Assembly: GCA_965224195.1 (NCBI GenBank)
Contig: OZ245040.1
Coordinates: forward strand, 640,001 to 704,000
Reading direction: 5' to 3'
Source: Nitrosopumilus sp.
GTDB taxonomy: Archaea; Thermoproteota; Nitrososphaeria; Nitrososphaerales; Nitrosopumilaceae
Length of the DNA: 64,000 nucleotides
Part shown: piece after piece, positions 1-64,000 of the stretch
Layout of the letters: each line of letters opens with the position of its first letter
How positions within the stretch are numbered: the first letter of the stretch is position 1
Notes under the pieces: generated by a model
What the model was told of the DNA's origin: nothing
Databases searched by the model: none
The model's input: only the letters and a program-made list of their open reading frames with translations
Position numbers and translations under genes: made by a program

Positions 1-651
1 GAAGTCTAATTTGTCCACAGTGTGTGTGTCCAAACAAATACACGTCTGCAGTTTCTTTGTTAATTTCCAAATTATTTTGATTATGTGCAAATAAAATTTT
101 GAATTCGCTTGAAGTATTTGTAAAAGCTTTATCTGAATCTCTCAATCCTGCCCAGTACGAATCAAGACCAATTACTGTAGAGTCCTTAATTGCAACATTC
201 TCGTTTCTGAGAATTTCTATTGGTCCACTACTTTCAAGATACTCTACTACTGTTTCTGCAAGTTCAAAATTGACGTTATTGCGATCAAGAGAATAGGCAT
301 TGTGATCATGATTCCTAAAACACCGTATACCCCATATTTGGTTTCTAATTTCCCCAATGGCTCAAGTGAAGGCAATTCATGTGCACCTCTATCTATAAAA
401 TCACCTGCAATGATTACTGCATCAAGATCTTTTGGATTTAGTATGTCTACCATACGCTGAACAAATGCAGGATCAGAGTTTTGTCTTTGAAAATCAGAAA
501 TAAAACCGATCTTCATTTTAGTTCGTGTCCGAAATATCCATTTCATTGACTTTGATCATGTTGAGTTCAATTACAAATGCATCCAATCCCAATATTGCAA
601 TAATGCCAATGAGGATACTGATAATGCCTTCTTTTTAGTCAAGAATACCAT
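1..651 (-). pseudogene. Metallophosphoesterase (YkuE/calcineurin-like), multiply frameshifted; 3' end runs off the window
   Basis: Motifs are spread across frames: KIGFISD, IIAGDFID, GVLGNHDH (needs a frameshift near 310) and GHTHCGQI near 10-35. An N-terminal hydrophobic segment follows the ATG at 651. Confidence 0.75.
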
Positions 652-660
652 CTCAGCCCT

Positions 661-2157
661 AGCGGAACTGTACCAACACCAGTACCAACACCAGTACCAA
701 CACCAGTACCAACACCAGTACCAACACCAGTACCAACACCAGTACCAACACCAGTACCAACACCAGTACCAACACCAGTACCAACACCAGTACCAACACC
801 AGTACCAACACCAGTACCAACACCAGTACCAACACCAGTACCAACATACGAACTACAAAATATTAAAACGATAAAGTCTGGTGATTCCATAAGGGTATCC
901 TGGGATGTTCCAACTGACTTTACTGTAAAGTATTACAAAATGTACGTATCAGAAAATGGCGGCTATGCATCATACAAGAGTAAACTATCATCTACTGACA
1001 CATCCTATACCATATCAAATGTACAGGAAGGTAAAAACTACAAGCTAAAGATAAAGATGTACTATGCCAACAACAACAGGGGCAGCACGAGTACAAAATA
1101 TTTTTACTCTGATGTTGTCAATGTGCCAAAGACCACACTTACTGATAGGACACCTCCAGTGATTGTTATGCCAAAGGATATCACGATCAAAAACAACACA
1201 AATTCTGGTGCAACGGTAAATTATTCAGTATCTGCAACAGATAATATTGACGAGTCTGTGACCGTACAATGCTCACAAGCTAGCGGCACTATATTTACAC
1301 AAAGCAATACTACTGTGGCATGTACTGCAACTGATCAGGCTGGAAACATATCATCTGTATCCTTTAACATCATTATAGAGTTCTTCAATGCCATAGGAGA
1401 TGCTATTTTACCTCCTCACATCAATGAGTTTTATGGTGGACAGCCTCATGTCTTTTCAGTTCGGAATGCTACAGGCCATATTGTTTCAGGAATGGGAACC
1501 ATGACGATAGGTGCAACTAATACCACTGGTACCCTTGGTGTAGTTGTTGCTGCACATTCTGTAGCACTTGGACCTGGTGAAACACTAGTTGAGCACACTG
1601 CAGGAGAAAGACTACAATGGTGGGAATCCTTTACTAGGATATCTGACACCACAGGTAGATTCCAATTGGCAGACAGAGTCGATGCTACCTTTATCCCCAT
1701 AACTGAGCCAGATATTGTCATTGGTAGTAGGATACATGCACATGATGGTACAATAATAGATGTATCACAAGGGACTCTAAATGATGTTCAACAACTTGCT
1801 ATATTATCCATATATGGTAATCACACACACGGCCAAGGTTTGTTGCTTTTCAAGAATGCGACCACCCATGATAGGACTACAATCTTTACTCACATGGGGA
1901 TTTCGACATATCCAAGTCAATATGGTGACAGTGGAGCACCAATCATACATATTGCAAATGGCGATGTAAATTTAGTTGGTGTGCATAAAGGTGTTATATG
2001 TGAATTTGATGCAATCTCTGAAGGACAGCCACTCATCGATGTGACAGGTACATCTTGGTGTATTGATGCAACTGATCCACCTGGCAGTCCAGATATACAC
2101 TACTACAAATTATTTAGTGCATGGGAAAACGTCAAGGAATCTCTAAGCATACGATAA
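661..2157 (+). CDS. 5'-truncated surface protein: Pro/Thr linker + FN3-like + HYR domain + trypsin-like (S1) serine protease
   Basis: The frame is open from 625 with no ATG until 940. It contains an FN3-like segment (IRVSWD..Y), a HYR segment (DRTPPVI...SATDNID...ATDQAGN) and protease motifs AAHS / DAT / GDSGAP. Confidence 0.7.
670..846 (+). repeat. 12-bp tandem repeat (GTACCAACACCA)x~14.75 encoding (VPTP)n linker
   Basis: Perfect tandem array, in frame with ORF 940..2157. Confidence 0.97.
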
Positions 2158-2168
2158 CTTTTCTTTTT

Positions 2169-2372
2169 TTATTTTAAAATATCACTCCAAAAATTACTGC
2201 ATTTTAGTTGACCGTGTTCAAGGCATCCTACATCATTAAGTGTAAGAGGAACACAATCTACCACACCTCCTCCCTGATATACACATACCTCAATAAAACC
2301 CAAACTAATAATCGTAACAGCTACAACTGCAACACCAATCAAAGTCAAAATTTTTGAAGACATAAACTTCAT
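2169..2372 (-). CDS. Small membrane-anchored Cys-rich hypothetical protein
   Basis: 67-aa ORF with an N-terminal TM helix and 4 Cys. Confidence 0.5.
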   Translation of the reverse strand: MKFMSSKILTLIGVAVVAVTIISLGFIEVCVYQGGGVVDCVPLTLNDVGCLEHGQLKCSNFWSDILK

Positions 2373-2462
2373 ACAGAAATTATAATGTCTAAGTTATTTA
2401 AAATTTAAAAAAATAACCGCCACCAATTCGACATAATTTTATACTGGAATTTAACTTGTGAA

Positions 2463-3458
2463 ATGATGATAAAACCTGGTCGAGCAGTCAAAGACATTGA
2501 AATTAATTCAGCCACATCCATAGAAGAAATTTTTGAAGAGATGTCTCAATCAGGCGGGTTTGAATCCGTGAATTTGTCATATGGATTAAAAATTCTAACA
2601 GAAATGATCTCAGATGAGGAATGTCTAAAATTTGTGTCGTTTGTGGCAGCTATAGTATCAACTGGGACTAGGGGAATAATCAAGGACATGATCAAAAACA
2701 AATGGTTTGATGTAGTTATGGTAACCTGTGGCTCGCTAGATCATGACATTGCAAGGCATTTCTCACATTACAAGGAAGGTGCATTTACAATGGATGACAT
2801 GGAATTGGCAAATCAAAACATTCACAGATTAGGAAACGTTCTGGTTCCAATGGATAGCTATGGACCTCTAATTGAAGAAAAAATGCAAAAATTTCTAGAA
2901 GAAGAATATCAAAACGGAACCAGAGAAATGACTAGTGCCGATATTTGCAAAATGATTGGAAGACATCTGGGAGAAGACTCGTATCTTTATTGGGCTTACA
3001 AAAATGACATCAAGGTTATAGTTCCAGGAATTGTGGACGGTTCTGTTGGAAGTCAAATTTGGCTCTTTGCACAAAAACATCATGATTTTAAACTAAACTT
3101 GTTAGGCGATGCAGATTTGCTTTCTGGTTTAATCTTCAAAGCCAAAAAATCAGGTGCATTTATGATTGGTGGCGGAATTTCAAAGCATCATACATTATGG
3201 TGGAATCAATACAGGGAAGGATTAGACTATGCATTTTACATTACAACTGCACAAGAGTTTGATGGAAGTCTTAGTGGTGCACTAGTCAAAGAAGCAGTTT
3301 CATGGGGTAAAGTTGCACAAGAGGCAAAACAGGCAACACTTCATGCAGAAGTGACAACCATCATATTGCCATTCATTTATGCAGCACTTGTTTCAAAATG
3401 CCTCAAGCCTCACCCCTCGTCGACAGTTAACACGGAGAATAACCACCCGTCAAGTTAA
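2463..3458 (+). CDS. dys: Deoxyhypusine synthase (C-terminal ~20 aa appear foreign)
   Basis: Motifs STGTRG, HRLGNV, GGGISKHH and DGSLSGALVKEAVSWGK. Confidence 0.93.
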   Translation: MMIKPGRAVKDIEINSATSIEEIFEEMSQSGGFESVNLSYGLKILTEMISDEECLKFVSFVAAIVSTGTRGIIKDMIKNKWFDVVMVTCGSLDHDIARHFSHYKEGAFTMDDMELANQNIHRLGNVLVPMDSYGPLIEEKMQKFLEEEYQNGTREMTSADICKMIGRHLGEDSYLYWAYKNDIKVIVPGIVDGSVGSQIWLFAQKHHDFKLNLLGDADLLSGLIFKAKKSGAFMIGGGISKHHTLWWNQYREGLDYAFYITTAQEFDGSLSGALVKEAVSWGKVAQEAKQATLHAEVTTIILPFIYAALVSKCLKPHPSSTVNTENNHPSS

Positions 3459-3500
3459 CAGAACCGAATATTCTTTTACAAATAGTATACCTTTGTCACT

Positions 3501-3908
3501 CTACTGTGCATCTTCATCTTTTTCATGTTGTAATGAAATTGAATTAATACAATATCTCTGATTTGTAGGCTGTGGACCGTCATCAAATACGTGGCCTAAG
3601 TGTGCTCCACATTTGTTACAATTAACTTCAGTACGAACCATTCCATATGCATTATCTGAAATGTATTCTATCTTTTCTTCTGAAATTGGTTTCCAGAAAC
3701 TTGGCCATCCTGAACCTGAATCAAATTTTGAATCAGATGAGAATAATTCTTCCCCACAACATGTGCATTTGAAGGCCCCTTCTAGTTTGGTGTCATTGTA
3801 TTTTCCAGTAAAAGGTGGTTCTGTTCCATGTTTAATGCAAATTTCATACTGATCTGGAGCTAGCTGATCTTTCCATTTTTCAGGATTTTTCACAATTTTC
3901 TCTGTCAT
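3501..3908 (-). CDS. msrB: Peptide-methionine (R)-S-oxide reductase
   Basis: Motifs GTEPPF, KFDSGSGWPSF, HLGHVFDDGP and RYCINS. Confidence 0.97.
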   Translation of the reverse strand: MTEKIVKNPEKWKDQLAPDQYEICIKHGTEPPFTGKYNDTKLEGAFKCTCCGEELFSSDSKFDSGSGWPSFWKPISEEKIEYISDNAYGMVRTEVNCNKCGAHLGHVFDDGPQPTNQRYCINSISLQHEKDEDAQ

Positions 3909-3944
3909 AATATTTTTTAATTATTCTGATATTAGAATATTTAT

Positions 3945-5564
3945 CTATTTTTTTAATTTCTTTCGCTTCTCTTCTGTTCTTTTTTCAGATTCAAATCTTT
4001 CTAAATCATATTCTTTCATATCTACATACTTCATAATTTTACTGAGATTTGGATGAACTTTGTTAATTTGTTTGAACATATCCTGTGCTACTCTTCTGTA
4101 ATCTACATGTCCTTGTGGAACTGTTCTTAATTCAATCAAATGACATGCCTCTCTTAGATTCATTTTCATGAAATATGGATAGTTATATCCAAAGTTTACA
4201 ACATACTGTCCTTGTTCTGGTAGTTTAGTTCTAATTTTATCAAATGTTTCTTTAGTTTTGTTCATACAGTCTTTGAAATCTTTCTCAATCCCCAAAACTT
4301 TGATTTCATTTGGCATATTATATCCGTGATCTGTTGTTAGTAACTGTCTTTCAAGTGTAAGTGCTCTATGTCTATGAAGGTCTCTAAACATTCCAAAATT
4401 ATTACATAAATCAAATGTATAATAGATATTTTCAAAAGCCCTTGATGGCCTATGACGTCTATTTGTGCGAATCTTTGTAAATTCATTTATGATTTTAATT
4501 TTTTTGCCCTTTGACATTTTTCTAACCTGTTGTTGAATGTCTTGGTATGATGTGCTAGGTGATTGCTCATACATTATACTTGTAATTATTGTATCAATAG
4601 AATTTTTCTCTGATTCATAATACACAAGTTTAGTAACTGCGCCTTTTTTTGGATTTGATTTTATTTCTTTAGCAGTAATTGATTTTGATTTATTTTTTAT
4701 ATCTCTGAGATATTTTTGGAATACATTCCCGTATTTGTCATCAGCTCGTCTCACAAATGATTTGATTGTGGTGTCGAGCTCTTTTTTGATTCTTGAGGCT
4801 AAATCTTGCTCTTCTTCTAGTTCAGATGAGCCTAAAACAGTTAGTAGGTATTCAAGCGCTCTTCCGTTTCCAGTAATTCCAACATTAGTCAAAGTTGATG
4901 CTGGCAATAGTCCTCTGAGAATGTCAAGAGCTTTGGCTTTAGTGGATCCTCTGTAAATCATGTTTGCAGATTTGATATCTGATTCATTTTTTAATTTGGA
5001 AAATAGTTTTTCTTTTCCATCTTTAGAATCTTTAAAACTGTATTTTTCAATTGGGTATTTTTCTCTGACATAGTTTACCATTGGTTCGATGTTTTTTGAA
5101 TAAACATCAAATGAAAAATTACAACTCTCTTCATACATGTCTGCATATCTAGACTTCATAATTTCAGAATCTCGATAAAACCTGTACTTTCCATTTTTTT
5201 TTTTGTTCCATGCAACATATCTTGATGATTTTTCTAAATATGACAACCCTATTCTTCTATCTTCAATTTTTTTCACTGCTATGTTTGATAATCCTTCAAT
5301 TGCAATTTGTGCTTCACCTAATTCTGCAACAGAATCATCACCATACTCTAAGAGAACTCTGTTGTAAAATTCCTCACCTCTCGTTTTGTTTTGTAAAAAC
5401 TCATCAAGGAAAATACGTCTCATACTTTTGTCAGTTCTACTATATCTTGACATCAATGCACCACGATCAACTTGTCGTGGGGTAATTATTGCAAAGACCT
5501 TGCCTTCAGTATTTGAAAAGTGATCTGATAGAATCTTTTTTTCTTTAATTGAGAATTCCGACAA
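3945..5564 (-). CDS. thyX: FAD-dependent thymidylate synthase, tandem-domain Thy1 form
   Basis: Motifs [23 protein letters not shown] and MNLRE...ELRT..QGH; 539 aa. Confidence 0.9.
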
Positions 5565-5596
5565 TACGAATATGCTGTTTCACAATTATTAATAGT

Positions 5597-5890
5597 CTAT
5601 TTCTTTTTTCCAATTTGAATTAGATCGGGTCCTTTTTCTCTATCTTTGTCTTGGCCTTTTGCTTGCCATCTCAACAACACTTGCTTGAATGATTCTGCAT
5701 CTGCTTCATTTTCGGTGTACAGTAATGTTGTTACCCAAAATCCTTTTTTGGCTGTTTTTCCTCCAATTGAATTCATCCAGAAATCATTTGGCAAAGTCTC
5801 CATTGCTTTGTTGTTTGGATCCTTTGTAGTTTCAATCCATCGGCTAGCGACAAAATTCAAAATTTGTTCAAGTTCTTCTTTTTGAATCAT
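5597..5890 (-). CDS. Hypothetical protein
   Basis: 97-aa ORF with ATG and host-like codon usage. Confidence 0.7.
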   Translation of the reverse strand: MIQKEELEQILNFVASRWIETTKDPNNKAMETLPNDFWMNSIGGKTAKKGFWVTTLLYTENEADAESFKQVLLRWQAKGQDKDREKGPDLIQIGKKK

Positions 5891-6023
5891 GAGCCTACTA
5901 ATTTGTCTCTAAATTTTAAAATTACTAAATCTCAGGCGATGAATAGTTAGTGAATTTAATCTTACTAAAACTAAAAACATTTCTTACACTTTGTCGGTTA
6001 TACAAATCTCTAAAGTATCACAC

Positions 6024-6905
6024 ATGACAAACGACGATATCGAAATTATCGGTAAAAATGTCAAAGACATGTACGGAACATTCATGGGTAAAGTCGTAGG
6101 AACAATAACTGACTTTGACGGAAGTATTCAATCCGTCGGAATTGACTGTGGTTCACAAGGATTACAGCAAATCCAATATGAACAACTAGTCGTTCAAGGA
6201 GAAGTTGTTATATTTATTCCAAAATGGAGACTCGACTCACAAAGACTCATTCGTGAAAAACAATTAACTCTACGTCGATTGAAAGCATTGATTGACATAG
6301 TTTCTGAAAATGATGACATGAAAACAGATGCAGAAATCATTCATGAAAAATACAAGTCAAAACTTGTATCATTAGATGAAACAGAACATGAAATCAAAGC
6401 AATACTTGAGGCAAGATTGACAGAGTTAGATGTTCAAATGAAGTCTGCAAAAATGTTATCGTTTGATGCAAAAGTACAATTTAAGAGCAATGAAATCTTT
6501 GATACAACATTTGAGACCGTGAAATCATGCACAACTGAGGTAATTGAGCATGTAACTCACGAAACAGCAGAAATCGCAAATGTAAAGAGTAGAATTGCAG
6601 ACCTTGAATTGGAAGTGCAAGAGATAACAACCCCTCCAACACCAGACATCCAAGAATCCGCCCGTTCATATCTGGAGACAACTGAACAAGAACAACAAGT
6701 AGTTCAGACTATACTTCCAGAAGTACCAATCGAATCAACAATAATACCTTCAGGACCAATTGAAGCATCTAGTACCCCTATACCTGAAGCTTCAACAGAA
6801 TCTGAGGTAACATTTGCATTTCCAGAACCACCCCAACAGGTGACAGCAGATACTTCAAAAGACGACAATGATAACGATTGGCTTGCTAGAATGGAAGCAC
6901 AATAA
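6024..6905 (+). CDS. cdvA: CdvA-like cell division protein
   Basis: N-terminal PRC-barrel-like IGKNVKDMYG...G.V, then a coiled coil and an acidic Pro-rich tail. The ATG at 6024 is in frame with the listed TTG. Confidence 0.8.
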   Translation: MTNDDIEIIGKNVKDMYGTFMGKVVGTITDFDGSIQSVGIDCGSQGLQQIQYEQLVVQGEVVIFIPKWRLDSQRLIREKQLTLRRLKALIDIVSENDDMKTDAEIIHEKYKSKLVSLDETEHEIKAILEARLTELDVQMKSAKMLSFDAKVQFKSNEIFDTTFETVKSCTTEVIEHVTHETAEIANVKSRIADLELEVQEITTPPTPDIQESARSYLETTEQEQQVVQTILPEVPIESTIIPSGPIEASSTPIPEASTESEVTFAFPEPPQQVTADTSKDDNDNDWLARMEAQ

Positions 6906-6949
6906 TTTTTTTTAAATTATTTTTTTAACACTTGGAAAGATCTAACCTC

Positions 6950-7680
6950 ATACATTTTTTGATGCCTGAGATTTTTTATATTGGTCTAGGAAACAATGAT
7001 GATACTTTAAGGAAAAAAAGCAGATACTAATTTTGTGTCCTTTTGGGGTGCTCAGGCAAAGAATTTGTCCTGGTTTTCTACCTGGGAGAAAACACTTGTT
7101 GGAGGCACGATTAATGCTTGGTATGATGCTACAGAGTGCATCAATCATCAAAATCTGACAAATTTGCAATTCTATGGATGATAATGTGTTTGAGACACTG
7201 GCAGAGCATCTTGCAGGACTGGTTGAAAATATTTTATGTGATCCTACATATGATGATGGCTCACCATATTAATTTGGCAGCAAGAAAAATCCGAGATTGA
7301 TTGCCCAATAAAACAATACCCGCATACACCGCTAGAGAGAATCAAACTCGTAGAGTTTTACAACTCTATAATGGGTCAAGAATTGCAAAGACAGAAAAAT
7401 TTCAATTGAACCGCTCTTTGAATATCCCAAAGACACGCTTGATATTGGAATTGTACCTGTAAAAGGACTGTACAACGTGAAATCATTTGCATTGGTTTGT
7501 GTGCATCATCTGATGGTTTATTGCAACTGCATCGCTGGGGCAAAGAATCCAAGAATTGCAAAGAGAATGCCTTGCTGCTAGGAACTGATTCTGGTTTTAT
7601 TTTTGTAAATCATTTTACCCAAGCCTCAGATAGTTGTCAAATTAGAAACAATTCAATGTATTGATTGTGTGATAGAGTTA
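6950..7680 (+). mobile_element. Heavily decayed DDE transposase remnant (IS4/IS5-like)
   Basis: Broken frames contain transposase-like fragments (ILCDPTYDDG; V(K)GLYNVKSFALVC) with many stops. Confidence 0.45.
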
Positions 7681-8086
7681 TCGGAACACAGCTGAGACTC
7701 ACAAACTGCAATGCTGTGAGATGGTCTTTACCCTGTTTTATAATTTTTTGTCCATACCAGAACACAATCTGTCTCTGCATGCCCATCAGAATTAGTCACA
7801 TTGTATTTTTTAAATTCGATAAATCCTTGCACAGGTTCTAAAAACAAGGCATTGGTCATGCCACAACCAGATGGAAAATCAAATGCATTCCAAAAATTTC
7901 TTAACAGGATGCCCGACACATTTCCAAACCGAATGAAAAACATCCAGTTATTTGGAAAATTTGTTACAAATACAAAATAATCGATTAAAGATTTGTGTGT
8001 TTTGGTCTCACTTCCTACTACGAGGCTAAGCTGCAAAATTGAGGTTCAAAACAGTCGCATCAGGTCTTCATCTTTTTACTTTAACT

Positions 8087-8578
8087 TTATGGCTGTTGCG
8101 CCAATAGATCTTCCCATTCATCTTCATCACTTACTTCATCAAGCAGAACTGCTTTGAATAGCTCGCATGTGACAAAATCTTTGTCCTTGTACTTTTCAGT
8201 CATTGTATTGTAAAAATCAATTGCTCTTCTTTCTGCATCAATGACATCATGAATTACTTGCTTTAGGTTACTAGAATCTTTCGGAGGTGCTTTGTAACCG
8301 CCTGCTGCAACTTTAGGAAGACTGGCAAAATCCATTTCTGGCTCTCCTCCTAACCCAATTATTCTGTTGGCAAATTTTTCTGCATGCAAAAGTTCATCTG
8401 CAGACTGTGCAATCAGTCTGGAACTAACTGCATCAGCATTTATTCCCCTAACCCATTGGCCTGCCAGCCAGTATTGAAAATGAGCACACCATTCATCAGC
8501 ATATGCCTTGTTCAAATCAGATATCACTGCATTAATGTCTACTTTTGCAGCTACAATTTCTATTCCTTTTTTACCCAT
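8087..8578 (-). CDS. Ferritin-like / DPS-like (DpsL) protein
   Basis: Di-iron carboxylate motifs AYADEW, DELLHA..A.RI and AERRAI..Y, followed by DEVSDE. Confidence 0.85.
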   Translation of the reverse strand: MGKKGIEIVAAKVDINAVISDLNKAYADEWCAHFQYWLAGQWVRGINADAVSSRLIAQSADELLHAEKFANRIIGLGGEPEMDFASLPKVAAGGYKAPPKDSSNLKQVIHDVIDAERRAIDFYNTMTEKYKDKDFVTCELFKAVLLDEVSDEDEWEDLLAQQP

Positions 8579-8810
8579 TGTATCTTATTACACCATTCTC
8601 TAATTTAAGGATGATTCTTAGAATTGATTTTTCTAGTAAATACTTCATCAAAAAGTGCCCATATCTTCTTCTAACAAAGGAGATATATGCTTGTTTCCCA
8701 ACCCCAAAAACCATTAACACTCTTTGATTAGACAAAAAGTCCTTCTGTTCTTCTATTGCATTGCAGTCATCTTGTTGTACAGGCAAACTTTCATTCTTAG
8801 TTCATGTATA

Positions 8811-8901
8811 ATCAACTCATCTTAAAACTAACCGTTTAGACAAATTATGGTGATCATTAGATCTATGAATAACGATATCGCAGATTGATTCATGCAATTC
8901 A
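8811..8901 (+). repeat. IS5-end-derived dispersed repeat (MITE-like), copy 1
   Basis: High similarity to 61902-61993, and in its first ~55 bp to 19263-19318, which lies directly upstream of an IS5 transposase. Confidence 0.75.
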
Positions 8902-8982
8902 GATTATTGAAGACGCATGAATATGCATATGTAAATATTGTAAGTAAGAAACTTCTTACTTAGTATATGAGTAAGTCTATAC

Positions 8983-10053
8983 TAGATGAGTTGTGCAATT
9001 AGTCCAATTTGAGCATAATCTCAACATTTTCTAATCATAAGATCCAAAGCTAAGACTGAATTATTTTCAATTCATGTTTAATTACGCAAAACTGGCAAAA
9101 AAACCAAAACAATTCCTGTCAATAGCAGGACTAACTGTTCCACAGTTTGATTCCCTATACAAAGAAATAAAGAAAAATTGCAAAACTGCAGAACAAAAGG
9201 GATTGTCCAAAAACAGAGAAAGAGACATTGGTGCAGGACACAAGTGTGACTTGTCCTTCAAAGACAGAATTCTAATGTTTTTCATGTACTACAGAATGTA
9301 CACAACATATGACATGCCAGGGATGACATTTGATTTGGACAAACCAAACGTAATGAGAAACATCAGATGTTTGGAGCCTGCAGTGAAGCAGTCCATTACA
9401 ATTGCTGCCAAAAAATATGCAGATTCAAAAGAGATTAACGGCATGCAGGAATTGCAGGAATTCTTTCCGGAATTAGTTGCAATCACTGATGGCACAGAAC
9501 AGCCCATCCCAAGACCAAAAAACAAAAAGAAAAGAAGGACACGCCATTCAGGCAAAAAGAAAAAGCATGCAGTACAAAATCAAATCGCCATAAATCCTGA
9601 TGGGATAACAATCCACAAATCTGCACATTCGCCTGGCAGCCATCATGATTGCAGAATTTACAAATCAAAGCATCCAACATTATCTGAAGGGTTGCTGCAG
9701 TCTTATGATCCTGGATGTTTGGGGATGGAAAAAGATTTTCCAGAACAGGCAAGTGTTTTGCCATGCAAGAAAAAGAAAGGAAAAAAATTGACTGTTACTC
9801 AAAAGGAGTGGAACAGGATGCAGTCAAAAATTAGAATAAAAGTTGAACATGTCATTGCACAAGTCAAGCAATTTCGGATAAATCGCGATGTGTTTAGAAA
9901 CAAATTATGCAGATATGATGTGATAAGTGAAATTGTTTGTGGGACTGTCAGTTTCAAGATTAAATGAAAAGAAGAATTCATTGCAATTCCATAAAATTAA
10001 GAATTAAATGACAGAAAAGTTAGATTTTTGCTTGTAATTACGCAACTCATCTA
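8983..10053 (+). mobile_element. IS5-family (ISL2-like, DDE_Tnp_4) insertion sequence
   Basis: TIRs TAGATGAGTTGTGCAATTA (8983-9001) and its inverse at 10035-10053 (17/19 match) enclose the transposase. Confidence 0.7.
9074..9967 (+). CDS. Transposase, HTH_Tnp_4 + DDE_Tnp_4 type
   Basis: Motifs DGTEQPIPRPK, SGKKKKHA, GSHHD and RIKVEHVIAQVKQF. Confidence 0.9.
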   Translation: MFNYAKLAKKPKQFLSIAGLTVPQFDSLYKEIKKNCKTAEQKGLSKNRERDIGAGHKCDLSFKDRILMFFMYYRMYTTYDMPGMTFDLDKPNVMRNIRCLEPAVKQSITIAAKKYADSKEINGMQELQEFFPELVAITDGTEQPIPRPKNKKKRRTRHSGKKKKHAVQNQIAINPDGITIHKSAHSPGSHHDCRIYKSKHPTLSEGLLQSYDPGCLGMEKDFPEQASVLPCKKKKGKKLTVTQKEWNRMQSKIRIKVEHVIAQVKQFRINRDVFRNKLCRYDVISEIVCGTVSFKIK

Positions 10054-10327
10054 ATCTATATGCAAAATAATAATAAAATCCAGATGTGATTACAATTGAG
10101 AAATACCATGGAACACCAAAATATCCTAGAATAACTGAAATGATCATATTTATGACTATGATCATGTTGTAGAATTTTATTTTTCCAGCTTTGTAACCAA
10201 GATAAATCATTACAGGCCAAAACAATACTAGAGCAATTATCCATCCTGTAGATAGTTTTCCTGGTTGTTTATTCTCCATGGTGATTTTATGCATATTTTG
10301 TGACCTTAAGTATATTCCACTAAACAC
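10004..10327 (-). CDS. Small membrane protein; C-terminus reads into the IS end
   Basis: Three hydrophobic segments; the last ~16 codons overlap the right TIR region. Confidence 0.6.
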   Translation of the reverse strand: MFSGIYLRSQNMHKITMENKQPGKLSTGWIIALVLFWPVMIYLGYKAGKIKFYNMIIVINMIISVILGYFGVPWYFSIVITSGFYYYFAYRLDELRNYKQKSNFSVI

Positions 10328-10371
10328 CTTGCGCTTAATTTTGGAGTAGTATACTTTATGATCTCTATGAT

Positions 10372-11835
10372 TTGCTCAAAAACATGAAACTGATTTGGGT
10401 AATAGTTCCATTGATTTTGATAGTTTCTATGATTGGGTTTGTAGTATCTGAATCTTTTGCAGAAGAATCATCTATTGATACTAGACAAAAATCCTACCAT
10501 GATAATGGCTTTTCAATTAGCTATCCTGCAAACTGGAGAGCCGATGATTCATTTTGCGATGCCTTTGATTTTCCAATTCATCAGCCATCTGCTGAATCAG
10601 CTGTATTTTCTAGAAGTGTACCTGGAATGCCATTAATCACAATTTTTAAACTTGAGAATCAACCTTATGCTGATTATGATGATCAACAGTATTTGGAATT
10701 TTCAATTTCTTTAGCTGAGAAACAATGTGATGATACTTTGGAAACCTTTGGTTACACTTGTAAGGATTATTCATCTGATGCAAAAATTATTGCTGCTAAT
10801 GGTACAACTGCGTTTAAAATTATACATATTTGGAAAGAAGATTATGGTGAAGGATTAGACATAGAGCGAACTAGTGTGATAATTGATATTCCGCAAGATG
10901 ATAACATATGGACCATTCAAAGCGTTAATCGTGCAATAGATGGAGAATATTTTGTTCCACATGGAGAAATTGATTTGGCAATTAATTCGTTCAAGTTTGA
11001 ACCATCTGTTAAAATTGATGATGAAATTCAAGAGTCATCCTCCGAAAAAATAAAAGAAACTGCTAAAATGAAATGGATTAATCAAATGTTGGAAAAACCA
11101 ATTAAACTTGAAGAGACATACACAAATACTAAATTTGGTTTTTCAATAAATTACCCAAAAGATTGGTATGTGCATGATGAAATAATGTCATATTCTCCTA
11201 TATGGGGACTTGATTCTGGTTCTGATGTTTTGGTATTTTTGTCACCTAGGCATTTTGAAACAGAAACACCATACATTGCAGTTAGTTTAATCAAAGATTA
11301 TTATGCAACAAAATATGAAAGTACAGAATATTTAGATTTCATTACAGATGAGGCATTTGAAACATGTAAAAACACTAAGAGACATTTTGATTTTGACTGT
11401 ACAAACCATTCTGTAATGAGTGTTGGATTTCCAATTATAGATGGAAACCAAGCATATGGATTTCAAGATACATGGAATAATGTTTTTGATGATGGTTCTA
11501 CAATTATGAAATCAAATGGCATTACACTTGATGTTATAACAGGAAAAAACGTGTGGAGAATTGTAGGTGAGAATTTCCCAATAGATGATGAATACTTGAT
11601 TGGTAATAGAACCATGCTTGAATCTGTACTAAGTTTTGAATTTGTTGATTCTGATGTAATTTTACAATCGGATTCAATTTTGATAGAATCTGATCCTGAA
11701 TTTTTCCCAACATGTGGTGCAGGAACTGAATTAGTAAATGGAATTTGTAAAGTCATTAAAATAGATGATAAACCATCAGAGGAACCATCATTTATTGAAA
11801 ACATTGTTGGGTTTTTCAAATCTTTGTTTGGTTAA
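10372..11835 (+). CDS. Secreted/surface protein with two PsbP-like repeats and a C-terminal CGAGT..VNGIC motif
   Basis: Signal peptide, GFSI(S/N)YP..W twice, and the thaumarchaeal-type tail ...GFFKSLFG. Confidence 0.75.
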   Translation: MLKNMKLIWVIVPLILIVSMIGFVVSESFAEESSIDTRQKSYHDNGFSISYPANWRADDSFCDAFDFPIHQPSAESAVFSRSVPGMPLITIFKLENQPYADYDDQQYLEFSISLAEKQCDDTLETFGYTCKDYSSDAKIIAANGTTAFKIIHIWKEDYGEGLDIERTSVIIDIPQDDNIWTIQSVNRAIDGEYFVPHGEIDLAINSFKFEPSVKIDDEIQESSSEKIKETAKMKWINQMLEKPIKLEETYTNTKFGFSINYPKDWYVHDEIMSYSPIWGLDSGSDVLVFLSPRHFETETPYIAVSLIKDYYATKYESTEYLDFITDEAFETCKNTKRHFDFDCTNHSVMSVGFPIIDGNQAYGFQDTWNNVFDDGSTIMKSNGITLDVITGKNVWRIVGENFPIDDEYLIGNRTMLESVLSFEFVDSDVILQSDSILIESDPEFFPTCGAGTELVNGICKVIKIDDKPSEEPSFIENIVGFFKSLFG

Positions 11836-12098
11836 CAGCAAAATAATTTTCCCGTAACTTGCAGCAAGTGCCAAAACTAGCAATTCTGACACCTAAATCC
11901 TTTCATAATCTATGCAGGATTGTGTGGATTATGCTAAATTATGATTGGTTCTTGCAAAAAATTCAAATCTTGACTTAAAATTTACTTGATTTAACAAAAG
12001 ATAGTACACTTTATGAGATATTTATGAAAAATTAGATTATGATTGTAATACATGAAAAGTAGAGATATTTTTAAATTTAGACCTAATTAACAATACAC

Positions 12099-13028
12099 AT
12101 GGAAACATATCTGATGGCTATAATTGCAATTGCCATTATTGGAGGAATCATATTTTTGTCCGGACTGAAAATTATACGACCTACACATAGAGCAGCCGTA
12201 GAAACATTAGGAAAATTTTCAGCGTTTAAAAGTTCAGGAATTATTTTTGTGGTTCCAATTTTTCAAAAATTGTTTTCTGTAAATATTACTGATACCTTGG
12301 TAGATGTTGAAAAACAATTTGTCATCACAAGAGATAATCTAAATTGTTCAGTAGACGCGCAAATTTATTACAAAGTAGGGGACGATGAAGCAAGTCTGAA
12401 GAAATCCCTCTATTCTGTAAATGATTATGAATATCAGATTGTACAGTTAGCAAAAACAACTCTTAGAAGTATTATTGGCGACAAGGAGTTTAAGATTGTA
12501 AATTCTGATCGAACATCATTGAATCTAGCAGTTTATGATTCTATGAGTAAAGAGGCTGAAAAATGGGGAATTAAAATTGTCAGAGTGGAAGTCAAAGAAA
12601 TTACTCCACCACCAGATGTCCAAGATACCATGAATATGGTGATTAAAGCAGAAAATGACAAACAAAGTGCAGTTAACTTTGCAATTGCAACAGAAACAAA
12701 AGCAGATGGGGAAAAAAAAGCCAATATCAAAATGGCTGAGGGAAGACGAGAGGCAATGATACTTGAAGCAAGAGGGAAAAAAGAATCTCAAGAATTGGTT
12801 GCAGAGGGAGAAGCAAAAGCCATTGAACTCGTAAACAATGCTGCCAATGAATTCTTTATTGAGAATGCACAAATTTTGAAAAAACTTCAAGTCACAGAAG
12901 AATCATTAAAGAATAATTCTAAAATTATAGTAACAAAGGATGGGATTGATCCAACACTTGTTATTAATGAGAATAATGATACAGTGATTCCAATACCATC
13001 CAAAAAAAGTAGGTATCGGAATGAATAA
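12099..13028 (+). CDS. SPFH/Band 7 (stomatin/QmcA-like) protein
   Basis: N-terminal TM helix, ITRDN, TTLRSIIG, WGIKIVRVEVKEITPP and an AE-rich coiled coil. Confidence 0.92.
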   Translation: METYLMAIIAIAIIGGIIFLSGLKIIRPTHRAAVETLGKFSAFKSSGIIFVVPIFQKLFSVNITDTLVDVEKQFVITRDNLNCSVDAQIYYKVGDDEASLKKSLYSVNDYEYQIVQLAKTTLRSIIGDKEFKIVNSDRTSLNLAVYDSMSKEAEKWGIKIVRVEVKEITPPPDVQDTMNMVIKAENDKQSAVNFAIATETKADGEKKANIKMAEGRREAMILEARGKKESQELVAEGEAKAIELVNNAANEFFIENAQILKKLQVTEESLKNNSKIIVTKDGIDPTLVINENNDTVIPIPSKKSRYRNE

Positions 13029-13064
13029 TAAATAAACTAGATGCTCTCTTTAGTAATTAAACAT

Positions 13065-15932
13065 TCATTCAATTAAAATCGCTGGTTTGAAAGGTCTTGC
13101 ATGTCTAGCCTTTCCTTTTGGATCATAAATGTCACTATCTGATTCTGAATATACTGTAATGTCAACTCCGAATTCCTTCTTTCCAACGCTAGCTAGTTCG
13201 GATGATAAAAATTCTTTTTCATCAAATGAATCTGATTTTAATTTCATATTTTTGATTTCTTCAGACTCTGAATGTAAATTCTTGATTACTTTTTGAATAT
13301 AGTCTGGCATTTTTTTAGCATCTGTAGTCTCAGGATCTGCAATTAATTCCTTCATTACAACTCCCATGTTGTTTTGACCACCTACCATTATACTCAATAT
13401 TTTTCTATACACTTTGGATTTCATAGAGTCAGAATTTACATAGAGTACAATTTTCTTTGGATTAATTTTTATAACTTTGAGAATATTTGCAATATCGTCT
13501 ATGGTACTTTTGAGTAAATTCTCTGATTGAATTGCAGTAGCATCAATCTCATCTTTAGAATGTACAGGCCATACTGATTTTGATACTTGGCTATCATTTC
13601 CAAGCTTCTCCCACATTTCCTCAGCTATGTGTGGTGCAAATGGAGACAACATTGCAACTCGAGCAGAATTTATTTTATACAATATTCCTGAAACATCTTC
13701 TCTACCTTTAGCTTCAACTCGTTTGTTGTACCAACTCAAATCTGATTCAAATGAAAACAAAATCTCATGCAATCCCTCCCTTAATCTCATCTTTTCAAGG
13801 GATTCAGTAACTGTACCAATCACGCTCTGAGTTTTTGATAAAATCCATCTATCTTCTGCTTGTAACTCTGAAATTGGTTCATTTTTGAGCCTAGAGCACT
13901 CTTCTAGTAATGATTCTAGCTTGTTTTGAATACCATATACTGATTCCATGTTAAAATCAGCATCTTGAAGTAACTCAGCTGATGAAATTATTGCTAGTCT
14001 AATTGGATCTGCACCATGGTCTCTGATTGCAGTACGCAATGGAATGATATTTCCCATACTCTTACTCATTTTAGCACCATCCATCATGACACTACCATTA
14101 ACTACAATTTCTTGTGGCCATAATTTTTTCTCAAATATTGCAACATGATTAAGAACAAAAAATGATAGATGATTCTGTACCAAATCTCTACCTGAATGTC
14201 TTGAATCAACTGGATAGAAATATTGGAATTCTTTTTTCAATGTATTGATCACATCCTCTGTAAGATTGGATGTACTAACAGCTAGAGACAAATCTCCTTT
14301 ATCTAATAAAATATAATCAAATAATTCTCGAGTTAAATTTTCAGGTGTTATAGTTCCATCATTAACAAATCGTGAAATTGTATAGTATGCCATGTAAATC
14401 ACACTATCTGAAAGTGACTCTACAATCCAATCTTTATCCCATGGTAACTTTGTTCCCAATCCTTGTTGTCTTGCACATGCTCGCTCGTGCAACCAATCAA
14501 TTACTTCTTTGAATTCTGTTCTGAGGTTACTTGGTAGAATGTTCATCTCATCAAAACAATTGCGAGCAAGTTCTTTCCATTCTTCATCTCCGTAATTCAA
14601 AAACCATTGATTGTTCAATATTTTAACAACACATTCTGCACCACATCTACAATGCACTGGTGCATTCTCAAGTACTGGGAATTTTTCTAGGATGTTCTTT
14701 TCTTCTAACCATGCTCGTACCTTGTCTCGTCCAAACTGAACTTTTTCATTGTTGAATTGATCACATTTTTCATTTAACTTTCCATCTGTGAATTCTTTGA
14801 GATACAACTCTTTTGTTGCCTCTTCTAATTTCTCATCTGTTTGGTTTGCAACTCCTAATTTTTCACAAATTTGTTTTGCAGGGTATACATCATATCCTGG
14901 AGTTACAATAATTGGAATAGGCTCGATTTTGGATGCTAATTCATGATTTTTGGCCTTGAGATCCATTAATGCCTGGTAATCTTTTGGAGCGTGAGCTGGC
15001 ACTGACATTACTAATCCTGTACCCATTCCAGGCTCTACAAACTCTGCCTCTAAAATTGGAATCTCTACTCCATTGTGATTTGTAGCATATTTTCCAATAA
15101 CCTCACTACTTGGTATATCGCCAATTACTTTGACCTCTTTTTCAAAGAATTCTATTTTCTTTGCACATTGCTCAGCAACTATCCATGTTTCATTATCAAC
15201 TGTAACTTTTTTATATATTACATTTGGATTGACCCACAAATTAGTTACACCAAAAACTGTTTCAGGTCGTAACGTTGTAACTGGGAAAATAAATTCACCA
15301 AACTTGAATTTGACTAGGAAATTTTTATCATCAATTTTGGGTTCAACATCCCCCATTGTATCGTGCTGTGATACAGGATTTTGATCTTTAGGACACCATC
15401 CCACTGGATGACTACCCTGAATGATTTTACCATTTTCTTTCAGTGTGGTAATTTGCCACTCGATAAATTTCTGATAACCTGGAACTATAGTAGTGAATTC
15501 TCGTCTCCAATCAATGGAATAACCCATCTCTATCATTCCAGATTTTATTTCTTCATGGAAATAATCTGCAATCTTTATTGGTTCAACAAATGTTTTGATA
15601 TCCTCTTCTGAAACATGATATACATTTCTCAATCCATCAAGAATTTCTTTTTCTCCAGCTTGAATTCTTTTGGCCATACCTAACACAGGAGTTCCAGTAT
15701 AATGAAATCCCATTGGGAACAATACGTTATACCCTTGCATTCGATAATACCTTGCGTGAACATCAGCTAGCGTGTATGTTCTGCCATGTCCAATGTGTTG
15801 TGGAGAGTTTGGATACGGATAAGCTACTGTGATAAATTTTTTTGGTTTCTCATTTGGGTTTGTCTCAAAGTTTTTTGATTCAATCCATTTGTTTCGCCAT
15901 TTAGTTTCTATTTCATTCCAGTTAATCGTCAT
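13065..15932 (-). CDS. leuS: Leucine--tRNA ligase (archaeal type)
   Basis: HIGH and KMSKS motifs, CP1 editing TTLRPET, and C-terminal A.PFKPAILIE. Confidence 0.97.
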   Translation of the reverse strand: MTINWNEIETKWRNKWIESKNFETNPNEKPKKFITVAYPYPNSPQHIGHGRTYTLADVHARYYRMQGYNVLFPMGFHYTGTPVLGMAKRIQAGEKEILDGLRNVYHVSEEDIKTFVEPIKIADYFHEEIKSGMIEMGYSIDWRREFTTIVPGYQKFIEWQITTLKENGKIIQGSHPVGWCPKDQNPVSQHDTMGDVEPKIDDKNFLVKFKFGEFIFPVTTLRPETVFGVTNLWVNPNVIYKKVTVDNETWIVAEQCAKKIEFFEKEVKVIGDIPSSEVIGKYATNHNGVEIPILEAEFVEPGMGTGLVMSVPAHAPKDYQALMDLKAKNHELASKIEPIPIIVTPGYDVYPAKQICEKLGVANQTDEKLEEATKELYLKEFTDGKLNEKCDQFNNEKVQFGRDKVRAWLEEKNILEKFPVLENAPVHCRCGAECVVKILNNQWFLNYGDEEWKELARNCFDEMNILPSNLRTEFKEVIDWLHERACARQQGLGTKLPWDKDWIVESLSDSVIYMAYYTISRFVNDGTITPENLTRELFDYILLDKGDLSLAVSTSNLTEDVINTLKKEFQYFYPVDSRHSGRDLVQNHLSFFVLNHVAIFEKKLWPQEIVVNGSVMMDGAKMSKSMGNIIPLRTAIRDHGADPIRLAIISSAELLQDADFNMESVYGIQNKLESLLEECSRLKNEPISELQAEDRWILSKTQSVIGTVTESLEKMRLREGLHEILFSFESDLSWYNKRVEAKGREDVSGILYKINSARVAMLSPFAPHIAEEMWEKLGNDSQVSKSVWPVHSKDEIDATAIQSENLLKSTIDDIANILKVIKINPKKIVLYVNSDSMKSKVYRKILSIMVGGQNNMGVVMKELIADPETTDAKKMPDYIQKVIKNLHSESEEIKNMKLKSDSFDEKEFLSSELASVGKKEFGVDITVYSESDSDIYDPKGKARHARPFKPAILIE

Positions 15933-15936
15933 AATA

Positions 15937-17750
15937 TCATCCTAAAATCATTGATTTTGCTTTGATTATTGCCTGCTCTTTTTTAGATGTGTCCTTTCCT
16001 CCCCCTTGAGCAAATTTAGCATCACCGCCACCAGAACCGCCTAAAATTGAGGCTATTTCCTTGGCTATTTCACCCGCATTTACGCCTGAATTTACTCCGG
16101 CATACACCATAATTCTAACAGTTGGTCCTGCTTCAAAAATTCCACAAAATGCAGCTGTACCATCTTTGGCAACTAATTTCTTACCAAAGTTTTGATGGAA
16201 ATAATCATCATAGTTTGGACTGGAAGTAAAGCAGATTTTATTTTTAATTGTAATCTCATCTAGTTCTCCTGATTGGCCACCAAGAATCTTTTCTAGCAAA
16301 ATAGGAATCTGCTTTCTTGCTTTATCTTTATTTTCTTCGCGTTGTTTATCTAATTTTTCTTTAGCAATATCATCTACAACCTGTTTCTTTGATTTTTCTT
16401 CTTGGTCTTTTACATATTGAAAAGCTGTTGGTCCTGAGACAAATTCTATACGAACTACTCCGTCTTGAATTCGTTTAGTCTTTGTAATTTTGATTAACTC
16501 AATATCTCCCGTCTTCTTTACATGTGTACCCCCACATGCTTCAATATCTTTATTCTCAATTGATACAATTCTAACTGACTTTACTGGAACTACGCCGCCC
16601 TGATAAATTCTAAAACCATACTTTTGTTCTGCAGTTCCTCTATCGTAATAATCAATGTTTACTGGATAATCCTCTTTTACCATTTGATTAGCTGCATCTT
16701 CAATCTGTTTTACTTGTTCATCAGTTAATGATGAATGGTGTGTAATGTCTAGTCTGGCATGATCATGGTCTTTAAACGCAGAGTGTTGCCAAATCCAAGA
16801 ACCTAACACTCCTCTTGATGATGCATTGATGATGTGAGTACTGGTGTGGTTTTTTGTAATGTTTGCACGACGTATTTCATCTACCTTACAAGATACAGTA
16901 TCGCCTTCTTTTGGAACCCCGCCTTCTAGATTGTGAACAATAATGTTTGCATGTTTATCTGCATTAACCACATTAAATCCTGCAATGGTTCCTAAGTCTG
17001 GTTCTTGTCCTCCACCTCTTGCATAAAATGAAGTTTTATCTAGTACGACTTGATCATCAAAGACCTTGATTACTTTGGCCTCAAACTCCATTGGGTCGTC
17101 TTTGTAAAATAGAGTCTCAGTTTCAGGTAACTCTTCTAGTGGAAGTTCCGTGATTGCCTTTTTCTTTTCAGACTGGTGCAAATCAGATAGTTTAGAGTAA
17201 AATTGTGATGGGATTTCAGAAATCGCATCAACTTCTTTGAGATATTCAGGTGTAATACCATCTGATTCGTATAGAGTAATCAATTCATCCACTGATGGCA
17301 CTCCTTTTTCACGAATCTTTTCTGCCTTTTTCTTCATGTGGACTTTGGAATCTTCATATCTTGCAGATTCTAGCTTGAGAATTATTTTGACATCTTCTCT
17401 TTTCTCATCAAGTTTTGGATAGGTATCTTTGAGATAGTCAATATGAGTATCAATCAAATCATCAATGTCTAATTTTAGATTTAATCTGTTAATCGTTCCA
17501 TTAATTCTTCGTAACATCATTCTAAGATTATACCCTCCACCAACATTACTTGGTAATGCGCCATCTGTAATTGCAAAGATTAGAGTTCGTAAATGGTCTG
17601 CAATTAGATAGATTCCTTCAAGCGGTGTGATCATTTTGTTTAGTTGATCCTCTGTAATTCCGGCATTTTTCACTGCAAGATGTCTTACTTCATTCAGATC
17701 ATCGAAATGATCAATCTCTTTTGCAATTTCTGTAAAGTATTTTTTTAAAA
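15937..17750 (-). pseudogene. alaS: Alanine--tRNA ligase, C-terminal ~2/3 only (N-terminal catalytic domain missing)
   Basis: Contains IADHLRTL, PSNVGGGYNLR, editing motifs HTSTH/CGGTH and C-Ala GGSGGG..FAQGGG. The frame is AlaRS-like to ~17750, then hits TAA TAA just after the fen stop. The only in-frame start near the boundary is GTG at 17673. Confidence 0.85.
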
Positions 17751-17779
17751 TTAGATTGACTGGTTATTAAATTGAAATC

Positions 17780-18799
17780 TTAGAACCATTGATCGAGATT
17801 TTGACTCTTTTTTTCTAATGCCTTTTTTAACCTGTTTAAAGTAGATTGAATTCTGTCTTCAGAGAAACTTCTTTCTTTAAGATATTTCATGACTCCTTCA
17901 TAATCTACTTCATTAAACACAATTTCATCAACTTCTGCTACTTCGGGATTTAAGAATATCTTTCTTATTTGTTGGAACTCAATTTCTGCTAATTGTTCTT
18001 GTATTTGTGGTATGTCCTCTAATCTTGAGTGCTGTTTAATTAATTTCATTGCAGTCTTTGGGCCAATTCTCTCAAATCCATTTGGATTAAAATCTGTACC
18101 AATTAAAATTCCAACATCAATTAACTCTTCTCTGGTCATTCCAATTGCATCAAGTGTTTTCTGAGTTTCAATAATTTCTGGTACAACATCGATGTATGTA
18201 TTTCTGTTGGGGATTTTTCTTCTTCCACTACTTGTAAAATTTCTTACTAGTCTTTTTGCACCACATAATACGGAATCATAATCTTGACTTGCTGAAGCAT
18301 ATGCTTGTCCTGTGTTTGTTAAATAAGCTGCAGTTGCTTCTCCTTCTGATGGTGCTTCGATATATGGAATGCCAAAATATGTGAGAAATTGTTTTGATTC
18401 TTTTACCATTCCATCTCTCATGCTAGTTGTTTGTTGTGCAAATTTCCTTGCATCTTCCATATTTCCTTCTGCAACTGCTTTTTCATATTTTACCGTGGCA
18501 TCTCTTTTGATTTGTTTTCTACGCTCAATTTCCGCAGTTTTTAGTGATGGTGGCTTTCCATCAAAAACGTATACTGGCTGAATTCCTAATGATAGAAAAT
18601 TGACATTTCTATACAGTAATCCGCTTAGATGACTGGTTATCCTTCCTTCAGAATCTGTTAATTGTAGTCCGTCTGGCCCTCTAATGCTTGCCAAAAATTG
18701 GTAAATTGCATTGTATGCATCTATTGCAATTACTCTGTTTGAAAATGCTTCAAGGGTAGTTTTCTCCCTTACTACCAAATCCTTTAGGTTCAATCCCAT
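17780..18799 (-). CDS. fen: Flap endonuclease-1
   Basis: Motifs [30 protein letters not shown] and GTDFN, plus PIP box QNLDQWF. Confidence 0.97.
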
Positions 18800-19080
18800 G
18801 GAATTTGTTGTGTTTATGAGGTATTTTGTGTTTATCTTTTATTTTTGATCTATGTTTTTGTTGTAATTTTAGAAAAACAAGAAATTGTTTCTATTTTAGA
18901 TGATGATACCTTTGATGGGTTTCACTTTATTTTTTCAAATACTGTAAGTGACGAGAAATGGAATAGAACCAAGGATCAAATCAAAAAGAAATTCAATGAT
19001 GAATTATTTGATATTGATAATGTTTGATCTTTACAGTCTTTTCTGATTTGCTTTATTATGGAGTTATTCTGAGAATAGAT

Positions 19081-19162
19081 GCCGAGATAGCCAAGTAGTA
19101 CGGCGGCCGTCTCGAAAACGGCTACGCGCAAGCGTGCGGGGGTTCGAGTCCCTCTCTCGGCG
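19081..19162 (+). tRNA. tRNA-Ser(CGA)
   Basis: Acceptor GCCGAGA/TCTCGGC, anticodon arm GCCGT-CT-CGA-AA-ACGGC, long variable arm and GGTTCGAGTCC T-arm. Confidence 0.95.
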
Positions 19163-19262
19163 TTTATTCATTTATGGGACGTAAAAACAATGTTCACCAT
19201 ACAATTGATAACAGTTTGTAAAAAGAAGATAAAATACAACAATACATCCTGTTCCAAATATT

Positions 19263-19765
19263 ATCAACTCATCCCAAAACTAACCGCTTAGGCAAATTTT
19301 GATGATCATCGGGATCTGTCTGCATTAACACCAACACTCATTTTCATGAAATTCACAGAAATGACAGATTCGCAATGGAACACAATAAGACCACATCTGC
19401 CAAGACCGGCAAGTACTGGCAGGCAAAGTGCAGACGACAGGACCACAATTGATGCAATAATGTTTGTACTGATTACGGGCTGCAGATGGATTGACCTGCC
19501 TTCAAGGTATGGCTCCAAATCATCTGCACACAGGAGATTCCAAAATCTGCAGCAGAAAGGAATTTGGAAAAAGATTCTCAGATGTGCAATAAAATCAGCA
19601 TACAAGCAAAACAAGATTAACATGCAGAAAATATCAGCTGACTCGTCAACAATCCACAATAAAAAAGGGGGGCGACGTAACTGGATATGACGGATTCAAG
19701 AAGATTCTAGGCACAAAGATACATGTTGCAGCAGAGCAAAACGGATTGCCAATATCAATTGTAGT
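19263..19765 (+). mobile_element. Truncated IS5-family (IS427-group-like) element; orfA 19346..19690, A6G6 frameshift site, orfB truncated
   Basis: orfA reads MTDSQW..I.PHLP...TGCRW.DLP.RYG. AAAAAAGGGGGG lies at 19661-19672. orfB reads GYDGFKKILGTKIHVAAEQNGLPI and then breaks off. Confidence 0.85.
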
Positions 19766-19971
19766 TCTGCTAACTAGTCGACTGATTTGAGTGGGTGCTA
19801 CAGATCGGGTGATGAACTTGTTTATCGTGAAATCATCTGATTTATTCCTGAATTAATTACCACATATAGAATCAAGAGTCCCAAACCAACAACACCGGCA
19901 ACCAAATACTTGATCATAAAATATCTTAGGAATTATTTGTTATAAGTTGAATTTTTAGAAAATAGAAAAAG

Positions 19972-20184
19972 GTGGAAAAAAAATTAACAAATTGTGATCG
20001 ATCCATGCGTAATACATTTAATAATATGATGTGCACATGTAGCATAATGGCTGCAACATATGTACCAAAGTGGGGATTACTTCATAAAAAACAGTCCGAA
20101 AAATTTCAAAAATCACAAAAACATAAAAAAACTGAAAAATGCTCCGACTTTGGCGATTATATGGCGTGGTTAGATGAAAGCTAA
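19972..20184 (+). CDS. Small protein, possible antitoxin (start uncertain)
   Basis: Overlaps the downstream RelE-like ORF; its C-terminus (FGDYMAWLDES) resembles antitoxin tails. Confidence 0.4.
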   Translation: MEKKLTNCDRSMRNTFNNMMCTCSIMAATYVPKWGLLHKKQSEKFQKSQKHKKTEKCSDFGDYMAWLDES

Positions 20185-20485
20185 GAAAATTATTTGGGAT
20201 ATTGCAAAAATCCCGAGCTTCAAAAAAGATTTTACAAAGTTATCTCTCAAAGAAAAATGGGTTGTTAGTCAATCAGTTAATGCTATGAGATATGTAAAAG
20301 ATCCTTCTAAATTATTTCCATATCCTCAATGTGATAGTTGTCCTCCAAACATGTATCTTTTTGGTGTATCTGATGATGGTGTAGGAAATAAAGGATTAGA
20401 AATACAAATTGTAATTGGGAAAGAAACAAAAATACTGTATCCGTTTAATTGTAGAAAATCTAAGTTTGTGAAACAAAAGAAATAA
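20174..20485 (+). CDS. Divergent RelE/ParE-like toxin candidate
   Basis: Basic 103-aa protein with N-terminal W.I.K.PSFKKDF.KL, reminiscent of the RelE fold. Confidence 0.45.
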   Translation: MKAKKIIWDIAKIPSFKKDFTKLSLKEKWVVSQSVNAMRYVKDPSKLFPYPQCDSCPPNMYLFGVSDDGVGNKGLEIQIVIGKETKILYPFNCRKSKFVKQKK

Positions 20486-20490
20486 TTTTT

Positions 20491-21395
20491 GGCGATTATG
20501 TATCTACTGCCCCTAGCATATACTTCAACAATAGATCAAACAATTTACAATCTCTATTGTTGCATCTCCATTCCATTTCTTTGATGTACAACAAAAACTT
20601 TCTTGGACTTGCTCCGTGATGCTTTGCCATATTCTCTTTTGCAAAACTCCAAAACCCCTCAATGCCGTTGATGTATACGTCACCTTTTCCAAACATCTTG
20701 CTGTGATCTATTGCGAGATGTTTGTAGCCGTTGAATACAAGTGAGTCATATCTCTTCCACTTGTCAGTATACACGATGCTGCCTTTCTTGACTTTTCTAA
20801 TCGTACTTTTCAGAAGAGTTTTGGCTTTGACGTTATTTACAATCTCAACATGTACCTTGCCATTTCTCTCTAAAATTCCAAATACAATTGTCTTGTTTTT
20901 GGCACCTCTGCCACGATTTCCCTTTCTTCTGCCTCCAAAATACGCCTCATCAGCCTCAATTTTTCCTTTCAGAACCTTGTCTGTCTTTGCCAGTTCCTCA
21001 AGTATTGAATACCTGATTGTATCAAATGCTTTCAAGGTGGTCTTGTAGCTTAGACGTACCTGTTCTGATGCAGTCTTTGCAGAAACTGACAGCTCAAAGA
21101 GCTTGATTAGTGAGAGCCATGTGGAATATGGAATTCTAATCAAAGAGAACTTTGATGCAGAAAACGGTTTGAAATCTTTCTGACATTTTGTGCATCTCAT
21201 TCTGTCTCTGCTTTTCATGGTGTAGAGAGTTTTGTTTTTGCAGAAAGGACAGGGAATATTCTTAGTGTATTTTGATTCTAGGGATTGTATTGGCAATGAT
21301 TCATCAGAGATTATTTTTGCAAATGATACAAAGTCCATCCAACATTGTTGAAAATTATTCCATAATAATCTAGGGGCAGTAGATATCCAATCACC
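20491..21395 (-). mobile_element. IS1595-family insertion sequence, apparently complete
   Basis: TIRs GGCGATTATGTATCTACTGCCCCTAG (20491-20516) and inverse at 21370-21395; AATTTTT is duplicated on both flanks. Confidence 0.93.
20496..21338 (-). CDS. IS1595 (ISXO2-like) transposase
   Basis: Zn finger CPFC...CTKC, IEADEAYFGG, VYTD and NGIEGFWS. Confidence 0.95.
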   Translation of the reverse strand: MDFVSFAKIISDESLPIQSLESKYTKNIPCPFCKNKTLYTMKSRDRMRCTKCQKDFKPFSASKFSLIRIPYSTWLSLIKLFELSVSAKTASEQVRLSYKTTLKAFDTIRYSILEELAKTDKVLKGKIEADEAYFGGRRKGNRGRGAKNKTIVFGILERNGKVHVEIVNNVKAKTLLKSTIRKVKKGSIVYTDKWKRYDSLVFNGYKHLAIDHSKMFGKGDVYINGIEGFWSFAKENMAKHHGASPRKFLLYIKEMEWRCNNRDCKLFDLLLKYMLGAVDT

Positions 21396-21402
21396 AATTT
21401 TT

Positions 21403-22581
21403 TTATTTCGAGTTTTGTTTAGACAATTCCATCAAACTTTTAATTTTATTTTCACCTAATTGTAAATCAATTCCAGCTTGTTCAGCAGGTGTTTTCTTTA
21501 GTGATGAATGTATTCTTACAAAGTTGTAATGAATCCTCATAGATTCAATTATTTTCTGAGCTGAATCTTTTGTTTGCATACCTCTCATTACTTTCTCTCT
21601 GTCTCTCATTGTTCCATTCAATCTTTCAACACGAGAGTTTAATCCCTCATTTCTAACTGAAATGCTACGAATATTTTTTACTCTAGGGTTTTTTAATGTA
21701 AAAAATTCTTTTTGGAAAGCTTCGTTGTATGATGGTAAACCATCATGAATCACAGCGTATGTTTTGTCACTTTTTGTTTTAGCATCTGCAAAAACTTTTC
21801 TTGCATCTGATACTTCACGTCTTTGACTCACCATACTGCTAACCCAAAATCTTGATGATTCATCTAGATAGTTCCACAACCATTGATAGTGACCTTTGCC
21901 AATTTCTTCACGTCGTGTATGTACTACCATCTCATCAACTTCAAAAACTCCACCCATTTTTGGGCTCAATGAATCAACAAAAGGAGATACAACTTCACCA
22001 AATCTTTGAACCCATCTAAGCACAGAAACATTTGATACTTTTACCCCATAGAATTATTTGACATGATCAGCCACTTTTCTCAGGCTCACACCCTTGAAAT
22101 AAAGGTCAATACACGCACAAATTAGCTTGGGGTCTTTCTTGCAGTTCTCAAATCCTATGTTAATGACAAATCGATATTCACAATCTCGACATAGATATTT
22201 TTGAGAATCTCCTTTTTTGTTATGTCGTACACCATCTTTGACTAATTTCTCACTAGAACATTTTAGGCATTTTTTAGAATCTAAAGTATGTAGGATTCCG
22301 TTTTGAGGTACTATCTTTTCTCGAAGTTTCTTGGAAAAAATAACTATCCATGCGTGTTTGCATTGAATACGTCGGTACACCCAATCTTTGCAAGTACAAC
22401 TCCAATGTCCGTCTTGACGCCCATTTAGATTGTGACCGTATTCTTTTCTTACTGTATACCAAACATCATCACCAGACTCCGATCTAACTTGATAGTGTAA
22501 TTTATTGATTCTCTTGATCGCATCTTCTCTGTTTGCAAGTCTTAATCCTCGTATCTCTCTAGGTTCTAACTTTTGGTACAT
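21403..22581 (-). pseudogene. SWIM-zinc-finger + IS1-like Zn ribbon + IS6-like DDE integrase/transposase, split by one in-frame stop at 22054-22056
   Basis: SWIM motif CTCKD...CKH, CLKC...YLCRDC, then VDE, HDGLPSY, N.RVERLNGT and HYNFVRIH.SL..TPAE. The two listed ORFs are in the same frame. Confidence 0.85.
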
Positions 22582-22585
22582 ACTA

Positions 22586-22636
22586 TAGTATATACTACCA
22601 ATGTATATAAATTTTAATATACTGTGGTATATACCA
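22586..22636. promoter_or_regulatory. Palindromic operator-like sites between divergent genes
   Basis: TAGTATATACTA (22586-22597) and TGGTATATACCA (22625-22636) lie in a ~60-bp divergent intergenic region. Confidence 0.5.
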
Positions 22637-22642
22637 ATAAAC

Positions 22643-22798
22643 ATGGTTGACCAAGCTGATGTTAAAATCTACAAGGTAGGTAATAGACACAGCATAAACT
22701 TGCCTAGTAATTTGGTTAATGACAGTTCATTTCCATTTGAACCAATTGAGAATCTAAAAATTAAGATTGACGGTAAGAAATTAGTCATAACACGTTAA
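22643..22798 (+). CDS. AbrB/MazE-like DNA-binding protein
   Basis: Pattern KIYKVGNRHSINLP...F.....KIKIDGKKLVIT. Confidence 0.75.
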   Translation: MVDQADVKIYKVGNRHSINLPSNLVNDSSFPFEPIENLKIKIDGKKLVITR

Positions 22799-22829
22799 TC
22801 AAAACGTACACAAAAAAGAATTTGAGATA

Positions 22830-23126
22830 TTATGCTTCTATGGTGGTGTCTACTAATTGATCTAGATACAAATTAAGTGCTTTTTCCATATTAACACCAA
22901 TAGTAGTCAATGAATAAATAACAAAATTTCTTCCAGTTTTATTTTTTGTAGATGATGGCTCAATAATTTCATAATTTTTTAATAAACTCATTTTTTTAGA
23001 TAATGTTGCATCTGAAATGTTCAGATTATCTTTAAGATCTTGGTATCTTTGATTGGGATTTGATTTTAGATTTTTTAAAATATCAGCTATAATTGGGTCA
23101 AGTAAGAATTTATTATTTACAGACAT
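22830..23126 (-). CDS. Winged-helix (HxlR-like) regulator
   Basis: Pattern RYQDL...L.ISDATLSKK...L....II and YSLT..G. Confidence 0.8.
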   Translation of the reverse strand: MSVNNKFLLDPIIADILKNLKSNPNQRYQDLKDNLNISDATLSKKMSLLKNYEIIEPSSTKNKTGRNFVIYSLTTIGVNMEKALNLYLDQLVDTTIEA

Positions 23127-23248
23127 GAACCACTACTTTTCTTAGTGTATAAATATGTAATAAGGGTAACTTTAGTCAGCCAAAGTAAGCTTTTGTCAAA
23201 CAAACTATACTTTAGCTATATTATTTAGCAGTATAACCGTGATCAAGC

Positions 23249-23368
23249 ATGGCGAAAAAATACGTCTACAAAGACTGCCACAAGACATCTTCAGGAAAGT
23301 CGTCTTGTACAAGAGTCTCAAAAACACCTGCACGAAAAAGCAGTGTTAAATTCACTAAACGAAAGTGA
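23249..23368 (+). CDS. Small, very basic 39-aa peptide
   Basis: MAKKYVYKDCHKTSSGKSSCTRVSKTPARKSSVKFTKRK, divergent from the HxlR-like gene. Confidence 0.35.
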   Translation: MAKKYVYKDCHKTSSGKSSCTRVSKTPARKSSVKFTKRK

Positions 23369-23865
23369 GAAATAGATATCTATTCTAGGCGAGCAGATTA
23401 TTCTAAATCCTTTCTTTTTTTTAAAATACTCCTATAAAGGAATTCATGCCTATCAGTCGAAACGTAGCACGAGAAGAAATCAGCCGTATTCATAGCAGAA
23501 CTATAAGTCAAAAAATAATTAAATTTGATCTTTATCCCATTCTTTCCATTTTTTAGCAATGCTTTCGTAGTGTCGGTTTACCATCACCATAATCAACACT
23601 GTCATAAGTAACTAAAGAATTTTCATCAGCATTAAAAATTAAAAGTGATTCTAAAATAGTAGGTCTCTCTGCTGCAGTTACGCCATAATCAAAGATGTTT
23701 TCTGTAACTTTTGTCACTTCATCAATATTATAGCCCCTGATGATTTCTTGGGATTCAATTTTTTGTTCGCCTGTTATGTTCATAATTATTAAACGCATAA
23801 CATTTGTTTAAACATTTTAAGTTTAAACATATAAAGTTTATAAATTAAAGATTACAAAAAATAGT

Positions 23866-24015
23866 ATGAGTGTAAAAGCAGAAGGTGATTACTGGAAGCA
23901 TACTTGTCTAATATGTGAATTAATTTGGTATTCTAAAAATGAAAATCCTAAAGTTTGTAGCAATACCGAATGTACCAATAGAACAAACTGGAAAACAGGA
24001 AAAAGGAGACAATAA
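23866..24015 (+). CDS. 49-aa Cys4 zinc-ribbon microprotein
   Basis: HTCLICELIWYS...PKVCSNTEC..RTNWK; ends 7 bp before the purD ATG. Confidence 0.65.
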   Translation: MSVKAEGDYWKHTCLICELIWYSKNENPKVCSNTECTNRTNWKTGKRRQ

Positions 24016-24022
24016 AAACTAC

Positions 24023-25366
24023 ATGAATAAATATAAAAAAAAATTCTTAATTGTTGGTTCAGGTGGCCGTGAAAGCGCGTTTGCAACTAGACTTGCAGAA
24101 GATATAGAATTGTATGCATTTATTGGCCACAAAAACAAAACAATAATTGATTGTGTAAATCAAACAAATGGAAAATATGAAATTGGAAATACCAATGATC
24201 CGAATCAAATTTTAGAATTTGCAAAAACCAATAAAATTGATTATGCCTTTGTTTCTGCAGATGAGCCGCTAGCTAATGGTGTTATTAATATTTTAATTTC
24301 AAATAATATCAAGGCAATTGGTGGTACAAAAGAAGCTGCACGAATAGAATGGGACAAAGTGTATTCTATTGAAATGATGCAAAAAATATGTCCTGAATTT
24401 ACGCCTTTTTACCAAATTATCTCAAAACCAGCAGAATTGAATGATGCGTTACATGAATTTGAATTACGAGGTTTACAAGTTGTAGTAAAACCACAGGGTC
24501 TTACAGGTGGCAAAGGTGTAAAAGTAATGCCAGAACATTTGGCAACTTGGCAAGACTGTACTGATTATGCCTCATTACTACTCAAACAATACCCAGATGA
24601 GCAAGTACTATTAGTTGAAAAATTAGAAGGCATAGAATTTACAATTATGGGAATTACTGACGGTACAAATCTTGTAATTTCACCGGCAAGCTATGACTAT
24701 CCATTTAGATATGAGAATGACGTTGGCGCTGGAACTGGCGGCATGGGCTGTTTTACAAGCAATGAAAAAAAATTACCATTTATGACAGATGATGATTTAG
24801 AAAATTGTAAATTTATTATGCAAAAAATCATAGATGAAATACGACATAGAGATTATTTTTTTAATGGCGTACTAAATGGCGGATTTTTCAAGACTAAGGA
24901 TGGCATCAAATTTATGGAATTTAATGGCCGTTTTGGTGATCCAGAAGGCCTGAATATACTCAGTATTCTTGAAGGCTCTTTCTCTGAACTTTTAATCCAT
25001 ATTTGGAACAAAACACTGTCAGATAATGTAATATCATTTATCAAAAAAGCAAGTGTAACAAAGTACTTGGTAGCAAAAGAATACCCAAATGAAAGTCAAG
25101 AAACAAGTTCTTTTTTTATTGATGAAAAACAAATTAATCAGCTTGGCGTAAAAATATATTTTGGTTCCTGTGTTCAGACAGGCCAGCATGAATATCAAAC
25201 TTTAAAAAAATCAAGAGTTGTTGCTTTTAGTAGCATTTCAGATGTTATTTCAGATGCCTCAGATATAATAAATTATGTAATTGATACCCATGTATCTGGT
25301 TCATTGGAATACAGACGTGATATTGGTGCTAAAAAAAGCCTGCAAAAACTTGAACAATTGCTATAA
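24023..25366 (+). CDS. purD: Phosphoribosylamine--glycine ligase
   Basis: Motifs LIVGSGGRE, VVVKPQGLTGGKGV, GTGGMG, EFNGRFGDPE and YRRDIG. The likely start is the ATG at 24023. Confidence 0.92.
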   Translation: MNKYKKKFLIVGSGGRESAFATRLAEDIELYAFIGHKNKTIIDCVNQTNGKYEIGNTNDPNQILEFAKTNKIDYAFVSADEPLANGVINILISNNIKAIGGTKEAARIEWDKVYSIEMMQKICPEFTPFYQIISKPAELNDALHEFELRGLQVVVKPQGLTGGKGVKVMPEHLATWQDCTDYASLLLKQYPDEQVLLVEKLEGIEFTIMGITDGTNLVISPASYDYPFRYENDVGAGTGGMGCFTSNEKKLPFMTDDDLENCKFIMQKIIDEIRHRDYFFNGVLNGGFFKTKDGIKFMEFNGRFGDPEGLNILSILEGSFSELLIHIWNKTLSDNVISFIKKASVTKYLVAKEYPNESQETSSFFIDEKQINQLGVKIYFGSCVQTGQHEYQTLKKSRVVAFSSISDVISDASDIINYVIDTHVSGSLEYRRDIGAKKSLQKLEQLL

Positions 25367-25459
25367 AATTAACTGCCAAAACAATTTACACAGACTAGCC
25401 TATCATCATCATCAATACAGAATGTTTCAGTGTGCCAGAATATTGGGATGAGTTTGATT

Positions 25460-25651
25460 TCATTTGTCTTCATCCTTTTTCTTTGATCTAATTGCAATAC
25501 AATCATCATACAATTCTACAATATTTGTTTCATTTACTTTTAATGGAAAATTTGGACTTGATGCAATTGCCATTGGCAAATAATGCGCCTTCTCTTTTGC
25601 TTTTAATTTGATTAAACGACCCTCTGCAGATGCAATTATTTTTTTAGTCAT
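25460..25651 (-). CDS. AbrB-like small protein
   Basis: Swapped-hairpin-like pattern HYLP..IA..PNFPLK......VEL..DCIAIR. Confidence 0.5.
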   Translation of the reverse strand: MTKKIIASAEGRLIKLKAKEKAHYLPMAIASSPNFPLKVNETNIVELYDDCIAIRSKKKDEDK

Positions 25652-26099
25652 TTTTCATATCAGCCTCTACCATGCCTTTAGTGGCCAAATACCGCCAGCT
25701 GGTGGAATTAAAGCCGTTCTTGGACAGACAGTCAAGATTACTAGTCGAAAACAATTCAGAGTAGATCATAATCCTGCAAACAAATTTGACACACCTGATA
25801 CAGATGGAAAAGTAACAAAATATGTTGTCATCACTGAAGAACCATATTCTGCATTAGTAAAAGGTGAGACAATAAAAGTATCAAGTTTCTTTGCATCACA
25901 AAGTCACTATGACCAATTGAAAAATCTTGTACCGGATGGAAAATCTGAAACATTAGATAAAATGTTTGAAGATGGTAAAATTTCACCTGAAATAGTACCA
26001 TGCAAAGTAAAAGGTGGAACTTGTGGGAAATATTTTACCTGGCTAACACCTGAAGCACATGCAAAGGCACAAGCTAATGGCGACTTGTACAAAGAATAG
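25608..26099 (+). CDS. Hypothetical protein, virus/plasmid-like (true start uncertain, ~25670)
   Basis: 163-aa open frame divergent from the AbrB-like gene and followed by a T-rich terminator-like tract. Confidence 0.5.
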   Translation: MIKRPSADAIIFLVIFHISLYHAFSGQIPPAGGIKAVLGQTVKITSRKQFRVDHNPANKFDTPDTDGKVTKYVVITEEPYSALVKGETIKVSSFFASQSHYDQLKNLVPDGKSETLDKMFEDGKISPEIVPCKVKGGTCGKYFTWLTPEAHAKAQANGDLYKE

Positions 26100-26772
26100 G
26101 AGAAATCCTTCTTTTTTATTTTTTTCCTACATTAAAATCCATTAAATCACACTAATACCAATTAAAATTGAAGTTAGATATTGAATTAGCATGTATACTA
26201 TGGCACTTGGCCAATTAAGGCAAAGACGCAATGAACCGGGCCATATTTGGGCTCAACACAAACACAGATCAGTTAGAAAAGGTAAAAACGTAATTCATAA
26301 AAATTCATGCCCAACACTATTTTTTGGTATTATAGAATCACAACCAGATAATATTATACTTTTATAACAGATGCACCTGCAAGCTCAAAGTCTTTGCCAC
26401 CAACAGATGCAAAAATAGCAGCAGATACAGTCTCGTAAATATATGCCGTATAATTTTGAAACTCTGCACCGCATGCAGAACGCATTACCAAGTCATTTAT
26501 TTTCTCATTGTGAACATCATATGCAATGCGGCATTTATTTGCAAACCCGTCACAGTTCAATTGTGACAGTCTGCTGTTTCATATGCGCTTATGCCTTACC
26601 TTAGATGAGCATACTCTAGTGTCAAATACTAACGCTTGGACTGTTGTTACAGTCCTCTTTTCAAGAATTTAAGACAAGACAAGCTGGCAAAACCCAGATT
26701 ACAAAATGATTAAATACATGTGTTTTCTGGTTAATATGTGCATATTGCTTATATCTTGCCTATCACTGATTT

Positions 26773-26807
26773 GGGGGGGGGGGGTGTGTGTGCGTGTGCG
26801 TGCGTGC
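26773..26807 (+). repeat. G12 homopolymer followed by a (TG/CG) alternating tract
   Basis: GGGGGGGGGGGG then TGTGTGTGCGTGTGCGTGCGTGC, ending 88 bp upstream of the giant gene ATG. Confidence 0.9.
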
Positions 26808-26894
26808 AGAAGCGAGACTCCCATTGCCTGAATATTTTGTAGCCCAAAGTCCTGCCTTTCTTGATGGCATGACGATGACGGAGTCTTTGTAGCC

Positions 26895-29800
26895 ATGGCT
26901 CCAAAGAGTGTCTTTTTGCTGTTTTTGCTTTTCTCAGTTCTTGCATTGTCTGGCATGTCTCTTGTGTCTGCACAGGCACCATCACCGGGCAGTCCTGTTG
27001 CAGTTACACCTGATAGCACCCCGCCAACCTTCGAGTCAGCAGCACTGGATGAGGGAACCGGAGTTTTGGCAATAACTTTTAATGAGATAATTGCAAACGA
27101 GGGCTTTGACTTGTCTACTGCCGTCTATACAGACAACTCTTTCTCAGTATCTAACAAGGACAACTCTCCAACAGGTATGGCATTCAACACAAATGGAACA
27201 AAGATGTTTGTTGTAGGTTATAATACTGGCAAAATCTACGAGTACGAATTAACTACTCCCTTTGACGTATCCTCCTCCGACTATAAACGCGATTTCTCAG
27301 TATTTTCAGAGGAAAACACTCCAGAAGGCGTGGCATTCAACCCTGCTGGAACAAAGATGTTTGTTGTAGGTGCTGGCAGTGATAAGGTCAATGAGTACAC
27401 ATTAACTACTCCCTTTAACTTATCCACTGCCTCCTATACACGCAATTTCTCAGTATCTTCAGAGGACACGTATCCAGAAGGCGTGGCATTCAACCCGGCT
27501 GGAACAAAGATGTTTGTTGTAGGTTCTAATTATGGTAATGTCTACGAGTACACATTAACTACTCCCTTTAACGTATCTACTGCCGCCTATACAGACAACT
27601 CTTTCTCAGTATCTAACAGAGACACGTCTCCGTCAGGTGTGGCATTTAACCCGGCTGGAACAAAGATGTTTGTTGTAGGTTATGATGGTCACAATGTTAA
27701 CGAGTACACATTAACTGCTCCATTTGACATATCCAATGTCTCCCATACAGGCACTCTCTTAGTACGTTCACAGGACGGGACTCCGGCAGATGTAGCATTC
27801 AACCCTGCTGGAACAAAGATGTTTGTTGTAGGTTATTCTGGCGGGAATATCCACGAGTATGCATTGTCTACTCCAGTTGACCTATCCAAATTATTCATCA
27901 GTGAGTTAGCAAGTGTTAATGGTACCGGCACGGTACTGACTGGTGCCAGCATTGAAACTGTCGGCAACAGCGCCTCCATAGAGATCAAGATGACCGAATC
28001 CCAAAGGCAGTCAGTCATTGCATTGGCTACCCCAGAACTGGACATCATGGCAGCAGCAGTATCTGATGTTTCAGGCAATCAAATAGTTGCAGCACTAGAC
28101 AATATCATTGCAGTAACTAACAGTGTAGCAGCAGTATCACCACCACCACTTGCTGCGCCAACTGGCCTTTCAGTGGCAGTACAGGGCACCACAGCTACCA
28201 TCACCTGGACTGCACCTGCAATATCGGCCAATTCATTCTATGACATTAATTCCGTATCCTATATCGTGAATGTCACTGATACTGCTGCTGGCACCACCGT
28301 ACCGTATACCGTACCTGCTGGCACCACTACCACACATACGGCAACAAACCTGATACCGGGCAAATCTTATGAGGTAACCGTAGAGGCAAAAGCCTTGTTG
28401 TCAGATTCAACCGTTCTGTCCTCCCAACCTACCGCAGCTGTATCCTTTGCTGTGTCTGAACCTCCATCACTTGATGCTCCAACCAACCTTTCAGTGGCTG
28501 TATCTGGCACCACAGCTACTATTACTTGGACTGCACCTACAGTGGATACCAATGACTTCTATACCATTAATAATGTGAGTTATCAAGTGACTGTCCTTGA
28601 TTCTGACGGTTCTGGTGCTGCATCAAGTGGTTCTATAACTGGCACCTCATATACGGCAACAAACCTGACACCGGGTGAGTCATACAATGTATATGTAGTT
28701 GCATATGCTGTCGTTGGATCAAGCTATACTGTGGAATCAGTTGAGGTATCTGCCTCCTTTAATATGCCTGCAGCAGCAGTAGTAGTAGTAGATAGCGGTG
28801 CAGGCACACCGCCATCACCAGATCAGATTAAAGTACAAAATTTAGAGATAGAAAAAACAGGTAACAAAAGAGTTACTTTAACATGGAAAGCACCAGCAAA
28901 TTCAGGTGATAAAGAATTAGATTATTATAGTATCTCATACAATTGTCCTGCTACTCATGGTACAAAATATACTGAGATTCATACTGGCTTTACATCTGTG
29001 TCTATAGATAATTTGGATATAAGCGGCATATGCAGGTTTCAAGTAACTCCAATATATCCTTCTGGTGGTGGTGTTAATAGTCTAATATTTCCTGGTGTTG
29101 ATGGTGGTGTTACTGATAAAGGATTATCAGCTCCTCTAAAAGACATACCATTTACTGAAACACCAAAAGACATACGATTAACTGCTGCAATGAGTGGCAG
29201 TGATGCAATCAAGGTGTCATGGCTTCCAATATCCAGTGATATAGTTTTTTATGAACTGTCTTTGGGTGATGGTGATGACTCACGCGGATTTCAGCCTTTA
29301 AAGGACTTTAAATATGAAGATGATAGGCCAACATCACAAATAATTAAAAACGTTGATCCTGGACGTACATATACTATTTACTTGGTTCTATACAATTATG
29401 AGGGCTCGGTACATTCTACTACTTTTATTAAATATACAGTACCTGTTGACAGCATCCCGCCAAAATTAGAGTCAGCCGCACTGGATGAGGAAACAGGAGT
29501 CCTGACAATAACTTTTGATGAGATAATAGCAAACGAGGGCTTGTCTACTGCCCCCTTTGATTTATCCAAACTGTTCATCAGTGAGTCGGGAAGTGTTAAT
29601 GGTACCGGCACGGCACTGAGCGGTGCCAGCATTGAAACTGTCGGCAACAGCACCTCCATAGAGATCAAGCTGACCGAATCCCAAAGACTGGCAGTCATTG
29701 CATTAACTGTCCCAGAACTGGACATCCTAGAAGCGGCAGTATTTGATGTTTCAGGCAATCAAATAGCTGCGGCACTAGACAATGCCATTGCAGTAACTAA

Positions 29801-32375
29801 CAGTGTACAGCCGCCATCACTTGATGCGCCAACCAACCTTTTAGTCAATGTCATAAACGACACAGCCGCTGAAATTACCTGGACTGCACCTGCAATACCT
29901 GCCAATCCATTCTATGACATTAGTGACGTATCCTATCTCGTGAATGTTACTGATACTGCTGCTGGCACCACCGTACCGTATACCATATCTGACGGCACCA
30001 CTACCACGCATACGGCAACAAACCTGATACCGGGCAAGTCCTATGAGGTAACAGTAAAGGCACTAGTCTTGCTGGGTTCAGGCGATGATTTGGAATCATC
30101 TACCACAGCTGTATCCTTTGATATGCCGACACCTCCGTCACTTGCTGCGCCAACTAACCTTTCAGTCAATGTCATAAACGGCACAGCCGCTGAAATCACC
30201 TGGACTGCACCTGCAATACCTGCCAATCCATTCTATGACATTAGTGACGTATCCTATCTCGTGAATGTCACTGATACTGCTGCTGGCACCACCGTACCGT
30301 ATACCATATCTGACGGCACCACTACCACACATACGGCAACAAACCTGATACCGGGCAAATCTTATGAGGTAACCATAGAGGCAAAAGCCTTGTTGTCAGA
30401 TTCAGCCGTTTTGTCCTCCCAACCTACCGCAGCTGTATCCTTTGCTGTGTCTGAACCACCATCACTTGATGCTCCAACCAACCTTTCAGTGGCTGTATCT
30501 GGCACCACAGCTACTATCACTTGGACTGCACCTACAGTGGATGCCAATGGCTTCTATGCCATTAATGATGTGAGTTATCAAGTGACTGTCGTTGATTCTG
30601 ACGGTTCTGGTGCTGCATCAAGTGGTTCTATAACTGGCACCTCATATACGGCAACAAACCTGACACCGGGTGAGTCATACGATGTATATGTAGTTGCATA
30701 TGCTGCCGTTGGATCAAGCTATACTGTGGAATCAGTTGAGGTATCTGCCTCCTTTGATATGCCTGCAGCAGCAGATGCCCAAGCAGCAGCAGATGCCCAA
30801 GCAGCAGCAGATGCCCAAGCCGCAGCAGATGCCCAAGCCGCAGCAGATGCCCAAGCCGCAGCAGATGCCCAAGCCGCAGCAGATGCCCAAGCCGCAGCAG
30901 ATGCCCAAGCCGCAGCAGATGCCCAAGCCGCAGCAGATGCCCAAGCCGCAGCAGATGCAGCAGCAGATGCCCAAGACATAGCAGATGCTATAGATCCTGC
31001 ACCAGTTGTTGTAACAGTAAATGCTGCAATGTATAACAGCACTGCAATCTTACTGACGTGGACCCAGCCGCCATCATTAGAGGTAACTGGCTATGATTTA
31101 TCATGGGTATCAGAGGATGCTAATGGTTTGCCACATACTTATGGTAGCATATCACTTGACGGTGTAATAGGTGGTACATTAGAATCCCACATATTTAATA
31201 ATGTTAATCCTGGAAAGACATACTACTTTACATTGAGTGTATTTTTCAATGTAGAAGGTTCTCCACAGAGGTTTCACTCTTATGATGTGACATATACAGT
31301 ACCAGATCCTAACGCAGATCCGCCAAAAGATCACAAAAAGAAGAGGAGTACTGGCAGCTCAAATGAGCACTACAAAAAGCCAACCTTTGGACTGTCCCAT
31401 CTGACAGAAAGTCTGATTGTAAATGATGGCATGTGCCTTAATGACAGCTGCGTTGACGTTGTATCATGGCACACAAAATATCCGGAGGATAAAATATTGA
31501 TAGACACCACAAACTATCTGCAGGCCAAAATGTACACTGATAAAACTTTGCGATATGTAGAGTTTTTCTTTGGAGTGCCAAGGCCTGGAGATGCATCTAA
31601 TGCAGAGGTATTCGTAAAGGTAAGCCTGTCTAGAAACTATACCAGTCCAAATAACTATGATGTAGTCAGAATTGATACAACAGATACAGAAGGTTTGCTG
31701 GATGGCACTGTAACTGCTGCAACCATACAGCCAAGCAAATGTCTTAGTGCAGATGTCGAACCAAACTGTCACACTGTAACATTACAGTTTGACTTCAATG
31801 AGGCGCCAATACACAGGGCATTTGCCATAGCGGCAGTTGACATGGACAGACGAGTCCATACAAATTACTTTAATGACGGCTTTGTGGTACTTGGCGAATC
31901 ACTAAATCCAGCAGACATGCACCATGTTGCAAACAGTGGCAAGTATCACTCTAATGAATATGCAAGTACGCACCAGCTGACACTGACCCAGACAGACAGG
32001 GCCAAGAACCTGTGGGCTGACCAGTGGGGATTTGCCTGGACACAAAATGACCATGGTACATGGCTCCAGCTGGAACGAGATGAGTTTGTACGGTACCAGG
32101 ATGACATTAGCAGCGTAATGACCAGAACAAACTCTAACTATGACAGTATGATATCTCATGAGAGGGACCGCGCATTGCAGCATGCAAAGGATATGTATGG
32201 CAGCATATATGACAAACCATCTTCTGATCTGGCAGAGCCTGTAACCATATGGATTGTGCCTTCACCGTCAAGCAAGCTGCAAAACCCGGAGATACTTGAT
32301 GCAATGAAACTGGAGGAAGCAAAGGCAATGAGCTATTTGCAGCATATGGTACGCGCAGATATAAAGCACGATTGA
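26895..32375 (+). CDS. Giant secreted surface protein: beta-propeller repeats (GVAFNPAGTKMFVVG x5), multiple FN3 domains, AAADAQ repeats, thaumarchaeal C-terminal region
   Basis: Signal peptide, five ~50-aa repeats, repeated APTNL...ITWTAP...L.PG..Y.V.V FN3 motifs and near-identical internal DNA duplications. Confidence 0.9.
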   Translation: MAPKSVFLLFLLFSVLALSGMSLVSAQAPSPGSPVAVTPDSTPPTFESAALDEGTGVLAITFNEIIANEGFDLSTAVYTDNSFSVSNKDNSPTGMAFNTNGTKMFVVGYNTGKIYEYELTTPFDVSSSDYKRDFSVFSEENTPEGVAFNPAGTKMFVVGAGSDKVNEYTLTTPFNLSTASYTRNFSVSSEDTYPEGVAFNPAGTKMFVVGSNYGNVYEYTLTTPFNVSTAAYTDNSFSVSNRDTSPSGVAFNPAGTKMFVVGYDGHNVNEYTLTAPFDISNVSHTGTLLVRSQDGTPADVAFNPAGTKMFVVGYSGGNIHEYALSTPVDLSKLFISELASVNGTGTVLTGASIETVGNSASIEIKMTESQRQSVIALATPELDIMAAAVSDVSGNQIVAALDNIIAVTNSVAAVSPPPLAAPTGLSVAVQGTTATITWTAPAISANSFYDINSVSYIVNVTDTAAGTTVPYTVPAGTTTTHTATNLIPGKSYEVTVEAKALLSDSTVLSSQPTAAVSFAVSEPPSLDAPTNLSVAVSGTTATITWTAPTVDTNDFYTINNVSYQVTVLDSDGSGAASSGSITGTSYTATNLTPGESYNVYVVAYAVVGSSYTVESVEVSASFNMPAAAVVVVDSGAGTPPSPDQIKVQNLEIEKTGNKRVTLTWKAPANSGDKELDYYSISYNCPATHGTKYTEIHTGFTSVSIDNLDISGICRFQVTPIYPSGGGVNSLIFPGVDGGVTDKGLSAPLKDIPFTETPKDIRLTAAMSGSDAIKVSWLPISSDIVFYELSLGDGDDSRGFQPLKDFKYEDDRPTSQIIKNVDPGRTYTIYLVLYNYEGSVHSTTFIKYTVPVDSIPPKLESAALDEETGVLTITFDEIIANEGLSTAPFDLSKLFISESGSVNGTGTALSGASIETVGNSTSIEIKLTESQRLAVIALTVPELDILEAAVFDVSGNQIAAALDNAIAVTNSVQPPSLDAPTNLLVNVINDTAAEITWTAPAIPANPFYDISDVSYLVNVTDTAAGTTVPYTISDGTTTTHTATNLIPGKSYEVTVKALVLLGSGDDLESSTTAVSFDMPTPPSLAAPTNLSVNVINGTAAEITWTAPAIPANPFYDISDVSYLVNVTDTAAGTTVPYTISDGTTTTHTATNLIPGKSYEVTIEAKALLSDSAVLSSQPTAAVSFAVSEPPSLDAPTNLSVAVSGTTATITWTAPTVDANGFYAINDVSYQVTVVDSDGSGAASSGSITGTSYTATNLTPGESYDVYVVAYAAVGSSYTVESVEVSASFDMPAAADAQAAADAQAAADAQAAADAQAAADAQAAADAQAAADAQAAADAQAAADAQAAADAQAAADAAADAQDIADAIDPAPVVVTVNAAMYNSTAILLTWTQPPSLEVTGYDLSWVSEDANGLPHTYGSISLDGVIGGTLESHIFNNVNPGKTYYFTLSVFFNVEGSPQRFHSYDVTYTVPDPNADPPKDHKKKRSTGSSNEHYKKPTFGLSHLTESLIVNDGMCLNDSCVDVVSWHTKYPEDKILIDTTNYLQAKMYTDKTLRYVEFFFGVPRPGDASNAEVFVKVSLSRNYTSPNNYDVVRIDTTDTEGLLDGTVTAATIQPSKCLSADVEPNCHTVTLQFDFNEAPIHRAFAIAAVDMDRRVHTNYFNDGFVVLGESLNPADMHHVANSGKYHSNEYASTHQLTLTQTDRAKNLWADQWGFAWTQNDHGTWLQLERDEFVRYQDDISSVMTRTNSNYDSMISHERDRALQHAKDMYGSIYDKPSSDLAEPVTIWIVPSPSSKLQNPEILDAMKLEEAKAMSYLQHMVRADIKHD
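30765..30974 (+). repeat. 18-bp tandem repeat encoding (AAADAQ)n, ~11 units
   Basis: GC(A/C)GCAGCAGATGCCCAA array, in frame. Confidence 0.95.
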
Positions 32376-32453
32376 CCCCACCCTTTTTTCCTTTTTTATA
32401 ATCTACTACGATCACACGATCATTCAAATAGTAATAATTATCCAAATCTTATA

Positions 32454-35056
32454 TTGAATAATATCATATTATGTATACTGGCCATATCTGCCTGTATTTT
32501 ACTGCCAGCCTCTTTCCAGGAGACATTTGCTGTAACAACTGTCTACTCTACTGACCTACATCAACCAACTGCAATTACAGTAGATGATGACTATTTTTAT
32601 CTCGTAGACTCGTATAACAACAAAATAAAGATATTCACAAAGGAAGGCTTTTCTTTTGTATCCTCTTTTCTTTTGTATCCTCTTTTTACATAGATCCAGA
32701 TGAAGAAAAACCATATTTTGGTGCAAGAGGCATTGCAGTAGATAATGATTACATCTATGTATCAAATACACATACAGAACATCTAATCATTTATGACAAG
32801 ACAAGCCACAAACCTATCAAAGTATTAAACAACCCAAAAGAACATCACGTATTTGGAAATATTGCCCAGATAGCACTTGACTCTACTCATATCTACGTAG
32901 CTGACATATTTGAATCACGCATTGCAAAGTTTACAAAGACAGGGGATTTTGTATCTGATTTTAGTACAATAACTGATAGTATCTCTGAGTACTCTCAACT
33001 CAGTTCTATGGTAATGGATTCACAATATCTTTACACTTATGATATTGTGAATTGTAAAATATACACACTAGACAAAATAACTGGTAATGTCACAAATATC
33101 TTCCCCTCAGACCCATGCGATATTTCATCACTTTATCTTGAAGGCGATCTTCTTTATGCTATTAATAGCAATCCCAATATGATAAACGCATATGATAAGA
33201 ATACTGGTACATTGGTATACACAACTAAGGGTATTAATCTGAATATTAGTGGCACATCAGGTGATTATGAATTCTTTGGCGGAATTGTAATTGTAGATGA
33301 TACCATCTACTACACAAACACATACGAAAACATAATATCCTCTATCACCAAAGACGACATGCATCTTAATGACGATGCTGACTTGTTTGATCTGTGTACT
33401 GGTTTGACACAAAAGTTCTACTGCATACAAGATACAAGCATGCCAATAATGATACCACTAAACTCTACCATACCACACAATGACAGATATTCAATATCCT
33501 TTGATTTTATGCCATCTACTGATACCTTTGATGGTGTCTTTGCATACCTGCCAATATCCATATTATCTGGCGAGGTAACAATAATTGATCCTGCAAACCG
33601 TACCAATATCCTAGACTCTTTTTTTGCGCCAATTAATAGCACTGGCAAGCTAACTGATTATCTACATTTTACACTAGAATACCTGTTACCTACAAACTCA
33701 ACGCATGACCACACTGCTGCCATGACAGTACCTGCACGTGATGGTGTGGTATTATACAGCATACAAAGCCTAGCTGATGATGACTCTTTATCTATGGCAT
33801 TTGCCATTGCAGGAAACTATACAATCTCTGCACTATCAACTGTAACTGATCCCTATTTTGAGATATACTCTACTGAACACAAAAAATGCATCACAGCATT
33901 AGACGGCTCACAAGATGTAACATTACAAACATGTGATGGAGTAGATGGGCAGTGGTGGCATAACAATGACGGCACCATAAGATCAAAGATAAATGACAAA
34001 TGTCTTGACATCTCAGAGAATAACAAAAATAATGGCGCTGCTGTAATTGCATATAGCTGTAATGGAGGCATTAACCAACAGTGGTATAATGATCCAATAA
34101 CTAACCACTTTTACTCCAAGCTAAATTACAAATGCCTGGACATATCTGGGGACACTAGTATAGTAATGAATAGATGCACCAATAGCAACTCACAAAGATG
34201 GTCCGATGATGTAATGATATCTGATCTAATGAATGCAGATGATGATACAATATCCATCCCATTTCACTTTGGCTCAGATCCATCTCCTGTCATGCTAAAA
34301 AACACATTTGCAGGATTTTATGAGGATAACCCAAACGGTAACTCACATAGTGACTCACACCGAACTCCTCGCAGCTGGAGTACATACTCACTTGGATGTG
34401 GCATGCATGCAAGCTTTTACGCCTTTAACTTTAAGCATCCTGATCCATACGATATGAAACACATGTGGCACACAACCTTCAAGGGACCATATGGCGTAGG
34501 TCCAATGGATGTGGAAAAAAAGCCGATAGATGGCGGTACTGCAATTGCAGTTGGCAAGGGCACAAACAATGTCTTTTGCTGTGAGGATAAATGGATACAG
34601 TCATCTAATGGAAACTATTGCAGTGCCAAAGTACCAAATTTGTTTCATGCCAGCAAATACTACTCCCCTGATACCTCTGAGATAAAAAATGGCCTTATTG
34701 TGGATAGACATCTAACCCAAGGCGGCATAAGATCAATGGGAGTTGCAGTCGCATCAGCTGACACATCAAGTACAATGCCTGTATCCACATCTGGTAAAGC
34801 AGCAATACCTGATGAGAAAATAACTGTCATAAGCAATAACAAGATATCTGCAACAATACCACAAAAACTAACATCCCCTGATTTGATAAAGTTTGACACC
34901 AAATACCCCTATGATATAACAATGACATGTGTTGAGGCAACTACTAATGGAGTTGACACATTACAGTGTAATGTAACTGAGACTGCAAAACTGCGAAAGC
35001 AGGTATGTGTACCATCTTTTGGTCTGATGTACTTTGTCGAACAAATAACAATCTGA
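32454..35056 (+). pseudogene. Secreted NHL-repeat + ricin-B lectin protein, frameshifted by a 17-bp duplication and 3'-truncated by an IS
   Basis: Signal peptide, NHL-like blades (PTAITVD..Y.VDS.N.KI..F) and ricin QxW/KCLDI repeats. TTTTCTTTTGTATCCTC is duplicated at 32649-32682, and the last codons lie in the IS TIR. Confidence 0.85.
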
Positions 35057-36026
35057 TCAACTTTATTTCATAACAATAGCTTTGGATCTCACATTCTGAC
35101 CATTCTCATGGTTAACTAGAATCAATACAATGAGAAACTAGTCAGAAGAGGCGAGATCATAATGTCATTTGATGCTATTGATAACTGGCATAAAGAATTA
35201 GAGGTCATGAATCACAACAAAAGAGGTAGAAAGTTTGACTATCCTGATTCATTCATGAAATTATTGGGTTATGCTAGAATCTATTTTGGATTACCATTCA
35301 GACAAACAGAAGGAATGATACGTGCATATTGTAATAGAATTCCAGCAGTTCCTGATTTCACATCAATCCACAAGAGAATAAACAAGCTTGACATCAAAAC
35401 TGATGATTCCATTGGAGATAATAATGAAATCATTTTAGCAATTGACAGCACAGGAATCAAGGTTGCAAACAGGGGCGAATGGATGAGACAGAAATGGCAC
35501 ATGAGGAGAGGGTTTCTAAAAATCCATGTTGGTGCCGATGCCAGAACCAAGAAAATAGTTTCACTCAAAATAACAGATGATTCATCCCATGATGCTGCAC
35601 ATCTGCCAGAACTGGTACAGCAGGCATCACAGAAAGGAAAGGAAATGTAATCAAGGTTCTAGCTGATGGCGCATATGATTCAGAAAATAATTTCTCATAT
35701 CTATATCACAATACAAATGCACTGCCTGCAATCAAAGTTAGAAAGACATCATCTCTCAAAACAAAATGTTATCCGAGAAAGAAATCAGTTTTGGCTCAAA
35801 CGTATAATTTGGATTTGTGGAAGCGCAGCGTTAGCTATGGGGACAGGTGGATTGCAGAGTGTGTGTTTTCAACATTCAAAAGGATGTTTGGTGAGTATGT
35901 CATGGCTCACAAAAGAAAATACATGGCAAAGGAATTAAAATTAAAAGTCGAGCTGTACAATCTGTTTGCAGGTGCTTGAGGAAATGAAATCAAAAACTAG
36001 TTGGAAATGATTTGTTCGACAGAGTA
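35030..36026 (+). mobile_element. IS5-family element (DDE_Tnp_1-like), transposase frameshifted near 35640
   Basis: TIR TACTTTGTCGAACAAAT and inverse ATTTGTTCGACAGAGTA. Motifs AIDSTGIKV..RGEW, KIHVG.D, LADGAYD and RW.AE.VFS.FKR.FGE. Confidence 0.9.
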
Positions 36027-36996
36027 TGTGTAAATATAGTGCCGCTAGCTTGTGAGCATTGTACGGTCACAGACTCGTCAATATTATCTGTTGCAGATAC
36101 TGAATAATTTACCGTTGCACCAGAATTTGTGTTGTTTTTGATCGTGATATCCTTTGGCATAACAATCACTGGAGGTGTCCTATCAGTAAGTGTGGTCTTT
36201 GGCACATTGACAACATCAGAGTAAAAATATTTTGTACTCGTGCTGCCCCTGTCATTGGCATAGTACATCTTTATCTTTAGCTTGTAGCTCTTACCTTCCT
36301 GTACATTTGATATGGTATAGGATGTGTCAGTAGATGATAGTTTACTCTTGTATGATGCATAGCCGCCATTTTCTGATACGTACATTTTGTAATACTTTAC
36401 AGTAAAGTCAGTTGGAGTATCCCAGGATACCCTTATGGAATCACCAGACTTTATCGTTTTAATATTTTGTAGTTCGTATGTTGGTACTGGTGTTGGTACT
36501 GGTGTTGGTACAGTTCCGCTACTAGTTGGCAGATCATATCCTGCGTTTTTGATCATAGTTGCATACGTGCCACATCGCTTGTACGTTTTGCCCTCAGTAC
36601 ATCTGTCTTGGTACAGCTTGTAATAGTAGCATGTATTGCTTTTTGGGCTGTCATCACAAGGTGTTGTGGTTTGTGTAGGAGGTGCAACTACAGGTGTGGT
36701 AGGTGTAGTAGTTGTAGTAGCAGGTATTGGCACATGAAGTTGTATCATAGTTCTTTTGTATATCTCACATACCTTTTGGTATCCAGCCTTTACTGGCATA
36801 CAGGAGGTTTTGTACCTGTCCTGCCATTGTTTTATCCTGTTTTCTGATGAATGTGACTCTGGCTGAAACTCTACATATTTTATCTCAACTGGCTCATCTA
36901 TGCCCAAAAAGAACTGCAGATATTCTGGCTCTATTGGAACATCAAAGTATGCAGCCATCGTGTCAAGACCCACAACTAGTGTATCATCATCTTTGA
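36027..36996 (-). pseudogene. Fragment of a Pro/Thr-FN3-HYR surface protein, paralog of 661..2157, truncated at both ends
   Basis: 36027-36521 is near-identical (reverse complement) to 660-~1300. It is cut by the IS at the 3' end and abuts the GATase stop codon at the 5' end. Confidence 0.85.
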
Positions 36997-37680
36997 TCAA
37001 AGGTCAAATGAAAATTTGAAATTATTGTAAAAATTATTCATATTTGATTTTACAATTGAAATATTTTCAATAATGTCTGAGCGAATTTTTTTTGGATCGA
37101 TATATGGTGTTTTTTGTAATTGTGCTTCAGTATTATCAAGCCATAAATTTACCATCTCCTCATTGACCTCCAAATGAAACTGTAAACCAACTGCACTCTT
37201 GTATTGAAATGCCTGATTAGAATAATGTTCAGATGAAGCTAATGAGATAGAACCTTCAGGTAAATCAAAGGTATCCCCATGCCAATGAAAAACAGTGAAA
37301 GGGTTTTTGAAACCAGAAAAAAATGAAGAGTCATTACTAATTTTCAAATCATGATAAAATCCAATTTCTTTTTTTGGTCCACTATACACATTAGCACCAA
37401 ATGTTTTAGCAATTAATTGAGAACCCAAACAAATTCCAAGTACAGGAATATTTTTTTCCACAGAATTTTTGATCAAATGTTGTTCAGCTTTTAGATAGTC
37501 TAAATCATCATTTGCACTTTCAGGTGCACCTAAAATTACAACTAGAGAAAAATCTTTGTCGGGTAACTTTTCATGTTTTGCATTTACGGATGTGATTTCA
37601 AATCCATCCTTTTGTAAAAGTTCACCCAAATATCCTGAACCTTCTATTCGTGTGTTTTGGACAAGTAATACATCAGGCAT
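36997..37680 (-). CDS. Class I glutamine amidotransferase (GMP-synthase-like)
   Basis: Motifs PVLGICLGSQL, HWHGDTF and GLQFHLE. Confidence 0.92.
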   Translation of the reverse strand: MPDVLLVQNTRIEGSGYLGELLQKDGFEITSVNAKHEKLPDKDFSLVVILGAPESANDDLDYLKAEQHLIKNSVEKNIPVLGICLGSQLIAKTFGANVYSGPKKEIGFYHDLKISNDSSFFSGFKNPFTVFHWHGDTFDLPEGSISLASSEHYSNQAFQYKSAVGLQFHLEVNEEMVNLWLDNTEAQLQKTPYIDPKKIRSDIIENISIVKSNMNNFYNNFKFSFDL

Positions 37681-37684
37681 GTTT

Positions 37685-37825
37685 CTAAACGTCTAGCCCT
37701 GTAACTACCCACTCAAGACTTCTGAGTACCCCTTGATAGTATTTCATGGCATCCATGGATTCAGTTTTTACTAGTCTTTCTTCAATTACTTTTCTATATT
37801 CAGCAATTTCTAATTCAGTTTTCAT
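37685..37825 (-). CDS. Small hypothetical protein
   Basis: MKTELEIAEY...SLEWVVTGLDV, directly upstream of the GATase gene. Confidence 0.6.
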   Translation of the reverse strand: MKTELEIAEYRKVIEERLVKTESMDAMKYYQGVLRSLEWVVTGLDV

Positions 37826-37893
37826 CTTACTCAACAAATTATTTGGAAGTAAAAATATGCTCTGTTTTAATATGTTAAAATTAATCACAAAGT

Positions 37894-38271
37894 ATGCTAG
37901 TATCAGAACAAGAAATTCTAGAATTGAAAGAATTTATTTTTCAATTAAATACCATAGAGAATGGTGTTGTGATAGTTGAAGGAAAACGAGATTCTAATGC
38001 ATTAAGGAAAATCGGTTATACTGGGAAAGTTTTAGAATTCCATAGATTTTCGAGCATGATAAATTTCGCAGATTCTGTAGCAAAATTTGAAAAATTGATA
38101 ATTCTTTTTGATAGAGACAAAAAAGGTAAGACATTAACTGGAAAAACTATTCAGTTATTACAAAGAAGGACAAAGGTAGATCTCACTTTCAAAAAAAAAT
38201 TACGCATCATTACAAAAGGGAAAATAATGTTTATTGAACAACTAGTAAGTTACGAATCTTATTTAGCCTAA
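37894..38271 (+). CDS. Small TOPRIM-domain protein
   Basis: Motifs VIVEGKRD..AL and ILFDRDKKG. Confidence 0.88.
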   Translation: MLVSEQEILELKEFIFQLNTIENGVVIVEGKRDSNALRKIGYTGKVLEFHRFSSMINFADSVAKFEKLIILFDRDKKGKTLTGKTIQLLQRRTKVDLTFKKKLRIITKGKIMFIEQLVSYESYLA

Positions 38272-38273
38272 GA

Positions 38274-39548
38274 TTATGGCCAAATACCTTTTTGATTAAA
38301 TGCCTCTAGTACTCTTTCAACAGCTAAAACCATAGTTGCTTTTCTCATATCGATTTTGTGCTTTTTACTTAGTGCATAAGCATCTTTGAAACCTTTAGTG
38401 ATATTTGCCTCCATTTTCTTTGCAACCTCATCAAAGGTCCAATAGTATCCCATATTGTTTTGAACCCATTCCAAATATGATATACATACACCACCAGAAT
38501 TGGCTAGAATATCAGGAATTACTAGAATTTTCTTTTGGAAGATAATAGGATCTGCTTCAGGTAATGTTGGACCGTTTGCAGCTTCTGCAAGGATTTTACA
38601 TTTGAGATTCTTTGCTATCTTTGCATTGATTTGATTCTCCAGTGCTGCCGGAACTAGAACATCACATTTAGTGGTAAGTAATTCTTCTGTTGAGATTTTT
38701 TTACTGCCTGGGAATCCAACAACTGAACCTTTCTTTGCTTTGTGTGCCAAAATTGCACTAACTTTTGCACCTTTAGGAATTGAAATTGAACCTTTAGAAT
38801 CACTAGCGCCAATAATTTTTGCACCCATCTTTTCAAGATATTCTCCTGCAAATGTTGATGCATTTCCAAATCCTTGTAAAACTACTTTTGCACCTTTCAA
38901 ACTTAGTTTCAATGTCTTTGCAGCTTCTCTAACGGTATATGCTGCACCTAATCCAGTTGCAACATTTCTTGCAAGTGAGCCACCCATAGAAATTGGTTTT
39001 CCAGTAATTACACCTGGAGAATATTTGTTGCCGTTTAGTTTGCTAAATGTATCCATAATTTGTGTCATTTCTCTACCTGTAGTGTAAACATCAGGAGCTG
39101 GAATGTCTTTTTCAGGGCCAATGATTTCAGAAATCTTGTATGCAAATTGTCTAGTTAGTCTCTCCATTTCCCCATCACTGAGTTTCTCAGTTTTTGGATT
39201 AACATAGATTGCACCTTTTCCTCCACCAAGAGGAATATCTACAATTGCACATTTCCATGTCATCCATGAAGAAAGTGCCATAACCTCACGTTCCATGTAT
39301 TCAACTCCACCTTCTGGATTAAAATAACGAATACCACCTTTGTATGGGCCTCTATCGTTGTTATGTTGACTTCTAAAACCTGTGAAAATTCTAATTTTAC
39401 CATTATCCATTTTAACTGGGATTTTTACTCTCAAAACTTTATTTGGCATTGCCAAATATTCACGTAATTCTTTGTCTTTGATTCCCAAAATATCACATGC
39501 ATCATTAACTTGTTTAGTTGCATTTGCAAAAGGATCGTGTTTGACCAA
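38274..39548 (-). CDS. gdhA: Glutamate dehydrogenase (Glu/Leu/Phe/Val family)
   Basis: Motifs GPYKGGIRY, PLGGGKG, DIPAPDV, QGFGN, EAANGP and PDILANSGGV. Confidence 0.95.
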   Translation of the reverse strand: MVKHDPFANATKQVNDACDILGIKDKELREYLAMPNKVLRVKIPVKMDNGKIRIFTGFRSQHNNDRGPYKGGIRYFNPEGGVEYMEREVMALSSWMTWKCAIVDIPLGGGKGAIYVNPKTEKLSDGEMERLTRQFAYKISEIIGPEKDIPAPDVYTTGREMTQIMDTFSKLNGNKYSPGVITGKPISMGGSLARNVATGLGAAYTVREAAKTLKLSLKGAKVVLQGFGNASTFAGEYLEKMGAKIIGASDSKGSISIPKGAKVSAILAHKAKKGSVVGFPGSKKISTEELLTTKCDVLVPAALENQINAKIAKNLKCKILAEAANGPTLPEADPIIFQKKILVIPDILANSGGVCISYLEWVQNNMGYYWTFDEVAKKMEANITKGFKDAYALSKKHKIDMRKATMVLAVERVLEAFNQKGIWP

Positions 39549-39620
39549 GATAATTTTGAAAACGGTGCATATTATATTAAGTTTAGTTCAAAATTCTAGA
39601 TCGCTAATTTAGAAATGTAA

Positions 39621-40019
39621 TCACATGTAGATTTTGGTTTGATTCATCTTTCTATCTAGTTTGTCAATTGCCTCATCAAGTGCACCGATATTAATTTCAA
39701 GAAAATTTGACAAATGAAAGATAACATCATATTTTTCTCCAATCTTTGAAACCATGTTATTTTTTTCCAAAACTTTCATGTGATGTTGAACTGCTTTGTA
39801 GTCAAGATCAAGTTCTTTTGCCAATTGGTGTGTATTGTATGGTTGTTCTAAGAGATGAATTATTATTCGCAGTCTAGTAAAATCACCCCTTGTGCTTGTA
39901 AACAAGTATAGCAGAAGTTTTCTAGTCTGCTTATCGGTTTTTCTTTGATCTGAAGCTTGTTTTGATCTAATAATTTCTTTGAACTCTAATAGTTGATTGA
40001 CCATGTTTCTTGAGTTCAA
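39621..40019 (-). CDS. ArsR-like winged-helix regulator
   Basis: TRLRII..L...PYNTHQLAKELDLDYKAVQHH. Confidence 0.85.
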   Translation of the reverse strand: MNSRNMVNQLLEFKEIIRSKQASDQRKTDKQTRKLLLYLFTSTRGDFTRLRIIIHLLEQPYNTHQLAKELDLDYKAVQHHMKVLEKNNMVSKIGEKYDVIFHLSNFLEINIGALDEAIDKLDRKMNQTKIYM

Positions 40020-40114
40020 TTAAGAAATTTTACTTAAAACCCTATTTCCATATCTCACCCATATTCAGGCATGACAATTACCCTTAAATTGACTGAGAAT
40101 GAACTCGTGATGAT

Positions 40115-40840
40115 ATGATGGCATCACGTGGTTATGATATGACACCTACCATGTATTCACCAGACGGTAGAATATACCAAGTCGAATACGCCATTGAGAC
40201 AGTAAAAAGAGGAACTTTAGCTATCGGTATCAGCAGTAAACAAGGCGTCATTATGGCAGTTGAAGAGAAACCTCGAACTTTACAAACTAGTAATGTTACT
40301 CAAAAAATATTTCAAGTAGATTATCACATAGGAGTTGCAGCAGCAGGATACATTCCAGATGCACGAGTTCAAGTTGATGGCGCACGATTTTTCTCACAAG
40401 GAAATAGAATGACATATGATGAATCTGTTGAAGTTGCAACAGTCGCTAAACATCTAGCAGATCAAGCTCATCAATTCACACAATATGGAGGAGTACGTCC
40501 AAATGGAGTTTCTATGATTATTGCAGGAATTGATCAAAAAGGCGAATCAATCTATGTAACAGATCCTAGTGGAACATATATCCAATTTTCAGCAATTGCA
40601 ATTGGAGCAGGTTCTGATGATGTAAATGCATTTTTAGAAAAACATTACAAAGATGATTTGAGTATAGAAGATGCAGCAGCATTAGCTATTGCAGCAATCA
40701 ATCTAAAGGCAGAAGCAAAAGATGGAGTGAACAACATAAAGATGGCAAAAATTACAACTGAATCTAAAATATTTGAGAAAGTTTCAGAATCTGATTTACA
40801 AAATTATTCTCAAAACGCATCAAAGTTTGCTCCAGAGTAA
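40115..40840 (+). CDS. psmA: Proteasome alpha subunit
   Basis: GYDMTPTMYSPDGRIYQVEYA. Confidence 0.97.
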   Translation: MMASRGYDMTPTMYSPDGRIYQVEYAIETVKRGTLAIGISSKQGVIMAVEEKPRTLQTSNVTQKIFQVDYHIGVAAAGYIPDARVQVDGARFFSQGNRMTYDESVEVATVAKHLADQAHQFTQYGGVRPNGVSMIIAGIDQKGESIYVTDPSGTYIQFSAIAIGAGSDDVNAFLEKHYKDDLSIEDAAALAIAAINLKAEAKDGVNNIKMAKITTESKIFEKVSESDLQNYSQNASKFAPE

Positions 40841-40889
40841 ACTCTTTGATTTGAAACCTATTCAAACTAGTATACTGAGACGATAGATT

Positions 40890-41579
40890 ATGGGCTTAGG
40901 AAGTTATTGGGGTGAAGTAATGGAAGTACTTCGAGAAATAATTCCAATTTATGATAAAGTTAATTCCATTATTTCATTAGGTAAGGATAAAGAGCACCGA
41001 ATTCGTGGAATCTCAAATAGAGTATTTCCAGGAAATAAAATTCTAGATGCAGGTTCAGGTTTTGGGAACATGTCAAAAACTGCTATGAACCTAACAGATG
41101 GAAAAATTTCAATTACACTGTATGATCCACTTGTACCAATGCTAAAAAATACAAGTACATTTTTTGAAGAATCCCCAGATATGGCAAATGGTGTTTTTGA
41201 ACACATCCCATTCAAAGACGGAGAGTTTGATGCAGTGTTATGTGGCTATTCATTAAGAGATGCAATTAATTTGAGAATTGCAATTTCTGAAATTCACAGA
41301 GTGTTGAAAAAAGATGGGAGATTTGTAATTGTGGATTTAGGAAAACCCGATGAAGCATTTTTCAGAGCAGGTGTTTCATTTTATCTAAGATGTATTCTAC
41401 CTATTCTTGCATTTGCAGCAGGAGGACGACTTGGATTAAAGTTTGGAACATTATATCGTACCTACAAAAGATGGCCACAAAATAAAAAACTGGAAGGATT
41501 AATTCTTGAAAAATTTTCAAGAGTAGAGTTTGAGAAAGATCTTATGGGTGGGGCAATAATGGTTGCAGCATACAAATGA
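40890..41579 (+). CDS. Class I SAM-dependent methyltransferase (UbiE/MenG-like)
   Basis: Motifs ILDAGSGFG, IPFKDGEFDAV and EIHRVLKKDGRF. Confidence 0.88.
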   Translation: MGLGSYWGEVMEVLREIIPIYDKVNSIISLGKDKEHRIRGISNRVFPGNKILDAGSGFGNMSKTAMNLTDGKISITLYDPLVPMLKNTSTFFEESPDMANGVFEHIPFKDGEFDAVLCGYSLRDAINLRIAISEIHRVLKKDGRFVIVDLGKPDEAFFRAGVSFYLRCILPILAFAAGGRLGLKFGTLYRTYKRWPQNKKLEGLILEKFSRVEFEKDLMGGAIMVAAYK

Positions 41580-42620
41580 ATAGAGTTCTGATACTAGTCA
41601 ACATCACAGGGTTAATCATTGGAATTTCGTATGGGTTACACGGTCCAATTCTACCAATATTTGCAAAAAATGTCATTGGTGCAACGTATTCCGAACTTGG
41701 TCTAATTGGATTAACCAATTTTATCCCTTACATGTTTATTCCACTTTTTGTAGGGATTCTACTTGATAGAATTAACAACGGATATTTGTTAGCTTTAGGT
41801 GCAGCCATAAATTCTGCATCAATTTATCTGCTATCCATTGCACAATCAGTTCCAGAAATAATGGGGTTTAGAATTATGACAGGTGTAGCTCATGCATTTT
41901 TCTGGCCACCGTGTGAAGCAATTATTTCAAATGAAAGTTCTAAAAAAACAGAGTAAAAAATATCTCATGGTTTACCATGTTTTTTGTAATTGGATTTATG
42001 ATAGGGCCATTACTGGGTACAGCATTACTTGAAGGCCTTGATGTCACATACAGGGTGCTATTCCAAATTGCAGCATTTATTCTCGCTGCTGCAATAATTA
42101 CTTCAGTTGTAGCCTCAAGAAAAAGCGAACAGAGTGACTGCACTGTACCTCAAGTAAAAGGCTGCAATAATTACTTCAGTTGTAGCCTCAAGAAAAAGAG
42201 TAAAAAAACATCACGAGAAATTTTCATTTTCATCAATTAAGAAAATGAAGAGATTTCCAGAAGTGGTAGTGTTGTTGATTTTCTGTACTTCATCGTTTGG
42301 AATAATTCTAACAATTTATCCGGCATTTCTCAATGATAATGGAATGTCTGCATCAGACATTTTGTTATTGTATTTTGTTTTTGGAATTTCGCGTGTTGTA
42401 TCTTTTGCATTAGCAGGAAAATTTGCAAGAAGTACTAGTCAAACTTTGATTGCAGGAACTATTGCAGTATCAGCAGGGCCATAGGGCCAACTATTGGAGA
42501 TCCCATTACACAATCATTTGGAAATGAAACACCGTATGTTGTGTTTTGTATCATAGGAATAAGAGTTACACTATTTGCAATAAGTGCTAGAAAGAAACTA
42601 GAACCACAAAGAATCTCAAA
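41576..42620 (+). pseudogene. MFS transporter, disrupted by a frameshift (~41945), a 73-bp duplication/insertion and an internal deletion (~42480)
   Basis: Consecutive TM-rich fragments, with motif-A-like GILLDRINN. Confidence 0.88.
42088..42198. repeat. Isolated repeat-spacer-repeat unit A (38-bp direct repeat, 35-bp insert)
   Basis: GCTGCAATAATTACTTCAGTTGTAGCCTCAAGAAAAAG at 42088-42125 and 42161-42198. Confidence 0.95.
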
Positions 42621-42750
42621 TTAGATATCCACCGTTCCACATTTTTTAGTCCAAGAATAATTCTCATATTGGATACTCAGTGATGAAATTGATTATTTAG
42701 GCGTAAATTTTGAACATTACGTTTAATTTCAATTTAATAAATATCAAAAC

Positions 42751-43098
42751 ATGTTTGATTATTCGCTAAATATCGGTGGTAGTGAATGGATGATAATTAT
42801 TTTTGTAGCATTGGTTTTGATATTAGGTACAGGGAAATTGCCAGGGGCGGCTAGAAAAATTGGAAAAGCAGTAAATGAATACAATAAAGCCAAAAATGAA
42901 ATTCAAGAGCAAATAAAAGATGTCACAGATGAAGTTCCCAAAATTTCAGGGCCTGTTGAAACAGAACGAGAAAAGTTAGAGATGATTGCAAAATCAGCTG
43001 GAGTAAAAACGGAAGGTAAAACAGATGATGAGATAGGAGAAAGCATTGCATCAAAAATTGGTCAAAAAAGAACGGATGAATCTGAAAAAAAAGAATAG
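42751..43098 (+). CDS. tatA: Twin-arginine translocase TatA/E subunit
   Basis: IGGSEW..I...AL.L.LG..KLP.AARKIGKA..EY.KA. Confidence 0.88.
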   Translation: MFDYSLNIGGSEWMIIIFVALVLILGTGKLPGAARKIGKAVNEYNKAKNEIQEQIKDVTDEVPKISGPVETEREKLEMIAKSAGVKTEGKTDDEIGESIASKIGQKRTDESEKKE

Positions 43099-43099
43099 T

Positions 43100-43876
43100 T
43101 TATTTTGATTTTTTAATTCTATAGATATCCGTATCCAATCGTTTTTTTGCAAATTTGTAATAGTCTGGAACTATTTCAAAACCAAGAAATTTTCTTTTTA
43201 GAGATTTACTAATCACTGCAACTTGACCAGAACCAAGAAATGGATCAAATACCAAATCATTTTTTTCACTAGAATACTCCAACAGTTTTTTAATAATTTC
43301 TGCAGGAAGTTTTGTTGGTGTTTTTTCATCGCCTGTCCAATATTCTCTTTTAATATCCCAGACATCTTCCTTATCTCTATAATGAAGACTCTTACCATCT
43401 TTTGTTTTTTCATCTTTTTTGAACCTAGAAAAAGGGAAAAATTTTCGTTTCTTATCATCTTTGCAAACATAAAGACAGTGATAGTGAGAAGTAACAAATT
43501 TCCTTTTAGTAACTACTCCAAACTGATATTTCCAAATAACATGATTTACAGTCGTAAATCCAATATCGTCTAATGCACGTAAGATATCTTTGAGATTATT
43601 CCAACCTGAAAAAATATACATGCTACCAGAATCCTTTAAAATTCTAAAGATTTCACTCATCCATGCAAATGTGAAATCATAATAATCCTCAGGTTTGATT
43701 TCATTATATCCAGATAACACACTAGAAGAAGTTCGGTTATAATTTGCCTTTTTAGCCTTGAAATTTATTGCAAATGGAGGATCAGTAATTACAAGATCAA
43801 TTTTATTTTTGGGGATTAATTTCATCCCTTCAATACAATTTTGATTGTAAATTTTGTTAATTTCTATTTTTTTCAT
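43100..43876 (-). CDS. Solitary N4/N6 DNA methyltransferase (beta class)
   Basis: DPPF precedes PTKLP and DPFLGSG; no adjacent endonuclease. Confidence 0.92.
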   Translation of the reverse strand: MKKIEINKIYNQNCIEGMKLIPKNKIDLVITDPPFAINFKAKKANYNRTSSSVLSGYNEIKPEDYYDFTFAWMSEIFRILKDSGSMYIFSGWNNLKDILRALDDIGFTTVNHVIWKYQFGVVTKRKFVTSHYHCLYVCKDDKKRKFFPFSRFKKDEKTKDGKSLHYRDKEDVWDIKREYWTGDEKTPTKLPAEIIKKLLEYSSEKNDLVFDPFLGSGQVAVISKSLKRKFLGFEIVPDYYKFAKKRLDTDIYRIKKSK

Positions 43877-43970
43877 TTTTAAATTTAAAATTCTCTTCTA
43901 GCTTAATAATGTCGTGGGTCATAGTACCTATCAAACAATAAATCATCAATAATCCCTTATCAAATAGATC

Positions 43971-46481
43971 TTGAAGTTCTCTTGTCCAAAATGTAAATCA
44001 AAAATTGGTATTCAAAAAACATTCAACAAAAAAATGCATGTTTCTTGTGAAAAATGTGGATTAGAAGATCTGTTAGAGTTTTCAAAAAATGCTGATGAAG
44101 TATTTCTAGAGTTTCTTTCAAGATTTGACAAAGGACTAGTAACTGAAGGAGGGTTATCTGAAGGTCTCAAAGATGAGGGAATTGTGAGGAGAGAAAATGA
44201 AATCAAAGAGATGATAGGCAAAAACAACCCAGATAAAATAACTGAAGAAATTCTGTTTTCAAAAAAAGACTATATTTCACAATACAAGGTTTTGAGTAAT
44301 CCTGAGCCTAAAATGGGCTGTAAAGTAGAAGAATTAGGACTAGATGAATCAATAACTGAACATCTCAAGGAACTAGGAATTGATCAATTTTACAAATTTC
44401 AAGAAGAGGCCATTGAAGAAATTACATTTGGGGAAAATGTTATCATTGAAGCACCCACAGCATCTGGAAAAACAGAAGCATTTTTGATTCCAGTGATTCA
44501 AAGAATAAAAAAAGATGCAAATTATGGGAATGTTTTTGCAATTTTTGTATATCCCACAAAAGCACTAGCTCGTGATCAATATCCAAAAATTCAAAAATTT
44601 GCAGAAAAAATAGGAGTAGATGTCAAAGTCTTTGACGGGGATACAAAACAAGAAGAGCGAAGAGAAATAATTGATAATCCACCTCAAATTCTAATTACAA
44701 ATTTTGATGTTTTACATTATCATATGTGGCATCAAACAAAATTTTCTTCATTGTTATCTTCTACTAGAATTCTCATCACAGATGAGGCGCACGTATATTC
44801 AGGTATTTTTGGAACAAATGTCCATTATATCATAAAAAGACTGAAGCGAATTTGCACCAATAAATTACAATTTGTAGCAGCATCAGCAACTCTTGATGAT
44901 GCAAAAGAATTCTGCCAAAAGTTGTTTGGAGAAAAAATGCAAAAAATTCAAGGTTCAGGTAAAAAAGGAAAAACAGACTTTGTGATGCTTTTCCCATCAC
45001 TGCGAACACAAAGAGCCCTGATGGTAGAGCTGACAAAGAAATTAACTCAAAAAAATCACAAGACAATGGTTTTCAATAATTCACATCTAAATTCAGAACT
45101 TTTGGCAATGCAAGCCAAAAAACAAAAAGTGAACATCAAAGTTCACAGAGCTGGACTAGTGGCAAATTACAGAACATCAGTTGAAAAACAATTCAAAGAA
45201 GACCAATTACAGGCAATCTCATGCACCCCCACGCTGGAATTAGGCATAGATGTGGGCAATGTAGATTGTGTCATATCATCAACCATTCCAGTAAACAGAC
45301 TAATTCAAAGAATAGGGAGAGCAGCTAGAAAAGGTCAGAGAGGCTATGCATTTTTAGCTTTAGGGAATGACCCTATATCACAATATTACAAGAATCATCC
45401 TGATGATTATTTTGAAGATACTGAGAAAACATACATCGACCCCAAGAATCCATTTGTAGAAGAATTTCAAATTTTGGCAATGGCATGCGATAGACCCATT
45501 TCAAAACATGAATTAAAGGAACATCAAGAAGTAATAGAACAGCACATAATTAATGAAAATCTAAAAGAATCCACTAATAGAATCATTCCAAATTTTGATA
45601 AAATCAATTCCATGTTGAGTGAATACAGTATTAGAGGAATTGGTAATTCAATTGATATTTTCTTAGATGGGAAAAAAGTAGGAGACAGAGTATTGCCAAT
45701 TGCACTAGAAGAACTACACAAAGATGCAATCTATTTTCTAGCAGGTATTCGTTACAAGGTAAAGAAATTTGATTATCCAGAAAAAAACTATGCAAAACTA
45801 GAAAGAATTCCAAGAGATTATCCATACTATACAAAATCATTAACAGAAGAATGGCCTACAATTGAAACAGTTTATGAAAGAAGAAAAGCAAACGGTATTG
45901 AAATTGCATTTTGTAAATTACATATTGAAAAAAAGGTATATGGTTATGTCAATATAGAATTAGGACAAGAAATAACACAGGGAGAAAAAGTTCAACTAGA
46001 TTCTCCATTAGAATATGATTTTGTTACCAAAGGAATCGTATTTCATGCACCAAGACCTCTCAAAGTAATTGAAGAATCAGAAGATGAGGAATATACAGAA
46101 GCTAGTGGATACCATGCTACAGAACACGTTGTAATTGAAGGGAGCAATATGATTACAGGTGGAGTTTCCCAGGATTTAGGAGGCATATCATTAGGCACAT
46201 CAGGCTTGATTTTCATCTACGATGGGGCTATTGGTGGAAGTGGTGCAAGTAAAGCCCTCTATGACAGATTTGAAAAAGCACTTGAAAGAAGTATGTTCAT
46301 AGTAAAAGAATGTCCGTGCAAAAATGAATCTGGATGTCCAAGATGTACTTTCTCATATAGATGTGGAAATAACAATGAATATCTACACAAATATTCAGCA
46401 TTAGAGATTCTTAAAAGAATCAATGATGGTGAAGAAACGGTATTAATTGATCCTACTGAAGGAGATAAACCTCTAGTATAA
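43971..46481 (+). CDS. DEAH-box helicase with DUF1998 Zn domain (MrfA/Hrq1-like)
   Basis: Motifs PTASGKT, DEAH, SAT, LELGID.G, QRIGRAAR and C-terminal CPC...GCPRC. Confidence 0.92.
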   Translation: MKFSCPKCKSKIGIQKTFNKKMHVSCEKCGLEDLLEFSKNADEVFLEFLSRFDKGLVTEGGLSEGLKDEGIVRRENEIKEMIGKNNPDKITEEILFSKKDYISQYKVLSNPEPKMGCKVEELGLDESITEHLKELGIDQFYKFQEEAIEEITFGENVIIEAPTASGKTEAFLIPVIQRIKKDANYGNVFAIFVYPTKALARDQYPKIQKFAEKIGVDVKVFDGDTKQEERREIIDNPPQILITNFDVLHYHMWHQTKFSSLLSSTRILITDEAHVYSGIFGTNVHYIIKRLKRICTNKLQFVAASATLDDAKEFCQKLFGEKMQKIQGSGKKGKTDFVMLFPSLRTQRALMVELTKKLTQKNHKTMVFNNSHLNSELLAMQAKKQKVNIKVHRAGLVANYRTSVEKQFKEDQLQAISCTPTLELGIDVGNVDCVISSTIPVNRLIQRIGRAARKGQRGYAFLALGNDPISQYYKNHPDDYFEDTEKTYIDPKNPFVEEFQILAMACDRPISKHELKEHQEVIEQHIINENLKESTNRIIPNFDKINSMLSEYSIRGIGNSIDIFLDGKKVGDRVLPIALEELHKDAIYFLAGIRYKVKKFDYPEKNYAKLERIPRDYPYYTKSLTEEWPTIETVYERRKANGIEIAFCKLHIEKKVYGYVNIELGQEITQGEKVQLDSPLEYDFVTKGIVFHAPRPLKVIEESEDEEYTEASGYHATEHVVIEGSNMITGGVSQDLGGISLGTSGLIFIYDGAIGGSGASKALYDRFEKALERSMFIVKECPCKNESGCPRCTFSYRCGNNNEYLHKYSALEILKRINDGEETVLIDPTEGDKPLV

Positions 46482-46523
46482 CTAATCAAAATGGGATAAA
46501 TATAACAAGAATTTAGAATCATC

Positions 46524-47351
46524 ATGGAAAAAGTAGCTCTTGTTACGGGCAGTTCATCAGGAATTGGATTAGAAACAGCATTATCATTAGCAAGAGATGG
46601 ATATTACACATTTGCCAGTATGAGAAATGTTGGAAAAGCAGGTGAATTAGAACATGCAGCAAAAAAAGAGAATCTTCCAGTTGAAATTATAGAATTAGAT
46701 GTTGATAAAGAAGAATCAATCATTTCTGCAGTCAAAAAAGTTGTTACAAAAAATGGAAGATTAGATGTACTGGTTAACAATGCAGGATATGGTCAATTTG
46801 GATGTACAGAAGATCTAACAATAAATGATTTTAGAAAACAATTTGAAACAAATTTTTTCAGCATTGTGAGAATTATTCAAGAGATTGCCCCAATAATGAG
46901 GAAACAGAATTCAGGCAGTATAATTAACATTAGTTCAGTAGTAGGGAGAATGGGATTACCAGGTTCTCCAGCTTACATTAGTTCAAAATTTGCATTAGAA
47001 GGACTAGGAGAATGTTTGAGATATGAATTAGGTCAATTCGGAATTAAAACTACAATGATTGAACCAGGAGTTATCAAAACTAATTTTTTCAATTCAATGA
47101 AAGTTCCAGAATCAAAGATTGATCCAAAATACAAGACATTAACTGATAATATTTTAGCAGGTCTCAAAATGATGGTAGAAATGGGAACTGCTCCGTCTCA
47201 AGTTGCAGATGTAGTAATGAAGGCAATTCATGATGATGAAATGTTGCCACGATATGTTGTAGGTACGGACGCTGCCATGTTCATGGAGGCAAAAGACAGT
47301 AAAACAGACCTAGAATTTGAGAAATACATGAGTAAAGAGCTATTTCCTTAG
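46524..47351 (+). CDS. Short-chain dehydrogenase/reductase
   Basis: Motifs TGSSSGIG, NNAG and YISSK. Confidence 0.93.
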   Translation: MEKVALVTGSSSGIGLETALSLARDGYYTFASMRNVGKAGELEHAAKKENLPVEIIELDVDKEESIISAVKKVVTKNGRLDVLVNNAGYGQFGCTEDLTINDFRKQFETNFFSIVRIIQEIAPIMRKQNSGSIINISSVVGRMGLPGSPAYISSKFALEGLGECLRYELGQFGIKTTMIEPGVIKTNFFNSMKVPESKIDPKYKTLTDNILAGLKMMVEMGTAPSQVADVVMKAIHDDEMLPRYVVGTDAAMFMEAKDSKTDLEFEKYMSKELFP

Positions 47352-47426
47352 ATTACATCGTACGCTAAATTGATATACAGATAAAGTAGAATTTCATCAA
47401 AGTCCACAATTTTAAGATGAAATGAT

Positions 47427-49079
47427 ATGAAATGGAAAACTCTACAACACAATGGAATCTTATTCCCAGCTGCATATGAGGCCCAAGGAATTAAGATAAA
47501 AATCAAAGGGGAGACTGTAAATCTCAATTTAACCCAAGAAGAAATGGTGTATCAATGGGCCAAAAAGAAAGACACACCATATGCTCAAGATAAAGTATTT
47601 CAGAAAAATTTTACAAATGATTTTGCCAAAGAACTAAAAATTAAAAAATTATCTTATGAAGATATTGATTTTTCAAACGCTTACAAAATAATTGACAAAG
47701 AAAAAGATCTCAAAGAGATGATGAGTAAGGAGGATAAAAAATCCCTTGCTGCAAAAAGAAAAGAATTACGAGAAAAACTGAAAACAAAATATGGAATTGC
47801 CATCATGGATGGAAAAGAAGTCGAGATGGGGAATTACATGGCAGAACCTCCAGGTATTTTCATAGGTAGAGGGGAGCATCCACTCAGAGGAAAATGGAAA
47901 CCCCCTGTTACTTCAAAAGATGTAACTCTGAATATGGATAAAGAAGCAAAAAAATCGATGAAAGGGGAATGGAAGAAAATAATACATGATAATGATTCAA
48001 TGTGGCTTGCAAGTTGGATGGATTTTCTTACACAGAAAAGAAAGTATGTGTGGCTCGCAGATAGTTCGGATCTGAAACAAGGCAGAGACAAAGAAAAGTA
48101 CGAGAAAGCTATCAAGCTTGAAAAAGAAATTGAAAAAATCAAAAAAGCAATGGTCAAAGATATGAAAGACACAAAAAAGAGTAATGTTGCTACTGCATGT
48201 TATTTAATTTATAGGACAGCAATGAGAGTAGGAGACGAAAAAGATCCAGATGAGGCAGATACTGTAGGTGCTACAACCCTAAGAAAAGAACACATCAAGA
48301 TTACTACAGATACAATAGAGTTTGACTTTTTAGGAAAAGATAGTGTAAGATGGCAAGAAACTCTAAAGGCAATTGGTGACGACAAACAATTTCAAGAAAA
48401 TCTCAAAAAATTAATTGAAAAGAAAAAACCAAGTGAGGAGATTTTCCACACCATTACATCTAGAAACGTGAACAAGTATTTTTCAGGAATTGTAAAGGGA
48501 TTAACTGCCAAAGTGTTTAGAACATTCCAAGCAACAACAGTTGTCAAAGACTATCTTGTAAAGCATGATAATATGAAGGGAAAATCTGCAACTGAAAAAA
48601 TATACCATGCAAAATTGGCAAATCTTGAAGCTGCAATGATGTGTAATCATAAAAGAACCATTCCAAAAACATTTGAGCAATCATTACAAAAGAAAAGAGA
48701 TACTCTCAAAAAAGTAGGAAAAGAACAAGTTTGGAAAAAAACCCAAGAAACTCTCAAAAAAGTAGAATCAAGTACTCCTAAAACAGATACTCAAAGGAAA
48801 AGTAAAGTAAAAAGAGTCAAGACATTAAATGAACAAATTAAAAAACAAAAAGTCAAGCAAAAAGAAAGAGTAGAAAAACTAGAATTACAAATTGACTTGT
48901 CTGAAAAAACTAAAGACTACAACATTGGTACATCATTAAGAAATTACATTGATCCTCGTGTTTTCAAAGCCTGGACTGACGAAGTTGGTGCAGAATGGGA
49001 AAAATTGTATACCTCTGCATTACAAAAGAAATTCCTATGGGTTAAAAATGAAAATATCCTCTGGAAGGATATAAAGTAA
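47427..49079 (+). CDS. DNA topoisomerase IB (eukaryote-like, thaumarchaeal)
   Basis: Motifs KWKTLQHNG, GRGEHP.RGKWK, MRVGDEK, FLGKDS, AKVFRT, CNH and GTSLRNYIDPR. Confidence 0.96.
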   Translation: MKWKTLQHNGILFPAAYEAQGIKIKIKGETVNLNLTQEEMVYQWAKKKDTPYAQDKVFQKNFTNDFAKELKIKKLSYEDIDFSNAYKIIDKEKDLKEMMSKEDKKSLAAKRKELREKLKTKYGIAIMDGKEVEMGNYMAEPPGIFIGRGEHPLRGKWKPPVTSKDVTLNMDKEAKKSMKGEWKKIIHDNDSMWLASWMDFLTQKRKYVWLADSSDLKQGRDKEKYEKAIKLEKEIEKIKKAMVKDMKDTKKSNVATACYLIYRTAMRVGDEKDPDEADTVGATTLRKEHIKITTDTIEFDFLGKDSVRWQETLKAIGDDKQFQENLKKLIEKKKPSEEIFHTITSRNVNKYFSGIVKGLTAKVFRTFQATTVVKDYLVKHDNMKGKSATEKIYHAKLANLEAAMMCNHKRTIPKTFEQSLQKKRDTLKKVGKEQVWKKTQETLKKVESSTPKTDTQRKSKVKRVKTLNEQIKKQKVKQKERVEKLELQIDLSEKTKDYNIGTSLRNYIDPRVFKAWTDEVGAEWEKLYTSALQKKFLWVKNENILWKDIK

Positions 49080-49122
49080 AATTAGAATCATTTAATTTCC
49101 CAAATTTTCGACCTAACATCAT

Positions 49123-49237
49123 GCCGGGGTAGCTCAGCCTGGTTAGAGTGCCAGTTCAATTGGTAAACTCTAACGGTTCTCCAACTAAGGCAATACTCAT
49201 AATCTGGAGGTCGCGAGTTCGAAACTCGCCCCCGGCA
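49123..49237 (+). tRNA. tRNA-Met(CAT), probably elongator, with 40-nt intron at non-canonical position 30/31 (49155-49194)
   Basis: Acceptor GCCGGGG/CCCCGGC. After splicing the anticodon arm reads CCAGA-CT-CAT-AA-TCTGG. A BHB motif has central helix TGCC/GGCA with bulges AGT and ATA. Confidence 0.88.
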
Positions 49238-49345
49238 CACATTAATCTCAAATTAAAGATTGGATACCGTACTAGTCACCAAACTATGCAGAACTAGGCA
49301 ATTTTTTACGGTGTCAAACCCAAAGTTCAACACCCTTTGTGAGAA

Positions 49346-49754
49346 TTAAATGGCTCCAGATTTAACATTAAATTGTTCATTCCATTTGTTTGACCATTTG
49401 TTTGCACAATATCCTGTAAATATTGAAAATATTGTTGTAATCATTGATGGAATAACCAACATTACTGGCAATACTGCAAATATCAACATCATTGAGCTTA
49501 TCGATAATCCTATAATCAGAGGAGTAATTCTCAGGGTTTTACCAATTCGTACAAACGGAATAAGTATCAAAAACGGCAAAATCCCATGCAATATGAAACG
49601 TTCAGTTACATACCACAATCCTCCTGCAATTATTTCTAATTCTACTAATGATATATACAAAACAAAACTAATAAGATGAAAGCGCACATAGCCCAAATGT
49701 CAGAATTGTCTGTTGTGTTGGACTGACACTTTTTTTAGATTCAAATATTTTCAT
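49346..49754 (-). pseudogene. Membrane protein, probably frameshifted near its 5' end
   Basis: TM-rich ORF 49346..49696; a plausible N-terminus (MKIFESKKSVSP..Q.IL) lies upstream in another frame. Confidence 0.45.
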
Positions 49755-50121
49755 TTAAACACCTAATTCTTTCATTGTATTCCATTCCAAAAAATTTAGA
49801 GATTGTAGCTTGCCAACAATCAAGCATCCCTATTATGAAAAGCACAAAAATTACAAAGCCAATCAAGAATATAGCATACACAATTTTCCATTTCCTCTCT
49901 CTTTTTTTATGAGTTATTGGCAAAAAGACAATATTCATAAAATAAAATAACCACATACCAATCATTGCAATATTTTGAGTTGCTGCAGAAATGGTTCGCT
50001 CCAGACTTGTTTGCCACATTATCATAGGTAAAATCGTAAAGTATACTGCCCCAATACTTAGAAATCCCACTATTACTATATTGATTAAAAATAAAATGTT
50101 GATATTGTAACTAGTGTTCAT
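49741..50121 (-). CDS. Membrane protein
   Basis: 126 aa with three TM segments. Confidence 0.65.
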   Translation of the reverse strand: MNTSYNINILFLINIVIVGFLSIGAVYFTILPMIMWQTSLERTISAATQNIAMIGMWLFYFMNIVFLPITHKKRERKWKIVYAIFLIGFVIFVLFIIGMLDCWQATISKFFGMEYNERIRCLNENI

Positions 50122-50854
50122 TTTTCTTCTTATCTAATCTTTTTTTAATTGCATATAAGATAATAAAAAATACAATCAAAATTGCACCCAATCCCTCAAT
50201 AATTATAGCAGTAAATGTTCCTAGCATAGTAAAAGTTTCACCAGTCTTAGAGGTAACTGGCTATGATTTATCATGGGTATCAACTGGTAAAGGTTCCTAG
50301 CATAGTAAAAATTTCACCAGTCTGCAAGGATTGTCTATTAAAAATAGAATCATCAATTCGAATATTAGAATTAGATTCTCTAAAATCAAGAGGTTTTGGA
50401 GATTCTGAAACACAAAATCCATTTCTGATCATCATATGTTTTTCACATGAGGTTTTACATTCAAACTAAACATGACAATTGTTGCAACATGATCATCTGA
50501 TTTTTTGGTACTAATTGGATATGGACTTGCATCAAGTAAAATAATTTTGTATGGAGAAAAGAATGTGTATGAATCAGTAGGCATGAAATCAACTGTTTTT
50601 GAATGAATTTGATTTTGAACTTGAATCATAGCAGTTACTTGTCCTCCCCAAACACAAGTAACATCAGAAGGACAACGTGAATCATCTACATCATAAAAAG
50701 TAAATTTAAGATCATCTACATGGATAGTCTGTCCAAGGTGTAATTTGATTTCCTTTTCTGCAAAAGATTCGTTTACCATACTAGTTGAAATTAAAACTGA
50801 AAACACAACTAAAATTATCAAATAATAACTAGTTTTCATTCTATATTTCTCCAT
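50110..50854 (-). pseudogene. Secreted/membrane-anchored protein (DSRCPSDV.CVW.G motif), frameshifted at ~50450 and interrupted by a 76-bp duplication/insertion
   Basis: N-terminal ORF 50432..50854. The downstream frame ...QSLQTGEIFTMLGTF is interrupted and resumes as ...GTFTAIIIEGLGAILIVFFIILYAIKKR. Confidence 0.7.
50211..50322. repeat. Isolated repeat-spacer-repeat unit B (36-bp direct repeat with 2 mismatches, 40-bp insert)
   Basis: Repeats at 50211-50246 and 50287-50322. The first 36 bp of the insert equal 31077-31112. Confidence 0.93.
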
Positions 50855-50903
50855 TAGAGATAGTCATAAAGGGGAATAAAATTGACACTAATAGAGATGA
50901 AAA

Positions 50904-51260
50904 TTAATCTTCTAATTTCTGTTGTAAAACAATAGCATGAATAGGTTTAGGATCCTTTGATGCAGAAAGAAGCGTAATGGTTTTTTGATCATGTATTGTT
51001 TTTTTAATGTCATTTAACGAAGTAAGGTTTTTCTCAATTTCTAAAAGATATTTTTTTTGAAATTTTTCTCTTTTGTCCAGGTTATCATGATACCATTTAC
51101 GCAAATCACTGCTTGGAGTAATTTCTTTTATCCATAAATCAACATTGGCACTTTCTTTTGAAATTCCTCTAGGCCACAGTCTATCTACTAATATTCTGCA
51201 TCCATCGGTTTTTGAATAATCATCATAAATTCTTTTAATTTTAATCATGATTCTTGCCAA
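50904..51260 (-). CDS. DUF488 (YeaO-like) protein
   Basis: IKIKRIYD....DG.RILVDRLWPRG.SKE...DLW.KEI.PS..LRKWY. Confidence 0.92.
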   Translation of the reverse strand: MARIMIKIKRIYDDYSKTDGCRILVDRLWPRGISKESANVDLWIKEITPSSDLRKWYHDNLDKREKFQKKYLLEIEKNLTSLNDIKKTIHDQKTITLLSASKDPKPIHAIVLQQKLED

Positions 51261-51623
51261 TTAATTTCACACACACACTACACGTTGCTCTGACACCATT
51301 GTAACGTGATTCCCAATAGGGTTTAATTTCACGATTACATATTGGGCATTCAACTGTTTCATGATCATCATTATTTTGATGAACAACTTTGTTTTTAGAA
51401 AAAAATCGGTTATTCACTGTGAACATGTTCATCATCGGTTGTAACTTTGTCATAGTCATGGTTATGTGAACCATCAGAATGACCTTTACCACGAAGAATG
51501 AAACATACTATAGCCAATGCAACTGCAACTCCTGCTGCTGCACCAAAGGCTGCAATACTAGCTTCTGCCACGTTAGAAATCCCCTGAAAAAGCATTAAGG
51601 TATTGCGGCATATTAGAAAAAAT

Positions 51624-52490
51624 TTAGGAAACTATGATTGTTCCTTGCATACTAGTATGCAATGCACAAAAATAGTCATAGTTACCTTTCTCATTTAGAG
51701 TAAGTTCAAACTTTTCTCCAGGTTGTAAAAGACTGCTATCAAACTTGCCATCATATTCAATGGTTCCAGATTTAACAGATGTTACAATATGTTGATTGCC
51801 ATCAATATTATCAAAGGTAATCATTTCACCTGTAGATGCTTGGATAACATTTGGAACATAGAATGGGGATTCTAATCCAACAATGTCAACAGTATTTTCT
51901 TTGACTGTTTCTGTTTGTTGTATAACATCTACTGTTCCTTTGTTATCGAATACTTGAATTACAAATCTTGTTGATGCTTCACCAAATAATGGATTTGAAT
52001 ATGGTACAACATTAAGATCTGCTGTAATCAAGTATGTTCCTGCTTGAAAAAATGTGTGAGTTGATGAAATTACACCACGATGACCATGATATGCACCGTT
52101 TAATGGAATTGGTATTGGTGCGTTAGGTTGATCACCTGAAGTTGATGGATAGTGATAATATCCTCTACTAATTGATAGTAGACCATCAACATGTCTTGCG
52201 TCTTCTCCTGTTTTTGCGTCGTTTACGTCTATGAGTAAGGTGGTTGGTTCTCCTACAACAATTCTCTCAGGTTAAGTAGAGAGAGTTACCATAATTTCAG
52301 TATCAGGTTGAGATTCTGCCAATGTGATAGTTTTACCTTGGTTTACTACGTTTACAGAAAATTCAAATAATGTATTTTCAGCTGAAACGTATAGATTTGA
52401 ATTTGACTGGGCATAAGTTACAGATACAAGAGAAAGTAAAGATATTGAAAATAAAATAAATAAAATATAATTTTTCATAATATTATACAA
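51624..52490 (-). pseudogene. Chimeric, stop-interrupted gene ending in a cupredoxin (plastocyanin-like) domain
   Basis: C-terminal H..T...FDS..L.PG..F...G.YDYFC.LH.SMQGTI.V. An in-frame TAA lies at 52272-52274. The N-terminus (AQSNSNLYVSAEN) appears to come from a different secreted protein. Confidence 0.65.
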
Positions 52491-52565
52491 AACAAGATCT
52501 TCATAAAGTATTCTTAAAATTGTTAAATTTTTTCACAATTCTTTGATTTTAAAATTCTAGTGAAA

Positions 52566-52994
52566 TTAGGAATAATATTCCTTGAATCCTTTATCTGTTG
52601 GAAGCAATTCAGTTTTTGGACCAAACATGCCTTGTTTATGAACTACTTTTAGTAATCCGTTTTTTTCTAAATTTTCCAAAATAGGATCAAGATCTTGACT
52701 ATCTAATCCAGTATTTTTTTGGATACTTTCAAAAGATTTTGAACCTCTGTTTAGCGCTCCTAAAACAAGATCATTTTTTGATTGAGGTTTAGAAGGATCG
52801 GTTCTAGGTTCAAAGGATTCTGATGGATGTTCTTGAGTGGGTTTAACAAAACTAGGTTCAAAAGGTTTTGATTGTTGAGGTTGAATGAAACTTTTTCCTA
52901 TACCTCTTTTTGCCAAAAGACGTGGGATAATTCTAGCTAGTGGAATTGCCAGGAAAATTATGATATAAATCCATGAAAAGTTAGGATCTGCCAT
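52566..52994 (-). CDS. Membrane-anchored winged-helix protein
   Basis: N-terminal TM, Pro-rich linker and a C-terminal wHTH-like region (L..LEK.GL...T.KG). Confidence 0.7.
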   Translation of the reverse strand: MADPNFSWIYIIIFLAIPLARIIPRLLAKRGIGKSFIQPQQSKPFEPSFVKPTQEHPSESFEPRTDPSKPQSKNDLVLGALNRGSKSFESIQKNTGLDSQDLDPILENLEKNGLLKVVHKQGMFGPKTELLPTDKGFKEYYS

Positions 52995-53099
52995 TAATTA
53001 TACCATACATGAAGGGCATAAATTTGTTAAGGGAGGAATTCAATTTTTCAAAAAAGGCCATTAGGTTAGTATAATAATAGAAGATAGATACCAGAGACA

Positions 53100-53963
53100 T
53101 TGTCAAAGTATCAATCTCCTAAAGTAAATGTAAACATGGGTCCAATGAAGGCAATTCTAATATCTGTTCTTCTTCTAATTATTATCGGTGTTGTAGCATC
53201 AGCCTCAGTCAAAATAGTAGATGCAGGTAACAGAGGTGTACTATTACATTGGAACGCAGTTGATCTTTCTTCACCCCCACTAGATGAGGGAATACATTTC
53301 CTTGTTCCATTCCAAGATGATATTGTACAAATGGAAGTTCGTACTCTAAAGTATGACAAAGATACTAGAAGTGCATCAAAAGACCTTCAATCAGTGGAGA
53401 CAACAGTAACTGTCAACTATCATCCAGATAAAGAACAAGTTCACGTATTATTCAAAGAAATTGGTCTAGATTATGAAAATAGAGTTATTCAGCCAGCAAT
53501 TGAGGAGACAGTAAAACAAGTAACTGCAAATTATAATGCTGAAGAATTAATCACAAAAAGACCATTAGTAAAAGCAGACATTGAAAATGCAATTAGAGAG
53601 AGATTAAACCAATTTGATGTCGTAACTGAAGTAATCTCAATTACAGATTTTGAATTCTCAGTATTATTCAACAAAGCAATTGAATCCAAAGTAGAAGCAG
53701 AACAAAACGCACTAAGGGCAGAAAACGACTTGAGAAGAATAGAGGTTGAAGCCAGACAACATGAAGCCACAGCAGAAGGCCTTGCAGCAGCAAATATTGC
53801 AGAATCTAAAGGGGAAGCAGAAGCAATAGCCATCATCAATAAAGCATTAGCTGAAAATCCAAATTATTTGGAATGGTTAAAAATACAAAATTGGGACGGA
53901 GTATTACCTCTAGTAGTAGGTGAAGGTGGAACTCCATTCATTCAAATTCCAACTAAACCTTAG
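53100..53963 (+). CDS. Prohibitin/SPFH family protein
   Basis: Motifs IVDAGNRGV, SKDLQ, NAEELITKR, AIESKVEAEQ and WDGVLP. Confidence 0.92.
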   Translation: MSKYQSPKVNVNMGPMKAILISVLLLIIIGVVASASVKIVDAGNRGVLLHWNAVDLSSPPLDEGIHFLVPFQDDIVQMEVRTLKYDKDTRSASKDLQSVETTVTVNYHPDKEQVHVLFKEIGLDYENRVIQPAIEETVKQVTANYNAEELITKRPLVKADIENAIRERLNQFDVVTEVISITDFEFSVLFNKAIESKVEAEQNALRAENDLRRIEVEARQHEATAEGLAAANIAESKGEAEAIAIINKALAENPNYLEWLKIQNWDGVLPLVVGEGGTPFIQIPTKP

Positions 53964-53975
53964 TAATTTAGAAAA

Positions 53976-54275
53976 TTATTTTTTATCTCTAGTATTTTCT
54001 CTAATTGCATCATACATTGCAAGAAATTGTTCAGGTTCATTTTGTCTATAATTTTTTTCAAGATTTTGAATTTCTTGATGTGAGATTTGTTCTCCCTTAT
54101 TTTCATAGTATTCTTTAATTATTTGAGACGGGGTTTTTTTGATATTATATTTTTTCAAGGATTTATTGATAGACATTTTACAATACAAATCATAAATTAA
54201 AAATCGATAAGCAAGATAACTCGATAACCCAATAATTGTAACGAGAAGGATTGGAATAATAATAATTGCAGCCAT
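53976..54275 (-). CDS. Membrane-anchored hypothetical protein
   Basis: 99 aa with an N-terminal TM helix. Confidence 0.7.
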   Translation of the reverse strand: MAAIIIIPILLVTIIGLSSYLAYRFLIYDLYCKMSINKSLKKYNIKKTPSQIIKEYYENKGEQISHQEIQNLEKNYRQNEPEQFLAMYDAIRENTRDKK

Positions 54276-54335
54276 GTAATATCATACATAATTTCAGTAT
54301 TTCATTGTTGTTCTTTTGAATGGGGCTTTACTTAT

Positions 54336-54587
54336 TCAAGAATTACGCATAGTAACCTGATTTCCAACTGTATGATGAATCCCAACAACTAATTCTGAAT
54401 GAGTGGTAATTATCATCAAAGTTTCACAAGAAAAGCACAGGATTGAAGGCACATAATCAGCATTTGCTTCAGATGGACCAATGGTAGCTAAAACTGCATC
54501 ATTCTTAAGATCTGTTCCAGCACAATACACACATTTAGAAGGCCTGCTTGAAACACGTTTTATTTTATTGATAAAATAATTCACCAT
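54336..54587 (-). CDS. Small Cys4 zinc-finger-like protein
   Basis: CVYC...CFSC. Confidence 0.5.
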   Translation of the reverse strand: MVNYFINKIKRVSSRPSKCVYCAGTDLKNDAVLATIGPSEANADYVPSILCFSCETLMIITTHSELVVGIHHTVGNQVTMRNS

Positions 54588-54723
54588 AATAAAAAAATAG
54601 CACGTAATGATTCTTAAATTAATTGCTATTTAATTTCCAGGCTCTATTTTTCTTCAAATTACTGAATTTAGCACGAATTTCAAATGGTAAAAGAGTTTTA
54701 TTGTAAATGATTTGGAAAAAAAT

Positions 54724-54873
54724 ATGGGATTACTTTCACGTAAAAAAGAAATTATCATAGGCAATATTTGTCCAAAATGTGACATGAAGTTTTCAGATTC
54801 TCAAAGAACATTACGCCATATGGAAAAAGCTCATCAATCTAAAAATAAATTTGAATGTAATTCATGCGGATAA
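54724..54873 (+). CDS. 49-aa C2H2-type zinc-finger microprotein
   Basis: CPKCDMKF......RHMEKAH...FECNSCG; not in the ORF track because it is under 60 aa. Confidence 0.65.
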   Translation: MGLLSRKKEIIIGNICPKCDMKFSDSQRTLRHMEKAHQSKNKFECNSCG

Positions 54874-54915
54874 AAATTAATTTTATTTAGATATTTTATT
54901 AAATAGCAAGAATAA

Positions 54916-55137
54916 ATGAAATTTTCAATGATCACAAAAGACAAATTAAATAAAATTTCAGGAATTATTTCACTTGGTCTGTTTATAGTAATAGTGTTAG
55001 GATATGTCATAGGAAACGAATCATTGTTAGGATTCCCAAATGCCATGTTACTTTATGCTTTAATGCCTTTAGCACTAATCTGGTTTGGTACCAGAAAAAA
55101 TGGGTGTGGAAGTTGCAATCAAAAAATACAAGAGTAG
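54916..55137 (+). CDS. Small membrane protein with C-terminal CGSC
   Basis: Two TM segments. Confidence 0.6.
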   Translation: MKFSMITKDKLNKISGIISLGLFIVIVLGYVIGNESLLGFPNAMLLYALMPLALIWFGTRKNGCGSCNQKIQE

Positions 55138-55163
55138 AAATGTAATTAATTATTATTAAAAAT

Positions 55164-56045
55164 CTATTTTTTAGCAATAACTAAATCTGCATCATAATTC
55201 AAAGTTGCACGTGAATTGAGTTTTAAATTCCACGACACATGAGAAGGAGTTTTTGTTTGAGAAATAATTTTAAAGTCCAAATTCCGTAAATTCATGCGTA
55301 ATGATTTTTCATCAAGTGGTTTTTTCACAGAATTAGTTCCCCTATCAAAATCATACGGATCACTAATAACAAAATGGCCTTTAGAGATTTGTTTTGAAAC
55401 ATGTTTTAAAAATTCCATAGGCTCTACAAGTTCTAAAACATTCAATGCAAGAACAAGATCAAATTGTAATTTTCCAAATATCGGGGATAAAAAATCTGCT
55501 ACAATATAATCAAGGTTATTTTTATAAGATTTTTTTGCAATTCTTAAAGCAGAAAAAGATCTATCAACACCAAATACCATCTTGTTAGAGTTCGCTAAAA
55601 AAGAGGTCATAATTCCAATAGAACATCCATATTCTAAAATAAAATTTGATTTTTTTAACGAATCAAGGTTTTTTTGTATTTCAGAATAGAATTTTGAAGA
55701 TGTACTATTTTGATATATCAGTGACCATCGTTCTTCAAGAGTAGTCCTATCTTCATGAGTTTGAGTATTAGATAATGAAGATTTACAAAATTTCTTGAGT
55801 TTTGAATTTTCAATTAATTGATAGAGTTTACCACCTAATCTTTTACGTGATGAAAGGTAAAGAGAAAAATCACTCCATAAAATGGGAATTTTTTCAATTA
55901 TAGGATATCGTCCATTACATTTTGGACATTCTAAAATCCCTTCAACTATTTCCTTGTCTTGTTTGAATAAATTTAATTCTAATTTTGAACCACAATTTAC
56001 ACATTTTAAAAATTCAAGACTAGATTCTAACATGTTCGATGACAA
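55164..56045 (-). CDS. Trm112-like Zn domain fused to a class I methyltransferase
   Basis: LKCVNC...G.LECPKC..RYPI...IP followed by ILEYGCSIG and GVDRS. Confidence 0.85.
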   Translation of the reverse strand: MSSNMLESSLEFLKCVNCGSKLELNLFKQDKEIVEGILECPKCNGRYPIIEKIPILWSDFSLYLSSRKRLGGKLYQLIENSKLKKFCKSSLSNTQTHEDRTTLEERWSLIYQNSTSSKFYSEIQKNLDSLKKSNFILEYGCSIGIMTSFLANSNKMVFGVDRSFSALRIAKKSYKNNLDYIVADFLSPIFGKLQFDLVLALNVLELVEPMEFLKHVSKQISKGHFVISDPYDFDRGTNSVKKPLDEKSLRMNLRNLDFKIISQTKTPSHVSWNLKLNSRATLNYDADLVIAKK

Positions 56046-56100
56046 ATCAATAGATTTTGAACTATAATTTCTTTGATAGTAAAAATCAAGGTAATCTTAA

Positions 56101-57327
56101 ATGGAGTATTTTGGAATTTTATTCAAATTGGGGGAATTTCAAGAATTTGCAGATGCCCTATTTGGGCAACTATCAGTTGAAATTAATGAAGAAAAGGAAA
56201 TTGTAGAGTTAGCAACTAAGGCTAGAGATGATATTGCAAACAAGGTACAATTCAAAGAGTTAGATGATATTGCGACTGAAATATTACCTGATTTTAAAAA
56301 TAAAGTGGAAGAATTTGTAGGAATAAAGATCCCAGAAAATATTTTATTAAAATTTCCAGAATTAGAAGAATTAAAGAGAATTAAAGGAAACAAAGTATTT
56401 GCAGATAAAGAATCAAAAGAGTTTGTCAAAGAATTATTCAATGCAGTTGCAAAAGAAAACCTAACAAAGATTGCAGAGTTGATGCAACAAGATACTGCAA
56501 AATATTTAGTATATTCTACATATGCTATTCAATACATTTCAAAAATTACAACAACATATGGAGATTATTTAGATTCAGAAATTTATTTAAATAAATTCAT
56601 TTTGTCAAGATATCCACAAATAATTCTACATAAACAAGGTGAACCGTATGATTCAAAATTTCAAAATGTTAATTCAGGATATCTAGGAGCAGTAAAAATG
56701 ACAGTTCTTGAGGAATTAATTCATTCAACACAAGAAAACCTTCAACAAGTAAACAAAAGGGCAGCAATGGAAGTAAACAAAATAAATGAAGAACTAGCTA
56801 AAATTATCTTATCATTAGATACTGAAACAATCAACAAATTATCAGAGTATTGTCAATTACAAGCAGTCCCAGATGATTTTCCGTTTGCAAAAAAAGCTAA
56901 TTTATTTTTCTTTTTGAATCCAGATCATTTCTTAATTGAGCAAATAGGTCCAGATGTTATGACATTTACACATGTAGAAATAGATCCTAAAATTGGAGAA
57001 TCAATTCCAGAATTATTAGACATTTACAAGAGATGGCTAGTTCCAATCCAGCAACACCATGCTGCCTTTACTGCAATGGAAGGAATGGCAGCATTTGTTA
57101 TTGAAAATATCTTAAAAGATGATCAAGATTTTCAAAATTATCTATCAACGTTTATGGGAACTGATTTTTCATCATATCAGGTGAGAAAAAGCATGGGTAA
57201 AGACTTTACAAAAATATTATATGAAAAACTGGGCAAAGATACGTTCAAAAAGATGATAGAAATCCCTCCAAACACTAGAGAACTTAAGGATCCTCAACTA
57301 TATCTTAAAAAACTGAGTCTGCAATAA
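56101..57327 (+). CDS. Conserved hypothetical protein (possible zincin-like fold)
   Basis: 408 aa; EELIH..Q and AMEGMA resemble degenerate metallopeptidase motifs. Confidence 0.7.
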   Translation: MEYFGILFKLGEFQEFADALFGQLSVEINEEKEIVELATKARDDIANKVQFKELDDIATEILPDFKNKVEEFVGIKIPENILLKFPELEELKRIKGNKVFADKESKEFVKELFNAVAKENLTKIAELMQQDTAKYLVYSTYAIQYISKITTTYGDYLDSEIYLNKFILSRYPQIILHKQGEPYDSKFQNVNSGYLGAVKMTVLEELIHSTQENLQQVNKRAAMEVNKINEELAKIILSLDTETINKLSEYCQLQAVPDDFPFAKKANLFFFLNPDHFLIEQIGPDVMTFTHVEIDPKIGESIPELLDIYKRWLVPIQQHHAAFTAMEGMAAFVIENILKDDQDFQNYLSTFMGTDFSSYQVRKSMGKDFTKILYEKLGKDTFKKMIEIPPNTRELKDPQLYLKKLSLQ

Positions 57328-58146
57328 TTGGAAGAAAAATTTGATCCATTAGTTGCAGAGTGGCTTGCATTTGTAAACAATCCAAACTACAACATGGTCG
57401 AAAAATGTCTCAAGTTTGCACAAATTTTAGAATATCCAGATCTAAATGTAGATGATTATATTCAAAAAATTAATCACATTGGAAAAGCACTAAAAGAATC
57501 AATTAGCGATGTAAAAAATCCTACATATTTGATTTCAATGTTAAATGAACATCTTTTTGAAAACTTGGGGTTTAGTGGAGACGATGATGACTACTATAAT
57601 CCAAAAAACAATTTTCTAAATGAAGTAATTGATAAAAAAACAGGGCTTCCAATCACTATTTCAATCCTATATGCAGAAATTGCAAAATTTATTGGGTTAG
57701 AATTAAAGATAGTAGGATTTCCAAGTCATATTTTGGTAAAATACAATGAAGAGATGATTTTAGATCCATTTTATGATGGACGTTTACTAGATGTTGATGA
57801 CTTGCAAGATATTCTTGATGCTAATTATGGAGGACAACTAGAATTTAAACCAGAATTTCTTGACGAAGTTAAACCAGAACAAATTCTTGTAAGACTAACA
57901 AGAAACTTGAAAAATTCCTATGTTCAATCATTTGTTTATGAAAAAGCTTTACGTTGTGTAAACATGGTACTAGTTATTGAACCAGAATCTCCTGAAGATA
58001 TTAGAGATAAAGGGATTTTAGAAGAAAGATTACAAAATTTTGAAATTGCTTTAAAATATTTGAATAAATATTTAGAAATAAACCCAAACGCAGAAGATGT
58101 AGACTTTATTTTAGAATTAATTAGAAGTATAAAGACAAAAAATTAA
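57328..58146 (+). CDS. SirB1/transglutaminase-like protein with C-terminal TPR
   Basis: Motifs GFSG...YYNPKN.FLN.V...K.GLPI, VGFP.H.LV, DPF and RDKG. Confidence 0.88.
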   Translation: MEEKFDPLVAEWLAFVNNPNYNMVEKCLKFAQILEYPDLNVDDYIQKINHIGKALKESISDVKNPTYLISMLNEHLFENLGFSGDDDDYYNPKNNFLNEVIDKKTGLPITISILYAEIAKFIGLELKIVGFPSHILVKYNEEMILDPFYDGRLLDVDDLQDILDANYGGQLEFKPEFLDEVKPEQILVRLTRNLKNSYVQSFVYEKALRCVNMVLVIEPESPEDIRDKGILEERLQNFEIALKYLNKYLEINPNAEDVDFILELIRSIKTKN

Positions 58147-58313
58147 TCAATAATTGAATCTACATCAGTTCCTTGTTTGATCATTGAGATTTCATGACGA
58201 GCAATTTTATTTCTTAGTGCTTGTTTGAGGATATCAACTTCGCTTCTAAGTAATGCAATTTCGTCTTCAAGTTTTGCAACTCTCTCATAGATGGTTTCAG
58301 CTTCTGAACTCAT
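58143..58313 (-). CDS. Small coiled-coil protein
   Basis: 56 aa, MSSEAETIYERVAKLEDEIALLRSEVDILK... Confidence 0.65.
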   Translation of the reverse strand: MSSEAETIYERVAKLEDEIALLRSEVDILKQALRNKIARHEISMIKQGTDVDSIID

Positions 58314-58678
58314 AATTATCTATCTGGAAAAATTTGTCTTAAAAAGTTATGGGTAAATGTTTTGATAGACAGGCTAGCTTTTTGAACTATAAGTTAAGGT
58401 AGGAAATACTGACTTTTTCTTTTAATGAGTAACTATGAGATTCAATTTGGCAAGAAATATCTCTGATTTTGGGAATAAAATGAATAGAGATAGGAATGAA
58501 GAATTAATTTAAAAATTAACTAAATTGGTTTTGTAATGCAGTAAGAACCATCAATTCAAACTGACATTTTTCAAATTCCCCATTCAATGTTACAATCTCA
58601 GCGTTAATCAAAGCAATTTGACTTTCAAGTTGAGCAGTTAGCACAGAATCTGATGTGGTAGGGCAATTACAAAAGAAA

Positions 58679-59690
58679 TTAATTCAGATGTGAAAGTAAT
58701 ATTGTAAAAACTGCCCCTCCAGTAGAAGAGTTTTGAGCATAAATTTTACCACTGTGTGCTTTGACTATGTTTTTACAGCTAACTAATCCTATTCCTGTTC
58801 CGGTTTGTTTTGTGGCGTACAATGGCTCAAATATGGTTTCAAGACTATTTTCAGGAATTCCTTCACCACTATCAGTTACAATAATTTTATCAAACATATC
58901 TTCTGTTTCTGAATCCACTTTTATGTTACCTTCATTACTCCCGATAGCTTGAATTGCATTTGAAACTAAATTTATCAAAATATTTTGCATTTGAAATTTA
59001 TCTATCCAAATTTCTTTATCAGTATCTGAAATTATGATTTTAACATTTTTTGAGTGATTAATTATTTTTAGTGTTTCAGATAATAGCCATGAAAATTTCA
59101 CGCTCTCTTTAACAGGGGGTTTCACCTTGACAAAGCTCAAAACTTCATCAATTTGATGGTTCATTCGTAATGCAGCATCTTGTATCCTATCAAAATAATA
59201 CATGTTATTTTTTACTACTGGATTTTTCTTCTTCATAATTTCTAATGAGGTATTTATCACGGTCAGTGGATTTCTCAAATCATGTGTAATTCTTGCAGAT
59301 ATTTCTCCAATAGTAGTTAATCTTTCAGTTTTGATTAGTTCTTTTTGATATGCATCCAATTTTGTACCCAATTCTGAAACCCTTTCAGAAAGTTCATTTA
59401 TTTCACATACCTTTGATGTTGTTTTTTCATTTTTTAAATTACCTTTTGCAATATTGTCTATATTTTTCTTAATTTTTAACACAGGATTACTTATTGATTG
59501 ACTGATATGCACGCCTACGATTGTAGATATCACAACGATAAGAATAGAGATCATGACAACTTTAACAAGAATATTTTGTGTATTGGTATTGATATTTTCG
59601 ATAGAATAATCTACAATTAGCATTCCAATTTTTTCAATTAGAATTATTGGTTTTGATATACGAATTACATCGTCATCTATTTCAAAAATT
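58679..59690 (-). pseudogene. HAMP sensor histidine kinase, 5'-truncated by an IS-associated deletion
   Basis: Motifs HDLRNPL, NL.SNA.QA, D.GEGI and GTGIGL. The N-terminus is replaced by IS transposase sequence. Confidence 0.85.
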
Positions 59691-60179
59691 CTCTTCGCAT
59701 GTGCCATTTCTGTCGCATCCATTTGCCTCTGTTTGCAGCCTTAATTCCAGTGCTGTCAATTGCCAAAATAATTTCATTCTCAGAATCATTATTCATTGAT
59801 TCATCCATCCTGATGTCAAGCTTGTTTATTCTCTTGTGGATTGATGTGAAATCAGGAACTGCTGGAATGCGTCTGGAATATGCACGTATCATCCCTTTCA
59901 GTTTGTCTGAATGGTAATCCAAAATAGATTCTGGCATAACCTAGCAATTTCATAAACGATTCAGGATAGCCTGGACTTTCTACCTCTTTTATTATGATTC
60001 ATGACCTCTAGTTCTTTATGCCAGTTATCAATAACATCAAATGACATGATGATCTCACCCCTTCTGACTAGTTTCTCATTGTATTGACTCCATTGTACCA
60101 TGAAAATAATTAGAATGTGAGATCCAAAGCTATTGTGGTGTAATGATATTGATCAGATTGTTATTTGTTTGACAAAGTA
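59690..60179 (-). mobile_element. Truncated, decayed second copy of the IS5-family element at 35030
   Basis: The left end TACTTTGTCAAACAAATAACAATCTGATCAA and the transposase N-terminus match 35030-35520. Confidence 0.88.
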
Positions 60180-60307
60180 ATGTTTTATCTTGCATACTTG
60201 TGGCAAAAGATCAAAATTTGGCACCGGCCCAGTTAAAGACCTGCAGATCTTCTGGCGTATTTTTTGCCTTGTCAAATGTAACTGTTGAGATGAAACTTTT
60301 TTTGATC

Positions 60308-61741
60308 TCAGAGGTCTTGTGCGCTAAAAAAGTTGCCGTGAAATGAGAATGGCACATGGTGCATAATCTGAGCACGTGCCTGCTCCTCAAATGTGGCCGA
60401 ATCTAGCACTAGCAAGAATGATTTTTTGGAGGATGTGTCAAGGACTATGGACAATATTGCCCCTTCGTCTTCTTTCTCAGAGCCCGGCTTTGGTACAAAT
60501 ACCGGCTCTCCGGGATAGCAGTCTTTCTCTGACCATCCCTTGGTGCTATCATCAGTGATGTCTATCTTTACTAAGCCATCTGCAATGCCATACCCCTTTG
60601 TATCTGCAATGCCGTATACGAACTTGTACACCTTGGTGTTCTTTGACTCGTAGTTTATTCTTGGCAGTTCTACTGGCTGTTCAGACAGTTTGCTCCATGT
60701 CGTGGAACCATCTGGTTTTATTATGTATCGTCTTAGCTCAGATGGGGTCATCTTTTTTGGCGTTGTACTTCCCCTTATCACATCAAGATAGAGATTTGAT
60801 ATGATGTCAGGGTTTTCGTATGCTATTATATCAACAACTATGGAATCATCAGTCTCAAATGCATTGACGTGATGAAATGCAAAAAATGCGTCTGATTTTG
60901 CATAGCGTATGCTGCCATCCTTTCTTGATATTATTATGAATCTGGTTCCCCTTTCCGGCTTCCATACAAAATTTTCAATAAACGGTTTTGATCCAAGCAG
61001 TAAATTCATTGGAGATACGACAAACGGAAACTCTGTAAATATTATATAGTTTTTTGAAAGTGCAAAGCTGTGCATGTATGCCGGCTCTTTTATGCCGTCT
61101 ATCTTTGCTATGATCTGGCGCTCAGCAGCACCGGCTTGTGTCTGGTATGCCATGTAACTGCTTACACGTCCCATCTTTGCCATGTAGCTTATCTGAGATG
61201 AATCATCGTCGTGTGGATGTGCAGAACCGATTTGTGCCTCTTGCAGATCCTTTTGTGAATCAGAGTACTTTATGTGGCCTATGGTCTTTAGCGTGTCTTT
61301 GTCAAATACTATGGGCATTGTAGTCTCAGTTAGCGATACGTACTTGCCGTCAATCATCGCAGTGTTTACATTTGGATTGTCAGTAAAGCGCGACCGTAAA
61401 AATACTGATGTAAACTGCTTGAATATGGACTTGCATGGGTCTGTTGCAAACTCTCTAAGTGATATTTCTTTGTCCTTGTCTGCGCCTTTGTATGCATCAC
61501 TTTCTAAAAATTTGTTAGAGTACTTTACAGCACCCTTGCTAATGTCGTATTTGTGTATCATTGCAAGGCCGTCAAACCAGTGGTTGTACTTTTGCTTGCC
61601 TATCTCAAATTTTGCAGGCCCTGTCCTGAGCAATGTTCCGTGTATCCAATCAGGAATGTTTCCTGTTATCTCTAGCTGGACATCTTGAACTTGGTCATTT
61701 AGTGTCGTGGTTCCCAATATTCCATGGATGCTCATGTACAT
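60308..61741 (-). CDS. Carotenoid cleavage dioxygenase / RPE65 family
   Basis: Motifs HWFDGLAM, FATDPCKSIF, the four Fe-binding His (SAHPH, YMHSF, FHHVNA, FHG), ELPRINY and GEPVFVP...EDEG. Confidence 0.95.
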   Translation of the reverse strand: MYMSIHGILGTTTLNDQVQDVQLEITGNIPDWIHGTLLRTGPAKFEIGKQKYNHWFDGLAMIHKYDISKGAVKYSNKFLESDAYKGADKDKEISLREFATDPCKSIFKQFTSVFLRSRFTDNPNVNTAMIDGKYVSLTETTMPIVFDKDTLKTIGHIKYSDSQKDLQEAQIGSAHPHDDDSSQISYMAKMGRVSSYMAYQTQAGAAERQIIAKIDGIKEPAYMHSFALSKNYIIFTEFPFVVSPMNLLLGSKPFIENFVWKPERGTRFIIISRKDGSIRYAKSDAFFAFHHVNAFETDDSIVVDIIAYENPDIISNLYLDVIRGSTTPKKMTPSELRRYIIKPDGSTTWSKLSEQPVELPRINYESKNTKVYKFVYGIADTKGYGIADGLVKIDITDDSTKGWSEKDCYPGEPVFVPKPGSEKEDEGAILSIVLDTSSKKSFLLVLDSATFEEQARAQIMHHVPFSFHGNFFSAQDL

Positions 61742-61901
61742 GGTGGGTTTCTTGATATTTATAATTCTTGTTGAAAATTACATCAAAAATCCATCTTTAT
61801 CTGCTTGATGAAGAGTTCTCATATCAAATACAAAATACTTTGTTTATCCATATTCCCTAATGTAAATTCGTCAACCCTCTTTTCTTTGCATATGTATCAT
61901 G

Positions 61902-61993
61902 ATCAATTCATCTTAAAACTGATCATCTAGACAAATTATGGTGATCATTTAGATCGATGAATAACGATATCACAGATTAATTCATGCAATTCA
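61902..61993 (+). repeat. IS5-end-derived dispersed repeat (MITE-like), copy 2
   Basis: Aligns with 8811-8901. Confidence 0.75.
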
Positions 61994-62221
61994 AGGAATT
62001 GACTGACAAACAAGGGATATCATAGAACAAGAATCAGATATGAAAGGAACTGTGATAATTATTTATCATTTGTTTACTTGGCATCAATTATGATGTATTG
62101 GTGAGTTTTAGGATAAGTTGCATACAAGGGGGATTGTCCAAACTGTCATGAATAAAAGAAAAATTCAAAATCTATAGTAAGAAATCTGCCTGGTTTTGAC
62201 CAAAGCAAAAAATAAATCAGA

Positions 62222-62575
62222 TTATTTTTTCTTTGATTCTTTTATTCGTCTGACTGCAATCTCTTTTGCAAGTTGGCTGATTAGTCGAACCTGTTTTGAA
62301 TCCAGATTAAGTTTGTACATTATTGCCCTGCCTGATCGTCTGGTTCTAGTTATGAGGGATTCTGATTCAAAAGTTCTTATTTCATTTAGAGCAGTCTTGA
62401 ATGATATTCCAGAGTATCTTGCAATATCTGAAATCGAATAATCATAATCGTCAAACACAATTAGAAAATCCAAAATCTTTGATCTGGAACATGGAAATGC
62501 ATCTTCAAGAGGTCCAAATTCCAGAACTTTTCCATCAATCTCCGGTACTGTTTCAGACACCGTTTCAGACACCAT
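62222..62575 (-). other. Winged-helix DNA-binding protein
   Basis: SRSKILDFL....YDYSISDIARYSGIS..T.......LI..TR..GRA.MYKLN. Confidence 0.8.
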
Positions 62576-62677
62576 GTTATCGGTAACATCAACATGTATT
62601 TATTATTTACTTGGTTCCTCAATATTATGTAATCAGTTTCATAATACTAATATAATTGCTGTGTATTTAGTCACATA

Positions 62678-62920
62678 ATGGAATTGGATTCGACATCGAA
62701 AAAAATCCTCAAGAAAATGCTGCTGCATAACGTATGTGGCGGAAAACATCACGGATTAGATGATTTGAAGAGGGGATTTCCATCCCATGTCAAAGGTGAT
62801 GTGGAAAAAACGATGAAACAGTTGGTAAGAAAGAATTTGGTTTTAAGGCATCCTACGAAATATGGGTTTCAGTATTCGTTAAATCATGATAAAATAGAGA
62901 AGATTGAAAAAATAATATGA
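62678..62920 (+). CDS. Small basic hypothetical protein
   Basis: GGKH...DDL.RGFP.H..G......K.LV.K.LV...PT.YG..YSLN; divergent from the wHTH gene. Confidence 0.65.
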   Translation: MELDSTSKKILKKMLLHNVCGGKHHGLDDLKRGFPSHVKGDVEKTMKQLVRKNLVLRHPTKYGFQYSLNHDKIEKIEKII

Positions 62921-63812
62921 TTTAGGATTTCTGATTCATGGCAAATGTGTCGATATTAGATACAATCACCTTCGCAAGGAAGGGTTTGAGAAGATGTCCT
63001 ATTTACAGAATTGTTTTAAAAAAAAATGGTTGCCCTTTGAATCAGAATTTTTCAAGTTTGGTGGCACTGAAAAAACACATCACTTCAATATCTGTTGATT
63101 CTTTGAGAGATGGTGTGTTGCTGCTTTTTTTGGCAATGTACAGAGAATCTGCTGGCATTTCAACCATTGCTATCCATGCCGTTATCACCAATCTCAGATG
63201 CGGTGCTTGTAATTTTGTTTACAAGATATGCCTGATGGCTCTTTGTTGCAGGAATGACTGCTGCACGTTTAGACTTTTTTTATGAGGGTTTCTGCAAAAA
63301 CAATGTCTTTGTCTTTTGGAGTGTCATTAACAGGACAAGCAACTGCAGACTCATCTTTTGATGGTGCAGGTTTTGAATTGCTAAATAAAATACTGATGCC
63401 TTTAATCGTAAGCCATACGAAATTAGAGTAAGAAATCTTCTCTGGTTTTATTAGTTGGACAATCCTTCTTACAATTTGAACTTGTTTACCATAGTTATGT
63501 TTTGAATTAGTGACTTGTCTGGCGTGATGTCTGCCTCTCTAACCATTGTAAAATGAGCTTAAATCTAGAGTTTAAGGTTTTTTGAAATACTCTGATTGTT
63601 CTCTTTTAGGTACGGCGCTCCCTGCTAGTTCCTCTGGATATCCATTCTCCTTTTTGCGAAAATTATCCCGGATTGTATAGATATCATCCATGGTAATCTC
63701 TGGTTTTGGAGATACAACTATGGTAATTTCTGTATTTTGTCTTGGTATTCCTGGATTTGCATTTGTGCACTGAGGTATGCAGTTTGGCGTTTTTGTACTG
63801 TCATCAGGTGGC

Positions 63813-63920
63813 CTTGATCAATACTAAAAACTATGAATCATCTCAAGTAAGTTTCTCAGCCTCTTCTTTTTCAGAATTCATTTTTCTTGATCAATACTAA
63901 AAACTATGAATCATCTCAAG
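63813..63920. repeat. Isolated repeat-spacer-repeat unit C (35-bp perfect direct repeat, 38-bp insert)
   Basis: CTTGATCAATACTAAAAACTATGAATCATCTCAAG at 63813-63847 and 63886-63920. Confidence 0.95.
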
Positions 63921-64000
63921 AGCAACACCAAAACACATTGCCTACCCCTTCACAATCTTGGCATCGCATATGCTCTGATACGGGCAGAACATGCATGCTT

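Follow-up and report, generated by a model that had tools for sequence, protein, structure and literature searches.

The window, the whole 64,000-nucleotide (nt) stretch of DNA analysed here, contains three loci built to one plan, in which a segment of local sequence stands as a direct duplication on either side of a short insert (Table 1). A repeat search of the window returns exactly the three loci that the initial annotation had described, and three such units are far more than chance would supply. The dimensions given there also hold, apart from those of unit 2, which measures 37 + 39 nt rather than 36 + 40 nt at an unchanged period of 76 nt. The three duplicated sequences differ from each other, as had been stated, and the three inserts are likewise unrelated.

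Table 1 Features of the three units and their surroundings (positions are those of the window)
Feature	Position	Strand	Description
Unit 1, copy 1, 38-nt target duplication	42088..42125	.	Within broken MFS-transporter gene; found by repeat search and direct reading
Unit 1, insert, 35 nt, spacer size	42126..42160	.	Single-copy in genome
Unit 1, copy 2, 38 nt	42161..42198	.	100% identical to copy 1; spacing 73
Unit 2, copy 1, 37-nt duplication	50211..50247	.	Flanked by two minus-strand ORFs
Unit 2, insert, 39 nt	50248..50286	.	Copied from a gene family that is multi-copy in this genome
Unit 2, copy 2, 37 nt	50287..50323	.	2 mismatches to copy 1; spacing 76
Unit 3, copy 1, 35-nt duplication	63813..63847	.	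In ORF-poor remnant
Unit 3, insert, 38 nt	63848..63885	.	Single-copy in genome
Unit 3, copy 2, 35 nt	63886..63920	.	100% identical to copy 1; spacing 73
MFS-transporter pseudogene carrying unit 1	41576..42484	+	Frames of 126, 87 and 79 aa
Possible protospacer of unit-2 insert	31078..31112	+	One of several paralogues; 35 nt, 100% identical
Helicase-nuclease, 3' part, with Cas4-like domain	63966..64000	-	1043-aa frame; exits window towards CRISPR-Cas locus

Two of the loci had been taken for coding DNA, but only unit 1 lies in a recognisable gene, and units 2 and 3 fall outside one. The orthologue of the broken MFS transporter in genome G015 is one intact frame of 384 aa, so the pseudogene in the window has at least two lesions besides the 73-nt unit. 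Unit 3 is situated about 120 nt downstream of the helicase-nuclease ORF, with few open frames around it, and a paralogue of its left flank (C1:1228125-1228354, 90% identical) stops just before copy 1. We regard the helicase-nuclease with its Cas4-like domain as a neighbour only and claim no role for it in the mechanism. It is true, as had been pointed out, that no cas gene is in the window, yet a CRISPR array of 90 repeats, which has both cas2 and a cas4-cas1 fusion at its side, begins 3.2 kb after the window ends.

Relatives preserve the state before insertion. The insert of unit 1 is absent from 16 of 18 genomes of the same genus, which align across an exact 73-nt gap, and the target sequence occurs once in relatives. 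In G015, inspection by eye shows a single homologous copy of the unit-2 target, with the right-flank homologue immediately behind it. Empty sites were also found for units elsewhere in the genome: C1:173581 is empty in four of five relatives and C1:886994 in five of five, and paralogues of five units carry one target copy and a gap that equals the period exactly (73, 71, 74, 73 and 73 nt).

We also compared the loci with contigs that another assembler had made directly from the reads. In runs X20 and X21, unit 1 is crossed from copy 1 through the insert into copy 2 by a 95-nt contig (42096-42190) that shows 0 differences; the filled junctions of unit 2, including that from insert to copy 2, are found in runs X20 and X22. 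In X21, which carries the same organism label, a 16.7-kb contig joins position 50235 to 50312, skipping exactly 76 nt and otherwise showing no difference; this contig is an empty allele of unit 2. X20 and X21 may be the assembly's own source data, so that these contigs rule out an artefact of the assembler without counting as independent samples. The read mapping and empty alleles that the initial annotation had proposed as checks thus both came out in its favour, with read-derived contigs crossing the units and empty sites in paralogues, relatives and one run of the same label.

Solitary units across the genome

The extrapolation from three loci to many events was borne out. The 2-Mb genome contains 34 solitary units under one fixed filter and 3 more recognised by eye, or about 37 (the first candidate list held 36, from which 2 coding tandem repeats were removed to leave the 34). 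Their duplications are 32-43 nt long (mode 37), 28 of the 34 falling at 36-39 nt; inserts are 32-39 nt (mode 35-36) and periods 70-76 nt (mode 73, mean 72.8), with 24 periods indivisible by 3. A scan of all spacings of 36-130 nt for near-repeats of 30-46 nt, with arrays masked, gave a sharply peaked size distribution, not a broad one. Spacings that are not multiples of 3 hold zero or one near-repeat each, except 70, 71, 73, 74 and 76 nt, with 2, 3, 10, 5 and 2, and 70-76 nt is their sole peak.

Some units depart from this pattern. Two extra ones have 30-nt duplications, the repeat length of a third resident array, and a few have duplications of 42, 43, 46 or 49 nt, which count against the integration reading developed below; chance matches at the borders can stretch an apparent duplication by 1-2 nt. 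The copies differ by 1-2 mismatches in 11 of the 34 units. Among these is unit 2, which is polymorphic yet has two mismatches between its copies, unexpected for a very recent clean duplication. Surviving units are concentrated in ORF-poor DNA. The idea of a mutator that inactivates genes therefore stands in part: certain genes have been disrupted, yet the majority of the units that survive are found where ORFs are few, and two of the three in the window are outside intact genes.

In an all-against-all comparison of the 34 units, no two inserts share a word longer than 11 nt, and no two duplicated sequences one longer than 10 nt; because inserts and targets are all mutually unrelated, the units represent independent events. 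The 'repeat' of each unit is unique local sequence, single in paralogues and relatives, and belongs to no conserved repeat family. The inserts have a G+C content of 40.5%, close to that of array spacers (40.4-42.3%) against 33.6% for the genome. Eight of the 34 inserts have a match of 96-100% over at least 28 nt elsewhere in this genome, at loci tens to hundreds of kb from their units, whereas none of the 287 array spacers has one of this quality (longest match, 24 nt with 2 mismatches). For example, the unit-2 insert is identical over 35 of its 39 nt to C1:671078 (window position 31078), C1:1016704 and C1:1603115, and matches C1:809918 at 38 of 39 nt.

For the other 26 of 34 inserts no source was found. 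The unit-1 insert has no source in 400 family genomes or in viral contigs, the 29-nt core of the unit-3 insert has no exact match in viral contigs, and exact cores of six inserts gave 0 matches there. Two genuine leader-proximal array spacers also gave 0 matches in viral contigs, so the negative result for the inserts says little. No PAM consensus was seen in the flanks of the eight self sources, with insert orientation not fixed, and the arrays yield no PAM for comparison because 0 of 287 spacers have a known target.

Resident CRISPR-Cas loci and related genomes

Three CRISPR arrays are present in the genome, and every one is accompanied by a separate set of cas4, cas1 and cas2. Searches for Cas1, Cas2 and adjacent Cas4 gave three matches each, all above curated cut-offs, and a Cas3-family helicase match lies within about 7 kb of every array; the one at the A1 locus falls short of the curated cut-off, which the other two exceed. 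In array A1 the repeat measures 36 nt, the mean period is 73.03 nt and the spacer mode is 36-37 nt; in array A3 the repeat measures 37 nt, the mean period is 73.02 nt and the spacer mode is 35-36 nt. With spacers of 35-37 nt, the repeat and spacer lengths of both match those of the solitary units; the third array has a 30-nt repeat. Two features on which the initial annotation had staked its reading are thus present, namely cas1 (three times, each beside an array with cas2 and cas4) and repeats of 36 and 37 nt, as in the units, in two of three arrays. All three Cas1 homologues found in the genome search adjoin arrays, and as there is no solo Cas1, the genome holds no casposon.

Unit periods in two other species of the genus track those of their own arrays. 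In G051 the adaptation module is of the Cas4-Cas1-fusion type only, and the array has 36-nt repeats at a mean period of 72.9 nt; the 1.6 Mb scanned contains six units, with periods of 71-73 nt. In G083 Cas1 is of the other type only, and the array has 36-nt repeats at a mean period of 71.3 nt; the 1.0 Mb scanned contains four units, with periods of 71, 71, 69 and 69 nt (against the unit periods of the present genome, G000, Mann-Whitney p = 0.002 at small n). G059, a control without Cas1, gave 0 candidates in 200 kb scanned, a comparison of low power.

The unit ends had been likened to CRISPR repeat termini. The likeness is weak (about 0.25 bit per position; strongest for the A1 repeat, at its leader-distal end, with p = 5e-4), but the dinucleotide CT is enriched directly ahead of the duplicated segment: 15 of 68 junctions have it there, where 5.4% would be expected. 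Counted per unit, 14 of 34 have it, where 10.6% would be expected (p = 4e-6, and 6e-5 once corrected for 16 dinucleotides; the motif was picked post hoc, after inspection of the data). Of the 10 units in G051 and G083, 6 also have CT before the duplication, and the A1 leader likewise ends in CT ahead of the first repeat.

Origin of the units

We propose that the three loci are very probably products of off-target (non-canonical) spacer integration by Cas1-Cas2; by the same reading the genome would contain at least 34 such products, and probably 37. A Cas1-Cas2 integrase loaded with a spacer-sized fragment, which usually attacks both ends of the leader-proximal repeat, would here have made its two attacks in ordinary DNA of the chromosome, one on each strand and about 36-37 nt apart. 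As the gaps were filled, the intervening target would be copied on each side of the fragment, and the product would be target copy, insert and target copy, with the repeat-plus-spacer period of the cell's own arrays. The modules most likely responsible are the cas4/cas1/cas2 sets of the two arrays with 36-nt and 37-nt repeats. One of these sets, with its Cas4-Cas1 fusion, is the set just past the window end; the module of the 30-nt array may account for at most two footprints. The inserts would not be working CRISPR spacers, because the flanking 'repeats' are arbitrary local sequence, and self-derived inserts would therefore be tolerated. Catalysis by Cas1-Cas2, the module responsible and continuing activity are parts of this reading that we infer from sequence. 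The promiscuous adaptation invoked by the initial annotation is supported on all four points at which it was exposed: size distribution, presence of Cas1, array repeat length and read support.

Each competing explanation accounts for some of these observations. All units come from one assembly, of which X20 and X21 are possibly the source data, as would suit an artefact in which the assembler or chimeric reads made the duplications and inserts. Such an origin is highly improbable: the junctions recur in contigs from a different assembler (unit 1 in X20 and X21, unit 2 in X20 and X22), a computational duplication would not leave the differences of 1-2 bases that 11 of 34 copy pairs show, the assemblies of two other species have the same geometry, and the sizes fit the organism's own CRISPR period. 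Replication slippage, which would make each unit 1.5 copies of a 73-nt tandem repeat, requires target and insert to occur together once in empty alleles. None do among the comparisons made; empty sites in paralogues and relatives hold the target alone and never the insert, eight inserts are copied from loci tens to hundreds of kb off, and the periods are mostly not multiples of 3. We therefore give slippage practically no weight, even in a genome rich in coding tandem repeats (periods of 60, 72, 78 and 120 nt) that contributed 2 of the 36 first candidates.

A working one-spacer mini-CRISPR array, serving immunity or gene regulation, would have the same repeat-spacer-repeat geometry, and one true orphan remnant with an A1-like repeat does exist at C1:1626225. 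That the units are of this kind is very unlikely, as every one has a different 'repeat' of local coding or intergenic sequence that is single in paralogues and relatives, none resembles the three array repeats beyond the weak likeness at the ends, and eight inserts would target the host genome. None of the 37 units in the genome has expanded into a multi-spacer array. A non-Cas insertion process or a family of tiny mobile elements, making staggered cuts about 36 nt apart, draws on the absence of a PAM consensus among the self sources and on the indirect case for Cas catalysis. We consider it unlikely: the inserts have no common sequence, terminal repeats or family, and so are not element copies; the duplications are as long as the resident repeats and the inserts as long as the resident spacers, and in G083 both lengths move with the period of the array; and the three Cas1 homologues are all beside arrays, with no casposon. 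Known transposon target duplications, at 2-15 bp, also count against such a process. A transposable element with target-site duplication was rejected as the source because the inserts share no sequence.

Known systems and meaning

Canonical adaptation inserts new spacers at the leader-proximal repeat. The units resemble its products in that the duplication has repeat length, the insert has spacer length and periods match A1 and A3; they differ in having neither leader nor array repeat, in their arbitrary targets and in their self-derived fraction (8 of 34 against 0 of 287). Non-canonical integration with 'neo-CRISPR' formation is reportedly a finding of Nivala, Shipman and Church (Nat Microbiol 2018) in the E. 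coli type I-E system, where a repeat-length target is said to be duplicated to give repeat-spacer-repeat with a new 'repeat'. A spacer-sized fragment is integrated outside the array in both cases. The E. coli events were rare and occurred under over-production, whereas about 37 are fixed in this natural genome, with more in two sister species, and here empty alleles accompany the units and one site is polymorphic between read sets.

According to PMC7054753, Cas1-Cas2 was over-produced and oligonucleotides were supplied in the E. coli off-target work, and PMC6698737, PMC11788318 and PMC9456107 also cite non-canonical integration in E. coli; for natural genomes, bioRxiv 10.1101/148544 mentions only 'circumstantial evidence in two other species'. 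Pyrococcus furiosus Cas1-Cas2 alone is described as integrating in vitro into non-CRISPR DNA with some repeat features, and its authors propose that off-target sites show what the integrase recognises (PMC6698737). The targets in that account are plasmids in vitro, whereas the events here are chromosomal and filtered by selection, and the best candidate for a shared target feature is the CT before the duplication. In Streptococcus thermophilus, ectopic spacer acquisition is described inside arrays (PMC7999890). There too, by that description, the integrase misses the leader-proximal repeat, but it uses a true array repeat, whereas our units lie far from any repeat. Casposons are kilobase-sized elements that have terminal inverted repeats and duplicate about 14-15 bp of target; the inserts here are 32-40 nt, without repeats, and no solo Cas1 is present. 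The likeness lies in the target-site duplication and in a Cas1-family integrase, the casposase being described as a Cas1 homologue that integrates casposons (PMC8464041, PMC4046053). Our literature searches returned no report of off-target integration at such scale in a natural genome.

Off-target integration was thus known with over-produced E. coli Cas1-Cas2 and in vitro, and its natural weight was open. What goes beyond those experiments is that the natural events number in the dozens and come with exact empty-site controls, that one site is not the same in all read sets of one organism label, and that the pattern recurs in two sister species with different modules. We suggest tentatively, and at rather less than even confidence, that off-target integration may be a natural and persistent activity of the type I adaptation modules across the genus and may continue in culture; its continuation is suggested by the unit-2 allele, which differs between two read sets of one organism label. 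If so, the solitary units would be an unselected record of integrase captures, and the contrast between about a quarter self captures here and none in arrays would measure the autoimmune purging of self spacers. Mismatches between copies, including those of the polymorphic unit 2, would mark error-prone gap filling rather than age, and the units would also represent a mutational price of CRISPR that can be measured, as well as a stock from which new arrays could arise.

For annotation, CRISPR finders may call such units tiny arrays, and gene callers will call them frameshifted genes. The chromosomal cost of CRISPR adaptation to the host, the recognition of targets by an archaeal integrase without a leader and the self fraction of raw acquisitions before selection now become testable. 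If they arose as proposed, the units offer a rare natural view of the collateral damage from CRISPR adaptation.

Solitary units and CRISPR arrays in the genome

Three loci in the window had been described by the initial annotation as direct duplications of local sequence around a unique insert, and direct reading of the sites together with repeat finding over window positions 40000-64000 recovered that geometry almost to the base (units 1–3; Table). Each unit is a solitary target copy, a spacer-sized insert and a second target copy; we call the summed length of duplication and insert the period. In the first 41 kb of the window, repeat finding returned coding tandem repeats only and no such unit. 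Long coding tandem repeats lie at 634-885 (period 12 nt), 27140-27906 (153 nt) and 30711-31028 (18 nt), the last of which adjoins one paralogous source of the unit-2 insert.

Two of the loci had been placed in ordinary coding DNA, but a recognizable gene is present at only one of the three. Unit 1 lies inside an MFS-transporter gene that is broken here into frames of 126, 87 and 79 aa, and G015, the closest relative sampled, has an orthologue that forms one uninterrupted 384-aa frame. Two minus-strand ORFs flank unit 2, and unit 3 falls in ORF-poor DNA without long frames, about 120 nt downstream of a helicase–nuclease ORF. Besides its 73-nt unit, the MFS gene (window 41576-42484) has its frame broken at two or more other points, near 41956 and 42484; these breaks are either true lesions or homopolymer errors. 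A 1043-aa helicase–nuclease frame with a Cas4-like domain occurs between unit 3 and the nearest array, in window 63966-64000 and beyond (C1:703966-704655; C1 is the main contig).

The initial annotation tentatively attributed the loci to ectopic Cas1–Cas2 integration and looked to the rest of the genome for the module responsible. The genome (2,060,248 + 7,434 bases; 33.6% G+C) was scanned for local direct repeats using 14-nt seeds at distances of up to 400 nt, followed by chaining, and holds three CRISPR arrays (A1–A3), the first starting 3.2 kb past the window end. Adaptation genes adjoin each of them: cas2 and a 557-aa frame fusing Cas4 and Cas1 at A1, and separate cas4, cas1 and cas2 genes at A2 and A3. 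The expected modules and true arrays are thus present, and the repeats of A1 and A3 (36 and 37 nt) agree with the duplications of the units, mostly 36-38 nt. No array is more than about 7 kb from a match to a Cas3-family helicase; the matches near A2 and A3 exceed the curated cut-off, and the one near A1 falls short of it. Profile searches for system typing gave no DevR/Cas7 (PF01905) match in the genome and a sub-threshold match only for Csm1. A fourth Cas3-core helicase match, above the curated cut-off and with no Cas1 nearby, falls in an 843-aa frame (C1:1235102-1236196). Far from cas genes, at C1:1626225-1626320, is an orphan CRISPR remnant with a degenerate repeat resembling those of A1 and of a second species (G051), a roughly 40-nt spacer and part of a second repeat.

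Genome-wide, a filter for isolated two-copy repeats of 32-46 nt at spacings of 69-77 nt yielded 36 candidates, of which 34 were kept. The two discarded, at 131912 and 433387, are tandem repeats of short period. Outside this set, candidates at 1074068 and 1219572 were rejected as coding repeats. Duplications in the 34 units measure 32 (1 unit), 34 (1), 35 (2), 36 (8), 37 (10), 38 (7), 39 (3), 42 (1) and 43 nt (1), inserts 32-39 nt (mode 35-36), and periods 70 (2), 71 (4), 72 (7), 73 (11), 74 (6), 75 (3) and 76 nt (1). The two copies are identical in 23 units, differ by one base in 9 and by two in 2. Inspection of excluded multi-pair groups added three more units (Table). Two of these, only about 70 nt apart within C1:912527-912768, may mark a local hot spot or a place struck by two different modules. 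Units of odd proportions (duplication + insert) occur at C1:923061 (46+34), 1129510 (49+29), 798295 (43+32), 1619794 (42+33) and 196381 (25+37); they reflect either a slipping ruler or another origin.

To gauge the chance expectation, we masked the arrays and counted 30-nt windows with at least 27 matches at all spacings between 36 and 130 nt. Spacings that are multiples of 3 are filled by coding tandem repeats (60, 78, 120 and others). All other spacings hold 0 or single cases, except 70, 71, 73, 74 and 76, which hold 2, 3, 10, 5 and 2. Because these counts are confined to 70-76, the distribution is not broad but sharply peaked on the A1/A3 period, the outcome that the initial annotation had treated as decisive. 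Periods divisible by 3 make up 10 of the 34, about the chance share of one third, and thus show no in-frame bias. The units are unevenly spaced along the contig, with none in the 508 kb between C1:173581 and C1:682088 (P = 0.003 for the largest gap).

Table. Units, empty paralogues and CRISPR arrays of the genome under study, with units of two other species of the genus (G051 and G083)
Feature	Position	Duplication or repeat (nt)	Insert or spacer (nt)	Spacing or period (nt)	Remarks
Unit 1	window 42088 and 42161	38	35	73	copies identical
Unit 2	window 50211 and 50287 (C1:690211)	37	39	76	2 mismatches
Unit 3	window 63813 and 63886	35	38	73	copies identical
Extra unit	C1:912527	36	40	76	
Extra unit	C1:912673	30	36	66	A2 geometry
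Extra unit	C1:1228750	30	39		
Array A1	C1:707205-713740	36	mostly 36-37	73.03 (mean)	90-91 repeats
Array A2	C1:942056-946530	30	36-37	66.3 (mean)	68 repeats
Array A3	C1:1457180-1466783	37	35-36	73.02 (mean)	132 repeats
Unit with empty paralogue	1363425				gap of 73 nt against 924226
Unit with empty paralogue	1639458				gap of 71 nt against 1227309
Unit with empty paralogue	1892823				gap of 74 nt against 44940 and against 1019919
Unit with empty paralogue	1973078				gap of 73 nt against 1091939
Unit with empty paralogue	1692970				gap of 73 nt against 920707
Units with self-matching inserts	173581, 690211 (unit 2), 886994, 898236, 907258, 911485, 1277616, 1892823				
G051 units		36, 37, 37, 32, 33, 37		73, 72, 71, 72, 72, 72	in order
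G083 units		37, 36, 35, 35		71, 71, 69, 69	in order

Empty sites and read-derived contigs

Some duplicated sequences are present once elsewhere in the same genome, within paralogous genes. When these units are aligned to their paralogues, the flanks are 94-99% identical and interrupted by one gap equal to the exact period. Empty alleles, which the initial annotation had proposed to seek in relatives, were found for units 1 and 2 and for those at C1:173581 and C1:886994. At unit 1, 16 of 18 genomes of the genus carry the 38-mer once and lack the insert; their matches to the two flanks are separate pieces which, in the coordinates of each genome, overlap by 23-40 nt, and alignment to G015, G012 and G017 leaves an exact 73-column gap. 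The site at C1:173581 is empty in 4 of 5 relatives and that at C1:886994 in all 5. For the unit-2 site the aligner misplaced the gap, but reading by eye shows a single homologous copy in G015 with the right-flank homologue immediately after it. At C1:739057, matches of relatives break off on reaching the unit and are not picked up again beyond it.

Read-derived contigs bear out the expectation that the units are spanned by raw data. We compared 23 public runs by sampled words of window 41500-51000; X20 and X21, which share one organism label and one study, contain 99% of these words, and X22, under another label, contains 66%. X20 and X21 may be the source data of the assembly itself and not independent samples. 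In both, a 95-nt contig (42096-42190) spans copy 1, insert and copy 2 of unit 1 with 0 differences. The junctions of unit 2 are carried by X20, in which contigs end at 50246 and begin at 50293 and another covers 50247-50322, and by X22, in which a contig (49756-50276) passes from copy 1 into the insert. A 16.7-kb contig of X21 joins 50235 to 50312, omitting exactly 76 nt, and is otherwise identical to the window.

Unit 2 has mismatches between its copies at positions 6 and 25, and position 25 falls within every 31-mer of a 37-nt copy, so the copies have no 31-mer in common. If, as we presume, the contigs were built with 31-nt words, the filled allele cannot have given rise to the skipping contig as a graph artefact, and X21 holds an empty unit-2 allele with the copy-1 sequence. 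The runs exclude an assembler artefact and reveal polymorphism at unit 2, which arose either by fresh insertion or by loss through recombination between the two copies.

X20 and X21 contigs also have loose ends at 43095 and 43867 (window 43095-43876), which coincide with the borders of a 258-aa minus-strand ORF at 43100-43876, and a lower-depth contig with about 91% identity terminates at 43095. It seems that a related sequence or variant lacks this gene or has it replaced.

Inserts and units in related species

The inserts share no more than 11 nt with each other and 14 nt with the 287 array spacers, and in the same all-against-all comparison have nothing in common with the targets. Their lack of relation to one another rules out copies of a mobile element. 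A casposon is likewise absent from the genome, because its Cas1 matches number only three and each lies at an array. The inserts have a G+C content of 40.5%, like array spacers (40.4-42.3%) and unlike the genome (33.6%).

Eight of the 34 inserts match distant loci of the genome with 96-100% identity over 28-39 nt (Table); a possible source of the unit-2 insert lies within the window, at 31078-31112. No self match of this kind was found among the 287 array spacers, a contrast expected if arrays are purged of self-targeting spacers whereas inserts in arbitrary flanks never become guides. The flanks of the eight source sequences show no PAM consensus, and the searches run found no source for the other 26 inserts. 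Exact 25-29-nt cores of six inserts had 0 matches in viral contigs. Cores of two genuine leader-proximal array spacers also had 0, so the collection misses the invaders of this host and the negative result for inserts is uninformative. Among 400 genomes of the family, a 65-nt stretch around the unit-1 insert gave no match to the insert, and only 18-25-nt matches to the duplicated part.

Among 80 further genomes of the genus, 29 contain Cas1. One of these species, G051, has only the Cas4–Cas1-fusion type of module (131 repeats of 36 nt, mean period 72.9) and carries six solitary units in the 1.6 of 2.39 Mb scanned, two with self-derived inserts and one with single-copy target paralogues. A further candidate at 1010790 (32+45) is outside this count. 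We excluded the candidates at 481088, 677192, 840946, 1890924 and 1892456 for belonging to a 72-nt tandem-repeat family that is dispersed in the genome, and that at 1331582 for being a multi-copy repeat. The 72-nt family occupies more than 15 loci on the C1 contig of G051 (for example, 430825-431007, 1406734-1406988 and 1838668-1838994), imitates the geometry of solitary units and would mislead a naive scan.

G083 carries the other Cas1 type alone, with an array of 67 repeats of 36 nt (mean period 71.3), and has four units in the 1.0 of 1.70 Mb scanned, one of them about 600 nt beyond the array. Its unit periods are shorter, tracking the shorter array period (p = 0.002 against the units of the genome under study, n = 4). 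As G051 and G083 each have a single but different module type and both have units, both kinds of module seem capable of off-target integration. No attribution of the units to one module follows from the period, which does not tell A1 from A3 (73.03 versus 73.02), or from the module type, as each type occurs alone in a unit-bearing species. A Cas1-less control (G059) gave 0 candidates of any kind in 200 kb, a low-power and therefore weak test that agrees with off-target integration.

Mechanism, target sites and consequences

In canonical adaptation, two transesterifications one repeat length apart are followed by gap filling, which leaves the repeat duplicated around a new spacer; the units would have been made by this mechanism acting off target. 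That off-target Cas1–Cas2 integration produced the units is very probable. The interpretation was supported on all four refutation tests put forward with it, and we infer that Cas1–Cas2 was the catalyst.

Passages citing Nivala, Shipman and Church (2018) describe integration at non-CRISPR sites in E. coli over-producing Cas1–Cas2, and one citing text (bioRxiv 10.1101/148544) credits that work with ‘circumstantial evidence’ in two other species. Excerpts of further studies describe off-target integration by Pyrococcus furiosus Cas1–Cas2 in vitro (PMC6698737) and, in Sulfolobus, a regulator proposed to restrain Cas1 from integration outside arrays (PMC9456107). Our full-text literature searches yielded no account of dozens of natural solitary off-target units in an archaeal or other wild genome. 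As the process is known and no account at this scale was found, the units would therefore be a natural, unusually rich instance of known off-target integration, and not a new kind.

The target sequences show only a weak preference, no position exceeding about 0.25 bit. The initial annotation saw a loose likeness between unit ends and repeat termini; the likeness is weak, and its best case is one end of the duplicated segment, which tends to resemble the A1 repeat at its leader-distal end (p = 5e-4 versus 20,000 random sites). The clearest target signal is CT directly before the duplicated segment. Of 68 junctions, 15 have it, where 5.4% would be expected; counted by unit, it is present in 14 of 34, where 10.6% would be expected (p = 4e-6; 6e-5 when corrected for 16 dinucleotides; motif picked post hoc). 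It appears again in 6 of the 10 units of G051 and G083, and CT immediately precedes the first repeat in the A1 leader.

The genes clearly broken include, in addition to the MFS gene of the window, an SDR dehydrogenase interrupted at 207 aa and an IS4/5 transposase split between its two domains. Broken frames of 327|120, 287|88, 197|117 and 265|116 aa become 414, 324, 284 and 276 aa once the unit is removed. Some units with lengths that are multiples of 3 lie in frame inside long proteins, namely a DsbA-like protein and a 1136-aa beta-propeller protein with a cupredoxin domain. The mutator effect proposed by the initial annotation is therefore borne out to the extent that some genes are broken, but most surviving units lie in ORF-poor DNA. 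Once the units are deleted in silico, the median length of the longest frame open across their sites is 119 aa, compared with 299 aa at 3,000 random positions (p = 7e-7); this frame is shorter than 150 aa at 59% of unit sites versus 24% of random sites. We read this as promiscuous integration with hits in needed genes cleared by selection, which would constitute a mutational burden that is under-represented in the surviving record.

Follow-up and report, generated by a model that had tools for sequence, protein, structure and literature searches.

Results

Unit B in a small membrane-protein gene

The window (the whole 64,000-nt stretch of Nitrosopumilus sp. DNA that was analysed) contains a pair of direct repeats flanking a short insert, referred to below as unit B. 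The unit and its host gene consist of the following features.

50111-50854, minus strand: broken gene of a small secreted or membrane-anchored protein, no Pfam family
50211-50246, no strand assigned: DR1, the left target copy, 36 nt (37 nt if the ambiguous T at 50247 is counted)
50247-50286, plus strand: insert of unit B, 40 nt, spacer-sized
50287-50322, no strand assigned: DR2, the right target copy, with two mismatches relative to DR1

The period of unit B is 76 nt. A 30-nt repeat core (50217-50246 and 50293-50322) contains one mismatch and is matched by none of the shuffles, and the repeat search extends this core to 50211-50247 and 50287-50323 (37 nt, 95% identity, spacing 76). Because the T present at 50247 and again at 50323 agrees with repeat, target flank and donor alike, the unit can be read as a 36-nt repeat with a 40-nt insert or as 37 plus 39 nt.

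The preliminary description had placed the insert in the C-terminal part of a membrane-protein gene, and the reading frames bear this out, as the 76-nt unit severs the transmembrane anchor. The minus-strand frame with unit B ends in ...QSLQTGEIFTMLGTFTS followed by a stop; with the 76 nt removed, it would continue to ...TFTAIIIEGLGAILIVFFIILYAIKKRLDKKKNEH and a stop, which is a C-terminal membrane anchor. A second frameshift near 50432-50480 separates the broken gene from its 140-aa N-terminal ORF. In the related species G015, the homologue is one 194-aa ORF in which the C-terminal anchor is present.

Empty sites and support for the junctions

The corresponding site of G015 holds one 36-nt target copy and no insert (L005:1405-1440). 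An empty allele also occurs in X2, a public run with the same organism label and study as run X1: a 16.7-kb contig omits exactly 76 nt (50235 joined to 50312), which leaves one target copy, identical to DR1, without the insert. At both positions at which DR1 and DR2 differ, the single copy of G015 agrees with DR1, and the substitutions of DR2 (repeat position 6, T>G, and position 25, G>A) are derived when compared with DR1, with the empty allele of X2 and with G015. The flanks of the X2 allele are identical, and those of run X3, which is from another study and carries the unit, differ at 2 of 521 positions. The presence of two substitutions per 36 nt in DR2 despite near-identical flanks counts against the integration reading proposed below; either the unit was lost in X2 by deletion between the repeats or the gap repair was error-prone.

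A chimeric join through the repeated surface-protein sequence, arising in assembly or sequencing, would be suggested by the nature of the insert, which is a repeated sequence (at least 36 nt) present in four further copies, and by an 88-nt X1 contig in which 12 nt from the flank of the donor run into the insert and DR2 (a graph chimera). Additionally, the De Bruijn contigs of X1 break at this repeated insert, which explains why no single X1 contig bridges the left junction. However, 31-mers unique to unit B are present in contigs from two studies: an X3 contig spans 49756-50276 and crosses the left junction, and an X1 contig covers 50247-50322 and crosses the right junction, which removes the earlier concern about a chimeric assembly. 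The X2 allele lacking the 76 nt represents a clean alternative state, and repeat-induced misassembly cannot yield the 37 motif-sharing units described below, 25 of which have perfect repeat pairs, with most of the inserts of these lacking a second copy in the genome. An artefact is scarcely credible in view of these data, and unit B is a real insertion.

Donor of the insert

The insert is related to the following features of the window.

26895-32375, plus strand: surface-protein gene, 1826-aa ORF with seven fibronectin type III stretches
31077-31112, plus strand: in-window donor copy, preceded by CCATCA; one of four paralogous genome copies, not the best donor

The window holds exactly two copies of the 36-mer TTAGAGG...GGTATCA; one spans 31077-31112 and the other 50247-50282, each on the plus strand. 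Two matches were found in none of 100 dinucleotide-preserving shuffles. The insert had been described as a 36/36 copy of the giant surface-protein gene with a divergent end, and both parts of this description are correct: its last four nucleotides are ACTG, compared with GAGG in the window source. The 1826-aa gene is one of four giant paralogues that hold the donor sequence, and the suspicion that a paralogue is the truer donor is supported by C1:809917-809956, which lies outside the window within a gene of roughly 4185 aa and matches the insert at 39 of 40 positions, ACTG end included. This is the best match, the proposed 40/40 paralogue being absent from the assembly. In the insert, the GAT seen in three paralogues stands together with the ACTG seen in the fourth. 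Both the missing 40/40 donor and this mixture count against the integration reading. With its 40 nt and donor copies within the genome, it is nevertheless spacer-sized and self-derived, as had been stated.

An insert taken from a multi-copy gene family of the same genome is what would be expected if template switching, replication slippage or microhomology-mediated repair had copied 40 nt into a break without CRISPR proteins. The ambiguous T at the left junction is common to donor and target, which fits such copying; yet it is the only homology, and none exists at the right junction. The initial judgement that slippage cannot account for the insert is consistent with this result. A 36-nt target duplication is also not predicted by copying.

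A family of 37 units

The whole genome was scanned for repeats that occur as two copies of 28 nt or more with a period of 55-100. Of the 40 rows obtained, three were dropped as likely tandem protein-coding repeats (129726; 146229, period 84; 963056, period 81), with 963056 being the one that was checked. The 2.06-Mb genome thus contains 37 isolated repeat-insert-repeat units, each with its own repeat, with periods of 66-76 nt: 73 (11 units), 72 (7), 74 (6), 71 (4), 75 (3), 76 (2), 70 (2), 69 (1) and 66 (1). All 37 inserts are distinct and 32-40 nt long. The repeat lengths scatter over 30-43 nt with a mode of 36-37; counted from the G of the motif described below, they are 36 (10 units), 35 (8), 37 (4) and 38 (4), with others at 29-43, a scatter that counts against the integration reading. 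Two units besides unit B lie in the window.

42088-42198, no strand assigned: sister unit A, 38-nt perfect direct repeat and 35-nt insert, period 73
63813-63920, no strand assigned: sister unit C, 35-nt perfect direct repeat and 38-nt insert, period 73

Unit A sits within an MFS transporter gene, and its site has one target copy and no insert in 21 of 24 same-genus genomes. The type I-G CRISPR array begins 3.2 kb past the end of the window, and unit C precedes it by approximately 3.3 kb; among the 40 relatives searched, none has an informative orthologous site for this unit. When the targets are restored, 57% lie within open frames that span 100 aa or more, compared with 85% of 2000 random positions, and the median spanning frame is 128 aa, compared with 308 aa. 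We term this frame depletion a selection footprint.

Resident CRISPR systems

Three CRISPR arrays, with repeats of 36, 30 and 37 nt and spacers mostly of 35-38 nt, are present in the genome.

Type I-G array: 36-nt repeat, 89 spacers of 34-42 nt
Type I-B array: 37-nt repeat, 131 spacers of 32-48 nt
Array of the stand-alone module: 30-nt repeat, 68 spacers of 32-39 nt

From these lengths, the array periods are about 72-73 and 66-67. The duplication of unit B (36 nt, or 37 nt with the ambiguous T) equals the length of the resident I-G (36) and I-B (37) repeats. Its insert of 40 (or 39) nt is in the upper tail of the spacer range of 32-48 nt; spacers of at least 40 nt number 3 of 89 in the I-G array and 4 of 131 in the I-B array, which counts against reading the 40-nt insert as a spacer.

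The type I-G locus encodes a 556-aa Cas4-Cas1 fusion with Cas3, GSU0053 and GSU0054, the type I-B set comprises cas7, cas5, cas3, cas6b, cas1 and cas4, and a stand-alone adaptation module consists of cas4-cas1-cas2. The three Cas1 frames are open without internal stops, and each is located in a cas locus with Cas4, beside an array of 69-132 repeats. The adaptation genes are apparently intact; Cas2 is confirmed by Pfam in the stand-alone module only.

We also considered whether the unit could be a footprint left by a different mobile element or integrase, such as a casposon, an IS element or a tyrosine recombinase. The target duplications that casposons make measure about 14-15 bp and thus fall short of 36. 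The genome encodes IS-type transposases, and casposons with a Cas1-like casposase are known in the genus, as in the part of PMC8464041 cited here on the family 1 casposase of Ca. Nitrosopumilus koreensis. However, all three Cas1 matches are those in the CRISPR-cas loci beside the arrays, no casposase-type cas1 was seen outside cas loci in the genome, and the inserts are mutually unrelated and lack terminal inverted repeats, which makes such a footprint hardly tenable.

A one-sided target motif

The motif S-T|G-Y-W-V-M-A is common to the units and confined to one end of the repeat; its G at +1 is present in 33 of the 37. The Gibbs information content is 5.02, compared with 3.70 +/- 0.12 in 40 control sets (maximum 3.97). 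A matrix built on G000 scores the units of two other genomes above random sites of the same genomes (G118, n=7, p 0.001; G009, n=9, p 0.007). By eye, the motif agrees in 5 of 6 positions with the I-G and I-B repeat starts on the complementary strand (GCTTCAAT and GTTTCAAT), and in 6 of 8 with the junction of leader and repeat in I-B (CA|GTCAAAAT). Over the whole length, the duplicated targets are not more like the I-G repeat than random (mean 14.3 versus 14.1 identities), which counts against the integration reading, and the likeness signal is confined to their first 6-8 nt.

Neither a target motif of this kind, one-sided and recurring in other species, nor 37 units with periods of 66-76 nt matching those of the arrays is predicted by break-associated copying without CRISPR proteins, and 29 of the 37 inserts have no source in the genome. 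Such copying is very unlikely to have produced unit B.

Self-derived inserts and flanking TCA

Near-full-length genomic donors exist for 8 of 37 inserts (22%) and for 0 of 288 array spacers (0%; Fisher p = 1.4e-8). A TCA lies directly before 3 of the 8 mapped donors (5 of 8 if a 1-nt slip is permitted), the donor of unit B included, and it is always on the side away from the motif, with a binomial probability of ~3e-4. In the preliminary description, the CCATCA before 31077 was noted on the plus strand and TCA was suggested as a type I PAM; the sequence and its strand are confirmed, and the PAM assignment is tentative given the 3 of 8 donors.

In searches for the PAM of the genuine spacers, the three arrays gave no match to the phage collection, and the I-G and I-B arrays, compared with about 120 genomes of the genus, gave matches on repeats and none on spacers. 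Approximately 880 spacers from the I-G arrays of 10 relatives gave one protospacer in the genome (C1:858342-858381, flank TAC). No insert overlaps with the array spacers of the genome or of these 10 relatives, and the insert cores of units A and C have no exact match in viral_contigs.

The repeat-spacer-repeat layout and a "spacer" that matches four surface-protein genes beside TCA could be taken to indicate a functional mini-CRISPR, in which a processed self-targeting guide regulates the surface-protein genes. The repeat of unit B, however, is unique to the site and no more I-G-like than random (the I-G repeat being the one used in this test), a leader is absent, and the two repeat copies differ at two positions. 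Furthermore, the unit is situated within coding sequence, in a decaying gene, and the other 36 units each carry another repeat. The absence of a full self match among the 288 genuine spacers also argues that expressed self-guides are not tolerated. A regulatory guide is accordingly given very little probability.

Units in other species

In 400-kb stretches, 9 units are found in G009 and 7 in G118, both of which carry cas1, and the density is roughly 18 scars per Mb in 3 of 3 cas1-bearing species sampled. G018, which has no Cas1 match, contains three units with a period of 72 in 400 kb, which counts against cas1 dependence; they score no higher for the motif than random sites (p 0.30), and these units may be read as relics or as integration in trans. 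In G009, most units have 33-nt repeats though its arrays have 36- and 30-nt repeats, which counts against the ruler.

Discussion

Unit B is very probably the fixed product of off-target spacer integration, outside any array, by a resident Cas1-Cas2 integrase. We infer Cas1 as the agent from the three arrays with their adaptation genes, the like build of the 37 units, the target motif that these share and the empty sites. In the proposed mechanism, Cas1-Cas2(-Cas4) would capture a prespacer of roughly 40 nt from the cell's own DNA, namely a fibronectin-III repeat of a giant surface-protein gene, beside TCA. One 3' end may then be joined in the small membrane-protein gene where the sequence (...AGCA|GTAAATG...) is similar to the junction of a leader and a repeat, and the other 3' end would be attached to the opposite strand at a distance of about 36 nt; the order in which the ends are joined also belongs to this proposal. 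Gap repair would duplicate the 36 nt between the two cuts and leave a repeat-insert-repeat product that has the ruler and insert size of a CRISPR repeat-spacer unit, with a repeat unique to the site. Such a unit probably makes no crRNA and would cause no autoimmunity, which may explain why self-derived inserts survive in the units and not in the arrays.

For the module acting at unit B, a rough weighting mildly favours type I-B, with type I-G a possible but less probable candidate and the 30-nt-repeat module an unlikely one. Assignment of the integrase by repeat length was tried without success, because rulers of 36 and 37 nt cannot be told apart in the scatter.

Among the closest known products are the "neo-CRISPR" loci formed by off-target integration of over-produced E. 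coli Cas1-Cas2 (Nivala, Shipman & Church 2018, Nat Microbiol 3:310). According to papers that cite this work, a spacer-sized insert at a non-CRISPR chromosomal site is accompanied by a repeat-length target duplication, and the product resembles a one-spacer array with a novel repeat. Those events belong to type I-E, used fed oligonucleotides and were rare, being detected by deep sequencing, whereas the scars described here occur in wild-type archaeal genomes, where they are either fixed or polymorphic; there are 37 of them in 2 Mb, their ruler is 36 nt, and the stretches sampled from at least two other cas1-bearing species contain such scars as well. A preprint citing Nivala mentions, in the part cited, "circumstantial evidence" for natural occurrence in two other species.

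In the cited passages of PMC6698737, P. furiosus Cas1-Cas2 integrates in vitro at pairs of non-CRISPR sites separated by the length of one repeat and strongly prefers G as the base that is joined; these off-target sites resemble repeat borders and the leader end, as do the scars here; that system is a plasmid assay with a 30-bp ruler and not a set of natural genomic scars. As far as described in the passages cited from PMC6547450 and PMC10504553, canonical type I-G (I-U) systems, in which a Cas4-Cas1 fusion acts with Cas2, have spacers of about 36 bp and a repeat ending in ...AGC, both as observed here (...ATTGAAGC), and their adaptation is compatible with a motif at one end and TCA at the other. 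They differ in that the PAM is TTN/TTC, not the TCA seen at donors here, which counts against the integration reading, and in that integration occurs at the leader-proximal repeat of an array. The "ectopic" acquisition of S. thermophilus and S. mutans similarly involves integration away from the leader-proximal repeat, but in the excerpts cited it takes place inside the array at genuine repeats and not in unrelated chromosomal sequence (PMC7999890, PMC8265633, PMC8047081). Casposons likewise use an integrase of the Cas1 family that joins its ends in a staggered way, after which fill-in duplicates the target site, and differ as multi-kb elements with terminal inverted repeats, in the sections cited (PMC8464041, PMC6563490).

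Off-target integration is known from experiments in E. coli, and dozens of natural scars per genome are not described in the literature searched, which, together with the cited part of PMC6563490, contains no description of such scars in Thaumarchaeota; the natural examples of Nivala et al. 2018 could bear on this novelty. Such integration is assumed to be the chief hidden cost of CRISPR adaptation and has been proposed as a source of new arrays; the evidence to date was obtained in test-tube assays and in E. coli that over-produces Cas1-Cas2. A scar-rich wild-type genome with relatives that, where sampled, are scarred too would give, from sequence, the rate and the fitness cost (as scar depletion in long genes), the target rule of the integrase (one-sided motif and ruler), and the share of self DNA captured before autoimmunity purges the arrays.

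One scar, unit B, is polymorphic between samples of one organism, and we lean slightly towards the view that off-target spacer integration is ongoing and frequent in this genus of marine ammonia-oxidising archaea. If so, CRISPR adaptation would be a measurable insertional mutagen that breaks transporter and surface- or membrane-protein genes. For annotation, the two-repeat "questionable CRISPRs" and the unexplained 70-76-nt frameshifting insertions of these archaea can be read as adaptation scars. If this reading is true, the scars would be a natural record of integrase captures before interference filters, would reveal the intrinsic target code of the integrase in vivo, and would be raw material for starting new CRISPR arrays.

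Structure of unit B and the gene that it disrupts

The features of the window to which the analysis refers are as follows.

634-885: long in-frame tandem repeat, 12 nt, at least 15 copies
26895-32375: 1826-aa ORF with seven fibronectin type III stretches, containing the in-window source copy of the unit B insert
30711-31028: long in-frame tandem repeat, 18 nt, 14 copies (GCAGCAGATGCCCAAGC), a short distance upstream of the donor site within the giant gene
42088-42198: unit A, in an MFS transporter gene
47427-49079: 550-aa eukaryote-like ORF, putatively topoisomerase IB, a thaumarchaeal hallmark
50211-50322: unit B, comprising repeats DR1 and DR2 and the insert between them
63813-63920: unit C

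The 36-mer at 50247-50282 has one exact second copy, at 31077-31112, and no third in the window, and two matches occur in none of 100 shuffles, which bears out the self-copy reported in the preliminary description. A repeat search reveals direct repeats on both sides of the insert (50211-50247 and 50287-50323; 37 nt, 95% identity, spacing 76), whose 30-nt core is found twice with one mismatch and in no shuffle. The T at 50247/50323 could belong equally to repeat, target flank or donor (the genomic source of the insert), and unit B can therefore be divided as 36 + 40 nt or as 37 + 39 nt.

On the minus strand, unit B cuts short a small protein at ...TGEIFTMLGTFTS and a stop, and the frame with the 76 nt removed leads to a hydrophobic C-terminal anchor. 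The homologue in the related species G015 is a single 194-aa ORF in which the anchor is present, in agreement with the proposed interruption of the C-terminal part of a membrane-anchored protein gene. No Pfam family was found for either product. Compared with G015, the gene is further damaged by a frameshift near 50432-50480, which cuts off a 140-aa N-terminal ORF (50432-50854).

Origin of the unit B insert

BLAST reveals four paralogous genomic copies of the insert, in giant genes of approximately 1826, 4185, 1776 and 3193 aa. In three of these the last bases are GAGG or GAGA; the fourth (C1:809917-809956) carries the ACTG suspected of a paralogous donor and is identical to the insert at 39 of 40 positions, with one G/A difference. 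The 40/40 match sought by BLAST is absent from the assembly. The insert joins the GAT of three copies to the ACTG of the fourth, and this mixture, together with the lack of a 40/40 donor, points either to an earlier or foreign allele of the family as the donor or to one base changed later. The CCATCA noted before the in-window source precedes all four copies. Extended donor-target homology had been named as the sign of an origin by template switching; nothing is shared at the junctions past the single ambiguous T, which leaves template switching without a substrate and makes it an unlikely origin of unit B.

Unit B is polymorphic

In the G015 orthologue the target occurs once, over 36 nt (L005:1405-1440), and the insert is absent. 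In the public sequencing run X3, a 551-nt contig spans the left junction (49756-50276, with 2 SNPs in the flank), and a contig of X1, from another study, spans the right junction (50247-50322), in keeping with a real insertion. A 16.7-kb contig of X2, a different sample of the X1 study under the same organism label, joins 50235 to 50312 with exactly 76 nt omitted; DR1 and DR2 have no 31-mer in common, and the join is therefore not a graph shortcut. Unit B is thus polymorphic among near-identical strains. The single copy in X2 is DR1, with which G015 agrees at both variable positions, placing both derived changes in DR2. Either unit B was never present in X2 or it was removed by deletion between the repeats; loss is somewhat favoured because the more distant X3 has unit B. 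Alternatively, unit B may be a recent gain accompanied by error-prone gap repair.

Thirty-seven isolated units in the genome

The window corresponds to C1:640001-704000 of a genome of about 2.07 Mb (two contigs, 33.6% G+C). A scan of this genome for isolated repeats present in two copies, 28 nt or longer and with a period of 55-100, returned 40 rows, three of which were left out as likely tandem coding repeats, 963056 being the one checked.

129726: 29 nt, 3 mismatches, period 66
146229: period 84
963056: period 81, insert recurring next door (BLAST)

The 37 units have periods of 66-76 (73 in 11, 72 in seven, 74 in six, 71 in four, 75 in three, 76 and 70 in two each, and 69 and 66 once each), with repeats mostly of 35-39 nt and inserts of 32-40 nt. 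The repeat differs in every unit, and the pair is perfect in 25. Units A and C of the window belong to this set. At unit A, 21 of 24 same-genus genomes align in two pieces with an overlap of ~37 nt on the sequence of the other genome, which indicates a single target copy and no insert; the empty site was confirmed by alignment with G015 and G017. The host gene of unit A (41576-42800), a single 384-aa ORF in G015, is split here into at least three ORFs (41576-41956, 41977-42240 and 42245-42484), which implies lesions besides the 73-nt unit A.

Seven units lie within 31 kb (C1:882675-912702), a number reached in none of 5000 random-placement simulations. This region, which looks like a flexible island, contains a DDE (IS-type) transposase, an MCM-like P-loop ORF, a truncated citrate/sulfate transporter and FN3/PKD surface-protein genes. 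Of the restored targets, 57% fall within an open frame of 100 aa or longer, compared with 85% of 2000 random positions, and the median frame spanning the target is 128 aa compared with 308 aa. Periods that are multiples of three are not in excess (12/37).

Resident CRISPR loci

The genome contains three CRISPR loci.

A1, type I-G, C1:707205-713740, beginning 3.2 kb past the window end: 90 identical 36-nt repeats, 89 spacers of 34-42 nt; 556-aa Cas4-Cas1 fusion, Cas3 (helicase and C-terminal HD domains), GSU0054, GSU0053
A2, C1:941990-946529: 30-nt repeat, 68 spacers (32-39 nt), adjoining a stand-alone cas4-cas1-cas2 module; spacers 24-25 repeated as 28-29, four repeat-spacer units being duplicated within the array
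A3, type I-B: 37-nt repeat, 131 spacers of 32-48 nt; genes including cas7, cas5, cas3, cas6b, cas1 and cas4

The repeat at the far end of A1 is degenerate. An AT-rich stretch of 171 nt, taken for the leader, separates the array from a 96-aa ORF (putative cas2). In the crRNA direction its repeat ends ...ATTGAAGC, sharing a final AGC with the G. sulfurreducens I-U repeat as given in the accessible text of PMC6547450. The array periods (~72-73 for A1 and A3, 66-67 for A2) fall in the range of the isolated units, and the two units with 30-nt repeats (C1:912673, period 66; C1:1228750, period 69) fit A2.

The A1 spacer after repeat 52 (C1 ~710963-711001; L003:3863-3901) is the reverse complement of the I-G repeat variant of G118, G055 and G132; A1 appears to have taken up a piece of the CRISPR array of another strain or element. 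In an orphan degenerate I-G mini-array (C1:1626224-1626333), a 38-nt spacer lies between a repeat carrying 4 mismatches and a second, truncated one; the repeat is the variant of G009, G014 and G082, and cas genes are far away. The DNA from unit C to A1 encodes a 1040-aa fusion of a UvrD-type helicase with a PD-(D/E)XK/Cas4-like nuclease (L001:7942-11064; C1:703942-707064, its first bases being window 63942-64000), which, as an AddA/helicase-nuclease kind of protein, could supply prespacers.

Target motif and PAM-like signal

A Gibbs search of the 37 units (both orientations, offsets +/-2) reveals a motif at one repeat end, with an information content of 5.02 against 3.70 +/- 0.12 (maximum 3.97) in 40 control sets. 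It has S at -2 (T never), T at -1 (22/37) and G at +1 (33/37), followed by Y, W, V (T in 1/37), M and A; the signal is absent from the opposite repeat end. In our own sequence comparison, the motif agrees with the way in which the I-G and I-B repeats begin on the complementary strand (GCTTCAAT and GTTTCAAT), with the I-B leader-repeat junction CA|GTCAAAAT and with the last two A1 leader bases, CT|; the unit B target, AGCA|GTAAATG, is nearest to the I-B junction.

Near-full-length genomic donors were found for 8 of the 37 inserts. In the motif orientation, their far-side flank is TCA in 3 of 8 (5 of 8 allowing a 1-nt slip), with a chance of at least three of about 3e-4, and the near-side flank has no pattern among the eight. 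The units show one specific site, a second site set by a ruler and a PAM-like flank on the side of the second. TCN-type PAMs exist in some I-B systems. The TCA found here differs from the TTN/TTC of studied I-G systems, as described in the accessible text of PMC6547450 and PMC10504553.

Matches between the 288 array spacers and the genome never exceed 23 nt, and self-derived sequences are enriched in the units relative to the arrays (Fisher p = 1.4e-8). Such an excess would be expected if no guide RNA came from units outside arrays and self-matching guides from arrays were lethal.

Units in other species

Samples of 400 kb per genome (the first 400 kb for G009, L028-L047, and G018, L050-L069) yielded the following.

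G009: cas1 of I-G and of a module with a 30-nt-repeat array; 9 units, mostly 33-nt repeat and 38-40-nt insert
G118: one intact cas1 (I-G fusion) and a short cas1 fragment; 7 distinct units, repeats 36-38 nt
G018: no Cas1 hit; 3 units of period exactly 72, 1 of period 80

The matrix fitted above, with one collagen-like row left out in G009 and the two copies of a duplicated unit counted as one in G118, gave p 0.001 for G118 (7 units), 0.007 for G009 (9) and 0.30 for G018 (3). G118 indicates that an I-G module alone can accompany such units. G018, with units yet no Cas1 hit, is not a clean control; its units may date from a CRISPR system that has since been lost, or from integration in trans. 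The G009 units have mostly 33-nt repeats at periods of 71-73, yet the arrays found there have 36- and 30-nt repeats.

Discussion

Unit B is very probably a genuine off-target insertion of a self-derived CRISPR spacer. Integration at off-target sites has been published for E. coli Cas1-Cas2 (Nivala et al. 2018); according to texts citing that work, over-produced Cas1-Cas2 was needed, and the natural evidence was circumstantial and from two other species. For P. furiosus Cas1-Cas2 acting on plasmids in vitro, the accessible text of PMC6698737 describes off-target integration with a strong G preference at the integration site and repeat-length spacing. The streptococcal 'ectopic' acquisition differs in that it occurs inside arrays, as far as the accessible texts describe it (PMC7999890, PMC8265633, PMC8047081). 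The literature searched, including the accessible text of a thaumarchaeal mobile-element survey (PMC6563490), yielded no description of such scars from these archaea. The kind of event represented by unit B is thus already known, and the natural instance is new. The wider pattern, with dozens of units per genome and several species involved, is more interesting than unit B itself: a target code can be read from the units, and they sample captured DNA that interference has not filtered.

Follow-up and report, generated by a model that had tools for sequence, protein, structure and literature searches.

A probable scar of off-target CRISPR spacer integration next to a type I-G array in Nitrosopumilus

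We describe Unit C, a 35-nt sequence that stands as two direct copies on either side of a 38-nt insert. The unit is best explained as the scar of an off-target (ectopic) spacer integration by Cas1-Cas2, a reading to which we assign a probability of roughly 0.87. Unit C was found in a 64,000-nt stretch (the window, G000:C1:640001-704000) of a Nitrosopumilus genome. This genome, G000, comprises 2.07 Mb with 33.6% G+C, and archaeal ribosomal protein genes are present in the window. Hereafter, X denotes the duplicated sequence and Y the insert, both for Unit C and for its siblings elsewhere in the genome. A first-pass annotation had proposed "another ectopic integration". That proposal is strengthened by a geometry that fits the native arrays, about 37 siblings, eight self-copied inserts, the empty site of one sibling and intact Cas1-Cas2 modules. 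Coordinates are collected in Table 1.

Table 1. Unit C, sibling units in the window and associated features (window positions unless prefixed by C1)
Feature	Position	Strand	Description or basis
Unit C, X copy 1	63813..63847	.	Perfect direct repeat, 0 mismatches to copy 2
Unit C, insert Y	63848..63885	.	38 nt, spacer-sized, 29% G+C
Unit C, X copy 2	63886..63920	.	Identical to copy 1
Open frame of 81 codons, a remnant with paralogy to the 3' portion of a broken Csb2-like gene	63575..63817	-	90% identity
UvrD-helicase/PD-(D/E)XK-nuclease gene, 1043 codons, 3' end	63945..64000, start C1:707073 (L001:2-3064)	-	Open frame and Pfam
Sibling unit	42088..42198	.	38-nt perfect duplication, 35-nt insert, period 73
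Sibling unit	50211..50323	.	37-nt duplication (2 mismatches), 39-nt insert, period 76
Chromosomal copy of the sequence captured in unit 50211	31078..31112 (C1:671078-671112)	+	35/35 identity
Array A1, type I-G	C1:707205-713740	- (Rfam match strand)	90 identical 36-nt repeats; 89 spacers of 34-42 nt, mode 36-37
Array A2, type I-B			30-nt repeats, period about 66
Array A3, I-B-like system			132 x 37-nt repeats; spacers of 32-48 nt, mode 35-36

The 35-mer occurs exactly twice in the window, with a start-to-start distance (period) of 73. No match at all was obtained in dinucleotide-preserving shuffles (0/100). The duplication also carries the inverted 5-nt termini, CTTGA and TCAAG, that had been claimed for it. 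Short perfect repeats are prone to mis-assembly, and a false 73-bp partial duplication introduced by assembly or sequencing was therefore weighed. We consider such an artefact extremely unlikely. Logan unitigs from runs X1 and X2, which belong to one study, cross positions 63818-63915 (copy 1, insert and copy 2) with 0 differences. Their depth over Unit C resembles that of the flanks and both X/Y junctions are crossed. Runs X1 and X2 possibly represent the sample behind the assembly. Independent support is hence provided by run X3, from another study, in which a 151-nt contig covers 63761-63911 in the order flank-X-Y-X, again with 0 differences. No joint that skips the insert was reported in the X1, X2 or X3 data. 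The perfect repeat and its insert, as first annotated, are thus borne out by coordinates, mismatch count, shuffles and reads, and the concern that reads might fail to support the duplication is answered by all three runs.

Two copies of a short sequence around a single insert might also be a minimal orphan CRISPR array, as the first-pass annotation had suggested in second place. Here, two true repeats and one spacer would derive from another system and possibly still produce crRNA. The repeat-spacer-repeat layout with CRISPR-like lengths fits this idea, as does a real array 3.2 kb away. The minus-strand end of the repeat, ATTGATCAAG, is also loosely like the native ends ATTGAAGC and ATTGAAAC. 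However, the 35-mer is confined to the Unit C locus: a search of all 2.07 Mb that tolerated up to 7 substitutions returned no third site, and no multi-unit array contains it. The 35-mer forms no stable hairpin (-3.7 and -1.7 kcal/mol, z about 0), compared with -8.2 kcal/mol and z -2.8 for the A1 native repeat. It matches no Rfam CRISPR-DR family, while the A1 repeats match CRISPR-DR16 on the minus strand at 25-31 bits. Furthermore, 36 siblings each have a different "repeat" made of ordinary host sequence. We conclude that an orphan array is highly unlikely. With no hairpin and no Rfam CRISPR match, the duplicated sequence is no CRISPR repeat, and Unit C is therefore most likely inert and a source of no crRNA. 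Promoter and terminator scans found neither. Matches to C/D-box snoRNA-like Rfam families at Unit C had E above 1 and were taken as chance.

Beyond position 64000, where the first-pass annotation had pointed for cas genes, lie an intact cas4/1-cas2 module and the type I-G array A1. The array begins 3.2 kb past the window end. By its leader is a complete I-G operon: cas7g, csb2, cas3g, a Cas3-extension gene, a csb2-like piece, a cas4/cas1 fusion (715 bits to NF049935) and cas2. In all, G000 has three cas1 genes, none with internal stops. Each is beside a CRISPR array and is accompanied by cas2 (PF09827) and by cas4 or a cas4 fusion. In its period, Unit C therefore agrees with A1 and with A3 alike. 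X is one nucleotide shorter than the A1 repeat and two shorter than that of A3, and the length of Y falls inside the spacer ranges of both. Comparison of the whole A1 array with GenBank phages gave no match. Some stretches are shared between the arrays, 22 nt between A1 and A3 and 19 nt between A2 and A3. Within A2 two spacers are duplicated, and A3 has one near-duplicate spacer pair.

Unit C belongs to a class of dispersed units. We scanned the genome for isolated direct repeats that were perfect over at least 28 nt with periods of 30-300. Periods of 69-80 were found for 27/41 and periods of 71-75 for 23/41. A mismatch-tolerant scan gave 54 isolated candidates, of which 37 units were kept after curation. 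Of the 17 discarded, some were tandem repeats in coding sequence with an "insert" that repeats the unit; others had periods outside 69-80, X below 30 nt, or at least 3 mismatches. X measures 34-39 nt in 31/37 curated units. The remaining six are less clean: two have X of 30-32 nt and four have X of 43-49 nt, one of the latter reaching this size only via a 3-mismatch extension of a 37-nt perfect repeat. All 37 units differ in sequence. The "repeats" consist of ordinary host DNA: in one case the opening codons of a Csb2-like gene, in another a sequence that relatives carry once. Only one isolated repeat in G000 is compatible with a 30-nt ruler. Sites with two or more spacers, as in a growing neo-array, were not seen among the dispersed units. 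Three units fall inside the window, starting at 42088, 50211 and 63813.

The units are unevenly spread. The interval 4-680 kb holds just 1/37 scars where 12 are expected (p 8e-6); 30/37 lie in 680-1750 kb, a stretch that also contains all three arrays. Tolerance of accessory DNA, or nearness to cas loci, could account for this. Reading frames are affected according to period. Units with a period not divisible by three split frames, from 414 aa to 327 + 120 (C1:739057) and from 279 aa to 144 + 162 (C1:1639458). When the window unit at 42088 is excised in silico, two open frames (98 and 108 aa) fuse to a single 155-aa frame. Periods of 72, 75 or 78 keep frames open, as in the 331-aa frame at C1:886994. 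Long frames are likewise intact at the multiple-of-three units C1:778956, 911485, 1619794, 1698884 and 898236. Judged from these frames, multiple-of-three units are possible in-frame insertions of 23-26 residues in expressed proteins.

We infer a common mode of origin for Unit C and its siblings. Briefly, Cas1-Cas2 carrying a 38-bp prespacer would make two staggered strand-transfer attacks on ordinary chromosomal DNA rather than at a leader-repeat junction. The two attack sites would be a repeat-length apart, 35 bp at Unit C compared with 36-37 bp in native arrays. Gap repair would then leave the 35 bp between the attack sites duplicated on either side of the insert.

Another long-stagger enzyme (a casposase, transposase or other integrase), or two-step replication slippage unrelated to CRISPR, might leave a comparable trace. 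Cas1-family casposases are common in the genus, with ORFs of about 410-440 aa at about 190 bits in several genomes, and neither a source nor an empty site was found for Unit C itself. We regard this group of explanations as quite unlikely. The three cas1-family genes of G000 all adjoin CRISPR arrays, and no casposase-sized gene of the family is present in the genome. Casposon target duplications are 13-14 bp and surround kilobase elements with terminal inverted repeats, according to PMC8464041; at Unit C, 35 nt surround a 38-nt cargo. A plain 73-bp tandem duplication would give 73 nt of identity, not 35. Moreover, the lengths of duplication and insert follow native repeat and spacer lengths across the 37 units.

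Integration of spacer-sized DNA predicts that inserts have sources elsewhere. For 8/37 units, the insert matches another chromosomal site over its whole length, with edges at the X/Y junctions. In contrast, 0/287 native spacers match outside the arrays (Fisher p 1.4e-8). Such a difference is expected if a self-targeting spacer kills the cell when it sits in a working array and does no harm in a scar. The insert of unit 50211 was copied from a multi-copy chromosomal element, matching 39/39 with 1 mismatch at C1:809918 and 35/35 at three other sites, one of them in the window (Table 1). The 8 self protospacers have no common PAM beside them, whichever orientation is read. Where no self source was found, inserts have 42% G+C, close to native spacers (40-42%) and unlike the genome as a whole. 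The Unit C insert, with its low G+C content, is unlike native spacers (about 42%). The first-pass annotation had suggested a coding-like fragment and had looked to viral and self sequences for its origin, and none emerged. The best match in its own genome was 23 nt with 2 mismatches, the best among GenBank phages had E 0.5, and no match in 150 other genomes of the genus covered the insert.

Empty sites establish the direction of change for one sibling. At C1:886994, G069, G015 and many other congeners have a single X and no Y. The BLAST pieces from congeners overlap by exactly the length of X, and alignment confirms the clean empty site. Insertion polarity is thus proven for this sibling. For Unit C, polarity is taken from the siblings, because neither an empty site nor an insert source was found: the 150 other genus genomes contain no orthologous region, and G009 and G014 align only up to the stop codon of the adjacent helicase gene. 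At unit C1:739057, relatives diverge exactly at the unit and the comparison is uninformative on an empty site. The best match to the Unit C duplication within the genus, 26/29 nt in an unrelated methyltransferase-like gene, has flanks that do not align and was rated chance. It recurs in several relatives, where the stretch of the gene is conserved (GGCCGT motif), for example on the minus strand near position 1505 of L045 (G096:C41) and L047 (G161:C1). The methyltransferase-like copy of G000 itself, C1:828573-828929, differs at the 29-nt stretch, and the match is probably chance.

At the level of the class, unit borders carry an integrase-like sequence preference. An EM search of all 74 unit ends, using both ends and small offsets, returned C-T|G no more than 2 nt from the borders. 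The log-likelihood was 72.4, compared with 31.0 +/- 5.3 (maximum 43.1) in 60 random-site control sets. Searching for one motif per unit gave an ATTG-C-A-x-C type word at one end (81.4 vs 38.6 +/- 3.7 in 60 controls). This ATTG-type word is similar to the terminal sequences of the A1 and A3 repeats, ATTGAAGC and ATTGAAAC. Since the core of this word is near-palindromic, calls of motif orientation are unreliable. A cruder word-count test was not significant (17/37 vs 13.3 +/- 2.9, p 0.14). Compared over the full length with the A1 repeat end, X ends showed a slight excess of matches, with a mean of 5.5 vs 5.0 of 10. The motif also held in a second species: the border matrix trained on G000 scored 1.27 on 16 unit ends of G009, another species of the genus, compared with 0.13 for random sites (p about 0.001).

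Unit C itself fits the border motif moderately, and two EM runs leave its orientation unfixed. The first-pass annotation had likened the reverse-strand end of the repeat to ATTGAAAG-type repeat ends. This resemblance agrees with the motif of the class but is weak for Unit C taken alone. On the minus strand, the flank ends in TGCT before the duplication, the same as the A1 leader; the agreement is a hint of four bases only. Cas1-Cas2 of P. furiosus integrates off target in vitro at G/C sites one repeat-length apart, and CCCT|GTTA is critical at the junction (PMC6698737). The G000 border motif matches the intrinsic preference of the P. furiosus enzyme described there.

Which integrase made the units can be addressed through relatives. 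Eleven genomes of the genus carry a cas1 ORF of Cas4/1 size. In G009, cas1 is represented by just two genes, one an I-G fusion and the other of I-B type, with 36-nt-type and 30-nt arrays. In 400 kb of this genome (C1:1760001-2160000, L050-L069) we found 8 clear units with X of 36-39 and periods of 71-74, plus one with X of 29. All are at sites different from those in G000. Units of this kind in a genome whose only cas1 genes are I-G and 30-nt I-B point to the I-G module. However, G055 has an I-G system with 132 repeats, yet 400 kb around it contained no unit with X of 34-39; hence, the I-G module alone is not sufficient. In G010, which has no cas1, no unit with X of 34-39 was found in the 400 kb examined. 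Within G000, the A3 (37-nt) and A1 systems fit the period distribution equally well. For at least 7 perfect units, in which X measures 35-36, a ruler of 36 nt is favoured. We infer that the putative maker of Unit C is probably the I-G Cas4/1-Cas2 module, whose array is 3.2 kb away. The second module, with its 37-nt repeat, would be a less likely candidate.

Events of this kind are already known, and it is their natural scale that is unusual here. Off-target spacer integration, giving "neo-CRISPR" loci, was reportedly described for the E. coli type I-E system by Nivala, Shipman and Church in 2018 (Nat Microbiol). The E. coli events depended on Cas1-Cas2 being over-expressed artificially, and the evidence from nature was described as circumstantial (10.1101/148544). 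The units in G000 share with the E. coli events a spacer-sized insert, a repeat-length duplication of ordinary genomic DNA, the host's own Cas1-Cas2 and self DNA among the inserts. They differ in being natural and fixed, in numbering about 37 per 2.07-Mb genome, in occurring in a second species too and in following 36/37-nt rulers.

The P. furiosus reactions are similar in other respects. According to PMC6698737, opposite-strand sites one repeat-length apart are used and G is preferred at the attacked position, with C-T before it (CCCT|GTTA there, C-T|G here). The off-target sites also resemble repeat borders. That work was done in vitro on plasmids with a 30-bp ruler, whereas we describe in vivo scars with a 35-39-bp ruler and a putative enzyme. 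A study of type I-G adaptation (PMC10504553) concerns the same Cas4/Cas1 fusion as the operon neighbouring Unit C. There, spacer-side integration was less precise than leader-side integration (60-70% vs 80-90% correct), which fits duplication lengths varying from 34 to 39 nt. That study describes PAM-selected, oriented integration at the leader-repeat junction; here, the 8 self protospacers share no PAM.

Two further comparisons are with other Cas1-related loci. Off-target acquisition is one of three proposed origins of orphan arrays (Shmakov et al. 2020, CRISPR J, as cited in PMC13142298). Unlike the orphan arrays described there, Unit C has a single insert and a "repeat" that is not a CRISPR repeat, which marks it as a scar. 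The family 1 casposon of Ca. Nitrosopumilus koreensis (PMC8464041) involves a Cas1-family integrase in the same genus and target duplications set by a ruler. However, that element has a 13 bp duplication, kilobase cargo with inverted termini and site-specific insertion, and G000 has no casposase gene.

Literature searched by title and start of abstract contained no natural genome with about 37 such events or scars in Nitrosopumilus. Knowledge of off-target integration comes chiefly from E. coli over-expression and from in vitro reactions. Dozens of fixed events in G000 and a sister species make up a natural record of archaeal Cas1-Cas2 misses. The record covers ruler length, border preference, PAM-less self capture, gene disruption and in-frame insertions, and its host group comprises globally abundant marine ammonia oxidisers. 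To this record Unit C adds one read-supported example, beside the array of the probable culprit. A broader proposal, which we hold tentatively and rate as rather doubtful, is that the CRISPR integrase of this Nitrosopumilus lineage (G000 and G009) is promiscuous. It would keep writing spacer-sized DNA, self included, at C-T|G-type sites one repeat-length apart, and adaptation would be a standing mutagenic force. If so, the consequences would be split genes, in-frame insertions of 23-26 residues and raw material for new arrays.

Finally, we considered the surroundings of Unit C, which has the end of a gene on one side and a pseudogene remnant on the other and disrupts no recognisable gene. The first-pass annotation had placed it in decayed accessory DNA. 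This is a fair description, as the left flank is a broken Csb2-like fragment and nothing corresponding to the region was found in 150 other genomes of the genus. The flank C1:703580-703810 is 90% identical to C1:1228125-1228354, and the homology ends 2 nt before X. The 81-codon remnant frame matches no Pfam family. The copy at C1:1228125-1228354 sits in a 213-aa ORF whose N-terminal 43 residues match the Csb2 encoded in the I-G operon (44% identity, E 1e-8). This second, decayed Csb2-like locus (G000:C1:1226625-1229854, L016) adjoins a transposase-like ORF. A 30+39-nt unit lies in the first codons of the decayed gene (C1:1.228 Mb) and duplicates its start.

On the other side, the stop codon of the helicase-nuclease gene is 25 nt from X copy 2. 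The product is AddA-like, matching PF00580, PF13361 and PF12705 with a weak match to Cas4. Homologues have 82% (G009) and 75% (G014) identity, and the alignment ends at the stop codon. The gene lies between Unit C and the trailer end of A1, and is followed by a degenerate repeat and then the array. In G009, the homologue (C1:2007635-2008694) is a few kb past an I-G-type array that ends at about C1:2004300. Judged by its position, the array-adjacent helicase-nuclease could be a candidate accessory of adaptation. Were the integrase promiscuous as proposed above, this conserved UvrD/PD-(D/E)XK protein may feed it self-derived prespacers. Repeats of a different kind also occur in the window. These are coding tandem repeats at 634-885 (12-nt units, about 15 copies), 27140-27906 (five 153-nt units) and 30711-31028 (18-nt units, about 14 copies).
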